Of a stretch of 64,000 bases of DNA, positions 1-64,000 are shown piece by piece (positions within the stretch are counted from its first letter, which is position 1; the number at the start of each line of letters is the position of its first letter). The notes under the pieces are model-generated. The model worked only from the letters and a program-made list of their open reading frames with translations. It searched no databases and was not told the DNA's origin. The position numbers were made by a program, and so were the translations under genes. This stretch comes from Candidatus Poribacteria bacterium (GTDB taxonomy: Bacteria; Poribacteria; WGA-4E; PCPOR2b): assembly GCA_965208325.1 (NCBI GenBank), contig OZ242326.1, forward strand, positions 1,376,001 through 1,440,000. The letters are read 5' to 3'.

Positions 1-870
1 CAGATGGACGCAATTTTTTTAGGAGCAATTGGACACCCAGATGTTCAGCCGGGGATATTGGAGAAAGGAATCTTATTAAGAACCCGTTTTGAATTGGACC
101 TGTACATCAACCTGCGCCCGGTAAAGCTGTACCCAGGCGTGTGGACACCCATAAAGGACAAAGGGCCGGAAGATATCGATTTCGTCATCGTTCGTGAGAA
201 TACCGAGGGATTATACGTTGGAGGAGGCGGCTTCTTGAAACAGGGAACGCCAGATGAAGTGGCGATTCAAGAACTCATCGCCACACGCAAGGGAACAGAA
301 CGCTGTATCCGCTACGCATTTGAGTTGGCAAGGAAGAGGGACAAAGCGAAGAAGTTGACTTCATGCGATAAAGCAAACGTACTTACCTATGCACACGATC
401 TCTGGCGCCGCGTGTTTGAGGAAGTAGCGGTTGAATATCCCGACATTGAGACAGAATTCGCGTTCGTTGATGCGACAACGATGTGGATGGTGAAAAACCC
501 CGAGTGGTTCGATGTTATTGTGACATGCAACATGTTCGGAGACATTATTACGGACCTTGGCGCGATGATTCAAGGCGGAATGGGCGTCGCCGCATCCGGG
601 AATCTCCACCCCGGGAGCATGGCGATGTTTGAGCCCATCCACGGGTCCGCTCCGCGTTACACCAACAAGAACCAAATCAACCCCATCGCAGCGATATTTG
701 CGGCCGGTATGATGCTTGAATACCTAGGGGAAACCGAGGCGGCTGGATTAGTAGATGGAGCAGCGAGCGACCTTCTTGGGAGCAAAAAGCTACGAGATCT
801 GGCCGCGGGAAAAATGGGATATACAACCACCCAAGTCGGGGACATGATTGCCGACTCCGTGTCGACATGA
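1..870 (+). CDS. leuB: 3-isopropylmalate/isocitrate dehydrogenase family protein, 5'-truncated by the window edge
   Basis: Motifs [51 protein letters not shown]. The frame is open to base 1 and the N-terminus is missing. Confidence 0.8.
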
Positions 871-941
871 AACATGGCGCAGGTTACGGGGGAAGATAGG
901 ATTTTTTCCAATTACTCTTAAATTCGGCAAGAGATTCCCTC

Positions 942-1904
942 ATGAGACAACTTTTCTACATCTGCTTTGTCTGCTTTTTCATATTCATACCGCTTAGTGT
1001 TCCCGTAACACCGGGGAATACCGGCACATCATCGAACACGCTAGATACGACACATTTCCGAATCCATTTCCAATCTCATGCCAAATCAGCGCAAGAAGTT
1101 GCCGACATCGCTGAAATTTTTTATTCGCAACTAGATCGCTTGATTAACAGGATGGCGATAGGTAAGATAGAGATTTGGATTTGCGATACGGAAGCGCAGT
1201 TCCAATCGGCCGTCCACGCACCAATTCATGACTGGGCAATCGGTTGCGCCTTCCCGTTGAGCCGGCGTATTGTCATACAGAACCCTCGTGTAATCATTGA
1301 ACGAAAGTTCCAATTGTCGCAAATTGTCCGCCATGAAATTGTGCACGTTATTTTTGGACAACGCACGCAAAAGGCAATGAAATCCATTCCTTTGTGGTTT
1401 GTGGAAGGAATTGCGATGTATCTATCGGAGGAATGGACGCCTAATCACCACAAACTCTTGCTCAAAAATATATTCTCAAACTCGATTATACCACTATCGG
1501 ACCTCGCCTCGGCATTTCCTCGGTCCGAAATTCAGGCTCAACTCGCGTACGCGGAAAGCTTGAACGCCGTTGCGTGGCTCGTGGAACTCAGAGGAATCAA
1601 TACGCTGTGGGAGATTATCGCACGACTTGAAAACGGCGATGATTTAAACAGCGCTTACGAACAAACGCTCGGTTGGAATCTCAGCACATTTGATTCAGAA
1701 TGGCGCGCCTCGCTTCCGCGGCGTTATCACCGAGCGGCGATATTTGCCAACCCTTATATCCTTTGGGGGGTTATTACGACAGTATTCGTTCTGATTTTTC
1801 TCTACCGCCGGAAGCGATTGCGGCAACGACTTGCTGAACTTAATCGCGAGGAGTCCGAGATAGATCCGTTTTTTGAGCCGGACAGAGATTCCACAAATGA
1901 CTAA
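942..1904 (+). CDS. Peptidase MA-like (gluzincin) membrane protein
   Basis: Signal-like N-terminus, HEIVH zinc motif, downstream WFVEGIA glutamate motif, C-terminal TM helix followed by RRKR. Confidence 0.75.
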   Translation: MRQLFYICFVCFFIFIPLSVPVTPGNTGTSSNTLDTTHFRIHFQSHAKSAQEVADIAEIFYSQLDRLINRMAIGKIEIWICDTEAQFQSAVHAPIHDWAIGCAFPLSRRIVIQNPRVIIERKFQLSQIVRHEIVHVIFGQRTQKAMKSIPLWFVEGIAMYLSEEWTPNHHKLLLKNIFSNSIIPLSDLASAFPRSEIQAQLAYAESLNAVAWLVELRGINTLWEIIARLENGDDLNSAYEQTLGWNLSTFDSEWRASLPRRYHRAAIFANPYILWGVITTVFVLIFLYRRKRLRQRLAELNREESEIDPFFEPDRDSTND

Positions 1905-2164
1905 ACGTCAGTCCTGCGAGTAAGATTGTCCAACCTCACCTTGAATCCTAGAGATTGCGGCCGTTGTCAAGGAGAAGTCAGCGCCGGTAATTTTTGCTTT
2001 TCCTGCGCAGTATTCAGTCATTCTCAACAGAAAATCAATAACGGGAATTTCGGGGGCCGGTAGGCTAACTGACGTTTGGCACACATAACAGTGTGCGAAT
2101 TCGTATTGATAGGTACTGCCGCCCGATGGCGCACAAATGTTGGGTGTTCGACCGCGTCTTCAGT

Positions 2165-2626
2165 TTACATTGCGTCGAAAAAGTCGATTAAATCCTTGCC
2201 GTGCACAGCCGCGTTTACCTGCTTGTCAATTTTTACAATGGTTCCAGCTTTATCAATTACAACCGTCGTGCGGCTACTCATGCCGTCCGGTTGGTCAGTG
2301 GCACCGAATAGCAAACTTAGGGTGCGGTCCGTGTCCACAAGAAGCGGAAAGTTCAAGCCGTAGCGTTCGGCAAACCTTCGGTGAGTCTCAGCGTCCTGCA
2401 CACTGACACCGAAAACTTGTACATCGCGTGCTGAAAATTGGCTCGACTCATCCCGGAGCGAGCAAACCTCCGCCGTTCACCCGCTGGTAAAGTCTTTCGG
2501 ATAAAAAGCCAGAACGACGTTTTTACTCCCAACGTAACCGCGCAGGCGATGCACAACGCCGTCCGCATCTTCCATTTCAATATCTGGCGCATCCATACCA
2601 ACTTCCAGCGATTTTAAGTCTGTCAT
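2165..2626 (-). CDS. bcp: Selenocysteine-containing peroxiredoxin (BCP/PrxQ family), 153 aa, Sec at codon 50
   Basis: ORFs 2477..2713 and 2165..2401 share a frame and are joined by one TGA (2477-2479). Readthrough gives FYPKDFTSG-U-TAEVCSLRD, matching the BCP motif FYPKDxTPGCTxEAC. AGGAG RBS precedes ATG 2626. Confidence 0.88.
2438..2465 (-). promoter_or_regulatory. Bacterial SECIS-like hairpin
   Basis: Begins 11 nt 3' of the UGA: UUG-CUCG-CUC-[CGGGAU]-GAG-u-CGAG-c-CAA, a bulged stem with a G-containing loop. Confidence 0.7.
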
Positions 2627-2666
2627 CCGATTCTCCTGTGTATTTGCGAGTTTATTTTTAGCCAGC

Positions 2667-2695
2667 ATTATATCAATCCGCACCGCAGCCGTCAA
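2667..2695 (-). promoter_or_regulatory. sigma70 promoter of the peroxiredoxin gene
   Basis: TTGACG-N17-TATAAT with extended -10 TG, about 40 nt upstream of ATG 2626. Confidence 0.7.
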
Positions 2696-2820
2696 GACCG
2701 AATCAAAACACACATCAGTAATACCGTGTTACCTAATGGCGGAGAATCCCCGGTTTATCCGGTTGTGCCCGCTGCACCGCGAAGCCGCAAGTTTGCGTTG
2801 AGATCGAAGCCGTAAATTAA

Positions 2821-2849
2821 TAGACACAATCCACGAAAAAGTGTAGAAT
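2821..2849 (+). promoter_or_regulatory. Putative sigma70 promoter
   Basis: TAGACA-N17-TAGAAT upstream of the 2980 and 3250 genes. Confidence 0.5.
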
Positions 2850-2979
2850 AATCGGCACGGTTAGAAGCGAATCCGTTGGGTTAATCCCTAATTGTGCAGA
2901 AATCCTGCACACTAATTCGAAAATGCTTCAGTTGGACTATTTCGTTTAATGTTTGATAAAACATCAAACAGAGGTTAGC

Positions 2980-3180
2980 GTGCAAACCAAAATATTTGCA
3001 ATATTGGGTGGTTATTTTCGCAGCATATCTAAAACGGCATTGTGCTTGCAAGAGGAAATTAATGCTTGGCTTGCGGTAAATCCAGGAATCGAAATTTTAG
3101 ATATTAAGCATTCTTCATCCGGTGGAGGTGCAGAGCCAACCAAAATAATTTTCTCTATATGGTATAAACTAGATGTCTAA
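2980..3180 (+). CDS. Small hypothetical protein
   Basis: GAGG RBS before GTG 2980; protein-like sequence (LQEEINAWLAVNPGIEILDIKHS...IFSIWY). Confidence 0.5.
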   Translation: MQTKIFAILGGYFRSISKTALCLQEEINAWLAVNPGIEILDIKHSSSGGGAEPTKIIFSIWYKLDV

Positions 3181-3249
3181 TGAGGGTATGCGCGCAAATA
3201 TCTCAATTCGTCGTTATTGCTTACTATCTGCGTGTTAGGTGGAGTTTGA

Positions 3250-4542
3250 ATGATGGAACATAAGCATACCTTTACTAACCGTTCTTCACGCATTCGTTAT
3301 ACGCGGCGGCGGTTCCTTGCAGTTTTGGGTAAAGGGGCCGCGCTGGCGGGCGTGGGCGTTTTTGGCGCAGGTTCGGAAGTTGCCGTGCCAGGACTGTTTG
3401 GCGGAGGACTCATCCCCAACGCTTGGGGGGAGATTGCACCGAATTTACTCCCGAAACCGGATATGATTGTTCACTCGCAGAATCCATTTAACGGTGAGTT
3501 TCCGCCGCACCTGCTTGACGCGGACGTAACGCCCACTATTAGGCATTTCGTGCGAAACAACAGCAGCATACCGAAACGCGCCAAGTTCGGCGATTTACAT
3601 GGTTGGAAATTGACGATTGACGGGGAGGTTCATAGAAAACTCACGCTTTCGATGGACGACCTAATGCGTTTCCCAAACGTGACAGCGCATGCGGTGGTGG
3701 AATGTGCAGGAAATGGCAGGAGTCTATTCACACCGAGAGTTGACGGAACGCAGTGGATTCGTGGTGCGGTCGGCTGCAGCAAATGGACCGGGGTGCGCTT
3801 GCGCGATGTCTTGAAAGCCGCGGGCTTAAAAAATACCGCCGTTTACACCGGTAACCACGGCGAAGACCTACCGGTTGATTCGGGGGAAGCGTTTTCTCGG
3901 GGGATTCCGATTGAGAAGGCAATGGATGAGCATACGTTGATTGCTTTCAAGATGAACGGGGAGGATTTGCCGGCGGCACACGGATTTCCTGCGAGACTGA
4001 TTGTGCCGGGTTGGATTGGCAGTGCGATGCAGAAGTGGTTGAACCGCATATTGATTAGAGATCGAGTTCATGACTCGAAGAAAATGAGCGGGTACTCATA
4101 CCGCATACCGGCACATCCTCCGGTGCCGGGAATCACATCGCCCGAAAACGAGATGGAAATTGCCACGTCAGCGTTAATCAAGTCGCTCATCACCAGACCT
4201 AAATCGAACGTCGCCACGGACTCTGATAGACTGGAAATCACTGCAGGGTCGCCTGTTCAGGTTGGGGGCCACGCATGGTCGGGAGAAAACAAAGTCGATA
4301 AAGTTCATATTTCAACTGATTACGGCATCAAGTGGCAAGAGACCAGGCTGATCAAACCGTCGAATCGGTACGCTTGGTATCATTGGGAGACCGAAACCGC
4401 CTTTGAGAAAAGAGGATACTATGAAATATGGGCGCGTGCGTTTGACAATAAGGGCAACGCACAACCTTTCAGGCAACCTTGGAACCCCAAAGGATACCTC
4501 GGAAATGTAATTCATAGGGTTCCGGTCATCGTTGATTCGTAA
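3250..4542 (+). CDS. Tat-exported sulfite oxidase family molybdoenzyme (SorA/SoxC-like)
   Basis: TRRRFL twin-arginine signal; HFVRNN, ECAGNGR (Mo-ligating Cys), WTGVRL, HGFPARLIVPGWIG, WNPKGYLGN. Confidence 0.88.
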   Translation: MMEHKHTFTNRSSRIRYTRRRFLAVLGKGAALAGVGVFGAGSEVAVPGLFGGGLIPNAWGEIAPNLLPKPDMIVHSQNPFNGEFPPHLLDADVTPTIRHFVRNNSSIPKRAKFGDLHGWKLTIDGEVHRKLTLSMDDLMRFPNVTAHAVVECAGNGRSLFTPRVDGTQWIRGAVGCSKWTGVRLRDVLKAAGLKNTAVYTGNHGEDLPVDSGEAFSRGIPIEKAMDEHTLIAFKMNGEDLPAAHGFPARLIVPGWIGSAMQKWLNRILIRDRVHDSKKMSGYSYRIPAHPPVPGITSPENEMEIATSALIKSLITRPKSNVATDSDRLEITAGSPVQVGGHAWSGENKVDKVHISTDYGIKWQETRLIKPSNRYAWYHWETETAFEKRGYYEIWARAFDNKGNAQPFRQPWNPKGYLGNVIHRVPVIVDS

Positions 4543-4766
4543 GCACGGAATTACTGCCGACATGCCGGATTCGCTACAAATTTTTGTTGCTATGAAAAGC
4601 ATTCCCCGATTTCGAAACTCCCGACCAACTTAACCCAAGTTGCAAATTAAAGTCAACATACGGGGCCAATGACGCTGTGAACAATAATCCCGTTTTAATA
4701 GGTTTTCGTGCGAAGACTTTACCCGACGTGAGCAATAACCCCGACGTAAAGCAAGAGAATAATTGA

Positions 4767-4901
4767 CACACGTTTCCAAACGTTGACATTGACCATACAC
4801 CCGCCGAATTGAATCACCTTCTCAAGCCATATCCCGCCAATGAAATGGCAGCCTACGCTGTTTCGCGTATTGCCGCCGAAAAACGATACAATGCCGATCT
4901 G
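4767..4901 (+). pseudogene. C-terminal remnant of an SOS-response-associated peptidase (SRAP/YedK)
   Basis: Short frame bounded by stops translates AELNHLLKPYPANEMAAYAVSR, typical of SRAP C-termini (LLxPYPxxxMxAYxVS). No N-terminal part is visible. Confidence 0.55.
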
Positions 4902-4927
4902 AATAGGTCAATTCGGAGATTATCACG

Positions 4928-5827
4928 TTGAAGAAGAGAATCCATCCGACATCCGCTGAAGTAGTTGAGCCCGCCAAAACATCGGTGCGCCCGCCCGCTG
5001 TCGCCGGCAGTTTTTATCCAAAGTCTCCAGAGATTCTGTCAATACAGGTACAAGGTCTCATTGACAGTGCGAAACCAAGATTTATGGATGGTGAACTCAT
5101 CGGACTTATCTCGCCCCATGCGGGCTACCATTATTCTGGCCGCGTTGCGGGACACGCCTACAGGCAGTTGGCGGGAAAGTCTTTAGATTCCGTAATTCTT
5201 ATCGGTTTGAGCCACCGCCATCCCGTGCAGCGTGCAGCAATCTACGGCCGCGGCCGGTTCCGAACGCCGCTTGGGGAGATTGAGATTGACGGCGAATTAG
5301 CGGGTGAAATCTTGCGGCGAAACCGGAGGGTTGTCCATCTACCCGAAGCACATGTTTACGAGCACAGTTTGGAGGTACAGTTGCCGTTTTTGCAAGGGGC
5401 GATTACCGACTTCCGCATCGTCCCTATCTTGGTGCAAGACGACTCGCCTGAAAACGTCATCCCGTTGGGCAAGGCAATCGCCGAGGCGATGCGCGGACGC
5501 TCTGCGCTCTTGATTTGTAGTACGGATATCTGCCACTATCCATCGTATGATGAGGCAGTGCAATCGGATCAGGTGGTCATTGAAGCAATACAGCGCTTCG
5601 ACGCTGATGAGTTACGCAAGCAGATAGCGGACTATCTGCGAACTCATGCCGTATCCAGACTCCACTGCATGATGTGCAGCACTGGCGCGGTTTATGCGAC
5701 TCTGGAAGCGGGGAGGCGACTCGGTGGAACACGGATAGAAGTGCTTGAAGCTGCGAATTCGGGAGATGTTCGCGACGGACGGCGAGATCAGGTGGTCAGT
5801 TATATGGCGGCTGCTATCTATTGTTGA
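4928..5827 (+). CDS. amrB: AmmeMemoRadiSam system protein B (MEMO1 family)
   Basis: RPPAVAGSFYP, ISPHAGYHYSG, EHSLEVQLPFLQ, STDICHY, NSGD...VVSY. Confidence 0.88.
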   Translation: MKKRIHPTSAEVVEPAKTSVRPPAVAGSFYPKSPEILSIQVQGLIDSAKPRFMDGELIGLISPHAGYHYSGRVAGHAYRQLAGKSLDSVILIGLSHRHPVQRAAIYGRGRFRTPLGEIEIDGELAGEILRRNRRVVHLPEAHVYEHSLEVQLPFLQGAITDFRIVPILVQDDSPENVIPLGKAIAEAMRGRSALLICSTDICHYPSYDEAVQSDQVVIEAIQRFDADELRKQIADYLRTHAVSRLHCMMCSTGAVYATLEAGRRLGGTRIEVLEAANSGDVRDGRRDQVVSYMAAAIYC

Positions 5828-6045
5828 TTGAAAGCTGTCGTCCTGATAGTTGCGAGCCTTCACTCCAGATTCTATGCCCTTTTTTTTGGTACCCCTGTGT
5901 GTGTAACAACGCCCGCAATTGTGAATCATTGGCAGGAAAAGCCCGGAAACAGCCGCCAGCGGGCATTTCGATTTTGATTTGGATAATACCGTGAACGTGT
6001 GATAGAATGCGCGGAGAGCGGTTTTTAGGTGAAATTTCGATGTGT

Positions 6046-6060
6046 TGGCATGAAATATGC
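6046..6060 (+). promoter_or_regulatory. Putative sigma54 (-24/-12) promoter
   Basis: TGGCAT-GAAAT-ATGC (GG-N10-GC), 75 nt upstream of ATG 6136. Confidence 0.6.
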
Positions 6061-6135
6061 GTGTTACTTTTAGACATGTTAAAGAATATAGTGACTACAT
6101 CTTACGTTTCGATCTATCAAAATTCGGACTAAGTT

Positions 6136-8523
6136 ATGAAACGCTTAATTTTACTGTTTCCATTTTTTGTTTCACTGATTATTTGCATAGATGGCCGTTC
6201 CGAATTGCCTCACCAGTTTCTGTTTGGGCATACACATCGCGTGCTTGCGATTGATTTCAGCCCAGATGGGCAGTGGCTTGCCTCCGGCGGCGATGGTGAA
6301 AATAACAAATATGAAATTTACATTTGGGATGCCGCGACAGGCGACCACATCTATACGCTTAACGGGCACACCGGCCAAATAATGGACCTTGCTTTCCGGA
6401 ATAATGGCAATCTTGCATCGGCTTCTGTAGACGGAAGTCTGCGGTTATGGGACGTTGGCGCGCAAGAAGAGATTCGCCAGTTTTATGGACAACAGGACGG
6501 GTTGACATCAGTAGCTTTTTGCTCTGAGGGAAAATGGCTGGCTGCGGGTTCGATTGATAAGGTGCTCAGATTATGGGAAGTTGATACTGGCCGGCTAATT
6601 TCGACTTTAGAAGGACATGGCGCTACCATCTGGGCCGTAGCATTCAGTCCCGATGGCGAAAGGATAGCATCCGCGTCAGAAGACCGAACTGTTCGTCTTT
6701 GGAATGCTCCGGACAGCGATGGAAACCTGATAAATCAAACACCGACCAATATCTTTACCGGACATACAAACCGCGTTTGGTCTCTGGCATTTCACCCTAA
6801 TAAAAATCTGGTTGCTTCAGGGTCATGGGACCACACAGTGCGCGTTTGGGATGCTAATGCAAGCAGCGAGGAAGCTGTCTTTCAGTCCCCCTTCGCAATG
6901 TACAATCGCGAAGTACTTTCGCTTGGCTTTAGTCCGGAAGGGAGATTGCTAGCGGTAGGGTTGCGCCACGTCGAGAACGACAACCCGCTAAAACTGTTGG
7001 ACTTCACATCGGGCAGCACACTCAGATCGTTCGACTCGAAATCGCGGCATGCATTGGACTTTAGTTTCGATGGATTTCGATTGGCCACCGCGGGAGCAGT
7101 TGATGGCACAATAATCATATGGAACTCCAGCCATTTGACCCCTACGCTTAACCATCCCGATGACGGCGATCTCATTGAAACGGCGCAAATTACCCTAAGT
7201 TGGGAGGCAGTCGAAGACTCGGTTTATTACGATGTTGAAATCTCCGACAATCCAGACTTTATGGAGGAGACTAAACTAAAAACGGTTACAGAAAGCCAGT
7301 TTGACTTTGAAGTCAACGGAGAAACACCAGCCTATTGGTGGCGTGTCCGTGCGGGCAGCCTCGGACAGGTCGGCGAATGGTCTGAACCTAGGTCGTTTAG
7401 CATACCGTTTGAACCACCCCTTACCTGCGACGTTTTAATCCTGCCGCCGCGCCGCCAAGTAAATTTGGGGGAGGAGTTTCATATAGAAGTTAAAATTCAT
7501 TCTGCAATAGATCTCGCAGGATTTCAGTTTGATCTTCAATGGACGAATCCCAATGTTCTCAATCTAGTCACGGTTACCGAATTCAGGAATATTTTTGGTG
7601 AATTTGGGCGTGGCAAAGCCGTTGATATTAATCGGGATCTGGGCGTGTTCAGAGATGTTGTTGCAACCAAACTTGGCGCAGGTGGTGTGAGCGGAAGCGG
7701 CACGCTGTTAAAAATGTTGTTCAGTGGCAAAGGCATCGGCACAAGTACCATTCGATTAAATAATCTCAAACTTGTCAACTCGGCAGGGGAACAGATTCAC
7801 TGTAATATTTACAACTCACAGATTGAGGTCGCAGATCCAGCAAGACCGTGGGATGTAAATGGAGACGGAATTGTTGACGTTTTCGATCTCAGCACGGTTG
7901 CGAAATACTTTGGAAAAGAAATTACTGTGGATTTGGGGCTGAATCCTGACGTCAACAGTGACGGAGTTGTCGATCTCAAGGACATAGTTCTTGTTGGAAA
8001 CTACATTGGTGAATCCTATCTGATGGACGGACAAGGAACCTCTGCTGCACCGCATTTCCACCAGACGAAGGAAGTGTACATAGCATCCCGCCATCGACCG
8101 ATTTTATTACCAAAAACACGCAATGCGCTAGAACGTATCTACACAATTTTGCAGCACAGTCCTGATAATTCTTTACCATTTGTTCGTACAAGACAGGTTT
8201 TACGTCATCTGTTGTCATCGGTTTCGCCTAGCCAAGATATATTATTTCAAAACTATCCGAATCCGTTCAATCCGGAAACATGGATTCCTTTCCAGCTTGC
8301 CGCAGACGGGGATGTGACAATCATAATTCACGATGTTAATGGAACACTAGTCCGTAAACTTGCGTTGGGCCATGTCGAAGCTAGTTCGTACATCAGGCGA
8401 ACTGATGCGGCCTATTGGGATGGGAGGGATCGATGGGGTGAACCTGCCGCCAGCGGTGTATATTTCTACACCATCTCAACGCGGTCATTCAAGGCTACTC
8501 GGGCTATGACGATTGTGAAATAA
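6136..8523 (+). CDS. Secreted WD40 + Fn3-like + cohesin + dockerin protein with T9SS-A/FlgD-like C-terminal domain
   Basis: Signal peptide; about 7 GH...WD repeats; cohesin-like DLAGFQFDLQW...GSGTLL; duplicated dockerin loops DVNGDGIVDVFDL / DVNSDGVVDLKDI; LFQNYPNPFNPETWIPFQL...YWDGRD...SGVYFY tail. Confidence 0.85.
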   Translation: MKRLILLFPFFVSLIICIDGRSELPHQFLFGHTHRVLAIDFSPDGQWLASGGDGENNKYEIYIWDAATGDHIYTLNGHTGQIMDLAFRNNGNLASASVDGSLRLWDVGAQEEIRQFYGQQDGLTSVAFCSEGKWLAAGSIDKVLRLWEVDTGRLISTLEGHGATIWAVAFSPDGERIASASEDRTVRLWNAPDSDGNLINQTPTNIFTGHTNRVWSLAFHPNKNLVASGSWDHTVRVWDANASSEEAVFQSPFAMYNREVLSLGFSPEGRLLAVGLRHVENDNPLKLLDFTSGSTLRSFDSKSRHALDFSFDGFRLATAGAVDGTIIIWNSSHLTPTLNHPDDGDLIETAQITLSWEAVEDSVYYDVEISDNPDFMEETKLKTVTESQFDFEVNGETPAYWWRVRAGSLGQVGEWSEPRSFSIPFEPPLTCDVLILPPRRQVNLGEEFHIEVKIHSAIDLAGFQFDLQWTNPNVLNLVTVTEFRNIFGEFGRGKAVDINRDLGVFRDVVATKLGAGGVSGSGTLLKMLFSGKGIGTSTIRLNNLKLVNSAGEQIHCNIYNSQIEVADPARPWDVNGDGIVDVFDLSTVAKYFGKEITVDLGLNPDVNSDGVVDLKDIVLVGNYIGESYLMDGQGTSAAPHFHQTKEVYIASRHRPILLPKTRNALERIYTILQHSPDNSLPFVRTRQVLRHLLSSVSPSQDILFQNYPNPFNPETWIPFQLAADGDVTIIIHDVNGTLVRKLALGHVEASSYIRRTDAAYWDGRDRWGEPAASGVYFYTISTRSFKATRAMTIVK

Positions 8524-8626
8524 CTCTGCTCGCGAACTTCCGATTCGCAGGTTTTCACATAGAAATTCAGTACTTCCTCTCCATTTTAGCGGGGTCCGGT
8601 GGATTAGCGCAGTAACACATGCCAGT

Positions 8627-11600
8627 ATGACGGGACGATGCTCCATGTATTATAGGTTACGGCGACAATCTATCAAATATACCTTATTCGCAGTTTGGCT
8701 TTTGAACTTCTTCGAGTTTTGCCTTTTGCCCGCGCCCGCCCAACAGACCTTCCAATGGCGCAGCTTCACACGAATCCACGATGGACTCAGCAGCAACAAT
8801 GTTCGGTCGATCGCAGAAGACAGCTTCGGACAGATTTGGCTTGCGACGAGCAGCGGTTTGAGTTGTTTCAATGGTTTCTGGCATGTAATTGAAGTTTCAA
8901 TCGGCGATTCGAGCAGTAGTGATATTAATCATATTTTTAGCGATATAGATGGGTTCATCTGGGTGATGACTAGTGGGGGCGTCTTTCAAGGGATGCCGCG
9001 CAATGGCGGGATGGATTGGGTGCATCACTACACTACGGCTGATGGGTTAATCGACAATTCGATTACGGCAGCCGTGCGGCGCCAGAATGGCGAGATTTGG
9101 GTTGGAACGCCTTCTGGCGCCAACTGGTTCGATGGGAACAGGTGGCGTGCTGCGCCAAATGCTGAAGAAGGCAGTGTTAACAAAGGCGTACGTGTCGTTT
9201 ATGAAGATAAAATGGGTAATTTGTGGTTTGGGCTTTCACGGCCAAACCGCCCTTACTTAGTTAGCCGTTTTGACGGCGCCGAGTGGGAGGTTTTCCGTAT
9301 TGAGGACGGATTGCCGAACGGCGATGTAGAAGCGATTACATCCGATCCCTTGAACAACATTTGGGTCGGAACGACTGAGGGGGCAGCGATTTACGACGGT
9401 ACAACTTGGCAGATTATAACTTCGCCGGAACTAATCGGCAACAACGTCCAGTCCATAAAAATTGACGTTGAAGAAACAGTGTGGATTGGCACCAGCGTGG
9501 GAATCAGCTTGTTCAGCCGCGGAAGATGGAGGCATTTGACAAAGGGACACGGGTTGGCGAGCAACAATATCCAGACGCTGTTTGAATCACGGGACGGTGG
9601 AATTTGGGTGGGCACACGAGATAACGGTGTCAGTTTCACCGATAGATTGTGGAGATCGATTACGACAAATGACGGATTGAGTGATAACCAAGTGACATCA
9701 ATGTTGACGGATGGCGGCGGGACAACGTGGGTAGGCACTCGCAACGGATTGGTTCGGTATAGCGGCAGGAAAATCGAATCGGTAGAAGAGCTACTGGGGC
9801 GCGACATACGCGTGCTCGCCGAAGACGCCGAGGAGCGCCTTTGGGTCGGTACAGACTCGGGCATTGTGGTATTTAGTCCAATAATTGCGGATGAGCCTTC
9901 CATATGGCGGCATTTTCGGAGAGCGGATGGGCTAAAAAATGACAGCGTTCAATCTTTGGCCGTTGACGCAGCGGGTGATGTTTGGGTGGGTACAGGAATT
10001 TTGCTTGCCGATGAACCGGGCTTCTTCCCCGGTCTAGATCGATTTGATGGTGACCAATGGCATGCTGAAGAAGACATTTTTCAGGAATTCGGCGAAATAG
10101 TCGCCGTGATGTATTCAGATTCACGAGGGCGTCTGTTTTTTGGCACTGTTGGCGACGCTGCAAGCGATGGCGAGTTGTGGGTTTACCATGGAGGAATTTT
10201 GAACCGGATCAGCCCTAATATTAGCGGATCCATCAATGCTATTATGGAATCTTCCGACGGCAGCATATGGATTGGGACAAGTGATGGCATCCTAATTTTA
10301 GATGGAGAAGCGCTGCAGCAGACGAATCGACTGACGACTGATGATGGATTGGTAGATAACCGTGTACAAGCGCTATTCCGGGATGAACCCGATAGAATGT
10401 GGATTGGCACGGTTGATGGGGTCAGTCTGTTTCAGACCAATCGATTTGCGCGCTCAATCACGGCAAGCGACGGTTTAAACAGCAATAACATCTCCGTCAT
10501 CATCAAACCGGCTGATGGCGTGCTCTGGTTTGGGAGTAAGGATAACGGCGGCGTCAGCCATTTTAATCAGGAGATGATACCGCCAACCACGCGCATAATC
10601 GAAGGTCCCACAAACGGTGAAATTGTTGGAGATACGAGCGTTATCTTTAAGTTTGAAGGAGGAGATCTTAGCACGCCAACCCGAGAACTACGCTATCGAT
10701 ACAAACTTGATGGCAACCTACCAATGCCTACCGATGACGACGGTTTTTCGAATCGTGTTTCGCTGACAGGCCTGGCGGAAGGCGGCCATCGATTCATCGT
10801 TCAAGCGATAGATCGAGAGGAAAACCTGGATCGGCTTGGTGCGCAGGCAGAATTTATTATCGATTCGAAACCGCCAACTGTTCTAATAACCAATCCGAAG
10901 CGCGGCGCGGTCATCAAGGGAGTTTATGGAATCGAGGGTAGCGCGACCGATATGGATTTTCACGATTACGAGATTCAGATTTCGGGTCAATCTGTGTTCA
11001 CCTCAAACCAACCTGTGGACAGAAATACGCTCTATCGGTGGGATACGCAAACCGTACCTGACGGCACATACAATATTCGGCTCACAGCGAGAGATACACC
11101 AAACGGCGACTATGACCGCGAACATCGCGCCGAGGAGATGATATCCGTCGAAGTAGACAACACCTTACCCGGTGCAAAAATTAAGCAGCCGTTACCTGAA
11201 GCTACAGTTACCGGAGAAACCGAGGTTGAAATTGAACTGACCGACCTTCATCTGATGAGCTATCGGTTAGAATTCACACGTGCGGCATCGAAAACTGACA
11301 CGCCGGAAGAGATTACATCGGGTTCAATCTCCGACAGCCCATTATCTATTGTGAAACAGGTACCGTGGAATTCATCAACCGTGTATGGCCATGTAATGCT
11401 TCGGGCAGCAGTTGCAGATGCAGCCGGAAACGAAGGGGTGTCAGAAGTTGTTCCCATTTTCCTCGACAATGAAGGCGCTAAGCCAGTTGTTGAGATTCAT
11501 CGGCCGAATGGAATTAATCCGATCTCGAAGGAAACAGCCGTTACCGCAACAGTCGGCGTTGGCACAGCGCCCGACACCTTTATTGAAAACATAAGCCTCG

Positions 11601-14050
11601 AATACCGACGTGTAGATGACCTCCAGGGTTGGAAGCCGCTGCGCGGCGGCCGTCTAACTTTGAATAACGAAGAGATTACACGATGGGACACTACTGCGCT
11701 CCCTGACGGCGAATATCTGTTACGACTATCCGCAAAGGACAGCAATGGATATTCGTCAAATTTCGAACGGAAGGTGTTTTTGGATAATACGCCGCCGACG
11801 GGCATCATCAGATTCCCGCAAGATGGGGATGTTCGAAAAGCCGAACGTATAGACGTAATTGGTACGGCGACGGATGAAAATTTCGAAGGCTTCGAGCTAG
11901 AATATTCTGTAAATGGCGAAACATGGATACTGATTCCAGGATTGAACACCTCGGTTGAATCGGAACGACTGGGAAGCTGGAACGCGGCAGCCTTACCCGG
12001 CGGCGCTTATCTGCTGCGTCTCACAGTCGTCGACAAGGCGGGTCTAGAAACAACGACAGAGGTAAGCGTGGTACTTGATGACTCGGATGTTATTTCGTTA
12101 ATTACCTCACCTAAGCAAGATGCATACGTCAGCGGTCAAGTAAGAATTACGGGCACAGCTAACGATCCAAATTTTAATCGATTTCATTTGGAATATCGGC
12201 TTGCAGGCGTAAATGGTGCATGGCGGCCAATTCCAGACCTATTCAGTCCCGATAAACCGAAAGAAAACGAACCTCTCGCAGATTGGAATACGCCTCAGCT
12301 CGATGAGAAATACGAAGTCCGATTGACGGCTTTCGACGATTCGGGAAAGAGTGAAACCCACATCGTTCCGGTGCATGTTGATAATCTTAAGCCAAGCGCA
12401 CATATTATCAAGGTTCAATCGCGGCATGCGGAATCTCAAGCTTCGGGGATACTATCGGGTGAAATCGAAATTTTCGGTGAAGCAACCGATGTCCACTTCA
12501 AAGACTTTCGCCTAGATTTTCGCCCTACCGATTACAGCGGCGATTGGCAACCGATTCCCGTGCTGAATTCCACAAGACCTCGACGGAACACGACACTCGC
12601 TATTTGGAGGAATACGCCCCAAATTGACGGCGAGTACGAAATTCGCTTGGAAGTTGAGGATAAATCGGGCAAGTCAAATCCGGCTTTTATGCGCGTTGAA
12701 ATTGACAACCAATCTCCGATTGTTGAAATCTCTCAGCCTAGTCATCGCCAGTTGGTGTTCACCACCATTGAAATTATCGGTACGGCGAGCGATAAATATC
12801 TCGAAGCCTATCAACTAGATTTCAGAGCAGAGGGGACCGCCGAGTGGCAGCAGATAATTCGCGCTACCCATCCCAAGGAAGCAGCGGTATTGGGAGAATG
12901 GGAACCCCCGATGGTAGACGGCGGGTATGAAATCCGCTTGCGCGCTTTCGATTTTGATGGGTCAAGGCAGCCGAGTGAGTCAATCGTACAGGTCCTCGTC
13001 GATAGGTTGCCGCCGCAAGCCGAAATACACTCTCCTACGGCGAATCAACAGCTACCCCGAAAGGTTGACATTCTGGGAACAGCGGACGATCTGAATTTCA
13101 ATGGGTACGTTATCGAATACAGCGGCGGGCAATCACCCGATATCTGGCGGCCGATATCCAAAACGGGGTTTTTGAAGCCGGTGAACGAAGGGCTCCTGGC
13201 AGAATGGAGTGTCCCGGAATTATCGTCTGGCGAGTATTCTTTGCGGTTGCGTGTAGAGGATGGCGCCGGCCATGAGAGCGCCACGTCTGTCAAGGTGTTT
13301 TTCCGCGAGCGCGTGGAGCGCCAAAATAATAGTGTTGTGCAGAGTGAAGATGGAATCGCCAGAATTGTTTTCCCGCCAAACAGCTTGCCAGAATCGACGT
13401 ACGTGACTATAAATCCAGTTCAATCTGCGAATGGGCCGTCCTCAGCCTCCAGCGATGAGATGTTGAACGGCGGCGGATCGCCGAATGTCATTCCGCGCTT
13501 CGATACAATCTACAATTTTGAACCGGCAAATTTGCAACTTCACCGCCTTAAACCTGCAACGATAGAGTTTGCCGTGCAAGAACTTACACCGGCCATGCGA
13601 AATGAAGCATTAACAATTTCTCACTGGGATGGCGCGCGGTGGAAACCCATCGGCGGCACAATCAATGAGCGGCAGGGCACGATTTCGACTGTTGTATCAG
13701 GTTTAGGGCAGTACGCCGTAACAACAGCACCTCCTGTGGAAATTGACGGCGACGTAATCATCGCTGACTTAACCTGCCAACCGCGCCTCTTTTCGCCAAA
13801 CAAAAACGAATCAACATCAATCTCGTTTCGATTAAATCAACCTAGCAATGTCACGGTGCGAATCTACAATGAGGCAGGACGGCTGCGGCGGAATCTAAGA
13901 GAATCAGAACAGCTTTCAACGGGGCGGCATGTCTTTTGGTGGGATGGGCGCGACGACGATATGCGGCGGGTTGTCAGCAACTTTTACATTGTTACGGTTG
14001 AAGCTGAAGGAGCGTTAGCGCGAAAAGCCGTTATCGTACAGAACAATTAG
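8627..14050 (+). CDS. Giant secreted protein: two-component-regulator propeller repeats + Y_Y_Y-like domain + about 8 tandem Ig-like repeats + FlgD-Ig-like C-terminal domain
   Basis: Many GL(S/P)xNxVxxIxxDxxGxIWVGT repeats; LRYRYKLDG...GHRFIVQAID; eight roughly 100-aa repeats (IxxP...GTAxDxxF...LAxW...GxYxIRL...VxVDN); PRLFSPN...VRIYNEAG...WWDGRD tail. Exact start uncertain. Confidence 0.85.
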   Translation: MTGRCSMYYRLRRQSIKYTLFAVWLLNFFEFCLLPAPAQQTFQWRSFTRIHDGLSSNNVRSIAEDSFGQIWLATSSGLSCFNGFWHVIEVSIGDSSSSDINHIFSDIDGFIWVMTSGGVFQGMPRNGGMDWVHHYTTADGLIDNSITAAVRRQNGEIWVGTPSGANWFDGNRWRAAPNAEEGSVNKGVRVVYEDKMGNLWFGLSRPNRPYLVSRFDGAEWEVFRIEDGLPNGDVEAITSDPLNNIWVGTTEGAAIYDGTTWQIITSPELIGNNVQSIKIDVEETVWIGTSVGISLFSRGRWRHLTKGHGLASNNIQTLFESRDGGIWVGTRDNGVSFTDRLWRSITTNDGLSDNQVTSMLTDGGGTTWVGTRNGLVRYSGRKIESVEELLGRDIRVLAEDAEERLWVGTDSGIVVFSPIIADEPSIWRHFRRADGLKNDSVQSLAVDAAGDVWVGTGILLADEPGFFPGLDRFDGDQWHAEEDIFQEFGEIVAVMYSDSRGRLFFGTVGDAASDGELWVYHGGILNRISPNISGSINAIMESSDGSIWIGTSDGILILDGEALQQTNRLTTDDGLVDNRVQALFRDEPDRMWIGTVDGVSLFQTNRFARSITASDGLNSNNISVIIKPADGVLWFGSKDNGGVSHFNQEMIPPTTRIIEGPTNGEIVGDTSVIFKFEGGDLSTPTRELRYRYKLDGNLPMPTDDDGFSNRVSLTGLAEGGHRFIVQAIDREENLDRLGAQAEFIIDSKPPTVLITNPKRGAVIKGVYGIEGSATDMDFHDYEIQISGQSVFTSNQPVDRNTLYRWDTQTVPDGTYNIRLTARDTPNGDYDREHRAEEMISVEVDNTLPGAKIKQPLPEATVTGETEVEIELTDLHLMSYRLEFTRAASKTDTPEEITSGSISDSPLSIVKQVPWNSSTVYGHVMLRAAVADAAGNEGVSEVVPIFLDNEGAKPVVEIHRPNGINPISKETAVTATVGVGTAPDTFIENISLEYRRVDDLQGWKPLRGGRLTLNNEEITRWDTTALPDGEYLLRLSAKDSNGYSSNFERKVFLDNTPPTGIIRFPQDGDVRKAERIDVIGTATDENFEGFELEYSVNGETWILIPGLNTSVESERLGSWNAAALPGGAYLLRLTVVDKAGLETTTEVSVVLDDSDVISLITSPKQDAYVSGQVRITGTANDPNFNRFHLEYRLAGVNGAWRPIPDLFSPDKPKENEPLADWNTPQLDEKYEVRLTAFDDSGKSETHIVPVHVDNLKPSAHIIKVQSRHAESQASGILSGEIEIFGEATDVHFKDFRLDFRPTDYSGDWQPIPVLNSTRPRRNTTLAIWRNTPQIDGEYEIRLEVEDKSGKSNPAFMRVEIDNQSPIVEISQPSHRQLVFTTIEIIGTASDKYLEAYQLDFRAEGTAEWQQIIRATHPKEAAVLGEWEPPMVDGGYEIRLRAFDFDGSRQPSESIVQVLVDRLPPQAEIHSPTANQQLPRKVDILGTADDLNFNGYVIEYSGGQSPDIWRPISKTGFLKPVNEGLLAEWSVPELSSGEYSLRLRVEDGAGHESATSVKVFFRERVERQNNSVVQSEDGIARIVFPPNSLPESTYVTINPVQSANGPSSASSDEMLNGGGSPNVIPRFDTIYNFEPANLQLHRLKPATIEFAVQELTPAMRNEALTISHWDGARWKPIGGTINERQGTISTVVSGLGQYAVTTAPPVEIDGDVIIADLTCQPRLFSPNKNESTSISFRLNQPSNVTVRIYNEAGRLRRNLRESEQLSTGRHVFWWDGRDDDMRRVVSNFYIVTVEAEGALARKAVIVQNN

Positions 14051-14053
14051 CGA

Positions 14054-16210
14054 GTGACATCCGTTTCAATGATATGGACTTCCAAAACTGTCTTGACAAA
14101 ACCGGGGACACTTCGCATAATATCCACGATGCGATGCTGTTTTTTTATAATCTTCATGTTCACGTCGGCGAGTGCAATTTACGCCCTCGAAGAAAGAGCG
14201 TCTACCGGCGTGCGTGCCATCGGCATGGGAGAAGCGTTTATCGGTGTCGCCGACGATGAGAACAGTGTTCGCAGAAATCCCGCGGGACTTGTCCGATTGG
14301 ACAGATACGCCCTCGGATTTGAACAGACGCCATCGAAGTTGTTCGGTGTGTTGGAAACCAACTGTCTCAGCGCAGTCTTGCCAGCGTCGGAAAAAATTGC
14401 GTTGGGTATGGATTGGACCCAAGTCGGGATTGTGGATGAAGAACTCGATTCAAGGCGCAGCAGTTTTAACTTCTCCTACAGCTACTATCCATTGTCCCTA
14501 CTGTCGATTGGGGCAAACCTGAAATACCTGACATGGGGCATTACGCTCGATAAGCAATCTGAAGGCAACGCCACCGGATGGGGAACGGACGTTGGCGTAC
14601 TTCTTCAACCAAACCGCAGTTGGACATTTGGATTCTTGGTGCAGGATTTTATCGGTTTTGGAGCTGGACATGGCTTTAGCCGCGACACATGGATGCGCCA
14701 CGACACCGGGGTAAGCGAAAGAGTATTCCCGACAAGGTATAAACTGGGAGCGGCTTATCGGCCCATACCCAATTGGCTCATTGCCGCGGATGTCACGGAC
14801 CGCATCCATGTGGGTGCAGAGTTTCTGCCATACGCCAATTTTGCTATTCGCGCCGGAATCCAAAAAGATTTGGCATCGCTTGAATGGCCGAGTTATTCGT
14901 TGGGTGGACGCGTAACATATCGATGGTTGGATTTCAACGCCGCGTATCTCATTCCCCCAACCCTGCCGCCAACAGTTTATGTTGGTCTTTCGCTCAACAT
15001 AGATTTTCGGCGGTTGCCGGTGCGGATTGAGCAGGTTCGTATAAAAGACCTCTATCCGGTCCATTATAATTACTACGCTTCGCCAAATAGGGAGGTGGAA
15101 ATCATTTTTTTGGAGGAGCCTATCACGCCGCCGGTTTTCACTGACGCCGACCGGGATCGGTACTATCCACTAATGCCGCTAGATTCAATCGGCAGGATCT
15201 GGCTAAAAAATGAGAGTAACAAACCGGTGACTGTCAGGATTGAACTGTTTATTGAACAGTTTGTCGGCCAAGACGGCACGGTAGTTGCATCTGATATTGA
15301 ATTGGAACCCTTAAAGCGGGTTTCTGTGCCAATGCGCCAGCTCGTTTTATCACGCGACGCCCTAGCGTTAACCCAAGCACAGCCTGTCGAAGCGAGAGTC
15401 AAAGTCATCGAGAGCGGTGGAAGTGCATACCGGACTGACACTGTCACTTTAACGTTACACGGCAACCATACAACACGGCTGGATGATGTCGCCAAACTCG
15501 GATCATTCATCTCCTCTGAAGATGCGGCAATTCAAGCCTTTATAAATTCCATTCGTACTGTATTTAACGACAGGATTGCATCAAACACGGTTCCGCGCAA
15601 TTTGTATACGGCTATGCTATTGTTTAACGCCTTGCATGGGGTGTCTTATGCGATTGATCCGAATATACCGGGTGCAAGCGGCACCATAGACGAGATCAAA
15701 TACCCCTTCGAGATGCTCGAACGCCTCAAGGGGCAATTCAGCGGGGATGGCGGAGTTCATGCTTTCGGAGATTGCGACGACAGTACGGCGCTATATTGTT
15801 CGCTGCTAGAATCGGCCGGGATACAGACAGCACTCATCCAGCTTCCTAACCATGTGATGATGGCGTTCGATTTGGGGCAAATTTCTCTCGATTGGGCGGA
15901 AGCGGTAGATTTGCCTGATAGTCACTATCAGCCCATTAACGGGCAGGTTTGGATTCCCATTGAGACAACGCTTATCAAAGACGGATTCATCGCGGCGTGG
16001 CAAACGGCAATTGAAGAAATTCGAGCAAAAGGGGTTATTGACTCGTCTACGGTTGAAGACGCCTGGGCGAAATACGGAGCGAGTTCCTTGCGCGGAGCGG
16101 AAAGACACTTTTCTGTTCCTGAAACTCGAATTAGATCGCGGATAGACGGCGATTTAGCACATCCGTGGTTTCAGGGTTTTTTGGAATTTTTCTCTCAGGC
16201 GCCACCATAG
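14054..16210 (+). CDS. PorV/PorQ-like outer-membrane beta-barrel fused to a transglutaminase-like domain
   Basis: GVRAIGMGEAFIGVADDENSVRRNPAGL (PorV/FadL-like start) and alternating beta-strands; C-terminal GDCDDSTALYCSLLESAGI...NHVMMAF...WIPIETT. Likely start ATG 14129. Confidence 0.75.
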   Translation: MTSVSMIWTSKTVLTKPGTLRIISTMRCCFFIIFMFTSASAIYALEERASTGVRAIGMGEAFIGVADDENSVRRNPAGLVRLDRYALGFEQTPSKLFGVLETNCLSAVLPASEKIALGMDWTQVGIVDEELDSRRSSFNFSYSYYPLSLLSIGANLKYLTWGITLDKQSEGNATGWGTDVGVLLQPNRSWTFGFLVQDFIGFGAGHGFSRDTWMRHDTGVSERVFPTRYKLGAAYRPIPNWLIAADVTDRIHVGAEFLPYANFAIRAGIQKDLASLEWPSYSLGGRVTYRWLDFNAAYLIPPTLPPTVYVGLSLNIDFRRLPVRIEQVRIKDLYPVHYNYYASPNREVEIIFLEEPITPPVFTDADRDRYYPLMPLDSIGRIWLKNESNKPVTVRIELFIEQFVGQDGTVVASDIELEPLKRVSVPMRQLVLSRDALALTQAQPVEARVKVIESGGSAYRTDTVTLTLHGNHTTRLDDVAKLGSFISSEDAAIQAFINSIRTVFNDRIASNTVPRNLYTAMLLFNALHGVSYAIDPNIPGASGTIDEIKYPFEMLERLKGQFSGDGGVHAFGDCDDSTALYCSLLESAGIQTALIQLPNHVMMAFDLGQISLDWAEAVDLPDSHYQPINGQVWIPIETTLIKDGFIAAWQTAIEEIRAKGVIDSSTVEDAWAKYGASSLRGAERHFSVPETRIRSRIDGDLAHPWFQGFLEFFSQAPP

Positions 16211-16436
16211 AACACAATCGGGTGCAATTGGTTTGTAGGTTGATTTTTGGCCAAGTTGATGTGCGGCGCCCGGAACGGTTAACACCGTACGAACAGTTTT
16301 TGAATTACCCGCTCTAGCCAACTCACAAAGACTACCATAAATTGTCTATCCCCCAGCAGAACTGCGGGTGATTGTTGATTTCCATGTGGCGTTACGTTAG
16401 CCACACATTTTTTTACACCAAAGGAGGACAACTACC

Positions 16437-17336
16437 ATGAAGCGAAAATACCCTATTCTTCTCACAATTTGCTGCTTGTTCGTGATTGCGGCTAATCCCG
16501 ATTCGCAGGCAGAAGATACGGTAACCGCCACATTCACCTTTGGAAAGATTGAGGTGCTTAAATCCGGTGAACGGGAATGGGCTTTTTTGGAAAAAGGTGC
16601 GGTCTTGAACAACAGTGATCTCGTGCGTATGCCGCCGTACTCGTTAATTCGGCTAAAGGATGCGGACGAGATGCTTTTACCGACGCTTCCGGGCGGGCGT
16701 GAACTGCCTATCAGCGTTTTAATCGAGGAGGGGCGCCTACGTAGGAATGAATTCAAAGGCAAGCGTGTTAGTGCGCCATTTGACAGCCGCCCTACAATTG
16801 ATGTGCTGCCGCTTGGCAACAGACCAAAAGGGGAAAACCGCTTCAAGGCACCTGCCGCAGCTCAACCAACGCCACTAATGCGGGGTGAACTGGAAGCGCT
16901 TCGCCGCGAACTCGACTCGCTTCCTGAAGAATTTGTGCCTTTCATCTCTCGAAGTCTCCTGCCGGATAATCATGCGACGACAGATGCGTATCCCAGCACC
17001 AATCTATCTGGCGCGCTTACCCTTTATCGCGACACGCTCAGAGAAATTGAGGCGAAAACGGAAGCGACTTCAAATCGTTCGCTCTTGTACGCCCAACTGC
17101 TTGGCCGGATTGAGATTGGTGCAGATCTTGTCGTGAACGGCAAGGGGGACCTTTTCGTTGTGTTTGATAGCGGTGTTCCCGTCAATGGGAGTAAACAGAT
17201 TACCGCCAATCATCAGCTCATTCATCATAAATCGGGGACAGATACCGTTTGGATTCCTCTTCAGATTACGCCTCGTCGACATAATTTCACAACCGCATGG
17301 TATACAGCCGGACGGAACCTGGAGGCCGGACTATAG
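16437..17336 (+). CDS. Exported protein with FecR-like N-terminal domain and degenerate transglutaminase-like C-terminal domain
   Basis: AAGGAGG RBS and signal peptide; GKIEVLKSGEREWAFLEKGAVLNNSDLVRM (FecR-like); C-half aligns by eye with the TGase domain of 14054..16210. Confidence 0.65.
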   Translation: MKRKYPILLTICCLFVIAANPDSQAEDTVTATFTFGKIEVLKSGEREWAFLEKGAVLNNSDLVRMPPYSLIRLKDADEMLLPTLPGGRELPISVLIEEGRLRRNEFKGKRVSAPFDSRPTIDVLPLGNRPKGENRFKAPAAAQPTPLMRGELEALRRELDSLPEEFVPFISRSLLPDNHATTDAYPSTNLSGALTLYRDTLREIEAKTEATSNRSLLYAQLLGRIEIGADLVVNGKGDLFVVFDSGVPVNGSKQITANHQLIHHKSGTDTVWIPLQITPRRHNFTTAWYTAGRNLEAGL

Positions 17337-17408
17337 TAGTGGAAAATAATCGGTTGATATGGACATGCTAGGAAAAACAGATACACTAGGTCTGTTTGGA
17401 GGTTCGTT

Positions 17409-19427
17409 TTGTTCCGCGTTTTCCCCGATACGCATCAATTTATGTCCTTCAAATGGGTTCGTGTACAGAAAACATATCTGCTCATCGCGTCCGTGAGCCT
17501 CTTGCCGTTTATGGTAATGGGGCTGTTGCGCGAGTTTGAACTATTTGAGTTTATAGAACTACAAACACTAGATGGACGGTTACGCTTGCCGTCTATACAA
17601 CGACCGCAAATTTCTCGCCAAATTTCGCTCATTACGATTGATGCTGAAAGCGAAGAAATTATTCAGCCGCTCCCGTGGCCGCCTCCCATTTATGCTTCGC
17701 TGCTAAACTACCTTCAAGAAGCGAATCCCAAGGCAATTGGCTTAATCGCTTGGTTCAACCGCGAATGGCCGGGGGATCAACACATCCCCCGTGATAAATT
17801 GTTCGCCATCCGACCTTATACATCAGTAAGCAACACCGGAAATCGACGTGCTTTTCCGGAGGTCACGAATTGGAACCAGTTGCCTCCCAGCTTGCAAAAC
17901 GCGCAAGACTCAAGTTTCAGCGAGTTTGCCTTGAACCGTTCCGATGGTATCTACCGTTCAGCCCAACTCGTCGTCAAACAGGCCGCGGAAGAGGAATACC
18001 GCTACTCTCTCGAAATGTTAATTCTGTGTCAAATCCATGGCGTTCCAGTAACATCAATAAAGGTCAAAGAAGATTTTTGGAGCGGTAAATTTCTACAATT
18101 GTCACGTCCGTCCGGCGCACCAATTCGGATTCCTATTGATTTGCAAGGCAGGCTGTTCCTGAGATTTGCCGGAGACATTTCCGATTTTCAACCCACCTCG
18201 TTCATTAAAGCATTAACCCAGTCTGAATCAGACATGCCGGGATTCCGGCAGAAATTTGAGGGGAAATCAGTCCTAATCGGCATTACAACGGTTAGCGCCC
18301 CGCAGGCTTCGACGCCATTCGGAAAAATGTCTGCACTCGCACTCCGCGCGAACTTGCTTAACGCCCTGCTGAATCAAGATTTTATCCGGCGGTTGAGCGG
18401 CAAGGCAAACCTTCTCTATCTAGCATGTTTTGGTATCGCTGCCGCTATGGCAACCGTTCTCATCAGCAGAACCGGACAGAGCTACAGATTGATGTTACTC
18501 ATCGCATGTGGATTGCTGTTCCTGCATTTCCTTATTGCTTTTGCAATGATTGTGCTATACAACATTTGGATTGAGTTAACTGGAACCAGCCTCGCCCTTA
18601 TCCTGTGCGGTGTAGGGAGCAGCTTTTTCCTAGCGCATTTTCGACTGCGTCAGCTTTTCTCGCAGTTACAGACGACGCGGGAAGAACTTGTCAGAGCCGA
18701 AAAAGAAGCAGTTTTTGGAGTGATGTCCGCGCGGGTACGGCACGAACTGCGAAATGCCCTGAACCTAGTTCGTGCACCTGCAGAGATGATTCGAAACAAT
18801 TTCCAGAAACAAGATCCCTTGAAATTACGGGACCGCCCTGAAGAAATCATCGGCGAAATGGATGGAATCATTGACCGGGTTACAAAACTGGATGAAATGA
18901 TTGAAAATGAACTCAGCTTCTTTCAAAACACACAGTACAATCTTCAACAGCAAGAACTAGGGCCGATTCTGAAATCTGCGTCGGAGATGGTGGAACCGTT
19001 GATTACCGACAAACAAATTAATGTACAGTGGAATTATCCAAGTGACACGCGGAAACTCTCCGTTGACGCTGACAAAATGCGAATCGTCTTCGCGAACCTA
19101 ATAAAAAACGCTTGCCAAGCTATGACGAAGGGCGGCGAATTAGAAATCGCCATTGAAACACCGTACGAATCTTCCTCAAAATCCGTAACCTCCGTCCTAA
19201 TCAGGGATACCGGGGCTGGCATCCCCCCCGATGAACTAGAGCGGATTTTTGAGCCTTTTTACACGACAAAACCGCGTGGATTGGGGCTCGGATTGGTTAA
19301 TGTCAAGAATATTGTCGAGGGACATGGGGGAGAGGTACGTGTGGAAAGCGTAGTCGGCACCGGAACGACATTCTTGATCCAACTACCTGCAGTTCAAGAA
19401 AAGGAGAAAACGTCAATGGGGACATGA
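17409..19427 (+). CDS. CHASE2-domain sensor histidine kinase
   Basis: N-terminal TM; ELQTLDGR...ISLITIDAES...WP, DGIYR, KSVLIG, TPFG (CHASE2 motifs); three TMs; RHELRNAL H-box; NLIKNA, DTGAG, FYTTK, GLGLGL. Confidence 0.9.
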   Translation: MFRVFPDTHQFMSFKWVRVQKTYLLIASVSLLPFMVMGLLREFELFEFIELQTLDGRLRLPSIQRPQISRQISLITIDAESEEIIQPLPWPPPIYASLLNYLQEANPKAIGLIAWFNREWPGDQHIPRDKLFAIRPYTSVSNTGNRRAFPEVTNWNQLPPSLQNAQDSSFSEFALNRSDGIYRSAQLVVKQAAEEEYRYSLEMLILCQIHGVPVTSIKVKEDFWSGKFLQLSRPSGAPIRIPIDLQGRLFLRFAGDISDFQPTSFIKALTQSESDMPGFRQKFEGKSVLIGITTVSAPQASTPFGKMSALALRANLLNALLNQDFIRRLSGKANLLYLACFGIAAAMATVLISRTGQSYRLMLLIACGLLFLHFLIAFAMIVLYNIWIELTGTSLALILCGVGSSFFLAHFRLRQLFSQLQTTREELVRAEKEAVFGVMSARVRHELRNALNLVRAPAEMIRNNFQKQDPLKLRDRPEEIIGEMDGIIDRVTKLDEMIENELSFFQNTQYNLQQQELGPILKSASEMVEPLITDKQINVQWNYPSDTRKLSVDADKMRIVFANLIKNACQAMTKGGELEIAIETPYESSSKSVTSVLIRDTGAGIPPDELERIFEPFYTTKPRGLGLGLVNVKNIVEGHGGEVRVESVVGTGTTFLIQLPAVQEKEKTSMGT

Positions 19428-19504
19428 GTGCATCGGTTCATAGCATTCAAAATGTACCGTTTGAGCTATGGATCCTTGGACTTGCGCTTCGCGTTTAACG
19501 ATAC

Positions 19505-20950
19505 ATGAATCCATCACGCATTTTAATTGCAGACGACGAACACGCAACCTGCAGCTACATCGACAAACAGATCAAAATGGAATCGTCGATTGATGTTACG
19601 GTGGACTTTGCCTACGACCGGGACGAGGCAATGGCGCTATTGACAGGCAATTCCAACTATAATCTAATTATAGTCGATCTCTGGATGCCGGATGCAGGAG
19701 GCATTTTAGATAGAGAAGCGGGGTTGAAAATCCTTAAACACAGTAAATCTCGGCACCCGGCACCGCAGGCAATCGTCATCACCGCGAACATTTCGTCGAA
19801 GACTGCGCTTGAAGCGAGCGGTTTAGGCATCTACGACTACATCAGCAAGCCAATTGACTACACCCACCTAATTAACATCATCAAGGGGGCGTTAAATCAA
19901 AGCAACAGCGATGCGCTTGATTGGGAGCCTTCCTCTACCGCGCATTTAGAAGAAACCGATGCCCACGAAATCGTCGGCAGCAGTAACGCGATGATTGAGG
20001 TGATGAAAAAGGTTGGGAAAGTTGCGCTTTCGGACGTTGATGTCTTAATCTATGGAGAGAGCGGTACCGGTAAGGAATCCGTAGCGCACGCCATTCATGC
20101 GCTCAGCCCTCGCGCGAAAGGGCCATTCATAGTTATGAACTGCAGCGCCATTCCGGCGGAATTAATCGAAGCGGAATTATTCGGGATAGGGAAACGGGTT
20201 GCAACAGCCGTTGACCAACGTCCGGGGAAATTTCAGCAGGCGGATGGCGGCACAATTTTGCTCGATGAGATTGGTGATTTGGACCTTGCCATGCAACCCA
20301 AGCTGTTGCGCGTACTAGATTCGAAGGAACTTCAGGGAATCGGGATGGATGTTCACCGTGTCAATGTGCGCGTTATCGCCGCTACCAATCGAGATCTCCG
20401 CGCGGCAGTGGAAGCAGGTAGCTTTCGAAGCGATCTCTATTATCGCCTGAAATTCATGATTACTTTACCTCCGCTGCGTGAGCGCGAGGGCGACATTCGG
20501 ATGCTTGCATCGTATTTCCTGAATAAGTTTCTGCGCCTGCCGGAATCGGGGCAAATCCGCGGATTTGACGAGACTGTCTTGTCGGCGTTTGAGCGGTATC
20601 AATGGCCAGGCAATGTCCGTGAATTGGAGAAAGCCGTTCAATATGCGGTTGTCACTTGTACAGGAAATCAGATATTGCAAGAAGATTTACCCCCTGAAAT
20701 CTTCAGTGCGCCAGAAGTAGAAACGCTCGGGTTGCTCCCAGACCGGGACACTACTCCTATACGCAGCTTACTCAACGTCCCAACAATTAAGGATGCCACC
20801 CAAGGCTTCGAGAAAATCTTTCTGGAACACAAACTCAAACAGAATAACTGGAACGTCCGGGCAACTGCCCTACAAATTGGAATCAAGCGCCAGTCATTGC
20901 ACCGCAAAATTAAGGAGCTCGGTCTGAAGCGAAACGAAAATCAGACGTAA
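19505..20950 (+). CDS. NtrC-family (sigma54-type) response regulator: REC-AAA+-Fis HTH
   Basis: IADDE / VDLWMP receiver; GESGTGKE; LLDEIG; LYYRL; WPGNVREL; C-terminal HTH. The L1 loop reads RVATAV instead of GAFTGA. Confidence 0.92.
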   Translation: MNPSRILIADDEHATCSYIDKQIKMESSIDVTVDFAYDRDEAMALLTGNSNYNLIIVDLWMPDAGGILDREAGLKILKHSKSRHPAPQAIVITANISSKTALEASGLGIYDYISKPIDYTHLINIIKGALNQSNSDALDWEPSSTAHLEETDAHEIVGSSNAMIEVMKKVGKVALSDVDVLIYGESGTGKESVAHAIHALSPRAKGPFIVMNCSAIPAELIEAELFGIGKRVATAVDQRPGKFQQADGGTILLDEIGDLDLAMQPKLLRVLDSKELQGIGMDVHRVNVRVIAATNRDLRAAVEAGSFRSDLYYRLKFMITLPPLREREGDIRMLASYFLNKFLRLPESGQIRGFDETVLSAFERYQWPGNVRELEKAVQYAVVTCTGNQILQEDLPPEIFSAPEVETLGLLPDRDTTPIRSLLNVPTIKDATQGFEKIFLEHKLKQNNWNVRATALQIGIKRQSLHRKIKELGLKRNENQT

Positions 20951-21046
20951 GCCCAGGCGATGCATTATTGACCACCATCTAGGACGCTACGACAATAGAC
21001 ATCATTCCTAATTTACTCAATGTGGTTGACAAAACCGAAGCGTTAC

Positions 21047-21071
21047 GGGCAACCACAAGGGTTGCCCCTAC
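21047..21071 (-). repeat. GTAG-family REP-like palindrome
   Basis: Minus strand reads GTAG-GGGCAACC-CTTGT-GGTTGCCC, a perfect 8-bp stem after GTAG. Confidence 0.65.
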
Positions 21072-21103
21072 AGCGTATTAGCCCAACGTGAGGGTAGTCG
21101 TTT

Positions 21104-21179
21104 TACACCTGCCGCCCCGCTGGGGTTAGATGTTGATGTGTAACAGTGACTTCTATATACCTGTCGCCCCTTTGGAGCT
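21104..21179 (+). repeat. Tandem 24-bp intergenic repeat pair (period 52)
   Basis: TACACCTGCCGCCCCGCTGGGGTT (21104) and TATACCTGTCGCCCCTTTGGAGCT (21156); the same module occurs inverted at 44624-44699. Confidence 0.65.
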
Positions 21180-21347
21180 ATCGGGCGGTGGAATAATTTT
21201 GGGAAGATGTCTAATACAAAAAATTCCAATTCGTTGGCTTACAAAACCGTTCATGTGATTTTTTTAGAGTGCTCTATTGCATTTAAAACGAAGATAGGGC
21301 GGTGTTAAAGGAAGCAGTCTGCATGACGACCCAATCCTGCATCCCAA

Positions 21348-21384
21348 TGTCGCTTCAGGGCGACAGTGTAGTTTATGGGTGACA
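21348..21384. promoter_or_regulatory. Tandem TGT-N12-ACA palindromes, putative enhancer (UAS) for an NtrC-type activator
   Basis: TGTCGC-TTCAGG-GCGACA (21348-21365) followed by TGTAGT-TTATGG-GTGACA (21367-21384), 140-180 nt upstream of a -24/-12 promoter. Confidence 0.55.
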
Positions 21385-21525
21385 GAAATTCGAAATCAAA
21401 TGCGATTACAGCCGGCTGATGATGGCAGGTTGAAAATGGTATAGAATCGCTGTTTTGCGCCTAATGTAGAACATCCAACCTAATTTCACTTTTTTTTATT
21501 CATTTTCGAAGCCGCCGTCTATCGC

Positions 21526-21540
21526 TGGCACACATCTTGC
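21526..21540 (+). promoter_or_regulatory. sigma54 (-24/-12) promoter of the sigma70-family gene
   Basis: TGGCAC-ACATC-TTGC, a full match to TGGCAC-N5-TTGC, preceded by an A/T tract (about 21481-21506) and 78 nt before ATG 21619. Confidence 0.8.
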
Positions 21541-21618
21541 CTATGTAATTCAATGAAATCCTTCTCCTACCAGAACTTATGACCGAATATCATCATTGAT
21601 ACAGGAGCGGCTCGATAG

Positions 21619-22827
21619 ATGAATCAATCATCTCAAATCTCCGCTGAAGCGTCCGTTAAAAATTGGTCACCACAATTTGAATCTGTGCCCGCAGATTTGG
21701 GTATACAACCGGAATCTTTTGCACAAGCATCAAATATAAGTCCGGAGCAAGACGCCGTTGCAACGGAGGATGCGGATGGGGCCATTAGACCACCCTTGGA
21801 TTCCGACTGCGAGAAAGACGCGCGCGGCGGCGTTCTGCACACGTATCTTTCCCAGATGGGAGATTACGCGCGTTTGACGCAAGACGAAGAATTAGGTATC
21901 TTTTTCAAGATAGAGAAGTATCGCAAGCGCATCAATGAATGCTATGAAGAATTGATGACATTTCCGCTCGAGATAGATGCGGAAGATTTGCCAAGCCCGC
22001 GCTCGTTGAAAAAATTGATTGCCGCTAAATCTTTTGTTCCGCCCACACAAGAGTTCCTTTTGGAACTTGTGGGACATATCCAATTTCTGCAAGCGGAAAT
22101 CCACACTGCCAAAAACCGTGTTGTTGAGGCTAACCTGAGATTGGCGGTCTGTATTGCCAAGAAATACCAAGAGCGCGGACTAGATTTGCCTGATCTCATT
22201 CAGGAGGCAAATATCGGGTTGATTAACGCTGTCGATCACTTTGATTGGCGGCGCGGTGTGAAGTTTAGCGCGTGCGCTTCTTGGTGGATTCAGCAAGCCA
22301 TCGGGCGCAGCATTGCAAATCATGGGCGGACGATTCGCATCCCGTCGCACCTACTCAGCGACATTAGTAAAGTGAATCGTGCGAAAGCACGTTTTTTTCA
22401 AAACACCAACCGTGAACCCAATCCAAAAGAAATCTCTGAAGCAACCGGGCTTTCAGCCAAAAAGATAACGGAATTGAATCGGATTTCGGCGGATTCCATG
22501 TCCCTGGAAGACTGCATTAGTCCAGACACGGGCGGTGAAGTTGAAGTGCTAGTTCCATGCGAACAAGCATCGGATCCCCTAACGGGCGTGATTACGAAAA
22601 GCCTAATTGAAGAGGTTAATCTGGCAATCGGCGCATTGCCGCCCCGTGAGAAACAGATTGTCTTTTTGAGATACGGTCTAGAAAACAGCGAAGAACACAG
22701 TTTACAGGAAATAGGGATGATGTTGAACCTGTCACGAGAACGGGTTCGGCAATTGGAAGCCAGGGCGTTGAGTCGGCTGCGCCATCCCTCTCGGAGCGAT
22801 AGACTGAACGATTTCCTCTTTTCGTAA
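21619..22827 (+). CDS. RpoD/RpoS-like alternative sigma70 factor (regions 1.2-4)
   Basis: YLSQMGDYARLTQDEE (1.2), VEANLRLAVCIAKKY, DLIQEANIGL, WWIQQAI, RTIRIP, LQEIG...LSRERVRQLE; AGGAG RBS. Confidence 0.9.
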   Translation: MNQSSQISAEASVKNWSPQFESVPADLGIQPESFAQASNISPEQDAVATEDADGAIRPPLDSDCEKDARGGVLHTYLSQMGDYARLTQDEELGIFFKIEKYRKRINECYEELMTFPLEIDAEDLPSPRSLKKLIAAKSFVPPTQEFLLELVGHIQFLQAEIHTAKNRVVEANLRLAVCIAKKYQERGLDLPDLIQEANIGLINAVDHFDWRRGVKFSACASWWIQQAIGRSIANHGRTIRIPSHLLSDISKVNRAKARFFQNTNREPNPKEISEATGLSAKKITELNRISADSMSLEDCISPDTGGEVEVLVPCEQASDPLTGVITKSLIEEVNLAIGALPPREKQIVFLRYGLENSEEHSLQEIGMMLNLSRERVRQLEARALSRLRHPSRSDRLNDFLFS

Positions 22828-23335
22828 TGCGGTGACTTCGGCGTCCCATTGTGACTTTACTCGTTTGACAGCGCCGCTGCACAGCCGAAGTCGTGCCATC
22901 CGCACCCTCCTAAATCGGCTTTTGCCACCTAGCAAAACTAACTTATACCAATCGCTCTGCCTACCCCGGTTATGTTGCGGCATAAAACCTTGCCCCGAAA
23001 CCAATTTTATCTGAAGATAGTTTTTCCCGGTTACCCTTTCTCTCCTCACCGGCCTTCAGGGAATTCCGACGTTTCCACAAGTTATTTTGCTGGGACAAAC
23101 CGCTCAATATGACATGCGTATCAATCTGGTTTATTCTCTCACCGCGAAATTAACGGCCACCATCGGAAAAATAATCTATCTCACTCCATTTTGTGATATA
23201 CTTGAGGCAGGGTCTAGGCGAACTTTAGAGCATGTTGACAAATCGGTTGGTTTACACGGATAGATTGGGCATCGCACGGTCAACTAACGCCATTCCTGTT
23301 TCGGTTTGAAGAACAAAAGACGAGGAGCGATTAAA

Positions 23336-24442
23336 ATGCGGACGAGAACTGCAGTTGTCTACGAACACAACAAACCGGTTATTGTCGACGATTTAGAATT
23401 AGATGAACCGAAAGCGAACGAAGTGCTCATTCGTATGGCCGCGACTGGTGTATGCCATTCGGATTTGTCCATTGTGAACGGCACCATCTATTACGATCCG
23501 CCGATCGCGATAGGGCATGAAGGGGCAGGGGTAATTGAGCAGGTCGGCGAAGGAGTTAGCTACGTAAACCCCGGCGATAACGTTGTGCTCTCATTCGTCA
23601 CCTTCTGCGGGAAATGCCGGATGTGCCAGAATAATCTCGTTAGGCTATGTGAGGGTTTCCGCGCACCGCGCGCCCATTTGCTGGACGGCACTTGCCGATT
23701 ACACAATAAATCCGGACAACCTATCCTTCAAATGGCGCGGATCGCTACCATGTCGGAGTATACCGTTGTTCCAGAGCAGAGCTTGGTCAAAATTGATGCA
23801 CATTATCCGCTTGAAAAAGCAGTCTTGGTCGGATGCGGCGTAACAACCGGCGTTGGCGCGGTGTTAAACACCGCAAAGGTCGAAGCGGGAAGTTCGGTTG
23901 CGGTAATCGGCACCGGCGGCGTCGGATTGAATGTGATTCAAGGGGCTGTGCTCGCCTCGGCAGAACGCATCATCGCGATAGACCTTATTGAGAACAAGCT
24001 CGACTTCGCAAAAAGTTTCGGCGCAACGGATTTGGTGAATGCGTCGACGTGCGATCCGGTCGAAGCGGTTCGCGAATTGACGGAGGGCAAGCACGTCGAT
24101 TACGCATTTGAAGTCATCGGTTACCCGAAGACGATTGAGCAGGCTTATGCGATGATTCGCCCCGGCGGAACGGCTGTCGTCATCGGCGCTTGCAATCAGG
24201 ATGTACATATAAGCATACCGGCTCAGAGTATCGTTATGAAAGAAAAACGGCTAATTGGGTCGTTTTACGGTTCATCCAGCCCACGCGCCGCTATGCCTAA
24301 ACTGCTAAAACTTTACGAAAACGGCAAGCTCAAACTCGATGAACTGATTACGCAGACCTACCGCCTTGAACAGATTAACGACGCCTTCGCCGACATGGAA
24401 TCTGGCAAGAATGCTAGGGGCGTCATTCTGTACGATAACTAA
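23336..24442 (+). CDS. Zn-dependent alcohol dehydrogenase (class III-like MDR)
   Basis: GVCHSD, GHEGAG, CGKCRMC...C, VGCGVTTGVGA, GTGGVGL; GAGGAG RBS before ATG 23336. Confidence 0.9.
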   Translation: MRTRTAVVYEHNKPVIVDDLELDEPKANEVLIRMAATGVCHSDLSIVNGTIYYDPPIAIGHEGAGVIEQVGEGVSYVNPGDNVVLSFVTFCGKCRMCQNNLVRLCEGFRAPRAHLLDGTCRLHNKSGQPILQMARIATMSEYTVVPEQSLVKIDAHYPLEKAVLVGCGVTTGVGAVLNTAKVEAGSSVAVIGTGGVGLNVIQGAVLASAERIIAIDLIENKLDFAKSFGATDLVNASTCDPVEAVRELTEGKHVDYAFEVIGYPKTIEQAYAMIRPGGTAVVIGACNQDVHISIPAQSIVMKEKRLIGSFYGSSSPRAAMPKLLKLYENGKLKLDELITQTYRLEQINDAFADMESGKNARGVILYDN

Positions 24443-24539
24443 CACGGCAAACACGTTAATTCTTACCCCAATCCCTCCGATTCTGAAAAAAATCGCCATC
24501 CGATCTAATCATTTGCTCCGCTAGTGCATCATAATATAA

Positions 24540-24573
24540 TAGGATGCAATGACGCTGGCGTCATTGCATCCTA
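24540..24573. repeat. Perfect 16-bp inverted repeat
   Basis: TAGGATGCAATGACGC-TG-GCGTCATTGCATCCTA, ending 22 nt upstream of the ECF gene start. Confidence 0.8.
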
Positions 24574-24595
24574 AAGCCGTACAACTTCGGGAGCG

Positions 24596-27541
24596 ATGAA
24601 AATGGCTAACAGCGATGCCGAACTCATCCAACGCACCTTGGATGGCGATGAAACCGCGTTCGGGTTCCTGGTCGACAAATACAAAGGCGCAGTCCACGCC
24701 CTCGCCTACCGTAAAACCGGGAACTTCCACACGGCAGAAGACATTACGCAAGACACCTTTCTCAAAGCCTACCAAAAACTCCACACGCTCAAGGATTGGC
24801 GGCATTTTCCCGGTTGGCTTTACAGAATAGCGTCACGGCTCTGCTTGATGTGGCATCGCAATCGGAGATTAGTGCCGCAACCGATCGAAACGGTTGAAAG
24901 CGGTTACATGGATGCCCTGGCGTGGGCAAAGCACACCGACCAGCAAACCCGACAATCGGTGCGCGACGGGCTGGAAGCGCTGCCGGAGAGCCAACGTACG
25001 GTCTTGACACTGCACTATCTCGGCGGGATGACGTGCGAGGAGATCGCGCGGTTCATCGGCACGTCGCGCGGTGCAGTGCTTAACCGGCTTTATCATGCCC
25101 GACGCCAATTGAAAAAGGAGATGATACCGATGATGGAGAATACATTGGGCGCATTCCAGTTGCCGCCGACCTTTACCCAACAGATGATGAATCAAATTCA
25201 CCGAACACCCCCAACAACCACGCCCCAAGGCAAACCAATCTTGCCGTGGATTGCTGTGACGGCAACGCTTGGCCTTGCACTATTTTTCGGACTGGGGCAA
25301 CAGTCAATGACGCGGTTTCAGCAACCGTACAGTCTCGACGCAACCGAACCAGCGAACCGGGTTGAACTCATTGACGCAGCGATGTTTCCCATACCAGAGA
25401 CAAAACCCGATCTGATCAATCGTCCGGGGCAATTGAACCCTCGAGACGACAAGAATGGTATCGGACCGAACGGAACATCTTTCTCTGCGGCTGCAAGGGC
25501 CGAAATGGGAAAAGAACGCAACGGCAGCGAATGGACGCAGACAAACGGACCTTTCGGTGGAAGAACTAACACACTATACCGGGCGTCAGATGGATCGTTT
25601 TACGCATTAACAGACACGCAAGTGTTCCGTTCTAGCGACGACGGCGATTCGTGGGTTCAAGTCTACAACGGATTAACTGCAAATCCCGAGAATCCGTGGC
25701 TTTCCGGTACAATTGTGGACGCTAACGGAATACTGTACATAAATACAGCCGTGACGATTTTATATTCGGATAACCACGGCGAATCGTGGCAACAGATAAA
25801 CTACCTTTACGGGGCAGACAGAGAAATCAGGACGTTCAGCGTCACCGGATCTCGAATCTACATCAGCCGCGCTAAAGACGGAGTGGTTTACTCAGATGAT
25901 AATGGTGGATCGTGGTCCCCCATCCAAGACGGTTTACCGGCTCAACCGCCCGACAAATTTGTGACAGTTGGAACAACGCTATTCGCTAAGGTGGACAATG
26001 TCATATTTCGGTTAAGAGAAGGCGAAACGTCGTGGACGAAAATCACGAACCTTCCCGACCTCCGATTTCTCATCTCGGAAGAAAGCGCATTAATTATTGG
26101 AAGTCAGACCGATTTGCGCCGTTCATTGGACGAAGGTGAAACTTGGCGGGCTATGACTGACACAATGAAAGTTGGTATACGCTTTCCGGCAAAATCCGGA
26201 GACGATACTTTAAACTATAAGGACATTCCCATTCTTGCGACTGCAGAACCAAAGCTGTTGCAGCTTGGAAACCGTGATTCGATCAGTTTTATCAACGTTG
26301 GCGAGGTTTCGATGCCGGAGACTGTGGAAATGAAGAATCAAACGCTCAATATTCAGCACGTTTCGGCGGTCGGGGATACAATTTACCTCCTTTTAAACGA
26401 CGGCAGGTTGTTACGCTCAACAGCAAATGGTTCCTGGAACATTACGGAAGCGTCAGGATTGAGCGAATACGACATTTCGGCTGACAGCATGGCCACGCTA
26501 TCGGATCGGATGGTTTGTGTCGGCGACGCCGCCGGGATATTTCGGTGGGCGGACAGCGACACGTCATGGAAACGAATTAACAATGGATTCATCGGTACAA
26601 TGGTTCAGAGTCTTGTATATTTCAAGAACGAGTTGTATGCCTCGACGTACAATCGCAACGGTGTTTACAAGTCTGTTGACGGCGGAGACCGATGGACTCC
26701 GATTCATGGCGGCTTGCCGACGACAGATGTAGGGGCGCTCGCCGTATCGGGCGGGGCGCTCTATCTCGGCGTGAATGAGGAAAACTTCACCGGAACAGAC
26801 GACCCAACCACCGGCGGCATATTTCGTTTGGCAGATGATCGAAATTCATGGATTCCGGTGCAGACTGAGATGCGCACGGCTTACATAGAGAATGAACGGC
26901 GGAGAGGGTATCACCAAATGTACAGCGTTGAGGAGCTTGTGATTTCCCGAGATACCTTCTACATCATTGCCCAAATGGGAAGCGGTTCCCGGCTGTATCG
27001 ATGGCGGAACGGCGAGCGGTATTGGACGTATATCAGTCCCCATCCAGAGGATTGGATACACATGGGAGAGGATGAGGTAACGAGTCTTGCTGTCGAAGGA
27101 GAAACCGTTTACATTGTGGCTGATATGGACCTCTTTCGCTCGCGTAACAGCGGAGACACATGGTCGAAACTTGAGATTCGCGTGTCACCTTCTTCGCGCT
27201 ACCTTACCCAAATTACGGGGGCTGCAGTTTTGGGGAGGACTGTCTTCGTATCGACTCGCGGATCGGGCGTGTTTCGCTCAACGGACGGGGGCAAGAGTTG
27301 GGGATCGGTCAACGACGGGTTGCCGCAAGGGTATTCTTCGGAAACTCACGCGATTGGGAATACGCTCTATGCAACGGATAGCGCTCGAGGCATCTATCGA
27401 CTCAGGGATGACCGCAAAACTTGGGAATTTGTTAAACCATCAGTTTCAAATATGTTGTCGGGTGCACTGACGATTGCGGACGGGATTTTATACGCCGGCA
27501 TGGGAGAGAGCGGAGTGTATCGGATTGCGCTGGAGGATTGA
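24596..27541 (+). CDS. ECF sigma factor fused via a TM helix to an extracytoplasmic BNR/Asp-box beta-propeller
   Basis: DAELIQRTLDGDETAF, AEDITQDTF, FPGWLYRIA, EEIARFIGTSRGAVLNRLYHAR; TM ILPWIAVTATLGLALFFGLG; repeated SxDxGxSW boxes. Confidence 0.88.
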   Translation: MKMANSDAELIQRTLDGDETAFGFLVDKYKGAVHALAYRKTGNFHTAEDITQDTFLKAYQKLHTLKDWRHFPGWLYRIASRLCLMWHRNRRLVPQPIETVESGYMDALAWAKHTDQQTRQSVRDGLEALPESQRTVLTLHYLGGMTCEEIARFIGTSRGAVLNRLYHARRQLKKEMIPMMENTLGAFQLPPTFTQQMMNQIHRTPPTTTPQGKPILPWIAVTATLGLALFFGLGQQSMTRFQQPYSLDATEPANRVELIDAAMFPIPETKPDLINRPGQLNPRDDKNGIGPNGTSFSAAARAEMGKERNGSEWTQTNGPFGGRTNTLYRASDGSFYALTDTQVFRSSDDGDSWVQVYNGLTANPENPWLSGTIVDANGILYINTAVTILYSDNHGESWQQINYLYGADREIRTFSVTGSRIYISRAKDGVVYSDDNGGSWSPIQDGLPAQPPDKFVTVGTTLFAKVDNVIFRLREGETSWTKITNLPDLRFLISEESALIIGSQTDLRRSLDEGETWRAMTDTMKVGIRFPAKSGDDTLNYKDIPILATAEPKLLQLGNRDSISFINVGEVSMPETVEMKNQTLNIQHVSAVGDTIYLLLNDGRLLRSTANGSWNITEASGLSEYDISADSMATLSDRMVCVGDAAGIFRWADSDTSWKRINNGFIGTMVQSLVYFKNELYASTYNRNGVYKSVDGGDRWTPIHGGLPTTDVGALAVSGGALYLGVNEENFTGTDDPTTGGIFRLADDRNSWIPVQTEMRTAYIENERRRGYHQMYSVEELVISRDTFYIIAQMGSGSRLYRWRNGERYWTYISPHPEDWIHMGEDEVTSLAVEGETVYIVADMDLFRSRNSGDTWSKLEIRVSPSSRYLTQITGAAVLGRTVFVSTRGSGVFRSTDGGKSWGSVNDGLPQGYSSETHAIGNTLYATDSARGIYRLRDDRKTWEFVKPSVSNMLSGALTIADGILYAGMGESGVYRIALED

Positions 27542-27559
27542 TTTGACATGACCAGCCGT

Positions 27560-29023
27560 TTACTCACCGGCAATTGCAAAAAGTACATTGCGGCTGGCGA
27601 TGTATAGCACGCTGTCCTTGGCGACTGGGGTGGTGTAGACCGCGCTGCCCATGTTGACCTCAAAAATCAGCTCCATCTTTTTGCCGGCTTTTAGGACGGC
27701 AACATCTCCGTCTTCATCGCCGATATAGACCTTACCGTCGGCGACAAACGGCGAACCCCAAATTGCGGCATACGTGTCATACGTCCAGTAGTGTTCACCG
27801 GTGTGGGCATTCAAGCAGTAAACAAATCCGCTCAAATCCGCCGTATAGAGCAAATCGTCATGGATGGCTACTGTGGACATCGTACGGTTATAATCTTGAT
27901 CCCCAAAATGCCAGACAGCGTTGCTCTCGGTGACATCGCCTTCATCTGTGGCGTCAATCGCCCATAGATGTCCAACCCCCTCGCCGTGTTCCGGGTCTTG
28001 ACCCACACCGACGTAAATCCGGTCAGCATAAATGACAGGGGTCGAGATAATGCTGTTGCGTGTGCCTCTCCCGCCGAGTTCCCAAACAGAATCCTTCGGA
28101 TTGCAGTCGAATTTCCAAATCAGTTCCCCAGTTTCAGGTTGAAGGGAGTAGATCCAACCGTCACCGCCCGGCATGATTACCTGCGGTTTTCCGGCGATTA
28201 CCCCGTAGGCGGGATTGGACCACTGGCCGTGAAGAATGTCCTCTCCGGGCGATGCGTCTTCCCAGACAAGTTCGCCTGTTTTTTTGTTTAGGGCGATGAA
28301 GCTAGGTGCAAACGGCGAAGGGATATGGATGTGCCCTTCATCAACACCGTTGCTGGTAATTACAAAAAGCAGGCCTCCGGCGCCAACTGGGGAACAGGTG
28401 GCGAGGTTGTGAGGGAACACGTCGAGTTCATCCATCATGTCGTATATCCAGATTATATCGCCGTCAATTTTGCTCGCATCGGTTTCTTCCACGTAAGGGC
28501 CATCATTTTCGCCATCCAAGAACCCTTCCGTGTCGATGCAGACTACCTCGCAGCGGTTTGAGACGTAGTACAGCTTATCTCCTTCAATGTAAGGCGCTGA
28601 GCAGACGCCCTGCTGCGGCCAGTCGTTAACTCTACCTGATGGGAGTTTAGTATGTGTAGATTGCCAGAGAAACTCGCCGTCCGATTCTCGGAACGCCATG
28701 ATTACGCCGCGGTCGCCGGTGAGTTTTGGATTGCGCAATCCTTGGTTGTTCGTTCCGACGAACACCTTGCCGCCGATGAGAATAGGTCCCGCATAGGTTT
28801 GTGAGCCGAGAGACGCCCGCCACTTGATGTTTAACCCGGTCTCGGGATCCCACTTTTCCGGCAAATTCGTCTCGTCCGATACCAGATTTCGAGACGGTGT
28901 GAACCCCCACATACTTGTCTCTTCAGCGCGAGCATCAAATGTAGCAAAAAGGATTATTCCAATAATAATGCGGCAAATGCTGTTGTTCATCGATCTTAAA
29001 ATTCTCCTGGTGTTCATATTCAT
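27560..29023 (-). CDS. PQQ-like (BamB-like) beta-propeller repeat protein
   Basis: Signal peptide; repeated ALNKKTGELVW, GELIWKF, SPFVADGKVY, TPVA motifs. Confidence 0.8.
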   Translation of the reverse strand: MNMNTRRILRSMNNSICRIIIGIILFATFDARAEETSMWGFTPSRNLVSDETNLPEKWDPETGLNIKWRASLGSQTYAGPILIGGKVFVGTNNQGLRNPKLTGDRGVIMAFRESDGEFLWQSTHTKLPSGRVNDWPQQGVCSAPYIEGDKLYYVSNRCEVVCIDTEGFLDGENDGPYVEETDASKIDGDIIWIYDMMDELDVFPHNLATCSPVGAGGLLFVITSNGVDEGHIHIPSPFAPSFIALNKKTGELVWEDASPGEDILHGQWSNPAYGVIAGKPQVIMPGGDGWIYSLQPETGELIWKFDCNPKDSVWELGGRGTRNSIISTPVIYADRIYVGVGQDPEHGEGVGHLWAIDATDEGDVTESNAVWHFGDQDYNRTMSTVAIHDDLLYTADLSGFVYCLNAHTGEHYWTYDTYAAIWGSPFVADGKVYIGDEDGDVAVLKAGKKMELIFEVNMGSAVYTTPVAKDSVLYIASRNVLFAIAGE

Positions 29024-29129
29024 ACAACTTCGCTCAGTTGAACGTTCAAAGGTTTACAGCAGGGCAATATATTTACGGTTTCTACATAAACCAAAATTTT
29101 AGGTCACGGAGGTGAACCACCCGCCGCAC

Positions 29130-29151
29130 GCGCAACAAATTGCGCTACTAC
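29130..29151 (-). repeat. GTAG-family REP-like palindrome
   Basis: Minus strand reads GTAGTA-GCGCAA-TTTG-TTGCGC. Confidence 0.55.
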
Positions 29152-29189
29152 AAACGGAACCGGCTAAGTCCTAGATTTTAAAAGTGCTT

Positions 29190-31355
29190 TCAATCACTCC
29201 AAACTTTTAGATTATCGTAATAAATTTCGGCTGCGGAATACCCGTAGATTCCCGGACTTCCTTCACGATTTGGCAACGGATCTTCTACCGTAATCGTCCA
29301 AGATGCCGGTTCTGGTTCGCCGGTTCGCCACACCTTTCCTTTTGCCATCGCTTTATCGTCGGCAATGTCTACCGTCAACTTTATGGTATACCAGACGTAC
29401 GGTTCCCACGTGTAATCAATATGCTTCGCCATTCTGAGGTCTGAAGCCCAAGAGCGGATTTGCAACCGCTGGTGGTTACCCATGAGATCCAAGGTATACC
29501 GGTTGGCGATTAGCCCCATGTCCGGCAGGTTGCGTTTAGGCTTGGTGCCCATCGCGTCAATTTGAACGGTGTAGCCTGCCATGGCGGGCAGACCAATATA
29601 GACATTGGACCGGTTCAACCCGCGTCTGACAGGCGATTTTACTAGGACTTTGTTCCCATCTTTGGAGCGGACGACATATTTAGAGCCTGCCCCAACCCAG
29701 TGCGGCGGGTTTTTCCCATCCTCAATCGACTCAAAATTTTCCGCCCAGGGTAATTCGGGAACGACACGGACACGTGCAGCGTCTTGTAAATTTCCGACAC
29801 GCGCCGACACGGTTCCCGCTTGGCCGCCCCCGTTTTCATTGAGAGTTAGTACACCGTTGGAACCAATTGTGCCTAACAAGCCGTTGAGTGACCATTCCGC
29901 CGCCTCTGCAGCGTAAGATATTCCACTATCGTCGAATGCGTGAACCGTGAACTGAAGTGTTTTTCCGGGCTGGGTTAATACGTCTGCAGGGACGATTTTG
30001 ATTGAATTGACCGCTTTCGCACCGAGACAGTAGAGCCCTTCCTCCGTTGTGAAATAGATGCGGCCGTCGGCAATCGCTGGGGATCCATAGATTTCTGCGT
30101 AATGCCCCGGCTCTCTTTCAATCTGCTTTGTGTCGAGGGATTGGCAAGCATCTCCGCTTGGACGTAGAATATGAAAGTGTCCGTTCACCTCGGTAACAAA
30201 TATCTTTCCGTCCGCACAAACGGGCGAACCTTTACCAACGGTGCCGAGGCTGTGTTGCCAGTGGACCACACCTGTTTCGGCATCAAGGCTATGCAGATTC
30301 GCCGAATTGTCCACGACGTAAAGACTTCCCCCGTGTATTGCTGGAGAGGCATAACCGACCTGACACTCGTCATACCGCCAGATTTCATGCGTTGATGTAA
30401 CATCCCCCGTGCCAGTGGCGTCAATGCAAACGACACGCCCCATCGCCGTGCTGTCGACATTCTCTTCGCCCTGACATGCGTAGACTTTTGTGCCGTCTAC
30501 CACAACTGAACTCTGGATGCCGCGTTTGCTCAATTTAAAGCCCCACACGGTCTCGCCAGTGCGGACATCCATTGCATAGACAGATCCATCCGCGTTGCCC
30601 GCTATCAAGAGGAATTGTCCTTTAATCGCCGCAACAACAGGCGTGGAGTAGGTAGTATCCAGCGGCCGGCCGCCCGGCGCCGCCACCCACACGACATCGC
30701 CAGTGTTCTTATCAAGAGCGAAATAGCGGTGTCTCGGTACAACATGACTGCCCCAGCTTGTGTTGAGGAAGCTGATGATTACGAGATTGCCGGTCACAAT
30801 CGGTGTATGAATACGCCCGCCATAACCTGAAATCCGTCCGAATTCTTCGGTCAACGAACGTGACCAGACAATCTCACCCTTTCCAGTAAAACAGAGGAAT
30901 ATACCACTTATGGTATGGGCATAAATATTACCGGTATTCGTGTCGCCAGCCAAACTCGCCCAACCGAGGCGGTTGAATGGGATAGTGCTGTGAAAAACGT
31001 TGATTCGATGTTGCCAAAGCAGTTTCCCGGTTTCGGCGTCAAAGCAGGCGACCTGCTCTTGTTCGGTGATGTCCTGTCCGACTCGCCCGATAACATACAC
31101 TCTACCATTGAGGACAATCGGTGTGGAACGACCGATAAAATCGGCTTTCCACATCAGGTTTTCACCGTCCTGAGACCAATTTGAGATGAGTCCCGTTTCG
31201 TGAGACACACCGTTCTGGTTGGGGCCGCGCCAACCCGGCCAGTTCCATTCAGCAGCCCAGGCATCAGTAGGAAATTGAGCTAAAATACCCCCATGCAAAA
31301 TCAGCAGCATATGCAGAAGAAAATATACGGTTTTACGAATCATCTTATAACACAT
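29190..31355 (-). CDS. PQQ-like beta-propeller protein with Ig-like and C-terminal beta-sandwich domains
   Basis: WPGWRGP start of the mature part; repeated DAETGKLLW, DKNTGDVVW, SPAI; C-terminal WYTIKL...KGKVW...YYDNLKV. Confidence 0.8.
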   Translation of the reverse strand: MCYKMIRKTVYFLLHMLLILHGGILAQFPTDAWAAEWNWPGWRGPNQNGVSHETGLISNWSQDGENLMWKADFIGRSTPIVLNGRVYVIGRVGQDITEQEQVACFDAETGKLLWQHRINVFHSTIPFNRLGWASLAGDTNTGNIYAHTISGIFLCFTGKGEIVWSRSLTEEFGRISGYGGRIHTPIVTGNLVIISFLNTSWGSHVVPRHRYFALDKNTGDVVWVAAPGGRPLDTTYSTPVVAAIKGQFLLIAGNADGSVYAMDVRTGETVWGFKLSKRGIQSSVVVDGTKVYACQGEENVDSTAMGRVVCIDATGTGDVTSTHEIWRYDECQVGYASPAIHGGSLYVVDNSANLHSLDAETGVVHWQHSLGTVGKGSPVCADGKIFVTEVNGHFHILRPSGDACQSLDTKQIEREPGHYAEIYGSPAIADGRIYFTTEEGLYCLGAKAVNSIKIVPADVLTQPGKTLQFTVHAFDDSGISYAAEAAEWSLNGLLGTIGSNGVLTLNENGGGQAGTVSARVGNLQDAARVRVVPELPWAENFESIEDGKNPPHWVGAGSKYVVRSKDGNKVLVKSPVRRGLNRSNVYIGLPAMAGYTVQIDAMGTKPKRNLPDMGLIANRYTLDLMGNHQRLQIRSWASDLRMAKHIDYTWEPYVWYTIKLTVDIADDKAMAKGKVWRTGEPEPASWTITVEDPLPNREGSPGIYGYSAAEIYYDNLKVWSD

Positions 31356-31366
31356 TTACAACCCCG

Positions 31367-32443
31367 TTACGATTTATCAATCGTCACAATTTCTCCGGTC
31401 TTGATGGATTCTGTTTCTTTATGGCAGAGTAGGAGGGCGTCTCTAGCGCTAACGCCTGAAAGTATTGCGGATTCACGGCCTTCGACGATTGCGTCAACTG
31501 CAGACTGTATCTCTAGGGTAAAAGCATCAACGGGATCTGTTTCACCGAGATCGACGCGGTGAACGTTTCCATCGTCGGTCAACAGCGTCAACGGCGTTGA
31601 GGTGACCGGGTCACCGCCAAGCGTGGCAAACTCATACAGCAGAGTCGCATTTTCCAGATAAAGCTCAAAACCGTGTGAGAAGGCGCGGCCTTCCTGAGAT
31701 ACTGCGCCCGATGAGCAACTGATCGCAAGCGCTCTGTCGTCGTATATGTATTGGGTTGTGAGGTATTGGGCAAAGCCGCCCCCGGCAAGCGTGCCTTGTG
31801 AGAACACTGCGTCGGGCGTCCCGCAAAGCAGTTGAATATAATGCGTGTCGTGAATGTGAAGGTCTATACCGGGGCCGCCGCTCTTTTCTAAATCTACAAA
31901 ATCATCAGACCAGCTCGGCTCGGAAATGACGCGTTTGAAATGTCCGCCAATCAGATTCCCGTGTTCGCCGCTTTCAACGATGTCTTTCGCGTATGCGAAC
32001 TCCGCGAAGAATGGCAGGATATGCGCTACCATGAAGCACCGCCCACTGCTTTCTGCAATTTGAACCATTTCGTTAGCATCGTCAAGCCTAACGGAGATAG
32101 GTTTTTCGACAAGCACATGCTTTCCGGCTTCCAACGCGGCGATACTTACGGCTTTATGCAGATGGGTTGGCAAGCAGACGTCAATTAAATCAACGTCCGG
32201 GTCAGCCAAGATATTGTCAATCGCATCATACTTGCGTATGTGCGAGAGGTCCTCAAAACCGCCGCGGGGTCCAAAGTTCCCCTGTATACCGGACCAATCC
32301 CCCTCGCGCTTTTTCTGGTCTCGTGTGCAGATTGCGACGACTTCACCGCCCGAAACTTTTTTGGAGGCGTAATAGTGAATGGATCCCATAAAGCCGATGC
32401 CAACAATTCCGATTTTTACCACGGTTTTTCCCTCACGCTTCAA
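31367..32443 (-). CDS. Gfo/Idh/MocA family oxidoreductase
   Basis: IGIVGIGFMG, GKHVLVEKP, DLHIHD. Start may be GTG 32422. Confidence 0.88.
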   Translation of the reverse strand: MKREGKTVVKIGIVGIGFMGSIHYYASKKVSGGEVVAICTRDQKKREGDWSGIQGNFGPRGGFEDLSHIRKYDAIDNILADPDVDLIDVCLPTHLHKAVSIAALEAGKHVLVEKPISVRLDDANEMVQIAESSGRCFMVAHILPFFAEFAYAKDIVESGEHGNLIGGHFKRVISEPSWSDDFVDLEKSGGPGIDLHIHDTHYIQLLCGTPDAVFSQGTLAGGGFAQYLTTQYIYDDRALAISCSSGAVSQEGRAFSHGFELYLENATLLYEFATLGGDPVTSTPLTLLTDDGNVHRVDLGETDPVDAFTLEIQSAVDAIVEGRESAILSGVSARDALLLCHKETESIKTGEIVTIDKS

Positions 32444-32462
32444 ATTATGCGGCTCGTGTATT

Positions 32463-33245
32463 TTACCGCAAAGCCTTCACGCACTCCTCATGAATTTTTC
32501 CATTTGTGGCAAGGAACGGTATTGGTTCGCCGCTATAGGCGGACGCATCGGGTGACAATGGGAAACACAATTCACCGGAAGGGCGCGTCATTACACCGCC
32601 TGCCTCTTCCAAAATGACCGTTGGCGCTGCGATATCCCAGAGTTTGGTGTTGGTATCGAAACTGCCATCAAAGTCGCCTGCCGCAACGGCACAGATATGC
32701 AGCGCCGCCGATCCAAGGCTTCTGCCCTTAAAGGGCTTTTGCACAAAGCCGTTAAGCGAAGCGATGACATCAGACGAATAACCAAACAGGCCGATCGCGT
32801 CTAATTTTTCGCGGTCATTGACGTGAAGCGGGACTCCATTCAGGGTTGCGCCGTTGTTTTTGGCTGCGCTATACATGCGATCCGCAGTCGGGTCAAATAC
32901 AACACCAAGCATCGGGACCCCTTTCTGCAAGAGCGCAATAACGACCGCGAAGATTGGGAAGCTTGCGGCATAGTTGGTGGTGCCGTCCAGCGGATCTGTC
33001 ACCCAACAGTTGTCGGATTTCGCCGACGACATGCCAAATTCCTCTCCGTATACGGCGTGATTCGGGAATTCAGATTGGAGCCGTTCAGCAATCAATATCT
33101 CCGATGCTTTATCGGCTTCGGTAACGATATCGCCGATGCCTTTGTAAGTAATCCGGCGAATCTTGCCGAAGTATTCCATCAGGACGCTGCCCGCTTCACG
33201 GGCAATGTCTTCGACAGTTCGTAAAACCACCGCCGGCTCATTCAT
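32463..33245 (-). CDS. suhB: Inositol monophosphatase family protein
   Basis: DIVTEAD, GEE, WVTDPLDGTTNY, RSLGSAAL, WDIAA...EAGG. Confidence 0.85.
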   Translation of the reverse strand: MNEPAVVLRTVEDIAREAGSVLMEYFGKIRRITYKGIGDIVTEADKASEILIAERLQSEFPNHAVYGEEFGMSSAKSDNCWVTDPLDGTTNYAASFPIFAVVIALLQKGVPMLGVVFDPTADRMYSAAKNNGATLNGVPLHVNDREKLDAIGLFGYSSDVIASLNGFVQKPFKGRSLGSAALHICAVAAGDFDGSFDTNTKLWDIAAPTVILEEAGGVMTRPSGELCFPLSPDASAYSGEPIPFLATNGKIHEECVKALR

Positions 33246-33477
33246 TTCGTCTGTTGTTCCTTCTAGTTCGGTTCGCAGTCTTCATTAAATCGCCCGCCTT
33301 ATCACTACCCAAAGTGTAAAAAATTGCACTTCGGACGGTGGGATTTCAAATTTCTCAAGCAATTCATAAAAAACGGGTTAAGGATGAGATAGGTTAATCC
33401 CACCAACGCTTCTGCTCCTCAACCCGTAACCATAAACGTTCGAAGTTATTGTATGAGAACCGTGCCGAGTCAAAACC

Positions 33478-35427
33478 TCATTCCGACTTTTGATTTGTGG
33501 TTTCTGTTTCATTAATCTTCATTTTCAATTCGTTCAGCCTGCGGCGGACTTCCTGATTGTACCGGTTGATTTCCAGAAACTCTTCCCATAGCGCAAGAGC
33601 CTCATCCGCATAACCTTGGGAGATGTAATACTCGCCTAGCGCAATATGGGCTACATCGGCATGGGGATCTTTTTCGATTGATTCCTTAAACGCTTCCACT
33701 GCAGCGTCAGCCTCTCCTTCGAGCAGAGCAAGCTGCCCCCGCCCGTAGGCAATTAATGCGTGTTCGGGAAATTCGGCTGCAAGCGCATCAATTGATTCCT
33801 TAGCCCTATCAGCCATGCCATCCTTGTGAGCCGCCATTGCTGCATGAATTTTGGCATCAATTATTTGAACGTCAAGCTGGTGCAGTTCCGCATTACTCTC
33901 TGTATTTTGCTTCTGCCGTGCGGCGATCCGCGCGGCGGCTTCGTATTTGGTTTTCGCCCGCGTGTAGTTTCCATATTTATAGCAGACATCTCCAAGCTCC
34001 TTCTCGCCGCGGTAAGTGTTGCCTTTTGCATCAACAAGATCCTGGAAAATTCCCGCCCGCTTACTCTGATTTAACTGATAGTAAAGCACCTCGGCCAGGC
34101 TCTGGAGTGCATCGGTGGAATCCGTTTTCGCTGCGACCGCGCGTTCAAAAGACTCCATGGCTTTATGCGGGTCGCCCATTTTCTTGTATGCGAGCCCCAT
34201 CCTCCAGTAAATCTCTGAATCCCTGAACTGATTGAAGCCGACGACGGTTTGGTATGTCTCGATGGCTTTTTCGAATTCATCATTGGCATACTGATTCTCA
34301 CCGGTTTTTATGATGGCTTCAATAACTTCTCGATTGCTCCTTACCGCCTTGTTTAATACTTCTTGAGCGCGCTGATGCATTCCGAGTTTGCGGTAGCAGA
34401 TTGATAAGCTGAGATAGCTATATGGACTAATTTCCGCTTCGGCTGCATTCGCGAGTTGAATTGCGCGGAAATATAGTGCCCCGGCATCCCGATAACCTTC
34501 CTCCTGAAAAAGCATGTTGGCAACCATTAGCATGGCATCATAATATGTGCCTTGTCCGTCCATTGAAAATTGAAAACTTCTCATAATTTTTTCACCGCTG
34601 ACGCCAAATCCGGAGTTCGCCTCCGGTGCGGCGCCCATCGCGCGGCTGCGTTCCGCCCCGGGCGGACGGTCGCGTTCTAGGCGTTTCTCCCGCCTAGCTA
34701 GACTCCGACCGGCTTGCGATGCTAATGGATCTTCAGGTTTTGGGATAGTCGCTCCCATTAATTGTAATTCTCGTTTGGCTTCGCTAATGGACGCATCTGT
34801 GCCTTCGACCTTGCCATACTTTTTCACGAGGGATTGATAGGTTCGTTTGGCTTCCGAGCTATCCTTGAGCTGGTCTTTCTGGATTTGGCCTTTCCTCACG
34901 AGTGCTTGCGCCGCACGGTCACTCTTAGGGTATCGGTTGGCGAAGTTGCCATAGATTTCCGCGGCTTGCTCATAGTTTTTGGCTTCCTCATAACTCTTTG
35001 CCAACAGCAGTTGAGCGTTACTACTCAACTCATGTTCCGGAAAATTGTTTATGATTGTGTCGAAGAATCCCCTCGCGGATTCATATTCCTTAGACTTCAA
35101 ATAGTGGACTCCAAGCCGATAGTTCGCTGATGCAGCCTCATCGCTGTCGGGCGCCGCGGCGATTATTGCCTGATAGGTTTCCACGCCTCTCTCAGGCTGG
35201 TTCATAGTTTCAACATAAAGCTTGCCTACGGCTAATTGCGCTTGCCGAGCGATTGGTGTGCCCGGATTAGACGCGACCAGCGCTTCGGCTACTTCAATGG
35301 CGCCGTGATAATCTTTCTCATCGATCAGTTTCTCGACTTCCCCGGTACCCTTGCCGGAAATACAGCTATATTGGGCAAGTACCATCACAGTTGCTAATAC
35401 GAATGCGCAAAACCTATTATATTTCAT
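33478..35427 (-). CDS. TPR-repeat lipoprotein (BamD/CpoB-like N-half)
   Basis: Lipobox-like AQYSC; many TPR units (ANYRLGVHY, AQLLLAKSY, YWRMGLAY, HIALGEYY); AAGGAGG RBS. Confidence 0.8.
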   Translation of the reverse strand: MKYNRFCAFVLATVMVLAQYSCISGKGTGEVEKLIDEKDYHGAIEVAEALVASNPGTPIARQAQLAVGKLYVETMNQPERGVETYQAIIAAAPDSDEAASANYRLGVHYLKSKEYESARGFFDTIINNFPEHELSSNAQLLLAKSYEEAKNYEQAAEIYGNFANRYPKSDRAAQALVRKGQIQKDQLKDSSEAKRTYQSLVKKYGKVEGTDASISEAKRELQLMGATIPKPEDPLASQAGRSLARREKRLERDRPPGAERSRAMGAAPEANSGFGVSGEKIMRSFQFSMDGQGTYYDAMLMVANMLFQEEGYRDAGALYFRAIQLANAAEAEISPYSYLSLSICYRKLGMHQRAQEVLNKAVRSNREVIEAIIKTGENQYANDEFEKAIETYQTVVGFNQFRDSEIYWRMGLAYKKMGDPHKAMESFERAVAAKTDSTDALQSLAEVLYYQLNQSKRAGIFQDLVDAKGNTYRGEKELGDVCYKYGNYTRAKTKYEAAARIAARQKQNTESNAELHQLDVQIIDAKIHAAMAAHKDGMADRAKESIDALAAEFPEHALIAYGRGQLALLEGEADAAVEAFKESIEKDPHADVAHIALGEYYISQGYADEALALWEEFLEINRYNQEVRRRLNELKMKINETETTNQKSE

Positions 35428-35534
35428 TGTTCGTCCTCCTTATCTTGTAATCCGTCGATAAAGTTTAGGGTAGGTCTGTCGGTTTTCAGATTTTCAACTG
35501 ACAAGCAGTTATGAATTCAATGCTGTCCAAGTGT

Positions 35535-36668
35535 TCAATACATATTACTTAGTGCGCTCGCTTCAATGAGGTCATGCAGAAATTTACGGCTGTAACCTTC
35601 CTTTTCGAGCAGAGCATCGCAATCTACCGTGTTCCGCTCATTGGGCCCCTTGCCTGTCTCCAAAATCGAATTGGTGAGCCAACTTGTACGAATCCCGTTT
35701 ATGCCCGAGGTGTAGTTTGTGTTGTATTGACCTTTAGCCAAGCCAACGATCTGATCTACCTTGCAATGCGGATATCCCTTTGGACGCTGAAATGTTAGTG
35801 GCTGCGGCTCGCCGCCCTTTGGGATAAAGCGGATGCCGTCTTTAATCTCAAGAACTCCCGCGCTGCCTTCAAGGATAATCCATTCCTTGAAGCCAATTTG
35901 CGTGTTGCCAACGATTGTAATTTTACCGCTCGACCCATCCTCCATTGTGACCTCTGAGTATGAATCTACTTCTACAGCTTTCATTGAGATATTTCCATCT
36001 TTGTCTTCACTCTTTTTGTCTGTTGTACCGTGCACTTGCATTGGCAACAAGTCTGTCATCCAGAGGAAAATATCCTGCATATGGCTGCCGGAGTCATTCG
36101 GCTGCCCTCCGCCGGAGAATCGCGCATCCCCCCGCCATCCGCTGCCGGGCCAATGTTGCGCTAAGTAGACATCAAACTTTTCCAGTTTGCCGATTATGCC
36201 GTCCGAAAACGCCTTTCTGCCAGTGACATAGATTTCTTCATAATGGCGCTGATATCCGACGACCAGATGCAAACCCCGCCCCATGGCAATCTTGGTCATT
36301 GTAATTGCATCTCCAACAATGTTCGCCATCGGTTTTTCCACGATTACGTGACACCCGGCGCGTAACGCATATTTGGAATGGATATCGTGCAACGAGTGGG
36401 GCGAGAAAACGCCGACAATATCGAGATCCTCTTTGTCCAGCATCTCAATGAATTCATATTCGCCGACGTAACGATTGAAACTGTTTTTCTCGTAGTTTTC
36501 AACGTGTTCGCGGAGGGCATTTTCCAGCGTGTCTATACTTCGTTCACTGTTGTCAGCTACCGCGGCAATCTCAACATCGTCCCGTGCAGCAAACGCTAAC
36601 GTGTTTCCGCGCCCAGCTCCACCGGGACCTATCACACCGACTCTAACGATGCTGTTCTTACTCGCCAT
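35535..36668 (-). CDS. Gfo/Idh/MocA family oxidoreductase
   Basis: VGVIGPGGAG, HVIVEKPMA, VGYQRH, SGGG...DSGSH. Confidence 0.85.
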   Translation of the reverse strand: MASKNSIVRVGVIGPGGAGRGNTLAFAARDDVEIAAVADNSERSIDTLENALREHVENYEKNSFNRYVGEYEFIEMLDKEDLDIVGVFSPHSLHDIHSKYALRAGCHVIVEKPMANIVGDAITMTKIAMGRGLHLVVGYQRHYEEIYVTGRKAFSDGIIGKLEKFDVYLAQHWPGSGWRGDARFSGGGQPNDSGSHMQDIFLWMTDLLPMQVHGTTDKKSEDKDGNISMKAVEVDSYSEVTMEDGSSGKITIVGNTQIGFKEWIILEGSAGVLEIKDGIRFIPKGGEPQPLTFQRPKGYPHCKVDQIVGLAKGQYNTNYTSGINGIRTSWLTNSILETGKGPNERNTVDCDALLEKEGYSRKFLHDLIEASALSNMY

Positions 36669-36785
36669 AACAAGAATGGCTCCTATCCTTAAGAAGAATG
36701 GTTAACTTAGACTTCGATAATTCCGCCGAGAATGCGGCAGCGTTGGCGGTTTGGGTTTCTATTGTAGCGAAACGTTTTTTTTCGC

Positions 36786-37661
36786 TTAGACGCCTAATTG
36801 TCTGAGAACATCCTTCGTCGAAACCATATGTTTGGCGACCCCTAGTTCCTTTGGCGCCAAACCGAGCGCGAGGCCAATCATCTGCGGAAGGTGGAAAACT
36901 GGCACATCGAGTTTGCGTCCGACCACCTTGCTGACTGAAGGCTGTTGGAGGTCGAGATTCATGTGGCAGAGCGGACAAGGCGTCACCATGCAGTCGGCGC
37001 CTTTGTCCTTTGCCTCGCCAATGTGCTTTCCCGCCATTTTGAACGCGGCTTCCTCGTTCTCCAAGTTTATGGGAAACCCGCAGCATCGCGTTTTCCCGTA
37101 GTAATCCACAGGCGTTGCACCCACCGCTTCAATCACGCGTTCCAATGAGGTTGGATTGTCTGGGTTGTCAATTCCCATAACATCCGCAGGCCGAAGGATG
37201 TAACAGCCGTAAAACGGTGCGACGCGCAAACCTGTTAGCGGCTGTTTAACCATGCTGCGTAAATTTTCTGTACCGACCTCCTTGATTAGGACGTACAGAA
37301 GGTGCGTTACATCCACACTCCCGTGATATTCGTGTCCACCATTTTTGAGAACTTCGTTGACTTCTGCACGATAGCCTTCATCCTCGGACAGCTTTTTATT
37401 GCTATTGCGCAGACAGCCGATACATGTCGAACAGACCGTCATTAGCGGCAAGTCTAACTCCTCGGCGAGCGCAAGGGTCTTGGCATTGTACGTATCGGCT
37501 AGCACCGGATTCTGTGCTTGCAGGACTCCTGCGCCGCTGCAAGGCGCACCGGTAAGTTCAATCAACTCTATGCCAAGCAGGGGCGCAATCTTATGGGTGG
37601 ACTGGTTCAGTTCAGGACAGTTTCCCTTGGCAACACATCCGGGAAAGTAGGCAACTCTCAT
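36786..37661 (-). CDS. HdrB-like CCG-domain protein (type-E succinate dehydrogenase anchor)
   Basis: YFPGC, CSGAG, CSTC, PFYGCYILRP, CCGFP, TPCPLCHMNLD; last gene of the sdh cluster; AGGAGG RBS. Confidence 0.85.
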   Translation of the reverse strand: MRVAYFPGCVAKGNCPELNQSTHKIAPLLGIELIELTGAPCSGAGVLQAQNPVLADTYNAKTLALAEELDLPLMTVCSTCIGCLRNSNKKLSEDEGYRAEVNEVLKNGGHEYHGSVDVTHLLYVLIKEVGTENLRSMVKQPLTGLRVAPFYGCYILRPADVMGIDNPDNPTSLERVIEAVGATPVDYYGKTRCCGFPINLENEEAAFKMAGKHIGEAKDKGADCMVTPCPLCHMNLDLQQPSVSKVVGRKLDVPVFHLPQMIGLALGLAPKELGVAKHMVSTKDVLRQLGV

Positions 37662-37789
37662 TCACTCCTCCTGTATCAATTCTGAGGGTCATAATTTGGT
37701 GTATGTTCCATTCTCGCTAGCAGACAAGCGTTTAATCTCGGCGCGGCACCGGCATCTATTGGCTGCATACGTTTAAATTGGCTGAAACA

Positions 37790-38539
37790 CTATCTGACTA
37801 TAGCTTTGAGGTATTCCCGCCTCATCGCGGCAATGTTTGAGATTGAAATCTCTTTAGGGCAGACTGCTTCGCATTCCGCATGGTTGGAACAATCTCCGAA
37901 TCCTTCCTTGTCCATCTGTTCAACCATATTGAGCGCGCGCCGTTTTCTCTCCGGTTTTCCCTGCGATAACAGCGCGAATTGTGTAATTCTCGCCCCAACA
38001 AACAGAGACCCAGATGCGTTCGGACACGCCGCGACGCACGCCCCGCAACCGATACACACAGCGGCGTCCATTGCTTGGTCCGCATCATCTTTAGGTATCG
38101 GCAATGCATTTGCATCGGGCGCCTCACCGACATTCACAGAGATATACCCCCCGGCTGCCATGATTCTATCGAAAGCGCTGCGATCCACAACCAAGTCTTT
38201 AATGACTGGAAACGCCTTCGCACGCCAAGGTTCGATGGTAATGGTATCGCCATCTCTGTACTCACGCATGTGAACTTGGCAGGCGGCGGTTGCGCGCCTT
38301 GGCCCGTGAGCCACGCCATTTATCACAAACCCGCACATACCGCAGATACCTTCGCGGCAGTCGTTGTCAAATTCAATCGCCTCTTCGCCTTTTTTGATGA
38401 GATCTTCATTCAGCATATCAAGCATTTCAAGAAACGACATATCGGGGGAAGCATTACTGATAGTGTAAGGTACCATCTTACCCGCACTGCCAGCGTCTTT
38501 TTGCCGCCAAATGAGCAAATTTAACGTCATGTTTCTCAT
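37790..38539 (-). CDS. sdhB: Succinate dehydrogenase/fumarate reductase Fe-S subunit, type-B-like (second copy)
   Basis: [34 protein letters not shown] (three-Cys [3Fe-4S] motif). Confidence 0.9.
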
Positions 38540-38584
38540 TATGGTTAAATTTAATTATTCAGAAATTGGCGTTCACGCCATTAC

Positions 38585-39301
38585 TCAAGACGCAACGCCC
38601 CTAAAGTAAATTATTATGGGGAGCAATAAAAACCCAACCGCCATGGCGGCGGCAAAGACAATACCCACTGCGTAGATAAAAGGTGCATAGCGCGGGTAGC
38701 CGATGCCGATAGATTGAAAAGCGCTCCAGAAACCGTGTCTAAGGTGCAAGCCAAGCAGCAGCATTACCGCAACGTATCCGATTACAGTCCAAATATTACT
38801 GAACTCCTCTTCCACCAATCTGTATATATCCCTAACCTCTTCGCCATGAATTTCCGTGAGGTGTGCGTCAACGTATTCTGCTTCGACGCCCGGCCCGAAC
38901 TTGAACATTTTGAGATGGATGATTACAAAGGCTAACAAAACTATCCCTGTAACCAGCATACTCACAGAACTCAAAGATTTTCGGCTCGGATGCCCTGCCC
39001 CAGCGGTTTTGAAATACCGCATGGCGCGGGGGCGCGCCTCCGTTTTGCGTACTGCAACCGATATCCCCATGATGATATGGACCGCGAAAACGGCGACGAG
39101 TCCAAGTTCAATAACGATGAGGATTTCGCCGAGGTTGTGCAACCAATGCGCATATCGATTAAAGGGTCCGGCATTTTTGTGAAGGAGTAAGAGGTTGCCC
39201 GACAAATGTTCAAGAATGAATACACATAAAACTAAACCCGTAATGCCCGTCAGAAATTTTTTGCCGACCGAAGACCAGACAATTGATGAAAATCGAGACA
39301 T
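38585..39301 (-). CDS. sdhC: Succinate dehydrogenase cytochrome b subunit (single-subunit, type B)
   Basis: SSVGKK...TG, HLSGNL, five TM helices with His residues, LHLRHGFWSAFQSIG. Confidence 0.88.
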   Translation of the reverse strand: MSRFSSIVWSSVGKKFLTGITGLVLCVFILEHLSGNLLLLHKNAGPFNRYAHWLHNLGEILIVIELGLVAVFAVHIIMGISVAVRKTEARPRAMRYFKTAGAGHPSRKSLSSVSMLVTGIVLLAFVIIHLKMFKFGPGVEAEYVDAHLTEIHGEEVRDIYRLVEEEFSNIWTVIGYVAVMLLLGLHLRHGFWSAFQSIGIGYPRYAPFIYAVGIVFAAAMAVGFLLLPIIIYFRGVAS

Positions 39302-39434
39302 AACTTTAAATCAATTCACAGTTCGATATGGAAATTGTTGCATCATCTCGCACGATGGGCGAATGCCGCGGCGAAGTTCCGCAGGTATGGCGACACCGCT
39401 CTTCGACCAGATAGGCTGATTCTCTGTGGCGTCC

Positions 39435-40400
39435 CTACTCTGTCCCCTTCTTTACTTCCAACTCTTCATGGATGCGCCGGACATCTTGGACCTCCGTCAC
39501 CGATGGGTGGGTGCCGGGTAAAAGGGGTTTGATTTTACCTTTCAGGGTGGCTTTAATCGCGATGCCTGCGTTCCGAAAAGCCCAACCGATACCCGCCGCT
39601 TTTATGGGCAGCGTGCGTTCATCAAGCACGCCGGTGTGCGCTACACTTTCGGTAAAGTGCAGGACGTGTTTCGCGCCGACGTTGTCCGTCAAGCCAGCGT
39701 CAATCGCCAATTCACGAAGCTTAATAATCTGATCCATCGGGGCAACATTCTTCGGGCAGACCTGCACGCACTCCACACACCGCGTACAATCCCAGATACC
39801 GCCTTCCTCGCTCAATTCGGTTAGCCACTCATGGGATTTTGCGTGGCGCGGATCGCCAACGACACGGTACGCCTTAGCTAATGCCGCAGGCGCCAAGAAT
39901 TTTGACGTTTCCTCCAGCACCGTACAATCGCTCACACACGCACCGCACATAACGCAGTTCATCGGTTGCTGCAGTTCGACCATTTTGCTGTGCGGCACCT
40001 GATACTCACGATCGGGCGGTTCTCCCTCTGTCTCGATCCACGGCTTGACCTGCTGTATCTTGTCCCAAAACATCTCCATATCGGTCACAAGATCTTTGAC
40101 CACCTTCATGTTACCCATCGGCTCCACACAAACCTCTTCACCGTTGGGAGCAAGCTTCGAGAGGGCAGTTTTGCAACCCAACTTTGCGTGTCCGTTCACC
40201 CTAAAGGCACACGAACCGCAGACGGCGCTGCGGCACGAACACCGCATCGTCAGTGTGCCATCAATATCTTCACGCACCTTGATGAGTGCGTCTAATACGG
40301 TCGAGAAGTCTGGTAAACCGTCCACTTGATACGTGTCATAGTGCGGTTCTTGGTCTTTTTGCGGATCGTATCGGTACACTTTTAAGTTGGCTTGTATCAT
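39435..40400 (-). CDS. sdhB: Succinate dehydrogenase Fe-S subunit, type-E-like with C-terminal extension
   Basis: CSCRSAVCGSC, CVMCGACVSDC, CTRCVECVQVCP (four Cys, second [4Fe-4S]), extended C-terminus. Confidence 0.9.
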   Translation of the reverse strand: MIQANLKVYRYDPQKDQEPHYDTYQVDGLPDFSTVLDALIKVREDIDGTLTMRCSCRSAVCGSCAFRVNGHAKLGCKTALSKLAPNGEEVCVEPMGNMKVVKDLVTDMEMFWDKIQQVKPWIETEGEPPDREYQVPHSKMVELQQPMNCVMCGACVSDCTVLEETSKFLAPAALAKAYRVVGDPRHAKSHEWLTELSEEGGIWDCTRCVECVQVCPKNVAPMDQIIKLRELAIDAGLTDNVGAKHVLHFTESVAHTGVLDERTLPIKAAGIGWAFRNAGIAIKATLKGKIKPLLPGTHPSVTEVQDVRRIHEELEVKKGTE

Positions 40401-40504
40401 TCATCATCTCCTTTGGGACCCCAGCGGTTAGCGGCTTGCAACTCGAAAAAACACACGGATTTAACTATCCACAGACCGCTCGGCGCTGCCGTCGTACATC
40501 AGTG

Positions 40505-42208
40505 CTAATATTTCCGTGCCTCAGGCTGCCATTGGGTAATCGTCACCGGCAAATAGTTGATTGCGGGACCGTCGGGTGTTTGGTAGACAACCACATGTTT
40601 AATCCAGTTTTCATCGTCGCGTTCAGGGTAATCGGTCCGAGTATGCGCCCCCCGGCTCTCCTTCCGGGCAAGCGCACTAACGATTATCGTTTCCGCGCAG
40701 TCTAGCATGTAATCTAACTCTAGGACTGCCAATAAATCAGTATTGAACACACGCCCCTTATCGTGAACGGAGATTTCGTTATAACGATTACGAACTTCAC
40801 CGATTTGGCGTTGGGCTTCGAGCAAACCGGCTTCGTCTCGAAATACACCGGTGTATTGATGCATAATCTCGCCCATCTCTAGCCTTAAGGCTGGTGCGCG
40901 CAGGTCGGTTGAACGCGAAAAGATGTCGATTATTTTCTGCTCTTCTATCTCCACAGCTTGATCCGAGACGTTCGAAGGGTTTATACTCCTGGCGTAATCC
41001 GCGGCATGCGCCCCGGCTCGCCGGCCGAATGCGACGCAGTCGAGCAGGCTGTTTCCGCCCAAACGGTTTGCACCGTGCGCCGAAACACACGCTACTTCGC
41101 CGGCAGCATACAATCCGGGGAGCGCCTCTACACCATCGCCGTTTTGCCGGTAACACCGCCCATCCACGTCGGTCTTGATTCCGCCCATAATATAGTGCAT
41201 TCCCGGTCGAATTGGCAGCGGTTCCTGCGTGATGTCTACGTTAGCGTAATCCTGTGCGAGTTCGTATATCTGGTGGAACGCTTCCAAGATACGGTCTTTG
41301 ATATGCCGGCAATCCAGCAGCACACACCCGTCCACGCCGCGCCCTTCTTGGATTTCAATGGTTTCGGCGCGCGACACAACATCGCGTGAAGCTTTCTCCA
41401 GCAGTGTCGTGGCGCCGTAGCGTTCATTCTGCATAAAACGATCGCCGTCGGCGTTCAGTAAATAGGCGCCCTCGCCGCGCGCGCCTTCGGTGATGAGGAA
41501 GCCGTTGGCAGGCAGGGTTGTCGGGTGGTATTGAACCATCTCCATATCCATGATTAGCGCGCCGACCCTATAGGCTAATGCTAACCCGTCGCCCGTCACG
41601 ATTAACCCGTTGGTACTCGGTTCATAAACGCGGCCGCAGCCGCCCGTGCACAAGATGACCGATTTTGCCTTAAAGACCTCTAGTTTGCCGCTCACGATTT
41701 CCATCGCCACTGCACCGCAGCAGGCGCCATCGTCCATCAACAGCGTTGTCACGAACCACTCGTCATAGGATTTGACATCCATCCGGAGCAGTTGTTCGTA
41801 CATGACGTGAAGAATTGTTTGCCCGGTCATGTCCCCTACGTGGCAAGTGCGGCTCTTATCCGTGCCGCCGAAACCGCGCATGTGGATACGCCCTTCATCG
41901 TCGCGATCGAAGATAACACCGTGATGTTCAAGTGTGAATATATCCTGAATACCTTCGCTGCACAGAATCTCAATGGCGTCCTGATCGCCTAAGAAGTCGC
42001 TGCCCTTGACGGTTTCGTAAGCGTGAACCTCCCACGAGTCGGCAATACCGAGTGCCGCGTTGATGCCGCCCTGCGCCGCAGCCGAGTGCGAGCGTGTCGG
42101 GTACACTTTCGACATCATGGCTACGTCCGCGCCTGCCTGCCTCGCATGCAACGCAGCGCTCATTCCCGCCAAACCACCGCCAATAACGAGCACGTCGTGT
42201 TCAATCAT
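40505..42208 (-). CDS. sdhA: Succinate dehydrogenase flavoprotein subunit
   Basis: GGGLAG, RSHSAAAQGG (covalent FAD His), QYHPT, TEGARGEG, HYIMGG, HGANRLGGNSL, ESRGAH. Confidence 0.95.
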   Translation of the reverse strand: MIEHDVLVIGGGLAGMSAALHARQAGADVAMMSKVYPTRSHSAAAQGGINAALGIADSWEVHAYETVKGSDFLGDQDAIEILCSEGIQDIFTLEHHGVIFDRDDEGRIHMRGFGGTDKSRTCHVGDMTGQTILHVMYEQLLRMDVKSYDEWFVTTLLMDDGACCGAVAMEIVSGKLEVFKAKSVILCTGGCGRVYEPSTNGLIVTGDGLALAYRVGALIMDMEMVQYHPTTLPANGFLITEGARGEGAYLLNADGDRFMQNERYGATTLLEKASRDVVSRAETIEIQEGRGVDGCVLLDCRHIKDRILEAFHQIYELAQDYANVDITQEPLPIRPGMHYIMGGIKTDVDGRCYRQNGDGVEALPGLYAAGEVACVSAHGANRLGGNSLLDCVAFGRRAGAHAADYARSINPSNVSDQAVEIEEQKIIDIFSRSTDLRAPALRLEMGEIMHQYTGVFRDEAGLLEAQRQIGEVRNRYNEISVHDKGRVFNTDLLAVLELDYMLDCAETIIVSALARKESRGAHTRTDYPERDDENWIKHVVVYQTPDGPAINYLPVTITQWQPEARKY

Positions 42209-42253
42209 AAAACTCCCTCTGCATTCTTCCTAATGCTATCGCAAATGATCCTA

Positions 42254-42283
42254 ATCTTACCAAGATTCGCATGATGTTGTCAA
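42254..42283 (-). promoter_or_regulatory. Putative sigma70 promoter of the sdh operon
   Basis: TTGACA-N18-TAAGAT with extended -10 TG. Confidence 0.55.
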
Positions 42284-42411
42284 TGAAATTCTTTACGCCG
42301 GTTGGCTGATCCCAACTGTTAAACATAACACATTCATCAACGCAAATGCAAGCGCTATATCGCAAGCAGTACGCTTCCCGAAACTTATGAACTGGAATCA
42401 ACTCAACGTGC

Positions 42412-42440
42412 TTGATTTTTCAGTAAATTCGTGCTAGAAT
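42412..42440 (+). promoter_or_regulatory. Putative sigma70 promoter
   Basis: TTGATT-N17-TAGAAT with extended -10 TG, upstream of ATG 42503. Confidence 0.55.
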
Positions 42441-42502
42441 GGGGAGAATTCGTGGGGAGAGGTGCGCCATAGCCAAGTTAGAATTGAGGAGATATTGAAG
42501 TT

Positions 42503-44509
42503 ATGAAAAAAACGATTGCCCTTTTGATTATTGCTTGCATGTATTACATATATGGAACCGGGCTGGCATTTGGGGTTAGTTTTCTAAAATTTGAGCGCGA
42601 GTTTAGCGGAAAAGGCAGCACAAACGGGGCATTCAGCAAAAACGTCCACGTTGCATTCGACGCCGAAGGCAACATTTATGTGAGCGATGCTGATAACAGG
42701 CTGCTGCAGAAACTGTCGTCGACAGGCGAATTCTTGATGCAAACCCCTATGGATCCTAAATCGACGGAAAATATTCTGAAAAAGCCGGGCGACATCGCGG
42801 TAGATGGGGAGGGCAACATATACGTAGCTGATAACACCGCGCACCACATCAAAGAAACAGAAAATCCGAAAATCTACATGTTTGCGCCGTGTGTTTACAA
42901 GCTCAATCCTAGCGGTGAGTTGATGCACACCTATTTCGTTGACCCCGTTGATGTACGCCCAAAGCAGGTATTGCCCGCGCACCTGATGATTGACGAAGAC
43001 GGCAAATCCGCCTTTGGGATTCAGCCGAAACTGCATGACCGTAAATTGCTAGTTGATGTCAACCGCCAAAACCAGCTGTACGTACTTGACCAGAAAAAGT
43101 CCACAGTCAGCATGTTTGGCGCAGATGGTGAAAAATTAAGGGAGTTTGGCAGGTACGGCGCAGCGAACGGAGAATTCGACGGCGATGCCTCCGACATTGA
43201 AATTGACAGCGCGGGGAATGTGCTAATTGCAGACACCGGCAACCACCGCGTGGTCAAGTTTAATCCGGACGGGCAATTCGTGCTGAGTTTCGGCATTAAA
43301 GGACGCGGCAGCGGCGAATTCACCAAACCGCTGGCAATCGCCGCGCTGGCGACCGGCGAGATTCTTGTCAAGGATGCCAGCCAATTCAAGCGTCATCTGG
43401 GTGGATTGCCAGCCGGCGGCTTGATGACGTTAATCTCGCCGTCCGGCGTTGGGATTGCCGATACCGTTACGGCGAACGCGCGGAATAGAAATACGATACT
43501 CGGTCAAAATATGCCGGGGCAATCCGATTTGGACGTATTGCAGCGGCGAATTCGACTTCTGGAGGAGGCAGAATACAGGCGGTATTTCAGCGAATATTTC
43601 GATGAAGAGGACGATAAAGATAAAAATAAGAAAGAGGAAGACGAAGATCTGAAAGCAGCGGCAGTCCGAGCGACTATCTATCACAATGTCATCGCCAGGG
43701 TTCAGAAATTCGACAGCAACGGCAGATACAAAGACCGCGTAATTTATGAGGTCGATAAACAGAGCGATACAGACCGCGACATCGCATTTCTGGCGTTGGA
43801 TTCCTTGGGCCGAATCTACCTGCGTAATGCGAGCGATTTGACTATCCATCAATATTCAATCGCCGGGTTCACGATAAAGCCGTCGCACATGAACGCGCTC
43901 TACAACTCCAGAGCAAGCAACATTGACACCGAGTTTCTTGAAGACTACGAGGATATCGACGCGCACGCGGACGTGATAGATCAATTCAATCAGTTGCGCA
44001 TGGATAACACCTTTTTCTGGACTTATGCCCTGTCGGAACGCTGGAATCTGATGTTGGTCGACACCCTTAGCTACGGTGAAATAGACGAACGCTACACCAC
44101 GCCTCCCAAACGCGAGGACAGCTATGACCTAGATACGAATGCGCTCACGAACACTTTCGCTGCAAACCTAAAATTCATCACCAATCCAAATCCTTACCAA
44201 TATCAAGAACTAAACTTATATGCCGAACGGGTTGACGGCAGGACGGAACTTGGCAGAAACGCAATCTACCAAGACCTGAATCGACAGCGCCAAGAAGATG
44301 AAGGCGATGCCGAATCATTAGCTGTCGGACTAAACTGGGATATCTTGTCCAAGATGAATTTGTGGCTTGAATACTCCGATCTCAATCCCGCCGATACAAG
44401 CCGCAACTATACCCGCCGCTACTTCGATGTTTCTGGAGATCTCTACGAAGTCTTCGCTATCCGGAATCAGAGAAAACAGTTTTTGGGTGAATTGTCGATA
44501 AAATTTTAA
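42503..44509 (+). CDS. NHL-repeat beta-propeller protein with putative C-terminal outer-membrane beta-barrel
   Basis: Signal peptide; NHL repeats (PGDIAVDGEGNIYVAD, IADTGNHRVVKF, FGxxGxGxGEF); alternating strands ending FLGELSIKF. Confidence 0.75.
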   Translation: MKKTIALLIIACMYYIYGTGLAFGVSFLKFEREFSGKGSTNGAFSKNVHVAFDAEGNIYVSDADNRLLQKLSSTGEFLMQTPMDPKSTENILKKPGDIAVDGEGNIYVADNTAHHIKETENPKIYMFAPCVYKLNPSGELMHTYFVDPVDVRPKQVLPAHLMIDEDGKSAFGIQPKLHDRKLLVDVNRQNQLYVLDQKKSTVSMFGADGEKLREFGRYGAANGEFDGDASDIEIDSAGNVLIADTGNHRVVKFNPDGQFVLSFGIKGRGSGEFTKPLAIAALATGEILVKDASQFKRHLGGLPAGGLMTLISPSGVGIADTVTANARNRNTILGQNMPGQSDLDVLQRRIRLLEEAEYRRYFSEYFDEEDDKDKNKKEEDEDLKAAAVRATIYHNVIARVQKFDSNGRYKDRVIYEVDKQSDTDRDIAFLALDSLGRIYLRNASDLTIHQYSIAGFTIKPSHMNALYNSRASNIDTEFLEDYEDIDAHADVIDQFNQLRMDNTFFWTYALSERWNLMLVDTLSYGEIDERYTTPPKREDSYDLDTNALTNTFAANLKFITNPNPYQYQELNLYAERVDGRTELGRNAIYQDLNRQRQEDEGDAESLAVGLNWDILSKMNLWLEYSDLNPADTSRNYTRRYFDVSGDLYEVFAIRNQRKQFLGELSIKF

Positions 44510-44594
44510 TTGGCGGTATGGACAATTTATACCGACGCCATTTCTCGATTCACCATTCGACTCACACCAAATAACCCCTGAGCGACAGCGGGCG

Positions 44595-44615
44595 TGTAGA
44601 ATCTCGAATCCTACA
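44595..44615. repeat. GTAG...CTAC REP-like palindrome
   Basis: TGTAGAAT-CTCGA-ATCCTACA between convergent genes. Confidence 0.5.
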
Positions 44616-44623
44616 TACAAAAT

Positions 44624-44699
44624 AGCCCCAGCGGGACGATAGGTATTTGGTAACGCGGAAACTATACTCATCAAATACCCGTAGGGACGGCAGGTTTAT
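44624..44699 (-). repeat. Tandem 24-bp intergenic repeat pair (period 52), inverted copy of 21104-21179
   Basis: AGCCCCAGCGGGACGATAGGTATT (44624) and TACCCCGTAGGGACGGCAGGTTTA (44676). Confidence 0.65.
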
Positions 44700-44770
44700 A
44701 GATTCGCGGATTCATGGTGCCTGTTGCCTTGACGGGCGACGTAAACGAAATCAATCCGTCCCCTGTTCCT

Positions 44771-46969
44771 TCACGGCGCCACTTCCACAACCCACCCCAC
44801 TGTTTTGGCGGGTTTGTATTCTCCGTCGCGCAGGTATTTCGAGGTGTGCCACAAACATAACCGCTTTCCGTCGGGCAACCATGTCACTTTCACCAAGTCA
44901 ACTGTTGTACGCGCGATCGGCAATGCGCGGTTCGTTTCCATATCCAGCACCCATACCTTCCACATTATCCCCATACAATCCTCACGTTCCAGATAAGCCA
45001 GCCGAACGCCTTGGGGCGACCATGACGGCGATGTGTGTTTGAGAACTCTTGACTCATTTGGCAAATCCGTAGAAACAACGTGGAGTTGCTTATTTAGCAG
45101 CGCGCCCGACACCGCATCTCCGGAAAGCACGTAAGCAAGGTTAGTTCCGTCAGCCGACCAATTTACCTGTTTAACACGTTGGGAAGACGTTTTGATCTCT
45201 TTCAGTTTTGTGCCGTTAGTATCCTGGATGCGAATCCTGGCGTGTCCGGAGGCGTAGTGTTGGTAATCCAAACCAATTGCAACTCGATTTCCATCTGGAG
45301 ACCACGAAGGCGGGTCTAGGTAACTGAAGGCGCCAATCCGACCCTTGATTGGTATCCGCGCCATCTGGGCAAGCTGGGATTTATCGCTATTAATTCGATA
45401 AAGGTTATGAACCCCATCTTCCCAACGCCGGAACGCAATCTGATTTGCCGTCGGCGACCACGCCGGCGCATCCCCGGCAACCAGCTTGATTATGTGGGGA
45501 TTATGCCGATTAATTATAAATACATAGCTGTCCCTTCCCTCATATCCTTCAAACGCAATAAGATTGCTGTCGAGCGACCATGATAGATGCGGATTATAGA
45601 AATTCCCTCCGCACAGCCGCTTGAACCGCCTCGCATATCTGTCCGTCAACCAGAGTTCGCTCGCTTTCCAGTATTGCCCGGAGAGGTTGGTTCGCTTCAA
45701 AAACGCAATCACCTTGCCGTTGGGCGACCAGTGAGGGGATTCTCCGCCTTCAATCAGTTCCAATGTCCGAACGTTTGAACAGAGGGCTTTATTGAACTGA
45801 ACACCCTCGATTTCTTCAAACTCGCCAATTCCAAACCCGTCCATCCAACCGTATTCCCCGTCTGGAAGTTCAACGTGATACCAATTCTCCGACGCATCAA
45901 CGATTGGCAGTTCGACGCCATCGTTAAGTGACAATAGCACGTCTGAGGTTTTTTCAGCACTCGGCTCCCCAGTAATTCCGCTGTCTCTTTTGGCATAAAC
46001 AGGTGCTTCATCGCGAACGACGATTCCGAATGGACGTTTATCCGGTTCAACTTGAGGCGCATCGGCGTCTAGATTTTCAAAGGCATACACATATCCGTCG
46101 TGCGACGTGATGTAAAGCATTCCGTCCGCGATTGCCGGCGCCGCGTCAAAGTAGCCTTTTGCTTCGTACGACCAAATCTCCGCTTGTGATTCAGCGTCAA
46201 AAGCGTGAACTTTTTTATCGCGTCCGCCGATGTAGACGACCCCATTTGCCATGACCGGATAGCTACTCGTACCGGGCGTGAAACCGCGCCAAAAATCCGC
46301 GTGATGATGCGGCATCGTTGGCCGTAACTTTCCGCGGGTGCAAACATATTCGTTGCCGCTAATCCTGACGCGGCTCCTGACTTGGTTCAGTAACGCACCG
46401 GTCGCCGCATCCATGATAAGAATCTTGTTCGGAAATACGCCAACGTAAATGTTTCCGCCTGAAGCAATCGGCGGGGAATCCATCCAGTTCTCGGCTTGGT
46501 ACTGCCAAATCTGGACGCCCGAATCCGATTCAAGCGCATACACCCGGTTGTCTCGCGCACTGACGTAGACGCGGTTGTTCCACACTGTCGGTGCGTACCG
46601 AATGGCGCCGCTAGTTTGAAACGTCCACCGTACTCCCCAATTTTCTGCGTCAAGCGCATACAGCTTTTGGTCCTCTGAACCAACGTATACGGTTCCGTAA
46701 GCCACGGCAACGCTACCGATTATGGGGCCTCCGGTCTTGAATTTCCAGCGCAACTTGAGCGGCGGCTTAAGGCGCTGATCGGAACTTTTACCGGAGAAAT
46801 TCAGGTCGTGCATGAACATCGGCCAATCTTGGGGCCGAGTCGGCGATACAGTTTCGGCCCGTTGACTCACCCCGTCGGGTTTTGCGGAAGGAGTCGCATC
46901 TTGCGTGTCAGGAGATTGACACGACCATATGGCAAAAACAAGTAAAACCGAAAAAATGATTCGCCTCAT
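44771..46969 (-). CDS. Lipoprotein with PQQ-like propeller + SH3b-like + TolB-like (PD40) propeller
   Basis: Lipobox IWSC; LRWKFKTGG, VYVGSEDQKLYALD; WYHVELPDGEYGWM; repeated PxWSPDG/WSPNG. Confidence 0.8.
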   Translation of the reverse strand: MRRIIFSVLLVFAIWSCQSPDTQDATPSAKPDGVSQRAETVSPTRPQDWPMFMHDLNFSGKSSDQRLKPPLKLRWKFKTGGPIIGSVAVAYGTVYVGSEDQKLYALDAENWGVRWTFQTSGAIRYAPTVWNNRVYVSARDNRVYALESDSGVQIWQYQAENWMDSPPIASGGNIYVGVFPNKILIMDAATGALLNQVRSRVRISGNEYVCTRGKLRPTMPHHHADFWRGFTPGTSSYPVMANGVVYIGGRDKKVHAFDAESQAEIWSYEAKGYFDAAPAIADGMLYITSHDGYVYAFENLDADAPQVEPDKRPFGIVVRDEAPVYAKRDSGITGEPSAEKTSDVLLSLNDGVELPIVDASENWYHVELPDGEYGWMDGFGIGEFEEIEGVQFNKALCSNVRTLELIEGGESPHWSPNGKVIAFLKRTNLSGQYWKASELWLTDRYARRFKRLCGGNFYNPHLSWSLDSNLIAFEGYEGRDSYVFIINRHNPHIIKLVAGDAPAWSPTANQIAFRRWEDGVHNLYRINSDKSQLAQMARIPIKGRIGAFSYLDPPSWSPDGNRVAIGLDYQHYASGHARIRIQDTNGTKLKEIKTSSQRVKQVNWSADGTNLAYVLSGDAVSGALLNKQLHVVSTDLPNESRVLKHTSPSWSPQGVRLAYLEREDCMGIMWKVWVLDMETNRALPIARTTVDLVKVTWLPDGKRLCLWHTSKYLRDGEYKPAKTVGWVVEVAP

Positions 46970-46990
46970 TATCGTCCTTTTCAGCGAGAT

Positions 46991-47476
46991 TCACTCCTCT
47001 GAGCCAGTTTTATATACTAGCCCCCTCAACCTCAGGTAAAACACCGGGTTGTCCTTTCCCGCCTCCATCAACAAATCGGTTAGTTCCGATTTAGATAGGC
47101 GTTCCAGCTCTTGACGAATTTGCGAATCGACGACACCTTCATCAACCCGCTCGTAAACCCATTCAAATAGGACCGCGGCAACATGCTGACAGACATCAAA
47201 CCCTTGGGAATATGAGCAGGTGCAGTTGCCGTCAATTCCATCATCATCGTACCAGACTCTGACAGTGTAATTCGGGGATGATCTGCCGGCCATTTCGGCA
47301 TCAATAGCAGTTTCGCTAACCCTCAGATTCTTCACCAATCCCGATTCGTAATCGTCGTATCCACGCCCCGCCAAGGTATGGCCGACCAGTGTGTAGATGT
47401 CATCCTCAGTGACGTCATTTAGCTTCATTCGCAATACCCGCAACTTGTTTTTTACGTGCACATCAAAATCCGGCAT
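46991..47476 (-). CDS. SWIM zinc finger protein
   Basis: RGYDDY...G, NCTCSY...VCQHVAAVL (CxC-CxH). Confidence 0.8.
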   Translation of the reverse strand: MPDFDVHVKNKLRVLRMKLNDVTEDDIYTLVGHTLAGRGYDDYESGLVKNLRVSETAIDAEMAGRSSPNYTVRVWYDDDGIDGNCTCSYSQGFDVCQHVAAVLFEWVYERVDEGVVDSQIRQELERLSKSELTDLLMEAGKDNPVFYLRLRGLVYKTGSEE

Positions 47477-47488
47477 ATTTCAAGGTAA

Positions 47489-47517
47489 ATTATAGGTGAT
47501 TATTTGCGCTTCGTCAA
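47489..47517 (-). promoter_or_regulatory. sigma70 promoter of the SWIM gene (short leader)
   Basis: TTGACG-N17-TATAAT, 12 nt before ATG 47476. Confidence 0.65.
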
Positions 47518-47561
47518 CGCGCAATTGTGCTGCCCGTGACGCATGCAGGGGATTTATTCTA

Positions 47562-47590
47562 TTGACACTAACCGTTTGTTCAGTTACACT
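47562..47590 (+). promoter_or_regulatory. sigma70 promoter of hflX
   Basis: TTGACA-N17-TACACT. Confidence 0.6.
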
Positions 47591-47642
47591 TTCGTCACGG
47601 ATGAATCTGTAGGTATTGACTCCACCGCTGAAAGGAGAGTTT

Positions 47643-48971
47643 ATGTCCGAAACTCATCACCTGACGATACCCTCACCCCAACGCGTTGTCCTCGTTGGAG
47701 TAAAATTAAAAACGCAACTGAAAAGTGATGTAGAGGATTCGCTAGTAGAGTTAGGACAACTCGCGGAGACCGCCGGTTTCGAGGTGCTTCACAAAATTGT
47801 ACAGCCCAGAGATACACCGGATCCCGCACATTTTATCGGGGCGGGGAAGCTAAAGGAATTGGGCGCATTGATGAGCGAAGCGGGTGCGGACGCGGTCGTT
47901 TTCGATAATGAACTCACGCCGGCGCAAACACGCAATATTGAAAAGGCATTGGACACAGTTGCCATCGACCGGACAAGCCTAATTCTGGAAATCTTCGCGC
48001 AGCGGGCACAGACGAAGGAAGCAAAACTACAGGTGGAGTTAGCCCAGTTACAATATGCCTTGCCGCGTCTGACTCGGATGTGGACCCATTTGTCCCGCTT
48101 GGCGACGGGCGGCGGCGGAAGTACGGCTGTCGGTGCAGGGCGTACCGGCGGCGCGGTCCGCGGTCCGGGCGAAACGCAGCTACAAATTGACCGAAACTTG
48201 ATTGGTGCGCAGATACTACGCCTCCAGAAATCCTTGAAGGCGGTTGAAAAACAACGGCGCGTTCAGCGAAGCAGCCGAAGCGAGATGATTAAAGTGTCGC
48301 TGGTTGGTTACACAAATGCCGGCAAGTCAACGCTCTTCAACGTGCTGACCGGCGAAAATCGGCTTGCTGAAAATCGGTTGTTCGCGACCCTCGATCCAAC
48401 CACGCGCGTCGTTGACTTACCCGACAACCGGCAAATCTTGTTGACAGATACTGTCGGATTCATCAAAAAACTTCCGCATCATCTTGTCGCTGCATTCAAA
48501 GCCACACTAGAGGAGGTTGCTGAAGCGGATTTGCTTCTTCACGTGGTTGATGGAAGCCACCCCCAGGCGGAAGCTCAAGTCGAATCCGTGAACGACGTGC
48601 TCAAATCGTTGAACGCCAACGACATCCCCACAATCATCCTACTGAATAAAATCGACCTATCCGAAAACGAGGAACAACCGCAACTTCTCCGTTTCAAATT
48701 TCCCGATAGCCTCCAAATTTCTGCACAGACAGGGGCTGGGCTTGAAAAACTGAAGACCGAGCTTGCTGACCGATTCGCTTCCACGGACATTGACATGTCG
48801 CTCCGCCTCTCTTATCGTGACGGCAAGGCGCTGGACTACCTGTATAAACACGGCGAGGTTTTTGAGGCGGATTATGGCGGCAACGCCATCCGAGTCCAAG
48901 CGAGGCTTCCGCACCGCTATCTGAAGGCGTTGAATCAGCTTGCGGCGCATTCAACCTATGAGCTGCGATAA
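47643..48971 (+). CDS. hflX: Ribosome-splitting GTPase HflX
   Basis: DRTSLILEIFAQRA, EAKLQVELAQL, RGPGETQ, GYTNAGKST, LFATLDPT, DTVGF, NKID; AAGGAG RBS before ATG 47643. Confidence 0.96.
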   Translation: MSETHHLTIPSPQRVVLVGVKLKTQLKSDVEDSLVELGQLAETAGFEVLHKIVQPRDTPDPAHFIGAGKLKELGALMSEAGADAVVFDNELTPAQTRNIEKALDTVAIDRTSLILEIFAQRAQTKEAKLQVELAQLQYALPRLTRMWTHLSRLATGGGGSTAVGAGRTGGAVRGPGETQLQIDRNLIGAQILRLQKSLKAVEKQRRVQRSSRSEMIKVSLVGYTNAGKSTLFNVLTGENRLAENRLFATLDPTTRVVDLPDNRQILLTDTVGFIKKLPHHLVAAFKATLEEVAEADLLLHVVDGSHPQAEAQVESVNDVLKSLNANDIPTIILLNKIDLSENEEQPQLLRFKFPDSLQISAQTGAGLEKLKTELADRFASTDIDMSLRLSYRDGKALDYLYKHGEVFEADYGGNAIRVQARLPHRYLKALNQLAAHSTYELR

Positions 48972-48989
48972 ACAAGACAAGGACTTGTA

Positions 48990-50816
48990 TTGAATGGAGA
49001 AGTATTCCTTAAATGGAGTCCTTCCGCCAATGGAAGGGACAATAACACCCATCGGAAAGCGTTTAAACGATTGCTTCACGAAGGGAAACGCGCATGGATT
49101 TTGGTTGATGCGCTGGCGGACCGGACACGTTTCCACCTTAACTTTGTCGACCATACCTTTTCTCAAGCGGACAGTGCTGAGGCTATCCAGACATTACTCC
49201 GGCAGCTTCTCAGCCCTTCTCAAGGCTTTAACCGAACCTACCTTCTCGCACAGGAAGGTGCCGAAGTTCCGTGCTACGATATAACGGAACATATCGGTAG
49301 ATGTCTAGGGGGCGATCTCACAGTCGCCGATAGGCTGAGAGGCCGCACCATTTTTCACCTCCGTCAAACCGGCGCGCAGACGGAGGATCTTCTGTCTGTA
49401 GACGGCGTTTGCGCGCACGCGCACCGGATATTGCAGCCGTACCTCCGCGAATTCGCCGAATACTTGGACAGAGCCGTTATCGGTTTTTGCTGTAACCTTC
49501 CGACCTTTCTGTCCCCGCTCCGAAGCGAACCGCAATCAATTCCTTGGAGCGTGGAACTTGTCAACCAACTCGAGACCGATGCCTCGGTAGAATTCCTCCG
49601 ATTACTTCCGTTGACATTCCATGAAACGTACGACTCAGCGGCAGTTCGTTGCCGTTATTGGGAGCATCTGACCCGACAGTTCGCAGAGGTTTGTATCGGC
49701 GGACTGAAAAAGTATTGCCGCGAGTTGAATCTACAATTCGCAATAAATATTCCTGCGTCGGCGCGAGCGTTGGAAGCGGATATTGGGGAATTACTCAACC
49801 ACGCCAATCGCCCCATTTTCAGCCCTAAAAAGACGGATCAGCCGTACCGATTCTTAATCTCCAAGTGGGCCGCCAGCGTGCCGAATATTGAACGCTCCGG
49901 GCAAATCAGCATCTGCGCACCGGACACAACATCAAGTTTCGGTTCAGACCGACTCGCTTATGGCAGCGCGTTGGGATTCAATTCATGGATTTTGCCGGAA
50001 AATTCCTCAACCGCACCCGAAGACACGTTAGTAAACCTGAATCGCTTCCTGTCCGTTGGTGTTGCGACAAGACCGATGCTCATGATTTCGCCGATCCACA
50101 GCCTCTGGACAAAACCCGATGGAAAAGTCTGGGATTGGATAAAAAAAGAGTGGAGTTGGCTGTGTCAAACCGTTTGGACTCTCGGATATGACTTCGATGT
50201 AGTCTCGGAAACGGAATTGACCGCGGCGACGGTCAATAAAGGTGCAATCCATTTTGATAAAACCGCTTACCCGCTCATCTTGCTCCCAACTTGCCTGTCG
50301 CTCCAGGAACGGACGGTGAATCTGTTGACGCAATTTGAAAATGCGCGCGGCAAGCTGATTGCCCTGCCTCCAGTGCCGTATTTGCTCAACGGCAGAATCG
50401 GCGTCGACCCCTATCCGCTCGAACGTTTGCTTTATCGGTGGCGCACATCCATTGTAACCGGTGAAACGAAGAACGAAAAAACGGAAAGTCTCAAACGGCT
50501 GCTGCGAAAGTGGGTCAATCCGGCGATACAGGTTTTCCGGCGGCCCGACAATATTCCGACGAACTGCCTGGCAATTCATCACCGTCATTCGGACGATGTT
50601 GAACTGTTCTATCTTTACAACCGAGAGGAAATGCCGGTTGAGGTCCTCGTCGAGATGAATTGGGAGGCATCTACACTGAATGAATGGAATGCTGCGACCG
50701 GTGAGCAGGGGGGTTTAGACTGTTGGCACGCCGACGCAAAAACGTACACGACGCTATCCTTTGCACCCCAACAGGGAAGGCTAATTGTCGACCAAAGGGT
50801 GATGCGCGAAGCGTGA
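48990..50816 (+). CDS. Hypothetical protein resembling a degenerate GH106/alpha-L-rhamnosidase-like glycoside hydrolase
   Basis: IPWS, VRCRYWEHLTRQFAE...YCRELNL, GYDFDVVSE, YPLILLP, FYLYN, WNAATGE resemble that family's middle and C-terminal domains. Confidence 0.5.
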   Translation: MNGEVFLKWSPSANGRDNNTHRKAFKRLLHEGKRAWILVDALADRTRFHLNFVDHTFSQADSAEAIQTLLRQLLSPSQGFNRTYLLAQEGAEVPCYDITEHIGRCLGGDLTVADRLRGRTIFHLRQTGAQTEDLLSVDGVCAHAHRILQPYLREFAEYLDRAVIGFCCNLPTFLSPLRSEPQSIPWSVELVNQLETDASVEFLRLLPLTFHETYDSAAVRCRYWEHLTRQFAEVCIGGLKKYCRELNLQFAINIPASARALEADIGELLNHANRPIFSPKKTDQPYRFLISKWAASVPNIERSGQISICAPDTTSSFGSDRLAYGSALGFNSWILPENSSTAPEDTLVNLNRFLSVGVATRPMLMISPIHSLWTKPDGKVWDWIKKEWSWLCQTVWTLGYDFDVVSETELTAATVNKGAIHFDKTAYPLILLPTCLSLQERTVNLLTQFENARGKLIALPPVPYLLNGRIGVDPYPLERLLYRWRTSIVTGETKNEKTESLKRLLRKWVNPAIQVFRRPDNIPTNCLAIHHRHSDDVELFYLYNREEMPVEVLVEMNWEASTLNEWNAATGEQGGLDCWHADAKTYTTLSFAPQQGRLIVDQRVMREA

Positions 50817-50883
50817 TGAAGGATAATGTGACATAATCTCAAGTCTATGTGGATATTTTTGATTTCAAGGATAGTTCGCACGA

Positions 50884-51642
50884 ATGCTCAAGGAACTGAA
50901 CAAAAGCGAATGGCTTTCGCTGTTAAACATCCCCGAAGACAGGATACCGAAGGTTTTAGTGCTGCGCGGCACCCGGAACCTGAGACGCAATTTTTACAAG
51001 CATCGTGCTTATTTTACGGATTGCATTGAGATTGGCTCACCAAACGGAATTTTCGAGGACGTGTTGATTGGTAAATATCAGGATACCGATGTCGGTTATG
51101 CATCTGTATACGGCGATGCAATGGCATCCGAAATCACGCATGTGTTCGGTGTGCTGGGGACGTCCGTCGTCATCCAGACCGGTTGCTGCGGCGCGCTGGC
51201 GGATTGGCATCAGCCCGGCGATATCGTGTGTGCGACATCAGCGCATTGCGGAGAGGGGGCGGCGCAATATTATTTTCCCCGTACACAAGAGATAGATGCG
51301 TCACCCAACCTCGTTGACTTGCTTAAGCCCGTATGGTTTGATCCTGTTGCATTACACAAAGGTCCAATTTGGACCACATCCGCGCTGCTAGGAGAGGGAA
51401 TACAGGAAGTTCAGAAATGGTCTCGTCAGGGCTATATCGCGGTGGACATGGAAACTGCGAGCACTTTCGCAGTTGCAGAATATTTTCAGATGGGCAGGCT
51501 GTCGCTGCTGTTCGTTTTTGATAATCCCTGCCGGGGGGAGCACATTCTCTTGAACGATGCTAAAAAACAGAAGCGGAGAGCAATTGGGGAGCAGGTCATG
51601 ATTAATGCAGTCTTTGGCATAATAGAATGCTGCGAATTTTGA
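50884..51642 (+). CDS. Nucleoside phosphorylase family protein (PNP/UDP_1)
   Basis: IQTGCCGAL, PGDIV, EGAAQYY, GPIWTTSA, AVDMETAS. Confidence 0.8.
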   Translation: MLKELNKSEWLSLLNIPEDRIPKVLVLRGTRNLRRNFYKHRAYFTDCIEIGSPNGIFEDVLIGKYQDTDVGYASVYGDAMASEITHVFGVLGTSVVIQTGCCGALADWHQPGDIVCATSAHCGEGAAQYYFPRTQEIDASPNLVDLLKPVWFDPVALHKGPIWTTSALLGEGIQEVQKWSRQGYIAVDMETASTFAVAEYFQMGRLSLLFVFDNPCRGEHILLNDAKKQKRRAIGEQVMINAVFGIIECCEF

Positions 51643-51674
51643 ATGGGATAATTTTTCAAAGCACGGAGGGTTGA

Positions 51675-52892
51675 ATGGAAAGTCACACAGACACGATAAT
51701 TGAAAAAACGGAATCGCATTTCTTTCCGGTGTTCAACAGAAGTCCTTTGGTCGTTGATAGAGCAAGCGGATGTCTGGTCTGGGATGTAAACGGAAAGGAA
51801 TATATTGACCTGACATCGGGCTGGGGTGTGACGACGCTCGGGCATTGTTACCCCGCTTTGATTGAAGCGGTATCAGAGCAGTTAGGGTTGTGCATGCAAG
51901 CTCCAAACTGTAATCTGTCTTACACGATTCCTCAAGCTGAAGCCTCGGAACTGCTTTGTGAGATTTCACCGCCGGGTCTCACAAGGGTCTTCTTTACGAA
52001 CTGCGGCTCTGAAGCCGTAGAGTGCGCGATCAAGCTTGCCCGACGAGCGAAAAATAAGCCGGGGTTCATCGCTTGCCGGAACGGCTTTCACGGCAGAACG
52101 CTGGGCGCCGCATCGATCACCGGTCAGGAACGGTACAGAGCGCCGTTTGAACCGCTATTGCCCGGGATGAAGTTCGTTGAATTCGGGAGTTGCGCGGCTA
52201 TCGAAGCTGCCATTGATGAGGAAACAGCCGCAATTATCGTAGAACCGATTCAGGGAGAAGGCGGTGTAATTGTGCCGCCAGCCGGTTATCTGAATGGTCT
52301 GAGGAAAATTGCGCATAGGCATGATATCCTGCTCATCTTCGATGAAATTCAGACCGGCATCGGCCGGACGGGAAAAATGTTCGGCGCCAACCACGAAGGC
52401 GTGACACCGGATATTCTCCTTTTGGGCAAATGCTTGGGCGGCGGAATTCCCGTCGGGGCTATTGTTATCACTGAGGATGTCGCTGCAACAATCGAAAAGG
52501 GCGATCATGGGGGCACCTTTGCGGGCAATCCAATCGCGTGTGCTGCGGTTGTTTCCGTCATCCGAGAGTTGCTAGCGCATCGAATCCTTGAACATTGCCA
52601 AAAGGCTGGAGACATCGTAATAAACTCCCTGAGAGAGATTCAACACTCTACTGCTGAAAAGATTGTTGATATTCGCGGACGCGGTCTCCTGATTGGGTGC
52701 GAATTGTCGTCTGATGAATTGGCATCTGCCATTTCAAATCAGTGTCTGGAGCAAGGGGTCATCATCAACGTTGTGCACGGTAAAGTAATCAGAATATTTC
52801 CCGCGTTGAATGTAGATCTTTCACTCTTGGAGAAAGGGATGCAAACGATCGCAAACATTATGGGTTCTTCACTGTTAAGCGAGGACACCTAA
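51675..52892 (+). CDS. argD: Class III aminotransferase, acetylornithine aminotransferase-like
   Basis: NCGSEAVE, FHGRT, EPIQGEGG, DEIQTGIGRTG, GKCLGGG, HGGTFAGNP. Confidence 0.75.
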   Translation: MESHTDTIIEKTESHFFPVFNRSPLVVDRASGCLVWDVNGKEYIDLTSGWGVTTLGHCYPALIEAVSEQLGLCMQAPNCNLSYTIPQAEASELLCEISPPGLTRVFFTNCGSEAVECAIKLARRAKNKPGFIACRNGFHGRTLGAASITGQERYRAPFEPLLPGMKFVEFGSCAAIEAAIDEETAAIIVEPIQGEGGVIVPPAGYLNGLRKIAHRHDILLIFDEIQTGIGRTGKMFGANHEGVTPDILLLGKCLGGGIPVGAIVITEDVAATIEKGDHGGTFAGNPIACAAVVSVIRELLAHRILEHCQKAGDIVINSLREIQHSTAEKIVDIRGRGLLIGCELSSDELASAISNQCLEQGVIINVVHGKVIRIFPALNVDLSLLEKGMQTIANIMGSSLLSEDT

Positions 52893-53011
52893 ATTGCCCA
52901 AATAGCATAATGGCGCCCATGTTTGTGCATGAGCTACGTGAGGAATTGCCTTGAACTCCGACTGGAAAGAACTGACATCCCGATAAACAGTATTCTTGAG
53001 CATGGTGAACC

Positions 53012-53422
53012 GTGAAAGCTTATATCTCCATTAAATACCGTGAAGACAACAGCAACAAATATTGTATTCAAAAAATCTCGTCTGCGCTTGAGCGAAACGG
53101 CTTTGAAACAGTATGTGTCGCCCGTGACATTGAGAATTGGGGGCAAGTCGAATTAAGTCCTGAAGAGTTGATGCAAAGGTCATTTGCTGCAATCGAGTCG
53201 AGTGACGTATTCGTGGTCGACCTATCAGAAAAAGGGGTAGGCTTGGGCATCGAAGCGGGCTACGCACACGCGGTGAAAATTCCGGTTGTAGTAATCGCAA
53301 AAGCGGGTTCAGACATTTCAACGACACTACAGGGGATTTCGCAGAAGCTGTTATTTTACGAGACTTTCGATGATCTTGTTCAATTTTTTGAAGTGTCGAT
53401 GGTTCCCCATGTTCGGCAATGA
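53012..53422 (+). CDS. Nucleoside 2-deoxyribosyltransferase/Rcl-like protein
   Basis: AYIS, IESSDVFVVDLS, GLGIEAGYA, KIPVVV. Confidence 0.75.
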   Translation: MKAYISIKYREDNSNKYCIQKISSALERNGFETVCVARDIENWGQVELSPEELMQRSFAAIESSDVFVVDLSEKGVGLGIEAGYAHAVKIPVVVIAKAGSDISTTLQGISQKLLFYETFDDLVQFFEVSMVPHVRQ

Positions 53423-53491
53423 GTATAGACTAGGTTTAACTAGGGCGCTATTCTCGACTTTTTGAAGGCAGATTTGGAATACAGTGCCCGG

Positions 53492-56400
53492 TTAGTCTAC
53501 AATCAAAGTCTGAACCTTAGCCTCCAGGTCATGTTCCCAACTGCGCCCGGCGATTTCTCCCGCCGCGTTGATCAGGATGAACGGATGCCACCCGACAGCA
53601 TATCGTTCAAATGTCTCGCCTTTCGCGCCGTCGACCGTAGCTGGGCGGTCTAGTCCAATCGAGCATGACAGCAACTGTTCTGTAATGTGCCGTTTGACCG
53701 CCTCAATCTCGGAGGCGGCGGGACAGACGGCGACGCACACGAGGCCTTTTTCACCGTAAACCTCGTGCAAAATATTCAACAGGCGAATCCATTGTATATG
53801 ATTGGAACGGTTCAAATCCCAGAAATGTAGAACTATCGTCTTGCCTTCCAACTCTCCGATGGATACGGGTGAACCGGACAGCCATTTTGCAACCGCCAAC
53901 TCCGGCGCCGTTTTGTTCAGCAATGTATTGAAGCGATCTTCGGCGGACGCGGCGTATGACCGCTGCAACTGCTGCTCCGGGGTCGGCTCTGGTTTATTTT
54001 CGGACGGCGTTAGAGTTAAAACTAAATCGCGTTGATTCACCGCGATACTCTCAAAAATCTTGTGGTTACGATCAGCGCTGACAGAAATTGACACCATTTG
54101 GTCTTTGATGTGCTTCATTTCAAATTCGCCTAGCCCATTGGTACTAGTGCCGGTGTAGAAGTAACCGGAGACATCTTCTTCGGCTTCAACTCTTACTGAT
54201 GCCTGATTAATCGGCTTGCCATTGGCGTCCACGACTTTCCCAGCGAGGTAACCGTCCCCCTCGATCAACACTAGGTCGTGTCGCTGGTTGGCTTTTAGCA
54301 TCTTGAATCTATGGCGCGCGAACGCTGGGTGATGGGTTTGCAGATTAATGACGACAGCCATTAGTAGATTATCAAACCGAAAATTGCCATTTTCGTCGGT
54401 ATAGGTGTCCCAGCCTTGCGATTGATAGTGTGTATATACCCGTGCACCGTGTACCGGTTGACCTGAAGTATTGGTTATGCGTCCTTCAAGGTAGAACTGA
54501 CCGACCTCTGGCAACAAAATGAGATCCGCGATTTGGGTCATTTCCGCCGTTGCGGTAAATGTCTCGGTTGCCGTCGTCCAATACCCTTCTGCATTCGCAG
54601 AGATTGTGTACTCGTCGCCGACAATGAGTTCAATTTCCCGGTATCGTCCATCGCCATCTGTCACCGCGACGGTCGAAACTAACCCTATTTCCGACTGACG
54701 ATCGAAGTACAGCAGATTTATGTTCACTGACGGAATGGGTTCACCGGCGCGGTCGACTACTCGCCCGGCGACTTTTACGCGCTCATACGGTTCAATCAGA
54801 ATCTCAACCGACGCGTCCGGCTGGACTTCAACCTCCGCCGTTCCGCGCAATTCCAGCTCGCTATGTTCCGCTTTCAAGGCGAGTTTCTGCCCAATTCGTA
54901 ATCCGCGAACCGTAAATTCGCCCTGTTCATCCGACGTGTCGCACGCACTTAAAAAATTGCGCCCTTTTGCGATTATGACACCGGAGACCGGTTCCCCAGC
55001 TTTCGTCAATACTCGACCAGACAATTCCAATCCTTTGGAGAACTGAAAATCTACGACGACAGTTTCGCCCTCAACGACATCAACATACCGCGTAACCTGT
55101 CCGACATTCTGATAGTCTTGCGGGGCATAGGTTGAAACCAGCACGCGGCCAGGCGCAGCGCGGAAACTATAGATGCCGAATTCGTCAGTTGTTGAAACGT
55201 GATCTATCGGCCCAAACTCCGGACCCGGGCGGGCGGTGTCGTGAAACCTAATATGATGGTTCGCAACCGGTTCCTTTGTGTCCTGATCGGTCACCCGCCC
55301 AGAAATATGGCCGCCCCGAACCAGGGTCAAATTTATATTAGACATAATTTGTCCCTCAGCGACCTTAAAAAATTCGTTGGAGGCAGCCGTCCACCCTTCA
55401 GGTACCTCATCAAGATAGAGGTTGTACATACCGGGGGCGATGTTCTTCAGGAGGTAATTCCCATTCTCATCGACACTTACATGTTCCGCCCCCATTCCCG
55501 CGGTCAGTGGAGAGATGCGTAGAAGTGCAATAGTGGCGTTTTTGACCGGCGCGCCGGTATCTGCATAGCTGAGCCGCCCCTCAATCCGAGCCTCACGCTC
55601 CAGCCGAAATTCGAGTCCCGATGCGCCAGGCGGCACAGGGAAACGCATCTCCTCTGCATATCCTTGCCCATGAATAACGAGGCTTGCTGTCACGTCCGGC
55701 GGTAGCCTGCGGAGAACAAACTCGCCGTTCGTATCAGTATTGGTGGGGGGAATGATGGAAATAATGTCTAAGCCAAGGAATAAGTCCCATAGTATTGGGT
55801 TGCTAGAAAATGTGGCGTTACTATACAAGGATTTGATCCGTACTTCCGCATTCTGGATCGGAACGCCCGCCGTGTTTAGAACTCTTCCCGAAATGACCTC
55901 CTGCGTGCCGAGTTGGATTTCAACATCCATCTTGCTTTTTAGCGGGAGGTTCTGCCAACCGATTGCATGATTGGGGTGCGTGGCGACAATGGGGTGTGTG
56001 ATGACGATGTTATCCCGATCTTGCTCCCTGTCGTCGGGACGCTGGACTTCAAAGTGGAACGTGCCATCGGGTGCCGTGCGAGTGACAGTTTCGAAAGATT
56101 TGAGTTTTGACGGGTAAAAAAGTTCGGCATCCGCTACCGGCGCACCGTCACTGTCAACAACCCGGCCGGAGTAAATTAGTTTCTCGTCCTCACCCTTCGC
56201 TGCTACTGCGGGGTGTTGCGGCGTCGCATTCTTTACACCGCCATTACCTGAAACTGACCCTAGTTCAACTGACTCGCGGCTTCGCACCGTTGAACCGCGA
56301 TTGGAGACTCCCGGCGGACGCTTTCCCGACGGGGTCGGTATGCCCGCAATTAACGGACGAATTGCGATGGGAGCGGGTGTAATGAATGCGACCGGAATCG

Positions 56401-57184
56401 GCTGGCTCGTGTCTGACGGCGACAGCCCGATCTGGTTTCTTGGGGACACATTCGGCGAATCGCTTCGCTCTCCAAACAGTCCAACCAAAACACATAAAGC
56501 CATAATCAGCGAAATTAACGCTTTGCTTACTGACGTGCTACCCCACGTGAACCCCATGGTTGGAGATGGAATGTGGCGAATCTGCTCAATTAGCTGCATG
56601 AGGAATCCTCCTTTGAGTTTGCGGCTCTTTACGACTCTGCCGTAATGTTCAGACAACGCGCTGCCGAGCTGCAGCCGCGCACGACGCAACTTGCTCTTGA
56701 CAGTATTGACGGAAACACCGAAAAACTCTGAAATCTCCTTCAGCGAATAATCACCTGCATAGAACATCGACACGACGATCCGACTTTCGTCAGAGAGCTC
56801 TGACATTGCCTGCTCAAGATCTACCTGCCAATCCTGTGTTGGCACCGTGTGTTCAGGTTGAATCTGTAGCGAGTCGTCCACTGCCTGCTCCAGCGCAATC
56901 TCGTGCCGGCGTCTTCTCGTAACACGCACCAGCCAACGTTTGCATTCGTTGGACATGATTGTATACAGCCAGCTGCGGAAGAGATGCGGATGCCGCAGTT
57001 TTTGGAGATGGCGGAATGCCTTTAAAAAAACCTCTTGCGTAATGTCCTGCGAATCGGCTACGTTCCGCACTTTCTGATAGGCGTAGGTATAGACCATGTC
57101 CTGATACTTGTGTACGAGCACACCGAAGGCATCGCGATCCCCGGCGAGCGTTTGAGACACTAACTTTTCGTCGGCTGTATACAT
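53492..57184 (-). CDS. ECF sigma factor fused via TM to carboxypeptidase-regulatory-like Ig repeats and a Cys-less thioredoxin-like domain
   Basis: DEKLV...GDRDAF, DSQDITQEVF, FRSWLYTI, EISEFFGVSVNTVKSKL; TM; repeated GRVVDxxGxP...TDxxGxF units; APEL...LEGKTIVLHFW. Start ATG 57184 chosen from the RBS and the paralog. Confidence 0.88.
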   Translation of the reverse strand: MYTADEKLVSQTLAGDRDAFGVLVHKYQDMVYTYAYQKVRNVADSQDITQEVFLKAFRHLQKLRHPHLFRSWLYTIMSNECKRWLVRVTRRRRHEIALEQAVDDSLQIQPEHTVPTQDWQVDLEQAMSELSDESRIVVSMFYAGDYSLKEISEFFGVSVNTVKSKLRRARLQLGSALSEHYGRVVKSRKLKGGFLMQLIEQIRHIPSPTMGFTWGSTSVSKALISLIMALCVLVGLFGERSDSPNVSPRNQIGLSPSDTSQPIPVAFITPAPIAIRPLIAGIPTPSGKRPPGVSNRGSTVRSRESVELGSVSGNGGVKNATPQHPAVAAKGEDEKLIYSGRVVDSDGAPVADAELFYPSKLKSFETVTRTAPDGTFHFEVQRPDDREQDRDNIVITHPIVATHPNHAIGWQNLPLKSKMDVEIQLGTQEVISGRVLNTAGVPIQNAEVRIKSLYSNATFSSNPILWDLFLGLDIISIIPPTNTDTNGEFVLRRLPPDVTASLVIHGQGYAEEMRFPVPPGASGLEFRLEREARIEGRLSYADTGAPVKNATIALLRISPLTAGMGAEHVSVDENGNYLLKNIAPGMYNLYLDEVPEGWTAASNEFFKVAEGQIMSNINLTLVRGGHISGRVTDQDTKEPVANHHIRFHDTARPGPEFGPIDHVSTTDEFGIYSFRAAPGRVLVSTYAPQDYQNVGQVTRYVDVVEGETVVVDFQFSKGLELSGRVLTKAGEPVSGVIIAKGRNFLSACDTSDEQGEFTVRGLRIGQKLALKAEHSELELRGTAEVEVQPDASVEILIEPYERVKVAGRVVDRAGEPIPSVNINLLYFDRQSEIGLVSTVAVTDGDGRYREIELIVGDEYTISANAEGYWTTATETFTATAEMTQIADLILLPEVGQFYLEGRITNTSGQPVHGARVYTHYQSQGWDTYTDENGNFRFDNLLMAVVINLQTHHPAFARHRFKMLKANQRHDLVLIEGDGYLAGKVVDANGKPINQASVRVEAEEDVSGYFYTGTSTNGLGEFEMKHIKDQMVSISVSADRNHKIFESIAVNQRDLVLTLTPSENKPEPTPEQQLQRSYAASAEDRFNTLLNKTAPELAVAKWLSGSPVSIGELEGKTIVLHFWDLNRSNHIQWIRLLNILHEVYGEKGLVCVAVCPAASEIEAVKRHITEQLLSCSIGLDRPATVDGAKGETFERYAVGWHPFILINAAGEIAGRSWEHDLEAKVQTLIVD
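56597..56614 (-). promoter_or_regulatory. Internal in-frame Shine-Dalgarno + ATG after the sigma domain
   Basis: AAAGGAGG-ATTCCTC-ATG (codons K-G-G-F-L-M). Confidence 0.6.
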
Positions 57185-57234
57185 AATAACCACCTTATCC
57201 GAAAAACAAGTATGGAAGCCCTATTTGAATTACA

Positions 57235-57263
57235 TAGACACATCAAGCGAACCAGAGGTTGCA
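57235..57263 (-). promoter_or_regulatory. Putative ECF-type promoter
   Basis: TGCAAC-N18-GTCTA, 50 nt upstream of ATG 57184; same geometry as at 63206-63235. Confidence 0.55.
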
Positions 57264-57784
57264 CCGCGTGGATAAAATAGTTGAAAAACTCAAGGAATAG
57301 TACCAAAGAGATGTCTCAAACGATTGAATCCCGCTTCAATGAGAATATAAATCACGCAACCGCGACAGGGGATAGGAAGGCTGTGTTTATGGGACAACTA
57401 CATCAAAGGTGGGGCTAATAGCGGACGGAGATGAAAGACAAACCAAATTTGCGATAACTAGGCAACGGGGCAGATCCTGTCCATGGCGCAAACTCTCTTC
57501 ATGTTTAGATGGACTACACCGGAATCGTCTATTATGGACCGGCAGACTGCAATTAGATGAATTATCCTGCGGCTAATCTTGATGCCGGTAGTTTTCGAAT
57601 CGGATGAAATGGAATAATAAGGTGGGGTTTTTACCAGAGAGGTGTTTACATAGATTCAGGCCGCAAATATGCCAATTGCAGCACCGCGGCTGCAGCAGGT
57701 AGAGATACGCATTCGACCCAACCTACACCGCTGCAATTCTGATAGATTAGCGAAGCGAATCAGGATTTAGCAGTGATCGGCAAT

Positions 57785-59026
57785 TTACTTTGTTCGTGTC
57801 GTCTTCTCGGGAGTGCTGTCCTTTTCGATGATAGCAATGTGCGGCAGGCGCCACTCTATGCTTGCAGGACCCACGTCGAACCATTCACCCGATAATCCCA
57901 TCGAAACGAAATCTTCCTCGCCCCGGTCTTTATCGTGCGGTTCATGGGGCGCCCAGTTTGTGAATGTCACCGGCTCACCGTTCGCCCAAACCCATTCCCC
58001 TTCGTTCGCATAATCCGTCAGTCCAATCCAGCACCGATTTGGTCCAAAGGTTTTTGATATCCAGTCCTGCTCTGCTGCATCGTTGATTGCAACGAGATAC
58101 CCACCTTCGGCAGCGGCTTGAGTGTTGGCTTCATCCCAACTCTCGCTACTAATTCGCTTGTACGCGTGCCCATTTGCTGGATTCACCACCCACGCTGCGC
58201 CGACGCCCCGTGGTGACGTTGACACTTCCGCAGAAACTTCGACTCGACCAGTGGGACCTTCAGGCCAATTCGGAAGTCTGTCGAGCGCGAAAACCAAATC
58301 TTCTCTGTCTTCTCCTTGTTTTAGCAGGAAAGGATCTGCTGACGCCGAAAGCCTGTGATAGTTCACCGTCATTGTGTAGATTGCGGGTTCATCAACGAAG
58401 TAATTAAAATAACCGTCAGTGTCAGTCTCGTTCGAGGAACTTGAGCTACCGCTACCCGTCCCGTCGGGCGTACGGTGGTTTACGCTGACATTAATCCTCG
58501 CACTGGAAAGCGGGGTGCCATTGAGAAACACAATGCGTCCCCGAATGTAATTCCGCAATTTCACTCTGACTTCGACATTCTCAACGTGCACGTCCGGATT
58601 AATGGCGAACACGATTCCCTGCCAAGGCGAATACTCGTGCCGGTAAATGGTCAGTGTCGCCACCCTTACGGAAATGATTTCGCCGCTGGTCCCGGACGGA
58701 TGATAAAACTTGGTGGCCGGTGTTAATCGGACTTTTGCCGGCGGGATGTTTTTCATAGAAAAACGTCCCATTTCGTCAGAGTGCGATTCTGAAAGTGTGA
58801 TGAAGGTTCCTTCAACTGATTCAAGCGAAAACGGTAAAAGGGATAGCCCAAATCCCGCAACCGGATTACCTTTTAAATCAACAACACGGCCGGACAGTGT
58901 AGAAGTACTGTCCAGAGCCATACCCTGCAACGATGCGGCGAATGTAAATACCATTATCCCAACAAGTAGCCGCAGGTTCTCTCGCCTAAACGCGGCGTAT
59001 AAACACCTTAAATGTAACCAGTTCAT
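57785..59026 (-). CDS. Exported carboxypeptidase-regulatory-like + C-type lectin domain protein
   Basis: AAAGGAGG RBS before ATG 59026; hydrophobic leader; SGRVVDLKGNP; NGHAY...SWDEA...YLVAIND...WIGLTD...GEWVW...NWAPHEP. Confidence 0.85.
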   Translation of the reverse strand: MNWLHLRCLYAAFRRENLRLLVGIMVFTFAASLQGMALDSTSTLSGRVVDLKGNPVAGFGLSLLPFSLESVEGTFITLSESHSDEMGRFSMKNIPPAKVRLTPATKFYHPSGTSGEIISVRVATLTIYRHEYSPWQGIVFAINPDVHVENVEVRVKLRNYIRGRIVFLNGTPLSSARINVSVNHRTPDGTGSGSSSSSNETDTDGYFNYFVDEPAIYTMTVNYHRLSASADPFLLKQGEDREDLVFALDRLPNWPEGPTGRVEVSAEVSTSPRGVGAAWVVNPANGHAYKRISSESWDEANTQAAAEGGYLVAINDAAEQDWISKTFGPNRCWIGLTDYANEGEWVWANGEPVTFTNWAPHEPHDKDRGEEDFVSMGLSGEWFDVGPASIEWRLPHIAIIEKDSTPEKTTRTK

Positions 59027-59264
59027 GGAAGATGCCTCCTTCGGAATGTTGAATGCGACCGAGGACGAATCCCTCTGTGAATGACCCAAATCGGTCTTTT
59101 GACGAAGCCAATTAGGGTTTGATTTCTTGACAACCCGGTTTTTTTACCGGGGAATGGCTAGACGATGGCGTTGCCGCTCACGTATCAAACAAGCTGTAAA
59201 CGCTGTTTCTAGCTGATATACGCTTAGCAATCACTTTGCGTTCAAGGCGTCAAATTATCGAGTG

Positions 59265-60728
59265 TCAACGTCGCTTTTTCCCCGGCGATTCACGTCTTTT
59301 CGTTTCGGAGTCATTACGCCCTTCAAAGGATTCATGTCGTTTTTCATTGAGATTGCTCCGGTCTTTTTTACGCTCATCATCATCATGAAGTATTTCAGGT
59401 TCATCCGGCAAATTTAGATTAGAAGTCGGGTCATCCGTATCTTCCAACGACTCCAGCAACCTATCCAACTCCTTCGCCTCGACCCCGCCGGGGAATTTCC
59501 AATCCTCAGCTTGCTTCATTTGGTTTTCCAATTCGGGTGGGACGATTGGCGCCGGGATCGGCTGTTCCAAACCCTCCAGAAATTCCGCCATCTCTAGCGA
59601 CGGTGCGGCATGGCGCGGTGCTGCCACAGGCGCGGAATCGTCCACTGCCGAGTCGGATGCGGAGGTCCAAAGTGATGAACGGGATACAGGCTTCGGTTCG
59701 GCAACGTTCGCAGGTTGCGAATCTGTTCCTGACGGAAGCACTACGTCGGACTCGGAACGGGCGATCTCCGGTCTATCATCATCAAATATGCCGGCAAAAT
59801 TCCCCCATACCTTCGCCATTCCTCGCCTCGGCGCATCAGCAGGTTTGCCGTCTGGACCGATAAAGCCAATCTTCACATGTTCGGGAAGTTTCTTTGTGAA
59901 AGGGAATGGGGTATGTAAGTACTCTTGTATAGCACCAACATCGTATGACTCGCCCACAGCAGGAAAGTGTAGCTCACCGATACTCCCGTCCGAGTTAATT
60001 TCATAGTAGGTCGTATCGGCTCTGAGCGGAAAGCGTGTCCCATCTTTGGCTCTGGCAATCGTGACAAATTTTCCTTCATTCCATTGTTGTGCGAAAGTTG
60101 GGTCTTTTAATGCTTCTTTCACATAATAGTGCGTCTCCAGAAAATGCTGAATTCTAGTTTCTTCAAACTGTGCCGACGACGTGTCCACCGGCAGCCCCAT
60201 ACGTTCTAGCACACTGTTTTTGTAATCGGCATCATTTCCAAACAGGGGTTGCTCGAAAAACTGCTGCTTTGAATGTAGCAGATTGAACCGATACATGAGG
60301 AATGAATTGTATTCCGCACCGTTCTCGATTAGCAGGCCTTTATCCAGCAACATCTGCAGGAATTCTGCACGCGGATAGGCTTGGTCGACATTTGCTAAGT
60401 CGATGCCGCTGAAATTAATCGCCTGCGACTCAACCCATGTGTCAAAATTAGTGTCATGCGCTTCCATAAGGGCTTCGACAGATTGCGGGTTTTGAAATGA
60501 GGTTGAATCGGAAATGTGACGCATTCGAGTCAACTCCTCGTCCGCCCCTTTGACGACAGCTGTCCACCAATAGTCCCGCAAATAGTTGCTTATCGCAATC
60601 TCTTCTGGTGAACCATCGCTCTGGCTAAAAACAACGTGCTGTCGATGTAACAGTGCAGCGATAACAGCCGCCGCAACAACTCCCAGACCAATCATTACAA
60701 TCTTCCACTTTGACAAGGAAACCAACAT
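59265..60728 (-). CDS. Hypothetical membrane-anchored protein with low-complexity C-terminus
   Basis: 487-aa ORF, AAGGAG RBS, N-terminal TM, Pro/Ser/charged tail; no family recognised. Confidence 0.7.
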   Translation of the reverse strand: MLVSLSKWKIVMIGLGVVAAAVIAALLHRQHVVFSQSDGSPEEIAISNYLRDYWWTAVVKGADEELTRMRHISDSTSFQNPQSVEALMEAHDTNFDTWVESQAINFSGIDLANVDQAYPRAEFLQMLLDKGLLIENGAEYNSFLMYRFNLLHSKQQFFEQPLFGNDADYKNSVLERMGLPVDTSSAQFEETRIQHFLETHYYVKEALKDPTFAQQWNEGKFVTIARAKDGTRFPLRADTTYYEINSDGSIGELHFPAVGESYDVGAIQEYLHTPFPFTKKLPEHVKIGFIGPDGKPADAPRRGMAKVWGNFAGIFDDDRPEIARSESDVVLPSGTDSQPANVAEPKPVSRSSLWTSASDSAVDDSAPVAAPRHAAPSLEMAEFLEGLEQPIPAPIVPPELENQMKQAEDWKFPGGVEAKELDRLLESLEDTDDPTSNLNLPDEPEILHDDDERKKDRSNLNEKRHESFEGRNDSETKRRESPGKKRR

Positions 60729-60953
60729 GATAGGTGCTCCTTTCTCCTAATGCTAGATTGTTGGTGAAGATACCAAATGATTAAACCTAAACACCAACCC
60801 TTCAGGCGTTTTTTTTACTCATTCAATCTGGCTATTAGGATGGTTGTTCGTGAAAGTGTGTTTGGATTTACACATTGTAGCGCTGTGAACACTCAGTAAT
60901 TCGATCGTTAATTACCATGCGGTTATTTTTCACCGAATTGTGTAAATTTAAGG

Positions 60954-63143
60954 TTATTCGTTCTCATTGGGAGGCGGCGAGGCGAAACCTTGTCTTTCGA
61001 TGATAGCCTTCTGGGTCATCCGCCACTGTGGGCTTTCCGGTCCAACATCAAACCATTGTCCATTCGGACTGAGACCCATGAAGACGTAATCTTCTTCACC
61101 GAGCGGCGACTCGGTCGGTTCATTGGGCGCCCAGTTCGTGTAAGTAGCCGGTTCGCCGCTGGACCATCGCCATTCCCCCGCCTTTTCGATATCAGTTAGT
61201 CCAATCCAATAGGGCTCGGTACCAAAAACTTTCACCAGCCAACTCTGCTCCGAGGCGTCGTTAATCGAAACCAAGTATGCATCCTCGGTAATCGCTTTCG
61301 CTTGAGCATCTTCCCAACTTTCACAATGAATGCTTCGATAGGCGTGACCATTTTGAGGATTCATCACCCAAGCTCCATCTCGGTCCGGCGGCGCGGCGCT
61401 ATCCGGTGTTGGCTCAATGGGAATTGGCGGGCTGTCAAGCGTTATGACCAAATCATCATGCCGTTGACCGGTTTCGAGAGCAAATTGCTCCGACGTCGCC
61501 GATAAGCCTTGAAATTCAACAGCTACCGCGTAAAATCCTGGCTGAGGCGGATTCACATAGTGCACAAAGTATCCCGCATCGTCCGTGCGGGGCAATCCTC
61601 CGCTACTACCCGTGCCTTCCCCATCAAATGTACGCCATCGCACGCTAATCAGAACTTTCGCCTTGGCAAGCGGTGTGCCGTCGGTGAATACAACCTGACC
61701 CCGAATGCGCATCCGCGGTTTAACTACAATTTCAAAATTATCAATGTGTGTCCCTGGCTCAATGGTAAATGTAATGCCACCGTGAGGGGGCGGTTGCCGG
61801 GAGTCCGCATGAAAAGTCATCGCGCCAGTATCTATGGACAAAACCTCCGCGTCTACAAAATTGTCTTGGTCGTAGCTGTGCGGAGGCATGTCATCGCTTG
61901 TTACAGGATTGGGCTGTGCCATGAACTGGAGAGGCCCGGGTTTGATGCCAGAAATCGAAAACCGTCCCTCTTCGTCCGTGTCCGATTTGAACGTGTACGG
62001 CTGTGCGTCCCTCCTGAACCAATCATAACTGAACATTGGCATGATTTTGCCGTCAAATGACATCAGCGGTCCAACAGCTATGGGGAATCCCGCGATTGGA
62101 TTGCCATCTGTGTCAACCACACGGCCCGATAAGGCAATTTTATCGGAACCGCTCACCGATGCAGCAGTTGTGAATTGCGGACTCGGGGATTTGGCACCCC
62201 CAGCCACGGCAGTGGTTTCTCGGTAAACTGGCTCGGAGTTCGGCTCCACTGAGGCGCGGTTGGCGACCGCCAATGGATGCTTTCCCGACGTGGCAGGAAT
62301 ACCCGTAATTGACGGGCGTGCGGAAAACGGAGGCGAAGCAAGTAACACGACCGGGATCGGGCGGTTCGCGTCTGGCGGCGACAGTGCAGTTTGATTGCCT
62401 GCGTACGCTTTCGGTGAGCTGTCTCGTGCTCCGATAAGTCCAATCAGGATGCACAATGCCGTAATCAACGAAAATACCGTCTTGCTAACAGTTGCACTGG
62501 TCCACGTGAACCCAACTGTTGGCGGTGGGATATGGCGTACCTGCTCCATAAGTTGCATGAGGAATCCTCCTTGGAGTTTGCGGCTCTTCATGAATCGACC
62601 GTAGTGTTCAGACATCGCGGTGCCGAGTTGCTGCCGTGCTCGATGTAACTTGCCCCGGGCGGTGTTCACGGAGACGCCGAGAAATTCTGAGATTTCCTTC
62701 ATCGAACAGCCACCCATGTAGAACATCGACACCGCCACGCGATTATCGTCCGGGAGCGCAGAGATTGCACGCTCTAAGTCCACCTGCCAACCTTCTGTTG
62801 CGGCAGTGTGTGCGGGTTCAATCTGTAGGGCATCGTCTGTAGCGTCGTCCAACGCAATTTCGCGCCGGCGTGTTTCCGTGGCCCGCGCCAGCCAGCGGTT
62901 GCACTCGTTGGACATGATTGTATACAGCCAACTTCGGAACCGATGCGGGTGCCGCAGTTTGCAGAGATGCCGATATGCCCGGAGGAAAACCTCCTGCGTG
63001 ATGTCCTGCGAGTCGGCTTCGTTCCGCACCTTCTGAAAGGCATAGGTGTAGACCATGTCCTGATACTTATGCACGAGCACACCGAAGGCGTCTCGATCCC
63101 CCGCAAGGGTTTGAGACACTAAGTTTTCGTCGGGTGAATTCAT
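60954..63143 (-). CDS. ECF sigma factor fused via TM to carboxypeptidase-regulatory-like domains and a C-type lectin domain
   Basis: Sigma head nearly identical to that of 53492..57184; TM TVFSLITALCILIGLIGA; WIGLTD...NWAPNEP lectin motif; GAGGT RBS before ATG 63143. Confidence 0.88.
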   Translation of the reverse strand: MNSPDENLVSQTLAGDRDAFGVLVHKYQDMVYTYAFQKVRNEADSQDITQEVFLRAYRHLCKLRHPHRFRSWLYTIMSNECNRWLARATETRRREIALDDATDDALQIEPAHTAATEGWQVDLERAISALPDDNRVAVSMFYMGGCSMKEISEFLGVSVNTARGKLHRARQQLGTAMSEHYGRFMKSRKLQGGFLMQLMEQVRHIPPPTVGFTWTSATVSKTVFSLITALCILIGLIGARDSSPKAYAGNQTALSPPDANRPIPVVLLASPPFSARPSITGIPATSGKHPLAVANRASVEPNSEPVYRETTAVAGGAKSPSPQFTTAASVSGSDKIALSGRVVDTDGNPIAGFPIAVGPLMSFDGKIMPMFSYDWFRRDAQPYTFKSDTDEEGRFSISGIKPGPLQFMAQPNPVTSDDMPPHSYDQDNFVDAEVLSIDTGAMTFHADSRQPPPHGGITFTIEPGTHIDNFEIVVKPRMRIRGQVVFTDGTPLAKAKVLISVRWRTFDGEGTGSSGGLPRTDDAGYFVHYVNPPQPGFYAVAVEFQGLSATSEQFALETGQRHDDLVITLDSPPIPIEPTPDSAAPPDRDGAWVMNPQNGHAYRSIHCESWEDAQAKAITEDAYLVSINDASEQSWLVKVFGTEPYWIGLTDIEKAGEWRWSSGEPATYTNWAPNEPTESPLGEEDYVFMGLSPNGQWFDVGPESPQWRMTQKAIIERQGFASPPPNENE
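62556..62572 (-). promoter_or_regulatory. Internal in-frame Shine-Dalgarno + ATG after the sigma domain
   Basis: AAGGAGG-ATTCCTC-ATG (codons Q-G-G-F-L-M). Confidence 0.6.
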
Positions 63144-63205
63144 AGCACACACCTCAACCGAAATGATACACCACAACCCCGCAACAGCCCAGACAAAACT
63201 ACTTA

Positions 63206-63235
63206 TTAGACCCGCTGCGCGGATAAAAAGTTATG
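63206..63235 (-). promoter_or_regulatory. Putative ECF-type promoter
   Basis: CATAAC-N18-GTCTAA, about 63 nt upstream of ATG 63143. Confidence 0.55.
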
Positions 63236-63631
63236 CCTTAGCGAAAAAAATTCGGGTGTGGCTGCACCTATCGCAGCGGGTCACCTTGCCCCAACGCACC
63301 GATGATAAGCGAGGCGTCTTGCCCTACATTCCTTATGAATCATCGAATCACGGCGCGGATAAAGAGTTACTCCGCAAAAAAATATTTCCGAGCGTGTTCC
63401 ATCTTCAATCCAAACAATAAACAGTTGAAAACCTCGGCTGCCGCGTGTAAAATGAATAGGACCAATCATTGATTCCACGCACGATTAAGGTCTAATGTGA
63501 TCGGCAAATTACGATAGCATCGCAGTAATTATTTTACTCCAAGAAACTCTAAAGGAGTTGAAAAGAAATTAAACAACCTCATCCAAATTAGACCCACACC
63601 ACCCAGAATGGTTGACATCAGGAGGTTTAAA

Positions 63632-63958
63632 ATGGGAAAAATCAAACCGCATATTGAAATCACACCCGGAATTTGCGGCGGTAAACCTCGCATCGCCGGA
63701 CACCGGATTCGGGTGCAAGACATCGTGATATTGCACGATAAGATGGGCAAAGACCCATATGAGATTGCCAATGACTATCCTTCCATTACATTGGCCGATG
63801 TCTATGCCGCACTGGTTTATTATTTGGACAACCTAGAAGAAATTCGCCAAGACATTGTAGAGTCGGAGAGATTAGAGGATGAGATGAGTGCCAAGACCCG
63901 TTCCCCACTGATGCAGAAAATCAAGGAATGGAATCAAAATCATGCCTCAAACGATTAA
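63632..63958 (+). CDS. DUF433 antitoxin-like protein
   Basis: IEITPGICGGKPRIAGHRIRVQDI, YPSITLADVYAALVYY; AGGAGG RBS before ATG 63632. Confidence 0.88.
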   Translation: MGKIKPHIEITPGICGGKPRIAGHRIRVQDIVILHDKMGKDPYEIANDYPSITLADVYAALVYYLDNLEEIRQDIVESERLEDEMSAKTRSPLMQKIKEWNQNHASND

Positions 63959-64000
63959 ATTCCGCCACGATGAGGATGTTAATGCGGGGAGTCAAAGAAG
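63942..64000 (+). CDS. Start of a probable DUF5615 PIN-like toxin, truncated by the window edge
   Basis: Overlaps the DUF433 stop; MPQTIKFRHDEDV resembles the xxFxLDENV start of the usual DUF433 partner. Confidence 0.45.
   Translation, partial: MPQTIKFRHDEDVNAGSQR

Follow-up and report, generated by a model that had tools for sequence, protein, structure and literature searches.

A conserved seven-gene cluster of Poribacteria encoding an outer-membrane barrel-transglutaminase protein, a CHASE2 kinase and an alternative sigma factor

Gene content and conservation of the locus

The window analysed here is a 64-kb stretch of a Candidatus Poribacteria genome. It contains seven ORFs, all on the plus strand, at the coordinates from which the initial annotation had proposed a co-directional cluster (Table 1). 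The seven genes behave as a single conserved unit across Poribacteria. The barrel, adaptor and kinase genes form a core that was adjacent and colinear in all 42 Poribacteria species loci, the regulator and sigma genes came next in 40 of them (the remaining two contigs end early), and the full complement of seven was found in 29/42 loci. The gene order was also preserved in eight class-level loci, at protein identities of 25-35%, and the genes flanking the cluster were not common to relatives beyond the genus. Across 176 genomes of the phylum the adaptor (55/176) and CHASE2 (57/176) had nearly the same distribution, and both were absent from all 112 genomes of family f2. No paper containing both CHASE2 and PorV was found in the literature searched.

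Table 1 Genes and regulatory features of the cluster (positions within the 64-kb window).
Feature	Position	Strand	Evidence
Sigma-54-type -24/-12 motif TGGCATGAAATATGC (TGGCAT-N6-TGC), 90 nt before first gene	6046..6061	+	conserved motif
WD40 propeller, dockerin, T9SS type A C-terminal tail, signal peptide; 795 aa	6136..8523	+	profile matches
Reg_prop propellers, Y_Y_Y, Ig-like repeats, T9SS type A tail; 1807 aa	8627..14050	+	profile matches
PorV/FadL-type outer-membrane barrel, Ig-like sandwich, transglutaminase-fold domain (Cys-His-Glu); 693 aa	14129..16210	+	profile and structure matches
Sigma-54-like motif CGGCACGGTAGTTGCA inside barrel gene, encoding G-T-V-V-A	15274..15289	+	conservation
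Periplasmic adaptor: small beta-sandwich, conserved DxLPxG linker, catalytically dead transglutaminase-fold domain; 299 aa	16437..17336	+	hhalign, VIA-align
CHASE2 sensor histidine kinase; 672 aa	17409..19427	+	CHASE2 96.8 bits, HATPase_c 90.7 bits
NtrC-family response regulator: REC, AAA+ (sigma-54-interaction), HTH_8; non-canonical L1 loop	19505..20950	+	Pfam
Tandem dyads TGTC-N10-GACA, 19 nt apart (one perfect, one with one mismatch), candidate enhancer	21348..21384	.	conservation
Sigma-54 -24/-12 promoter TGGCACACATCTTGC, 93 nt before sigma gene	21526..21541	+	exact consensus match
RpoD-like alternative sigma factor; 402 aa	21619..22827	+	sigma-70 regions 2, 3, 4

Envelope proteins encoded by the cluster

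The first protein matched WD40 (206.5 bits, Pfam) and Dockerin_1 (40 bits), with a hydrophobic segment at its N-terminus (residues 1-23) and a tail that scored 24.9 bits against TIGR04183 (cut-off 23). The second matched Reg_prop (161.3 bits), Y_Y_Y (41 bits), Big_7 and FlgD_ig, and its tail reached 23.6 bits against the same cut-off; the PorZ model was matched in part (74.6 bits, cut-off 260). The T9SS invoked by the initial annotation was recovered incompletely. The genome holds T9SS-type tails, PorV-family barrels and a divergent SprA candidate under the cut-off (160.6 bits vs 200), GldM was not found when the genome was searched for the T9SS core, and the GldK-type matches were generic. 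We therefore infer, rather than demonstrate, that the tailed proteins are exported.

The ORF of the barrel protein opens at 14054, and the ATG at 14129, which begins a signal peptide, is likely the true start. The protein scored 60 bits against NF033709, under the cut-off of 90, and Foldseek matched it to FadL and PorV (6h3i_F, E 2.5e-6). By VIA-align, residues 27-294 resembled a FadL homologue (Z 17.8) and PorV 6h3i_F (Z 16.8), residues 296-445 make up an Ig-like sandwich (Z 9.4), and residues 448-641 matched the transglutaminase-fold chain 3kd4_B (Z 8.4). In 48 sequences of the enzyme domain, D548, C549, D550 and H575 were invariant and E612 nearly so. Among the proteins reached by profile searches, P0153 (32.2 bits) and P0156 (31.4 bits) exceed the Pfam cut-off for Transglut_core, and in other proteins the same domain is fused to outer-membrane barrels and TPR, or to Reg_prop/Y_Y_Y. 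These matches bear out the PorV-transglutaminase fusion that had been read from the sequence.

The adaptor has a signal peptide and matched no Pfam or NCBIfam family. It had been labelled FecR-like, a name that we withdraw: no FecR model was matched by any of 12 adaptor orthologues, and the whole genome was without a match to PF04773 even at E <= 1. In contrast, the claim that the outer-membrane and periplasmic proteins share a domain, active in one and dead in the other, was substantiated. Adaptor residues 183-296 aligned to the barrel enzyme domain (hhalign probability 94.5%, E 7.8e-8), the counterparts of Cys549 and His575 are lost from the adaptor copy, and the best structural match of both domains was the same chain, 3kd4_B. 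The paralogy is thus real. Two further proteins (P0147 and P0179) combine the entire adaptor with a Reg_prop protein in one chain (hhalign 99.5%, E 2.9e-23). The adaptor module lies at the C-terminal end of the fusion (residues 1344-1613 of 1620), which has no recognisable T9SS tail, and such an arrangement sits uneasily with a Reg_prop sensor confined to the surface.

Kinase, regulator and promoters

CHASE2 was matched once genome-wide, in the kinase of this cluster, where hydrophobic segments (residues 21-44 and 333-414) flank the domain, in line with its first description as a CHASE2 kinase. The regulator matched Sigma54_activat (193.9 bits), Response_reg (61.2 bits) and HTH_8 (28.6 bits). 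The two-component parts are intact: the H-box of the kinase (RHELRN), a receiver domain that Pfam recognises and in which we take the Asp within IIVDL as the phospho-acceptor, and the Walker A (GESGTGKE) and Walker B (LLDEIG) motifs. The sigma factor scored 297.5 bits against the RpoD model (cut-off 555) and is distinct from the primary RpoD encoded elsewhere in the genome (612 aa, 600.7 bits), as its annotation as an alternative sigma70-type factor implied; rpoN is present in the genome as well.

The motif TGGCACACATCTTGC is the sole exact TGGCAC-N5-TTGC within the 64 kb (chance expectation 0.17; at least one in 16 of 100 shuffles), and TGGCATGAAATATGC is a weaker match that alone is not beyond chance (2 matches vs 1.44 expected). 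Both -24/-12 promoters, initially annotated before the first and last genes, are convincing because they are conserved in relatives. A -24/-12 promoter lies between the regulator and sigma genes in 40/40 loci, and all seven class-level loci with both genes had a similar motif (8 or more of the 11 consensus positions), the weakest being that of L109, where the regulator gene is broken. The first-gene motif was found at the same position in 8/8 and 16/16 loci (two comparisons) and is among the few invariant blocks of the alignment. The motif inside the barrel gene, CGGCACGGTAGTTGCA, kept its homologous position in 13/13 and 42/42 loci (two comparisons); the amino acid is invariant in 143 columns of the barrel gene but the codon in only two of these, both in CGGCACGGTAGTTGCA (GGC and GTT).

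The sole recognisable promoter of the sigma gene is of the sigma-54 type, and the tandem dyads sit ~160-180 nt upstream of it. Allowing at most one mismatch, at least one dyad was found upstream of the sigma gene in 36/40 loci, a perfect dyad in 18/40 and the tandem pair in 19/40, against a background of 0.43 per kb elsewhere in the same loci. There were no dyads upstream of the internal motif, and upstream of the first-gene promoter they were found in 1/16 loci, which equals background. The positive feedback on the surface proteins proposed at the outset, a form of autoregulation, is therefore unsupported.

Cascades in which an EBP acts through sigma-54 on an alternative sigma factor include Rrp2-RpoN-RpoS of Borrelia and the flagellar FleQ/FlrA-RpoN-FliA. 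Here too, a response-regulator EBP gene adjoins the sigma-54 promoter of an RpoD-family alternative sigma gene, but the Poribacterial regulator lacks GAFTGA, the defining loop of sigma-54 activators. Its L1 loop (KRVATAV) reads RVATAV where GAFTGA is expected, with V-A-T in 48/48 orthologues, while the motif is canonical in 15 of the 16 other EBPs among the 17 of the genome. The label of a canonical NtrC-type sigma-54 activator was therefore dropped, and a direct action on sigma-54 is doubtful. In this respect the regulator resembles the atypical sigma-70 EBPs TyrR, HupR, HsfA, PhhR, NtrX, VpsR and Caulobacter NtrC, and characterised EBPs in which GAFTGA varies work at sigma-70 promoters according to the available portions of PMC6158489 and PMC12421884, so the step from regulator to sigma-54 may be wrong. 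It is a serious possibility, which we rate somewhat below even, that the local regulator is an atypical EBP working via sigma-70, or represses or modulates at the dyads, and that one of the 15 canonical EBPs drives the -24/-12 promoters of the cluster; any of the 17 EBPs could do so. However, the variant loop V-A-T-x-V is strongly conserved rather than decayed, with both Walker motifs intact, in almost every locus the dyads and the -24/-12 element lie directly downstream of the regulator gene and at the distance of an enhancer, and the stretch from the dyads to the sigma gene showed no sigma-70-like promoter.

A putative relay and its likeness to known systems

The order and domains of the genes suggest a relay that would run inward from the cell surface. 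Both propeller proteins, with their T9SS-type tails, would be exported, and the dedicated PorV/PorQ-like barrel would hold at least the double-propeller Reg_prop protein at the outer membrane, as PorQ does PorZ. The arm of the barrel, an Ig-like linker domain followed by the catalytically intact transglutaminase-fold domain, is predicted to hang into the periplasm, where it may bind or cleave the soluble adaptor. The adaptor would contact the periplasmic CHASE2 domain and hand a presumed envelope signal to the kinase, which would phosphorylate the NtrC-family regulator; this would in turn bind the tandem dyads and control the adjacent sigma gene. Of the single surface-sensing circuit in the initial annotation, the conserved seven-gene unit, the paralogy and the conserved sigma-gene promoter stand, as do the components predicted for each compartment by their domains; FecR is unsupported, the canonical activator is doubtful and the positive feedback is unproven.

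The cluster might instead consist of two units travelling together, with genes 1-3 serving cargo export and attachment and genes 4-7 forming an independent CHASE2 two-component and sigma cascade that senses something else. We regard this as unlikely. The barrel-enzyme protein would then correspond, as a single chain, to the PorV-PorU sortase pair and would cut or cross-link the propeller tails, and its barrel with a Cys-His enzyme does resemble PorV with PorU, a separate cysteine peptidase. The dyad element of the gene 7 promoter is lacking from that of gene 1, and in family f4, which has two copies of the barrel gene, one copy lies beside Reg_prop and WD40 genes without any regulator. The other f4 copy, however, accompanies the four regulatory genes without cargo genes. 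Two separate units also sit badly with the dead paralogue of the barrel's enzyme domain in the adaptor, the adaptor-Reg_prop fusions and a seven-gene order that persists at 25-35% identity, and an external enzyme domain would require an export route that is not apparent from the sequence.

A LapG-type proteolytic switch is less likely still: the barrel-tethered enzyme would be a periplasmic cysteine protease, with the DxLPxG linker of the adaptor or the tethered surface proteins as its target, the freed fragment would be the CHASE2 ligand and the dead domain a mere docking or decoy module. It is a variant of the relay step described above and not a wholly separate model. LapG is a periplasmic transglutaminase-like cysteine protease that cuts behind the small N-terminal retention domain of its target, which is followed by a flexible linker, as presented in the accessible part of 10.1101/198937. 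The catalytic Cys and His of the barrel enzyme are invariant, and adaptor residues 26-97 had as best structural match an adhesin retention domain (5ix9; rmsd 2.5, 70 residues aligned), with a similarity that is modest, as Z 7.4 is common, on the scale of VIA-align, for models without a clear match. The linker that follows is a low-confidence region of the model with a nearly invariant D-x-L-P-x-G. Residues 146-291 matched transglutaminase-fold chains at Z 5.8-3.8, LapG among them at Z 3.8, a weak match ranked under many others, and the Poribacterial system has no LapD-like c-di-GMP receptor, T1SS or RTX adhesin.

The relay shares parts with several described systems. In the T9SS attachment complexes of Porphyromonas and Flavobacterium (PorV-PorU, PorQ-PorZ), a FadL-type barrel likewise goes with tailed propeller proteins and a cysteine enzyme, and the Reg_prop protein partly matches PorZ; however, the Poribacterial barrel falls under the family cut-off, its enzyme is a fused transglutaminase fold and not a separate peptidase, and its genes stay tied to those of a two-component system and a sigma factor. 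FecA-FecR-FecI also passes from an outer-membrane protein with a periplasmic domain through a periplasmic/inner-membrane transducer to a sigma factor, whereas the Poribacterial cluster lacks a TonB-dependent transducer, a FecR domain and an ECF sigma, and its transducer is a kinase with a response regulator. In the 'BiofilmReg' operon of Burkholderia, also found in Pseudomonas aeruginosa PAO1, a secreted accessory gene lies directly upstream of a CHASE2 histidine kinase in the same operon as a response regulator; as given in the available text of PMC5192318, the accessory is a LysM-FecR protein and the regulator of CreB/OmpR type, whereas those of Poribacteria are an unclassified beta-sandwich with a dead transglutaminase-fold domain and an NtrC-family protein. 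In Sinorhizobium meliloti, the outer-membrane beta-barrel NsrA is required for the inner-membrane CHASE2 adenylate cyclases CyaD1, CyaD2 and CyaK to sense an external protein signal (PMC13001267, available portion). The output there is cAMP and not a kinase and sigma cascade, and that portion mentions neither a barrel enzyme domain nor a dead-enzyme adaptor. Taken with its conservation, the cluster is, slightly on the probable side, a module of Poribacteria by which expression of an alternative sigma factor is coupled to the state of the envelope.

Conservation of the seven-gene cluster

The cluster, in a host genome of 4.7 Mb on one contig, spans 6136-22827 and consists of seven ORFs arranged head to tail on the + strand. 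Among 14 loci of relatives, those from the Poribacteria families f1 and f3 show colinearity for the full set of seven, and those from family f4 for genes 3-7. Each of the 42 species loci (MAGs titled Candidatus Poribacteria or uncultured bacterium) has genes 3-5 in colinear order, genes 6-7 come next in 40 of them, the two exceptions being short contigs, and the complete seven-gene set was detected in 29/42, a count limited by the 10-kb flank. The gene order is also retained in eight class-level loci at 25-35% identity, where hhalign confirmed (probability 100%) two barrel genes that tblastn had missed. Conservation does not extend to the flanking genes, which are shared only within the genus. 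Across Poribacteria the cluster behaves as one conserved unit, in keeping with the single circuit of the initial annotation, and on the comparative evidence its members very likely form a single functional module.

Features of the cluster and its surroundings (positions in the window)
Feature	Position	Strand	Description
Gene 1	6136-8523	+	Signal peptide, WD40 propeller, dockerin, T9SS type A tail
Gene 2	8627-14050	+	Reg_prop propellers, Y_Y_Y, numerous Ig-like repeats, T9SS type A tail
Gene 3	14054-16210 (most likely start ATG 14129)	+	Barrel, Ig-like sandwich, C-terminal alpha/beta domain (predicted model)
Gene 4	16437-17336	+	Adaptor; signal peptide, without Pfam or NCBIfam family
Gene 5	17409-19427	+	CHASE2 kinase
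Gene 6	19505-20950	+	NtrC-family regulator
Gene 7	21619-22827	+	Alternative sigma
First-gene motif	6046-6060		Predicted -24/-12 promoter
Sigma-70-like match	14093-14121		TTGACA-17-CATAAT, 11/12
Internal motif	15274-15289		Sigma-54-like, inside gene 3
Dyads	21348-21384		Tandem TGTC-N10-GACA, spacing 19 nt
Sigma-gene motif	21526-21540		Predicted -24/-12 promoter, exact sigma-54 consensus
ECF-propeller ORF	24596-27541		981 aa
Two PQQ/BamB-like genes	27560-31355	-	487 and 721 aa

The adaptor was found in 55 and CHASE2 in 57 of 176 phylum genomes, which are related and not independent, and no statistical claim is attached to these counts. Both were absent from the most heavily sampled family, f2 (0/112 genomes), and most other families have both. 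Family f4, where the cluster begins with the barrel gene, has a second barrel-enzyme paralogue of ~27% identity. This paralogue sits with Reg_prop and 1000-1100-aa WD40 genes (loci L051, 7296-12828, and L052, 346-11287), the Reg_prop neighbour being a tail protein, and has no kinase, regulator or sigma genes beside it; the copy adjoining the regulators has unrelated genes upstream. Because one f4 copy sits with the cargo genes and the other with the regulators, the barrel gene has a link with each half of the cluster.

In one class-level relative (locus L109, 12283-13011) a 242-aa ORF matches the regulator over residues 3-245 only and is followed by a weak sigma-54 motif, so the module may be decaying there. 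Downstream of the cluster, an ORF encodes an ECF-type sigma (regions 2 and 4) fused to BNR/Sortilin/DUF6242 propeller-type domains, and its adjacency to the cluster is kept in just one same-genus locus. Beyond it are two neighbouring beta-propeller genes on the opposite strand. An Rfam search of 5000-24000 returned nothing.

Envelope proteins and the paired transglutaminase-fold domains

Genes 1 and 2 had been proposed to encode secreted proteins with T9SS C-terminal domains. Their C-termini do score above the TIGR04183 cut-off of 23 bits, both marginally (24.9 and 23.6 bits, respectively), and the tailed proteins may plausibly be exported. Gene 2 also matched the PorZ model in part (74.6 bits; cut-off 260). 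Elsewhere in the genome, eight other ORFs pass the PorV-family (NF033709) cut-off, and over 40 further matches involve the tail portion of the PorU model; two large ORFs match a broader part of it, though with scores below the cut-off. A SprA-like ORF of 2188 aa stays below its cut-off (160.6 versus 200 bits), GldM was not found in a PF12081 search of the genome, and the GldK matches are of the generic sulfatase-modifying type.

Gene 3 had been described as a PorV barrel joined to a transglutaminase. In its predicted model (pLDDT 69.7) the barrel has a FadL-type fold, matching PorV (6h3i_F) in Foldseek at E 2.5e-6 (TM-score normalised to target, 0.53) and in VIA-align at Z 16.8 (rmsd 3.6, 220 residues aligned), and a FadL homologue at Z 17.8. 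The NF033709 (PorV/PorQ) score is 60 bits over model positions 10-207 of 326, below the curated cut-off of 90. The barrel gene is adjacent to genes for two tail-bearing proteins, whose C-terminal T9SS tails the barrel may bind. Barrel residues 27-294 also match 9hjm_F, 9hj3_F and 9n2d_B, from three recently solved Bacteroidota BAM complexes, at Z 15.6-16.5; since this is about as good as the match to PorV, the barrel type may not be secretion-specific. The best sigma-70-like promoter match of the region lies just upstream of the barrel gene, with its end 8 nt from the likely ATG.

The C-terminal domain of gene 3 (residues 448-641) is structurally closest to a putative protease, 3kd4_B (VIA-align Z 8.4, rmsd 3.0, 131 residues aligned). 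Across 48 barrel proteins C549, H575, D548 and D550 are invariant, and E612, which we take from the family motif to be the third triad residue, is nearly so. The barrel protein of the window has no direct match to PF01841 (cut-off 23 bits), which matched 2 of 12 orthologue enzyme domains (best E 0.032), and the enzyme-domain profile found 0 matches among PDB sequences at E <= 10. Barrel termini generally face the periplasm, and the enzyme domain would therefore be periplasmic.

In hhalign, a gene 4 orthologue profile aligned to the enzyme domain of gene 3 orthologues with a probability of 94.5% (E 7.8e-8). The adaptor lacks the Cys segment and has substitutions at the other two triad positions; with all three triad residues absent, this copy is a pseudoenzyme. 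The alignment, together with a triad intact in one protein and lost in the other, agrees with the earlier proposal of a paralogous domain active in gene 3 and dead in gene 4. In VIA-align, adaptor residues 146-291 match TglA (5.8), 3kd4_B (5.8), Rad4 (5.6), factor XIII (5.3) and PNGase (4.9), with further fold matches to TG2, TG3, LapG and TgpA; the overall Z range of 5.8-3.8 is moderate. Both domains are, as modelled, of the transglutaminase/papain-type fold.

Searches with the adaptor orthologues gave no PF01841 match, and a Foldseek search of the PDB with the adaptor model gave no match at E <= 0.001. The Transglut_core link is made through profile members above the Pfam cut-off: an adaptor-family profile searched against 1.84 billion proteins reaches the distant database proteins P0153 (Transglut_core, 32.2 bits), P0156 (31.4 bits) and others, and the adaptor domain is then tied to the barrel domain by the profile alignment. 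PF01841 occurs in 12% of members of the nearest Atlas cluster.

The N-terminal domain of the adaptor is a small beta-sandwich, whose best match is an adhesin retention domain (5ix9) at Z 7.4, a score that the structure-alignment tool itself calls common. The linker behind it is modelled at low confidence and has a nearly invariant D-x-L-P-x-G. The FecR label previously given to gene 4 was rejected, as PF04773 was matched by 0/12 orthologues at E <= 10 and by nothing in the whole genome at E <= 1. A FecR-type chain is absent among the 50 structural matches listed for the adaptor, a list dominated by the other domain, and three scanned profile matches confined to the N-domain (P0143, P0152 and P0159) have no Pfam family.

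Neither the enzyme domain nor the adaptor has a paralogue in the window's own genome. Complex prediction for the enzyme domain (445-693) and the adaptor (27-299), using custom alignments, scored 0.10 against a mark of 0.32 (runs 0.01, 0.51 and 0.10), which counts neither for nor against a contact. Among distant profile matches, the same enzyme-type domain is combined with TPR repeats and either outer-membrane barrels (P0163, P0174, P0161) or Reg_prop/Y_Y_Y (P0155, P0164, P0165, P0170, P0173). P0147 and P0179 are FG-GAP/Reg_prop/Y_Y_Y proteins to whose end a whole adaptor module is fused (hhalign 99.5%, E 2.9e-23). Neither P0147 nor P0118 gave a relative in metagenome scans.

Kinase, regulator and probable control of the sigma gene

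Gene 5 is a CHASE2 histidine kinase, as annotated (PF05226, 96.8 bits; cut-off 26.3), flanked by membrane segments (hydrophobic residues 21-44 and 333-414), and the sole CHASE2 gene in the genome. Gene 7 is RpoD-like and is one of four extra sigmas of this type, not the primary one, because it scores 297.5 bits against the RpoD equivalog cut-off of 555 while another gene scores 600.7; its naming as an alternative sigma70 is thus upheld.

The assignment of gene 6 as an NtrC-type sigma-54 activator was retained for its architecture (AAA+ sigma-54-interaction 193.9 bits, REC 61.2 bits, HTH_8 28.6 bits) but not for its L1 loop, where residues 228-233 read RVATAV in the GAFTGA position. V-A-T occupies this position in 48/48 orthologues, and 15 of the 16 other enhancer-binding proteins (EBPs) in the genome have GAFTGA or a near-variant (GSFTGA, GAYTGA, GAFTDA). 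Passages in two papers describe GAFTGA as required for sigma-54 contact, and the characterised GAFTGA-variant EBPs that they discuss, TyrR, HupR, HsfA, PhhR, NtrX, VpsR and Caulobacter NtrC, as active at sigma-70 promoters (PMC6158489, PMC12421884).

Predicted -24/-12 promoters with consensus spacing precede genes 1 and 7, are conserved in relatives and are accompanied by an rpoN gene in the genome, all in keeping with what had been expected from the window. The sigma-gene motif is the single exact sigma-54 consensus in the window. Between the regulator gene and the sigma gene a comparable motif is found in 40/40 loci and also in all 7 class-level loci having both genes; it is weakest in L109, where the regulator gene is broken. 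In one genome (L068) the motif is doubled, at 14580 and 14604, 24 nt apart. Upstream of the motif, 36 of the 40 loci have one or more dyads with <=1 mismatch, 18 include a perfect dyad and 19 a tandem pair, against a background of 0.43 per kb elsewhere in the same loci. A terminator scan showed no enrichment (14 observed versus 19.2 expected), and the sole "terminator" called between genes 6 and 7 turns out to be the dyad. Two near-identical dyads, TGTCATATTTTC(G/C)C(G/A)TGACA, occur elsewhere in the genome (G000:C1:799300 and 799375, 75 nt apart) and may be the tandem site of another regulator.

Against a simple loss of function in the regulator, given its departure from GAFTGA, speak the conservation of the variant loop itself, the intact Walker A and B motifs and the enhancer-like dyads and -24/-12 element directly downstream of gene 6, where no sigma-70-like promoter was seen. 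On the comparative evidence, the local two-component system likely controls the sigma gene. For the narrower claim that the gene 6 regulator itself drives the sigma-54 promoter, we consider the chances about evenly balanced.

The first-gene motif is weaker and on its own not beyond chance; it is present in 8/8 and 16/16 loci, within otherwise unalignable DNA. A third sigma-54-like motif, inside gene 3, was found in 42/42 loci, and nowhere else in the gene are synonymous sites as strongly conserved: the amino acid is invariant in 143 columns, but the codon in only two of them, GGC and GTT of this motif. It could be an internal promoter or another nucleotide-level signal. An enhancer common to the first promoter or the internal motif was rejected, as the dyads are absent there (1/16 loci at the first promoter).

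A candidate signalling relay across the envelope

A relay that starts at a surface protein and runs through barrel and adaptor to CHASE2 would fit the domain logic, the gene fusions and the barrel duplication in f4, and the NsrA-CHASE2 system offers a precedent to which the proposed barrel-to-CHASE2 step can be likened. It is possible, though rather doubtful, that T9SS parts have here been turned into a signalling device, in which a tail-anchored double-propeller receptor sits on a dedicated PorQ-like barrel, a periplasmic transglutaminase-fold arm paired with its dead paralogue passes the signal to the CHASE2 kinase, and the conserved V-A-T loop is an alternative, functional form of sigma-54 engagement. 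Literature searches found no paper on CHASE2 together with PorV, nothing related by title for CHASE2 and transglutaminase, and no title naming Poribacteria for Poribacteria and type IX secretion. In the literature searched the combination is undescribed, and as read here it would be trans-envelope signalling from new parts.

The input of CHASE2 sensors was described as unknown in a passage of a 2016 paper (PMC5192318). If the signalling-device reading is true, CHASE2 would gain a defined protein input, and the conserved gene module names candidate protein partners that make the question testable. The module also provides a natural active/dead pair of transglutaminase-fold domains, and its conserved natural GAFTGA variant beside a textbook sigma-54 promoter and enhancer is a clean system for studying the sigma-54 capacity of such variants. 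More broadly, it suggests that T9SS-type barrels and sorting tails are usable for signalling besides secretion. Its presence in most sampled Poribacterial families and in none of the f2 genomes may reflect a lifestyle difference within the phylum.

Follow-up and report, generated by a model that had tools for sequence, protein, structure and literature searches.

An open reading frame at positions 14054 to 16210 of the window (the whole stretch of 64,000 nucleotides of Candidatus Poribacteria DNA that we analyzed) is, as judged from its sequence, a conserved fusion of a barrel of the PorV/PorQ family with a transglutaminase-like C-terminal half, hereafter the C-half. The genes and features of the locus are as follows.

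6136..8523, + strand: WD40 beta-propeller protein with a T9SS (type IX secretion system) type-A C-terminal domain (CTD), first gene of a conserved Poribacteria operon (Pfam/NCBIfam)
8627..14050, + strand: giant secreted protein of 1807 aa, with a Reg_prop beta-propeller, Ig domains and a FlgD_ig/T9SS-type CTD (Pfam/NCBIfam)
13331..14050, + strand: specialized C-terminal module of the giant, its last 239 aa (own-genome and cross-phylum comparison)
14054..16210, + strand: fusion gene, 718 aa from GTG 14054, reading frame open throughout
14129..15010, + strand: PorV/PorQ-family outer-membrane barrel, residues ~26-319 (profile matches)
15011..15490, + strand: linker and probable beta-sandwich domain, residues ~320-479 (conserved across phyla)
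15491..16033, + strand: transglutaminase-like (papain-fold) Cys-His-Glu domain (hhalign; invariant Cys574, His600 and Glu637)
16437..17336, + strand: secreted partner of 299 aa, whose C-terminal domain is a pseudoenzyme paralogue of the Cys-His-Glu domain (profile searches)
17409..19427, + strand: CHASE2 sensor histidine kinase, the single CHASE2 gene of this 4.7 Mb genome (Pfam CHASE2 2e-27, HATPase_c 1.1e-25)
19505..20950, + strand: sigma-54-dependent response regulator of the NtrC/AtoC type (Pfam Sigma54_activat 2.2e-57, Response_reg, HTH_8)
21526..21541, + strand: sigma-54-type promoter motif, TGGCAC-N5-TTGC, 78 nucleotides before the next gene (motif match)
21619..22827, + strand: sigma-70-family sigma factor gene (Pfam Sigma70_r2/r3/r4)

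The initial annotation had the fusion gene begin 3 nucleotides after the stop codon of the giant. This spacing holds for the longest reading frame (GTG 14054), but not if translation starts at ATG 14129, which is the likely real start and would provide a Sec signal peptide: the methionine equivalent to residue 26 is the start in many homologues (96 were found for the fusion protein at E ≤ 0.001) and gives a normal signal peptide. The best sigma-70-like promoter match of the region ends at 14121; the number of such matches there is not above chance. The motifs quoted in the initial annotation all lie where it placed them: RAIGMGEAF at residues 54-62 and NPAGL at 75-79, GDCDD with the Cys574 codon at 15773-15775, NHV with the His600 codon at 15851-15853, and WIPIETT at residues 633-639, with the Glu637 codon at 15962-15964.

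Upstream of the fusion, the WD40 gene (Pfam WD40 8.8e-63; TIGR04183 24.9 bits for a cut-off of 23) holds the same position in six other loci. The giant matches Pfam Reg_prop (5.7e-50), Big_7, Big_13 and FlgD_ig (34.1 bits), as well as TIGR04183 (23.6 bits, cut-off 23), and its propeller part resembles PorZ, with 74.6 bits for the NCBIfam model T9SS_PorZ (cut-off 260). Its C-terminal module is a composite: the first ~150 aa are unique in the genome and the last ~80 aa are a generic CTD. Searching the genome with the module, we obtained a full-length match to the giant only, while 20 other ORFs matched positions ~150-237 only. Yet homologues of the module form the C-termini of FG-GAP giants encoded ahead of fusions in other phyla (E 2e-26, 8e-24, 7e-22, 3e-20 and 5e-18), in support of a private tie between the fusion and its upstream giant.

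At the other end of the locus, the sigma factor gene is the probable target of the sigma-54 regulator. In 13 of 14 loci it is preceded by the gene of this regulator, and the sigma-54 motif is found between the two genes in 9 of 14 Poribacteria loci. Since this motif is not enriched over the window as a whole (21 observed vs 32 expected), only its conserved position counts.

The two halves of the fusion and a dead paralogue

The N-terminal half matches the NCBIfam family PorV_fam (NF033709) with an E-value of 2.8e-16 and 60 bits, short of the curated cut-off of 90. It also matches the solved PorV 6h3i_F (profile E 8.2e-8) over two stretches, profile positions 25-175 and 229-291, which correspond to the first and last parts of the barrel and include the last strand, an aromatic-terminated one (VYVGLSLNIDF). 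Orthologues lie on both sides of the PorV_fam cut-off: one (L005) is above it with 105.7, and two others are under it, with 79.5 (L003, a match spanning model positions 12-326 of 326) and 71.7 (L014). Together these matches support the initial view of the N-terminal half as probably PorV-like. PorV and PorQ each stand alone, with a length of about 330-400 aa (321-391 aa for the ORFs examined), whereas the fusion carries in addition an enzyme module of ~400 aa. In the T9SS attachment complex, PorQ holds PorZ, a beta-propeller protein with a C-terminal domain. The likeness of the fusion to PorV/PorQ thus consists of a homologous N-terminal half and of a partner, the giant, that combines a beta-propeller and a C-terminal domain as PorZ does.

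The C-half starts with the linker and a stretch (residues ~320-479) whose sequence pattern suggests a probable beta-sandwich fold; this is the first part of the conserved module and was included in our profile of it (A3). The C-half has no Pfam match at E ≤ 1 in any of 26 aligned members, the window protein included, and a sequence-profile search of solved structures gave one junk match (E 0.87). Profile-profile comparison, on the other hand, places it in the transglutaminase-like superfamily. An hhalign comparison of a 243-sequence C-half alignment with 30 genuine Transglut_core proteins gave 92.8% (E 3.9e-7, 114 columns); in this match the catalytic GDC is paired with GDC, and the strand that bears the acid, WVxMDPT, with WIPVETT, and the register of the catalytic His is ambiguous. 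With one Transglut_core protein of the same genome the value was 78%. In an ESM feature search a 58% Transglut_core cluster came at rank 2 (score 0.90), and among 28 scanned, more distant family members, two score above the thresholds that Pfam sets for PF04473 or PF01841.

None of 243 relatives departs from GDCDD, His600 or Glu637; the count carries some ascertainment bias, as the relatives were those that scored best with a profile containing the motif. The Cys-His-acid domain noticed in the initial annotation is thus conserved, and its assignment as transglutaminase-like is supported by the profile comparison. What the C-half has in common with the superfamily (PF01841 and PF04473, including the LapG-type periplasmic peptidases) is the alignment of GDC and of the acid strand and the invariant Cys, His and acid; it differs by its distinctive invariant GDCDD and by a long insert between His and acid. 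Candidate chemistries are those of a peptidase, a transglutaminase or a deamidase, and we favor a thiol peptidase on the model of most superfamily members from bacteria.

The GDCDD family is large, with 3659 representatives at E ≤ 0.001. In the 28 members scanned, barrel-free versions of the enzyme module exist, fused to propellers, ankyrin repeats or a STAND NTPase; a Reg_prop/Y_Y_Y propeller is joined directly to the module in seven of them, and most relatives carry TPR arrays. The module also occurs in settings that are probably cytoplasmic (ankyrin, nSTAND2) and, therefore, it is not intrinsically a CHASE2 partner.

A second copy of the domain is found in the next gene. Profile A3 retrieved 16437-17336 in a search of the genome itself (E 5e-8), and hhalign of A3 against a profile of the small-partner family (A5) gave 98.2% (E 4.4e-14, 130 columns), Cys, His and Glu all being replaced. 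On this sequence evidence, the C-terminal domain of the small partner is a catalytically dead paralogue of the enzyme domain. The partner follows the fusion in 11 Poribacteria loci. The small proteins (149-172 aa) found after the fusion in other phyla are unrelated to it (hhalign ≤ 1%). Its N-terminal domain has no Pfam match at E ≤ 1, and we do not claim a FecR-like domain there, for which a feature match at rank 29 (0.82) is the sole trace. Profile A5 also matched four solved PorN/GldN chains (E 0.007-0.05). We rejected this lead as a chance match because hhalign of both A5 and A3 against 15 GldN proteins gave less than 1%; the PorN core is called a new fold in the part of the source available to us (PMC8861641).

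The existence of a conserved paralogue that lacks all three residues raises the question of catalysis in the fusion itself. The C-half might be a non-catalytic scaffold or assembly factor that only binds, for example, the giant in transit or peptidoglycan, its conserved residues serving binding or stability. Inactive proteins with the transglutaminase fold are common, and the TPR arrays of most relatives would also fit such a role. However, invariance of GDCDD, His and Glu across many architectures is an active-site pattern, unlike that of the dead paralogue, and makes the scaffold quite improbable in our opinion.

Linkage of the fusion to CHASE2 sensors

The CHASE2 sensor domain is widespread, and what it receives as input has been obscure ever since it was defined. 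In the window, the CHASE2 gene lies two genes downstream of the fusion, and this proximity recurs in other genomes of the phylum. In a sample of 151 genomes of the phylum, 44 have the C-half fusion and 46 have CHASE2. Tallies per family are identical for the two, down to a family (f3) with 0 of 100 for both, the only exception being family f5 (fusion in 3 of 5 genomes, CHASE2 in 5 of 5). In all 44 genomes with a fusion, a CHASE2 match is present on the same contig and strand, 950-1600 nucleotides downstream, as worked out by hand from two tables of match places. Genomes within one phylum are kin, so these counts overstate independent support.

The same linkage is seen beyond this phylum. CHASE2 is near the fusion in four of four places in the phylum of L005, and within 1.2-6 kb in 17 of 21 places in that of G152 (Ignavibacteriaceae), where one of the four places with no nearby CHASE2 is on a short contig. 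When only loci with enough flanking sequence are considered, the window counted, CHASE2 is within two genes of the fusion in 10 of 10. The CHASE2 proteins beside fusions carry five different output domains, including a histidine kinase, a class III cyclase, a SpoIIE phosphatase and a fused sigma-54 AAA+ activator. Fusion, giant with its specialized C-terminal module, small secreted partner and CHASE2 sensor form a gene set present in at least four phyla, with an output domain that varies; carriers include some relatives among the Gemmatimonadota or Ignavibacteria. The fusion is rare in the phylum of L003 (2 of 61), and CHASE2 occurs without a detected fusion in two Poribacteria genomes (G008 and G013) and in G308. 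Family f4 has one CHASE2-linked copy of the fusion with no upstream giant, and a second paralogue with a giant but no CHASE2; giant, fusion and CHASE2 are therefore separable.

PorV-family barrels, in contrast, are present in 151 of the 151 genomes of the phylum. The fusion is therefore not general T9SS equipment: its presence tracks CHASE2, not T9SS. Its link to a CHASE2 sensor, along with its score under the curated PorV_fam cut-off, distinguishes it from the canonical barrels that are universal in the phylum.

Is this distribution compatible with a function in secretion? In the T9SS, PorV binds the CTD and PorU, a separate Cys enzyme, cleaves and anchors the cargo; PorU works on the cell surface, and it is there that the CTD is removed. 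The fusion could be a private shuttle of the T9SS equipped with its own sortase, replacing PorV and PorU together: the barrel would bind the CTD of the giant, and the thiol enzyme would cut this CTD or cross-link the cargo. Such a shuttle would make sense of the PorV family of the barrel, of the position of its gene directly after a CTD-bearing giant and of the way in which the fusion and the C-terminal module of the giant travel together across phyla, in a genome that has T9SS-like parts (a SprA-like ORF of 2196 aa, two PorU-like ORFs and more than 45 CTD tails). Models of GldM and GldN found nothing in this genome, a result of little weight because their controls were silent too. However, the fusion is missing from most of the genomes that have PorV barrels, and its enzyme half does not match the PorU model (NF033707) at E ≤ 0.01, the two PorU-like ORFs lying separately elsewhere in the genome. 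In addition, the enzyme half is located after the last barrel strand and, given the usual topology of outer-membrane barrels, would be expected in the periplasm, on the opposite side from CTD removal. A shuttle would also leave the dead paralogue and the CHASE2 gene unexplained, and the CHASE2-linked copy of family f4 has no giant to transport.

We consider this shuttle unlikely. The one-protein analogue of the attachment complex put forward in the initial annotation is not supported, in view of the distribution, the lack of likeness between PorU and the enzyme half, the expected location of this half in the periplasm, and the barrel-free enzyme modules. Its broader idea of a dedicated shuttle with its own enzyme survives in part, as regards the PorV-family barrel, the conserved Cys-His-acid domain and the tie to the giant, but not as regards the attachment role. 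The other possibility that it mentioned, a signal-generating enzyme, would be compatible with the linkage to CHASE2.

A possible envelope-spanning sensing module

The association of barrel-enzyme, giant and CHASE2 sensor suggests that signals cross the envelope through a device not described before. Our preferred reading, to which we assign a probability of roughly 0.55, is that of a conserved, undescribed sensing module that spans the envelope, with the fusion as its component in the outer membrane. The giant would be exported and kept at the surface by its C-terminal module on its dedicated barrel, like PorZ on PorQ, and the enzyme half would hang in the periplasm. By acting on a partner there, or by binding it, this half would convey the state of the surface receptor to the CHASE2 domain. 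The partner may be the CHASE2 domain itself, whose periplasmic part covers residues ~42-335 of the kinase; the dead paralogue; or the C-terminal module of the giant in transit. From CHASE2, the route in this genome would go through the histidine kinase, the sigma-54 regulator and the sigma-54 promoter to the gene of the sigma-70-family factor. The outside-in direction of this flow of information is an assumption of the model.

The reverse direction should be considered in view of LapG, a transglutaminase-like cysteine peptidase of the periplasm whose action frees a giant adhesin from its anchor in the outer membrane. The fusion could be a comparable release switch, in which a barrel-tethered periplasmic thiol peptidase cuts the giant or its anchor and the CHASE2 pathway regulates or reports the event. 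The giant does look like an adhesin or a receptor and, more speculatively, the acidic surroundings of the Cys in GDCDD could make the enzyme a calcium binder like LapG. However, the C-half matches neither the LapG family nor any Pfam model, and the proteins of the operon include no GGDEF, EAL or LapD-like c-di-GMP receptor, in contrast to the LapG/LapD/LapA release system. CHASE2 receptors with cytoplasmic outputs fit signaling from the outside better than control from the inside, and the CTD anchor of the giant would be expected outside the cell, not in the periplasm. A release switch of this type appears improbable.

The preferred reading, that of a sensing module, has one precedent in which an outer-membrane barrel serves a CHASE2 protein. 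According to the accessible part of the source (PMC13001267), the only CHASE2 input pathway traced so far goes through an outer-membrane beta-barrel, NsrA, in one rhizobium, Sinorhizobium meliloti, where the input of the CHASE2 adenylate cyclases CyaD1, CyaD2 and CyaK depends on it. Compared by description with this part of the source, the likeness lies in a CHASE2 gene beside an outer-membrane barrel gene, as in the 44 of 44, 4 of 4 and 17 of 21 places counted above. The accessible text on the NsrA/CHASE2 cyclases and that on the CHASE2-cyclase clusters of Campylobacterota mention no PorV-type barrel, thiol-enzyme domain or giant propeller partner. Our literature search returned no paper joining CHASE2 with type IX secretion or PorV with transglutaminase-like proteins, and no relevant paper on CHASE2 and transglutaminase.

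A module found beside CHASE2 genes in several phyla, whatever their output domain, is a concrete candidate for what feeds these sensors. We can push this tentatively further. CHASE2 domains may commonly read a protein partner and not a small molecule, with the GDCDD thiol-enzyme module as that partner: tethered to a PorV-derived barrel, it would respond to the ligand state of the giant propeller by proteolysis or binding in the periplasm, and would thereby switch CHASE2 kinases, cyclases, phosphatases and sigma-54 activators. This generalization is a possible one that we hold with considerable doubt. If true, it would mean that part of a secretion system has been re-used as a cell-surface signaling device across many phyla. 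At the level of the fusion itself, the sequences point to a PorV-type barrel with a role beyond general type IX secretion, and to a large family of predicted thiol enzymes with an invariant site and no covering Pfam model.

A further resemblance of the C-half is with the NCBIfam model NF058533, 'anti-phage protein ProA', on which our literature search found no paper. PADLOC reported nothing for the C-half or for the small partner. ProA is 1903 aa long, and all C-half scores are far under its cut-off of 1500. The match concerns its N-terminal ~310 residues (positions 11-311), which are recognized in the C-half of relatives (E 5.2e-11 for L005 and 2.2e-16 for L177) and, weakly, in that of the window protein (3.8e-5).

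A barrel-enzyme fusion in a seven-gene block

The ORF at 14054-16210, which joins a PorV/PorQ-family barrel to a C-terminal module bearing the motif GDCDD, is open over 718 aa, and each motif cited in the initial annotation is present at its codon. It sits in a block of seven genes, all on one strand, with unrelated metabolic genes on either side:

6136-8523 (+): gene 1, WD40 protein with a CTD
8627-14050 (+): gene 2, 'giant', a Reg_prop/Ig protein with a FlgD_ig-type CTD
14054-16210 (+): gene 3, the fusion
14093-14121 (+): best sigma-70-like promoter match of the region, TTGACA-17-CATAAT, 11/12
16437-17336 (+): gene 4, 'small partner', a secreted 299-aa protein
17409-19427 (+): gene 5, CHASE2 histidine kinase
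19505-20950 (+): gene 6, sigma-54 response regulator
21526-21541 (+): putative sigma-54-type promoter, TGGCAC-N5-TTGC
21619-22827 (+): gene 7, sigma-70-family factor

The genome is a single contig of 4.7 Mb. The closest relatives of the fusion (84-94% identity) come from Candidatus Poribacteria assemblies, and almost all of its 96 homologues at E<=0.001 are full-length. Assemblies labelled Neomarinimicrobiota or Marinimicrobia, Gemmatimonadota and others also contain full-length relatives, at 27-32% identity, so the gene is an old, conserved fusion and no assembly accident. Translation likely starts at ATG 14129 rather than GTG 14054, since many homologues have their start at the corresponding Met, giving an ordinary signal peptide, and since the sigma-70-like match lies within the longest ORF and ends 8 nt before this codon. 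Such matches are no commoner in the region than in shuffled sequence; if this promoter is real, the fusion would be transcribed from a promoter of its own, with almost no leader on the message.

The N-terminal half matches the NCBIfam model PorV_fam with an E-value of 2.8e-16 and 60 bits, against a curated cut-off of 90, and its family profile aligns with the solved PorV 6h3i_F (E 8.2e-8), last strand included. One orthologue from another phylum (locus L005) exceeds the cut-off with 105.7 bits, and another (L003) spans the entire model. A strand ending in an aromatic residue closes the barrel and the chain runs on beyond it. As a rule, both ends of outer-membrane barrels face the periplasm, and we therefore infer that the C-terminal half is periplasmic.

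The GDCDD module and the small partner

At E<=1, Pfam matched none of 26 members of the C-terminal half. Searching 1.84 billion representatives with a profile of this half alone returned 3659 proteins at E<=0.001, 1664 of them at E<=1e-30. Among the 28 proteins scanned from the best 150 of these 3659 matches, the module was found behind PorV-like N-termini, directly behind a Reg_prop/Y_Y_Y propeller (7 of 28), or in the same way behind NHL repeats, ankyrin repeats, an nSTAND2 NTPase or a CsgG/LpoB-like domain, usually followed by a TPR array; two passed Pfam's own cut-offs for transglutaminase-like families (PF04473, PF01841). An hhalign comparison of 243 module sequences with 30 genuine Transglut_core proteins of the phylum gave a probability of 92.8% (E 3.9e-7, 114 columns), pairing GDC with GDC and WIPVETT with the acid-bearing strand, the register of the His being ambiguous. 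GDCDD, His600 and Glu637 are invariant in all 243 sequences. The 'intact Cys-His-acid domain' of the initial annotation is thus borne out at the sequence level.

The small partner matches the module profile (E 5e-8). When its family is aligned with the enzyme domain (98.2%, 130 columns), none of the residues Cys, His and Glu is kept. It is a conserved dead paralogue that recurs at 11 further Poribacteria loci. That the module of the fusion is itself a non-catalytic scaffold seems to us improbable beside its invariant residues. In other phyla the same slot holds a different small secreted protein (L003:12697-13152, L006:12771-13226, L008:3644-4093, L010:4430-4879, L005:12561-13079). These proteins have the motif AGVRG.EAED and a TPR-like tail in common and show no relationship to the partner in Poribacteria; they could be a substrate or an adaptor.

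The module also occurs fused to the nSTAND2 NTPase and to ankyrin repeats (proteins P0152 and P0148), and the N-terminal ~310 residues of NCBIfam NF058533, 'anti-phage protein ProA', resemble it. It may therefore also act in conflict systems.

Association with CHASE2

The decisive pattern is the link to CHASE2. The CHASE2 gene of the block is the only one in its genome. In a sample of 151 genomes of the phylum, the C-terminal half is present in 44 and CHASE2 in 46, their tallies are equal in every family save one, and one large family has 0/100 for both. A CHASE2 match lies 950-1600 nt downstream on the contig and strand of the fusion in 44/44 genomes (worked out by hand from both tables). Elsewhere, the two are neighbours in 4/4 cases in the phylum of L005 and lie within 1.2-6 kb at 17 of 21 places in that of an Ignavibacteriaceae genome, one of the four misses being on a short contig; the phylum of L003 seldom has the fusion (2/61). 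The genomes within each sample are kin, so the cases counted are not independent of one another. The stronger argument is the change of output domain and gene order between phyla: CHASE2 is coupled to a histidine kinase, a class III cyclase, a SpoIIE phosphatase or a fused sigma-54 AAA+ activator, while the periplasmic CHASE2 domain and the GDCDD module stay constant.

The direct fusion to the activator domain lies beside GDCDD-module genes at L176:2726-5515, L179:7917-10352 (-) and L175:7026-9702, the last apparently split or frameshifted, and would make a membrane-bound enhancer-binding protein. At Marinimicrobia-type loci, two genes precede the CHASE2 cyclase, a short one combining STN and secretin and a small one with a weak T2SSB-like match (L003:1407-2732, L004:1586-2911, L006:1513-2856).

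We consider it somewhat probable (about 0.55) that the fusion is the outer-membrane component of a sensing module that spans the envelope. A barrel dedicated to the giant would display it; in the periplasm, the thiol enzyme and its dead paralogue would couple the state of the giant to CHASE2, and the CHASE2 kinase would then drive a sigma-54 cascade. Functional precedents are NsrA with CHASE2 cyclases in S. meliloti (PMC13001267) and CHASE2 clusters of Campylobacterota (PMC9239204). A rival reading, a LapG-like release switch, appears unlikely.

The giant, secretion and a proposed output cascade

A giant propeller gene lies directly upstream of the fusion at every locus with enough flank, the propeller being Reg_prop in Poribacteria and FG-GAP elsewhere. 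Despite these differing propellers, giants of different phyla share homology over their last ~240-300 aa (E 2e-26 to 5e-18). This C-terminal module is unique to the giant in its genome, where 20 other ORFs match only the generic last ~80 aa. Both observations support a private pairing between the giant and the barrel, although not an absolute one: one Poribacteria family divides the module between two fusion paralogues, of which the CHASE2-linked one lacks an upstream giant and the other has the Reg_prop giant and the WD40 gene but no CHASE2 (L125 (G063:C21) and L127 (G080:C39) versus L117 and L122). The CHASE2-side paralogue retains the small partner, the CHASE2 kinase and the regulator.

The genome of the block suggests that Poribacteria possess a T9SS-like apparatus of a divergent kind:

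G000:C1:3091331-3095149 (-), 4022499-4027856 (+), 3715233-3719957 (-): divergent SprA-like ORF (2196 aa) and two PorU-like ORFs (~2100 aa), all under curated cut-offs

GldM and GldN models had no match in this genome, their controls being equally silent. The initial annotation had proposed a dedicated shuttle, a one-protein analogue of the T9SS attachment complex. The private pairing agrees with this idea; its secretion role is not supported, since PorV-family barrels occur in 151/151 genomes of the phylum and the fusion in 44, so that the fusion does not track the secretion system. A private shuttle with a sortase is an unlikely reading.

For the preferred sensing module, a sensor-to-sigma-factor cascade is suggested by the TGGCAC-N5-TTGC motif, 78 nt before the sigma-70-family gene; 9 of 14 Poribacteria loci have it at this position, and in 13 of 14 the sigma gene comes next after the regulator.

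Searches for tRNAs and Rfam families had no match in the 64-kb window. Further downstream, 24596-27541 (+) encodes 981 aa with an unusual architecture, an ECF-type sigma N-terminus (Sigma70_r2 + r4_2) fused to BNR/Sortilin-type beta-propeller repeats. Two neighbouring PQQ/BamB-like beta-propeller genes follow at 27560-31355 (-), making the region, with its WD40, Reg_prop and BNR proteins, rich in propellers.

Follow-up and report, generated by a model that had tools for sequence, protein, structure and literature searches.

Does a gene that fuses an ECF sigma factor to a long extension encode one protein or two? Few signalling genes of Planctomycetes and Poribacteria have expanded as much as these fusions. 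In the literature consulted, the extension is taken to be a fused regulator and each gene to encode a single protein. The question is raised by two paralogous genes, A and B, in the window examined here (the whole stretch of 64,000 nucleotides from contig OZ242326.1 of a Candidatus Poribacteria bacterium). A first-pass annotation had proposed that both carry AAGGAGG ahead of an in-frame ATG at the sigma/transmembrane junction and that one gene might therefore make two proteins. The sequence confirms this arrangement, and we consider it probable that the junction Shine-Dalgarno (SD) and ATG form a second start. Each gene would then yield two proteins, a sigma sensor and its ectodomain without sigma, and the second is likely the output that released sigma would raise by transcription of its own gene.

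Gene A (53492-57184, minus strand) is an ORF of 1230 aa (136 kDa) comprising an ECF sigma factor (regions 2 and 4), a linker, one transmembrane (TM) segment, carboxypeptidase-regulatory-like repeats and a C-terminal thioredoxin-like domain with a ResA-like match by family profile. Its Pfam matches are PF04542 at 23-90, PF08281 at 122-173, eight copies of PF13620 and a weak PF00578. Gene B (60954-63143, minus strand; ORF of 729 aa, 80 kDa) likewise has an ECF sigma factor, a linker and one TM segment, followed by a carboxypeptidase-regulatory-like domain and a C-type lectin domain. The sigma part is of the ECF (group 4) type, with sigma2 and sigma4 and without sigma3 (PF04542, PF08281 and TIGR02937 above cut-off), and its best folds are SigW, AlgU and sigmaE. 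Foldseek returned matches to the sigma part only, ESM Atlas generic ECF clusters only, and a Pfam search found no FecR-type or zinc-finger domain in the ectodomains. Each protein has one hydrophobic segment. In A, residues 216-238 (56471..56539, minus strand) are the predicted TM segment, an AlphaFold2 helix with a hydropathy peak of 2.39; in B, the predicted helix (62430..62498, minus strand; peak 2.18) was placed at the same residues by alignment to A. The named homologues of both genes are from Ca. Poribacteria. In public data from a single study, the junction of A is covered by contigs of two runs and that of B by a contig of one of them, all with 0 differing letters; these contigs are independent, so the fusions are not assembly errors. 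The next gene downstream of A is convergent. A stand-alone sigma-less gene (57785..59026, minus strand; 413 aa, with an N-terminal hydrophobic segment) encodes a paralog of the B ectodomain, 41% identical to B 324-717 over 407 aa with identical Pfam domains; it has its own AAGGAGG-N8-ATG and orthologues in G002 and G003.

The internal SD lies at 56607..56613 in A, over codons Lys191-Gly192-Gly193, and at 62566..62572 in B (both minus strand). In each gene it is followed after 7 nt by an ATG in frame as codon 196 (56597..56599 in A, 62556..62558 in B). The junction reads CTC AAA GGA GGA TTC CTC ATG CAG CTA in A and CTC CAA GGA GGA TTC CTC ATG CAA CTT in B, which bears out the earlier observation that Gly-Gly is GGA-GGA in both paralogs while flanking codons differ (AAA/CAA, CAG/CAA, CTA/CTT). 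The predicted products would start with MQLIEQ (1035 aa, 113 kDa) and MQLMEQ (534 aa, 58 kDa); in A, 20 residues separate the internal Met from the predicted TM helix. Against the genome's own anti-SD, the internal sites score -11.8 (A) and -11.2 kcal/mol (B), compared with -10.6 and -9.5 at the 5' starts, so the claim that they are the stronger holds, if modestly. Only 103 of 13,861 internal in-frame ATGs genome-wide reach -11, and the first Gly of a Gly-Gly pair is GGC in 3236 and GGA in 576 of 4696 cases. Predicted mRNA folding at the site is slightly weak (+1.7 kcal/mol over synonymous resampling), a value equalled at another offset.

The first-pass annotation cautioned that two close paralogs share sequence anyway and proposed testing synonymous conservation over homologues. 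That worry is countered by 74 fused homologues from 30 genomes, although these are kin and the counts are not independent; six of 80 were excluded for broken frames (L072, L076) or other junctions (L073, L074, L077, L078). Rather than random glycine codons and a missing Met, we found GGA at Gly192 in 64/66 and ATG at Met196 in 73/74, with GTG in the other. The third position of Gly192 changed twice on the tree, the fewest of 59 four-fold columns (the remaining 58 average 12.7), and GGA is retained in all five genera. When rate variation is allowed, this signal is moderate (z = -2.3; simulated P 0.03 at half the mean rate), and some non-SD columns are also slow, with 4-6 changes. Gly193 is GGC in 0/74 (33% elsewhere), and at codon 191 Lys is AAA in 41/41 and Arg is AGA or AGG in 24/25. 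Synonymous change is lowest around the junction: each of the eight most conserved 7-codon windows overlaps codons 186-200, and codons 168-204 show no length change in the 74. The internal SD is stronger than the 5' SD in 67/73 (medians -12.9 and -7.4). Conservation of Met196 taken alone is uninformative, Met77 (72/74), Met140 (74/74) and Met143 (71/74) being kept equally well. The SD was lost in 8/74 fused genes via Gly192Ala, in about three events with Met kept in all, and the divergent L074, left out of the counts, has neither GGA nor Met; the junction site is therefore dispensable in some lineages. A stop in the +1 frame at codons 185/186, conserved in 69/74, was considered as a frameshift or reinitiation signal and rejected, as stops at 148 and 226 are equally conserved; such stops arise because Leu is followed by a codon starting with A.

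Natural alleles without the sigma domain bear on the same point. Seven retain tails of 703-1028 codons, with the junction ATG as their first strong start (-8.9 to -13.9); L263 (a single frameshift) and L054 (TAG) may reflect sequence errors and were left out of this count. Five form one clade nested in the fused genes, and their dN/dS of 0.21-0.31 (dS 0.29-0.69) demonstrates that they are kept under purifying selection. In these five, upstream residues that never vary in fused genes have drifted (Leu190Pro 3/5, Gly193Asp 3/5), while AAAGGAG is retained in 5/5. Some of the sigma-less alleles have an AxA-like site following the hydrophobic segment. Sigma was lost independently at least two further times, and other families of this genome include three additional sigma-less genes. 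These alleles prove that the site can serve when it is 5'-most, not that it fires within an intact frame. Together with the synonymous-site conservation, they lend good support to the prediction of two proteins from one gene.

The same kind of site recurs in unrelated fusions. In this genome, SD+ATG (-8.6 to -12.5) occurs in 14/14 ECF frames with tails >250 aa, 9-37 codons past the region-4 motif, compared with 86/3000 (2.9%) random 44-codon windows. Three weak sigma4 matches beyond the 14 proved to be two primary-type sigmas and one short protein, not fusions. Depending on the fusion, the SD is encoded by Gly-Gly, Lys/Glu-Glu or Arg-Arg codons, in three reading frames in all. Among relatives, 128/141 fusions have the junction SD+ATG versus 32/564 control windows (8/149 fusions were unclassified and left unscored); one family's control windows were high (18/72), which is partly explained. 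The SD codon in relatives is GAG in 28/28, GGA in 40/42 and AGG in 18/18 (elsewhere 48%, 13% and 10%), and the start Met is present in 30/30, 18/18 and 44 of 45, the last with one GTG. In planctomycete fusions, with third positions left free, GGA was found in 87/103 versus 14% and GAA in 91/103 versus 37%; with the Met position left free, ATG was found in 12/14 versus 2/106 among non-family matches. The planctomycete junction carries the motif EGVxxxM, and one cultured planctomycete, Singulisphaera acidiphila DSM 18658 (L337), has the site. In three other families the sliding-window dip was not top-ranked, and a non-SD Gly three codons past the ATG is likewise GGA in 43/44. Taken together, these comparisons of coding sequence demonstrate selection on the site at synonymous positions and show that it recurs in two phyla and in three reading frames.

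If the internal start works, the short product could instead act on the full-length protein, as a decoy for signal or protease, a heteromer partner or a trans-acting anti-sigma that sets the threshold, much as the first-pass annotation suggested. In class I anti-sigma factors, a four-helix domain places helix 1 on sigma4; its helix 4 binds sigma2 (PMC7406223). In the AlphaFold2 model of A, one separate helix (194-203, confident, pLDDT about 85) is predicted between sigma4 and the TM segment; the short product retains it, and it aligns with the FTxxxM helix of other families. Its likeness to helix 4 is our own suggestion, and the short product lacks Phe194 and all residues upstream. Heteromers with CheA-S are known (PMC13515050), and each of the seven sigma-less alleles has fused paralogs within about 10 kb. 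Neither Pfam nor the best 60 listed matches to solved structures gave an anti-sigma match. As a general purpose, anti-sigma or decoy activity does not fit other families: the internal product begins almost at the hydrophobic segment in the SGGLTxMK and planctomycete families and is an unrelated soluble domain in ERRKxM. Because the short products differ among families, and some are soluble, their common denominator is cargo without sigma. We therefore regard action on the full-length protein as unlikely, even if a decoy role is possible for the A/B family, in which the model leaves one cytoplasmic helix on the short product. We read the sigma-less copy as the likely output of a gene that regulates itself, not mainly as an anti-sigma.

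An SD-like run might also be selected as an elongation pause, allowing sigma to fold or the targeting machinery to engage before the TM segment emerges, or as an RNA signal, with the Met kept for the protein. Synonymous constraint alone fits a pause and a start equally, Met196 is kept no better than other Mets, and the site lies ahead of the TM segment in most families. However, a start codon at 5-11 nt is no requirement of a pause, and yet one is present at five unrelated junctions; soluble fusions have the site too, and the sigma-less alleles have no other strong start. These points make a pause improbable. Slightly more doubtful still is a fossil or latent start, the remnant of an operon fusion or of gene capture, silent in the intact frame and used after sigma loss. 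Planctomycete extensions have been proposed to come from sequestered downstream genes (PMC7671368), the site of KKEM-type families sits exactly where a downstream gene would start, and SD loss is tolerated as above. However, GGA stays over a tree length of 6.9 substitutions per site while third positions beside it turned over 13-14 times, the genome otherwise avoids GGA-GG in Gly-Gly, and the site, differently placed among families, moves with the sigma cassette as cargo is exchanged (A versus B; ERRKTM with two cargos). Very improbable is mimicry of SD selection by protein constraint on a Gly-Gly turn before a helix in slow or gene-converted DNA: Gly-Gly does lie in a predicted loop (188-193), the paralogs are in tandem clusters and slow non-SD columns exist, yet the neighbouring codons 190, 193 and 197 are free to vary around a GGA kept across genera, changes at Gly192/193 reach only bases still pairing, and the same signal in three frames and two phyla, in other-family and planctomycete counts, largely refutes it.

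Under the preferred reading, a second start at the junction, a single mRNA would be translated into two membrane proteins: the full-length sigma sensor, tethered by its TM segment, and the anchored ectodomain without sigma. Ribosomes would use the junction site even with the sigma part intact, and the short product may be the more abundant because its SD is stronger. By analogy to IutY, sigma may be freed through intramembrane proteolysis. The freed sigma would read the promoter-like element of its own gene, and transcription of that gene would raise the sigma-less product as output. Both genes have an ECF-type promoter-like element upstream, at 57230..57265 for A (-35 GCAAC, 18 nt, -10 GTCTA) and 63202..63237 for B (-35 GCATAAC, 18 nt, -10 GTCTAA; both minus strand), and the motif occurs in 61/75 upstream regions of the family. 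With a matrix built from non-self homologues, genome matches at a score >=23 were three family genes only; as the matrix was trained on homologous upstream regions, a diverged regulon could escape it. A looser genome scan yielded fewer sites than shuffled controls did and revealed no additional regulon.

More tentatively, the fusions of Poribacteria and Planctomycetes may be one-gene circuits in which a portable promoter-sigma-RBS cassette is joined to any cargo: internal starts would dominate, a minority sigma-tagged copy would sample the cargo's fate at the surface, and cleavage would raise the gene's own expression. Because the SD differs in position and is read in three frames, the design would have arisen several times. 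If the junction start works, a large number of surface proteins is absent from annotations, and knockouts or truncations of fusion genes remove or alter two products. The puzzle of sigma factors fused to lectins, WD40 and thioredoxin-like domains would also receive an answer, the extension being an output as well.

We found no description of a junction internal start in ECF fusions in the literature searched, and the six poribacterial proteins listed in a metaproteome (PMC6081418), all putative oxidoreductases, have no bearing on them. The closest known systems in layout include ECF48/52/53 and IutY of Pseudomonas putida (ECF243; PMC5411451, PMC8999054), in which one chain holds a cytosolic ECF sigma, one TM segment and an extracytoplasmic domain, and sigma release by proteolysis, at site 1 and by RseP in IutY-like hybrids, is the model. 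A and B have this layout in one frame, with ectodomains of carboxypeptidase-regulatory-like repeats, lectin or thioredoxin-like folds. The main text of PMC5411451 describes no internal start in IutY and lacks the terms 'internal', 'translation' and 'start codon'. ECF57 (PMC7826278, PMC7671368) is similar in its sigma cassette, interchangeable extensions, membrane tether and carboxypeptidase-regulatory-like link. However, ECF57 is described as 100% planctomycete, with an extension of about two TM helices, a Cys pair (sigma2, sigma4) that never varies and no conserved promoter, whereas the A/B family is poribacterial, with one TM segment and a conserved promoter-like element. Its candidate counterparts of the Cys pair are Cys81, kept in 74/74, and Cys146, kept in 50/74 (Tyr in A). 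The planctomycete fusions analysed here have the same kind of SD. In translation, the nearest parallels are ArcB/ArcB-C of E. coli (bioRxiv 10.1101/520783) and CheA-L/S and CcmM58/35 (PMC13515050), with in-frame internal initiation. As described there, ArcB-C, CheA-S and CcmM35 share with the fusions an internal SD with an in-frame start at a domain boundary, synonymous conservation and an N-terminally truncated isoform, here predicted; A and B have the SD and start at a workable spacing as well as the conservation. ArcB, CheA and CcmM are single genes whose products have been demonstrated experimentally, whereas the poribacterial case is a predicted, family-wide design over many paralogs. Unlike in those three, the short product would lack a sigma factor and retain the membrane and extracellular half.

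Genes A (53492-57184, minus strand, 1230 aa) and B (60954-63143, minus strand, 729 aa) each encode an ECF sigma factor, a short linker and one transmembrane (TM) segment, followed by a large ectodomain, which in A consists of carboxypeptidase-regulatory-like repeats and a thioredoxin-like end, and in B of a carboxypeptidase-regulatory-like part with a C-type lectin. The internal Shine-Dalgarno (SD) sequence and in-frame ATG that the first-pass annotation described at the sigma/TM junction are present in both: codons 192-196 read GGA GGA TTC CTC ATG, placing AAGGAGG seven bases ahead of an ATG at 56599 in A and 62558 in B (both minus strand). The 16S end of the source genome is the usual anti-SD, and pairing is stronger at the internal sites of A and B (-11.8 and -11.2) than at their own 5' starts (-10.6 and -9.5), also as claimed. 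The shared GGA-GGA spelling goes against the habit of the genome, since the first codon of Gly-Gly pairs is GGC in 69% and GGA in 12%. The junction of A is covered by contigs from two runs of one study and that of B by contig(s) from one of these runs, with 0 differing letters. A third paralog just beyond the window (L088, G000:C1:1440094-1443792) has the same junction SD (AAAGGAGGG TTT CTC ATG) and the best promoter score. Those homologues of A and B that carry a name are Ca. Poribacteria. A convergent gene follows A, and 226 bases downstream of B lies a 487-aa protein (59265-60728, minus strand) with an N-terminal TM and an acidic tail, which has no match in Pfam or NCBIfam; an orthologue is present in the related genome G002 and none was seen in the cluster of G003, another relative. 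Between B and the third paralog, a small gene (63608-63958, plus strand; no match in an NCBIfam search) and the overlapping frame downstream are presumably a DUF433-type antitoxin and its partner.

Homologues were sought in 61 genomes; 80 matches, spread over 32 of them, were found and all retrieved. Six were left out (two broken frames, four other junctions, among them the divergent L074 with neither GGA nor Met), and the counted set comprised 74 homologues from 30 genomes and five genera (tree length 6.9). AGGAGG proved to be conserved at synonymous sites, as expected for a selected site: Gly192 is GGA in 64/66 and GGG in 2/66, and its third position changed twice, the lowest of 59 four-fold columns (the remaining 58 average 12.7). 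Gly193 changed 14 times, but GGC, which these genes use most often for Gly (33%), never arose, and codon 191 is AAA in 41/41 cases when Lys and AGA or AGG in 24/25 when Arg. All eight of the 7-codon windows with least synonymous change overlap codons 186-200, and the internal SD is stronger than the 5' SD in 67/73 homologues (medians -12.9 vs -7.4). Met196 is kept (ATG in 73, GTG in one); yet eight of the 74 lost the SD through Gly192Ala, in roughly three events. The conservation of Met196 is matched by other Met columns, the Gly192 column differs from other columns by a z of only -2.3, with a simulated P that reaches 0.03 when half the mean rate is assumed, and the mRNA folding signal at the junction is slight (37 of 74 genes profiled). 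L015, L045 and L049, a clade in which the internal SD has been lost, also lack the promoter motif and have a stronger 5' SD (about -10). Another homologue, L073, joins a sigma of the A/B family, without a TM and at a different junction, to a soluble domain of kinase-like appearance.

The junction SD and ATG are a general feature of these ECF fusions. In every one of the 14 ECF frames of the source genome with a tail of >250 aa, an in-frame ATG preceded by an SD of -8.6 to -12.5 lies 9-37 codons from the region-4 motif; among random control windows, 86/3000 had an SD and ATG. Families named here by junction spelling write the SD as GGA-GGN (KGGFLM, SGGLTIM), AAG/GAG-GAG (LKKEMIPM, LKEEMIQM) or AGG-AGG (ERRKTM), thus using all three frames. 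In relatives, junction windows reached -8 or better in 29/30, 25/28, 41/45, 18/18 and 15/20 cases for five families, compared with 2/120, 0/112, 4/180, 18/72 and 8/80 matching control windows inside sigma. The SD codons there were GAG in 28/28, GGA in 40/42 and AGG in 18/18, against 48%, 13% and 10% elsewhere. In three of the five families only single codons stand out and not whole windows. The adjacent genes L085 and L166 attach two unrelated cargos to one sigma-ERRKTM cassette, the swap falling directly after the internal Met.

For planctomycetes, genome contigs were scanned with a degenerate pattern, third positions free, built on a planctomycete motif. An in-frame upstream sigma was found in 103 of the 125 matches listed; these 103 listed fusions used GGA for the SD Gly 87 times and GAA for the SD Glu 91 times, compared with 14% and 37% in the rest of their frames, and other Glu-Gly pairs in the frames of the matches listed were GAA-GGA in 10/210. 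When metagenome sequences were scanned with the Met position left free, 14 of the 120 matches listed were family members, with ATG in 12 and GGA in 13; the 106 non-family matches listed had ATG in 2 and GGA in 27.

To find natural alleles without sigma, the junction and tail were used as a query against 159 genomes; seven matches, each without a match in the sigma search, were chosen by eye. All seven have a decayed or deleted sigma part and a tail that reads open over 703-1028 codons. Their first strong start is the junction ATG (-8.9 to -13.9); in frame upstream of it lie only weak TTG or ATG codons. Four keep the promoter. Five of the alleles, each from a different genome, group in a single clade (support 0.90) within the fused genes, and their pairwise dN/dS is 0.21-0.31 at dS of 0.29-0.69; L256 and L260 are separate losses outside this clade. 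Leu190 and Gly193, invariant in the 74 fused genes, have drifted in this clade (to Pro in three and to Asp in three, respectively) while AAAGGAG stays in 5/5, so the SD core is what persists after protein constraint is lifted. Four sigma-less alleles (L257, L258, L259, L262) have also lost the Pro-rich linker and have Ala-rich, possibly cleavable sites behind the hydrophobic stretch. In the source genome, three ECF fusions of other families (L082, L086 and L085; G000:C1 3997557, 2628697 and 3097919) likewise have a decayed or deleted sigma and a tail open from the junction SD and ATG. Between A and B, moreover, lies a stand-alone paralog of the B ectodomain (57785-59026, minus strand), 41% identical to it, which has a strong SD and an N-terminal hydrophobic segment of its own and is kept in G002 and G003. 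From these cases it follows that the tail by itself is a useful protein and that the junction ATG can start it. The synonymous constraint seen in the fused genes leads us to infer that it is also used inside the intact frame. The site is real and under selection and, taking together the two leading explanations, in which the short product is either an output or acts on the full-length protein, quite probably a working second start.

As to the first of these, 61 of 75 upstream regions share a T-tract, GCATAAC, 18 nt and GTCTAA, which we take to be an ECF-type promoter. A matrix trained without the source genome's own genes found, at a score of at least 23 (the cut-off), only the three A/B-family genes in that genome, where a looser scan gave nothing beyond shuffles. 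The sigma may read the motif upstream of its own gene; in that case that gene would be its main target and the short product the natural output of a self-transcribed gene. By analogy with IutY, the sigma could be freed by intramembrane proteolysis. TTTATCCRCGC is repeated on the minus strand near the promoters of A (57280-57290) and B (63215-63225), with a further copy upstream of B (63355-63365).

The alternative raised in the first-pass annotation, that the gene makes its own anti-sigma or decoy, may apply to the A/B family. In an AlphaFold2 model (mean pLDDT 76.8), sigma4 extends to residue 187, the Gly-Gly pair sits in a loop, residues 194-203 form a helix and residues 216-238 the TM. The helix at 194-203 may be the equivalent of helix 4 in anti-sigma domains (PMC7406223). 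The short products of other families, however, have no counterpart of this helix.

In the openly accessible literature searched, including passages of PMC7671368 and of the PMC7826278 supplement, no description of an internal start in an ECF fusion was found. Each ingredient is already known: in-frame internal starts from ArcB-C, CheA-S and CcmM35, and ECF-TM fusions from IutY, ECF52 and ECF57. What would be new is the putative internal start within an ECF fusion. Three features described for ECF57 are not found in the A/B-type proteins; by analogy, they would behave like IutY-type hybrids.
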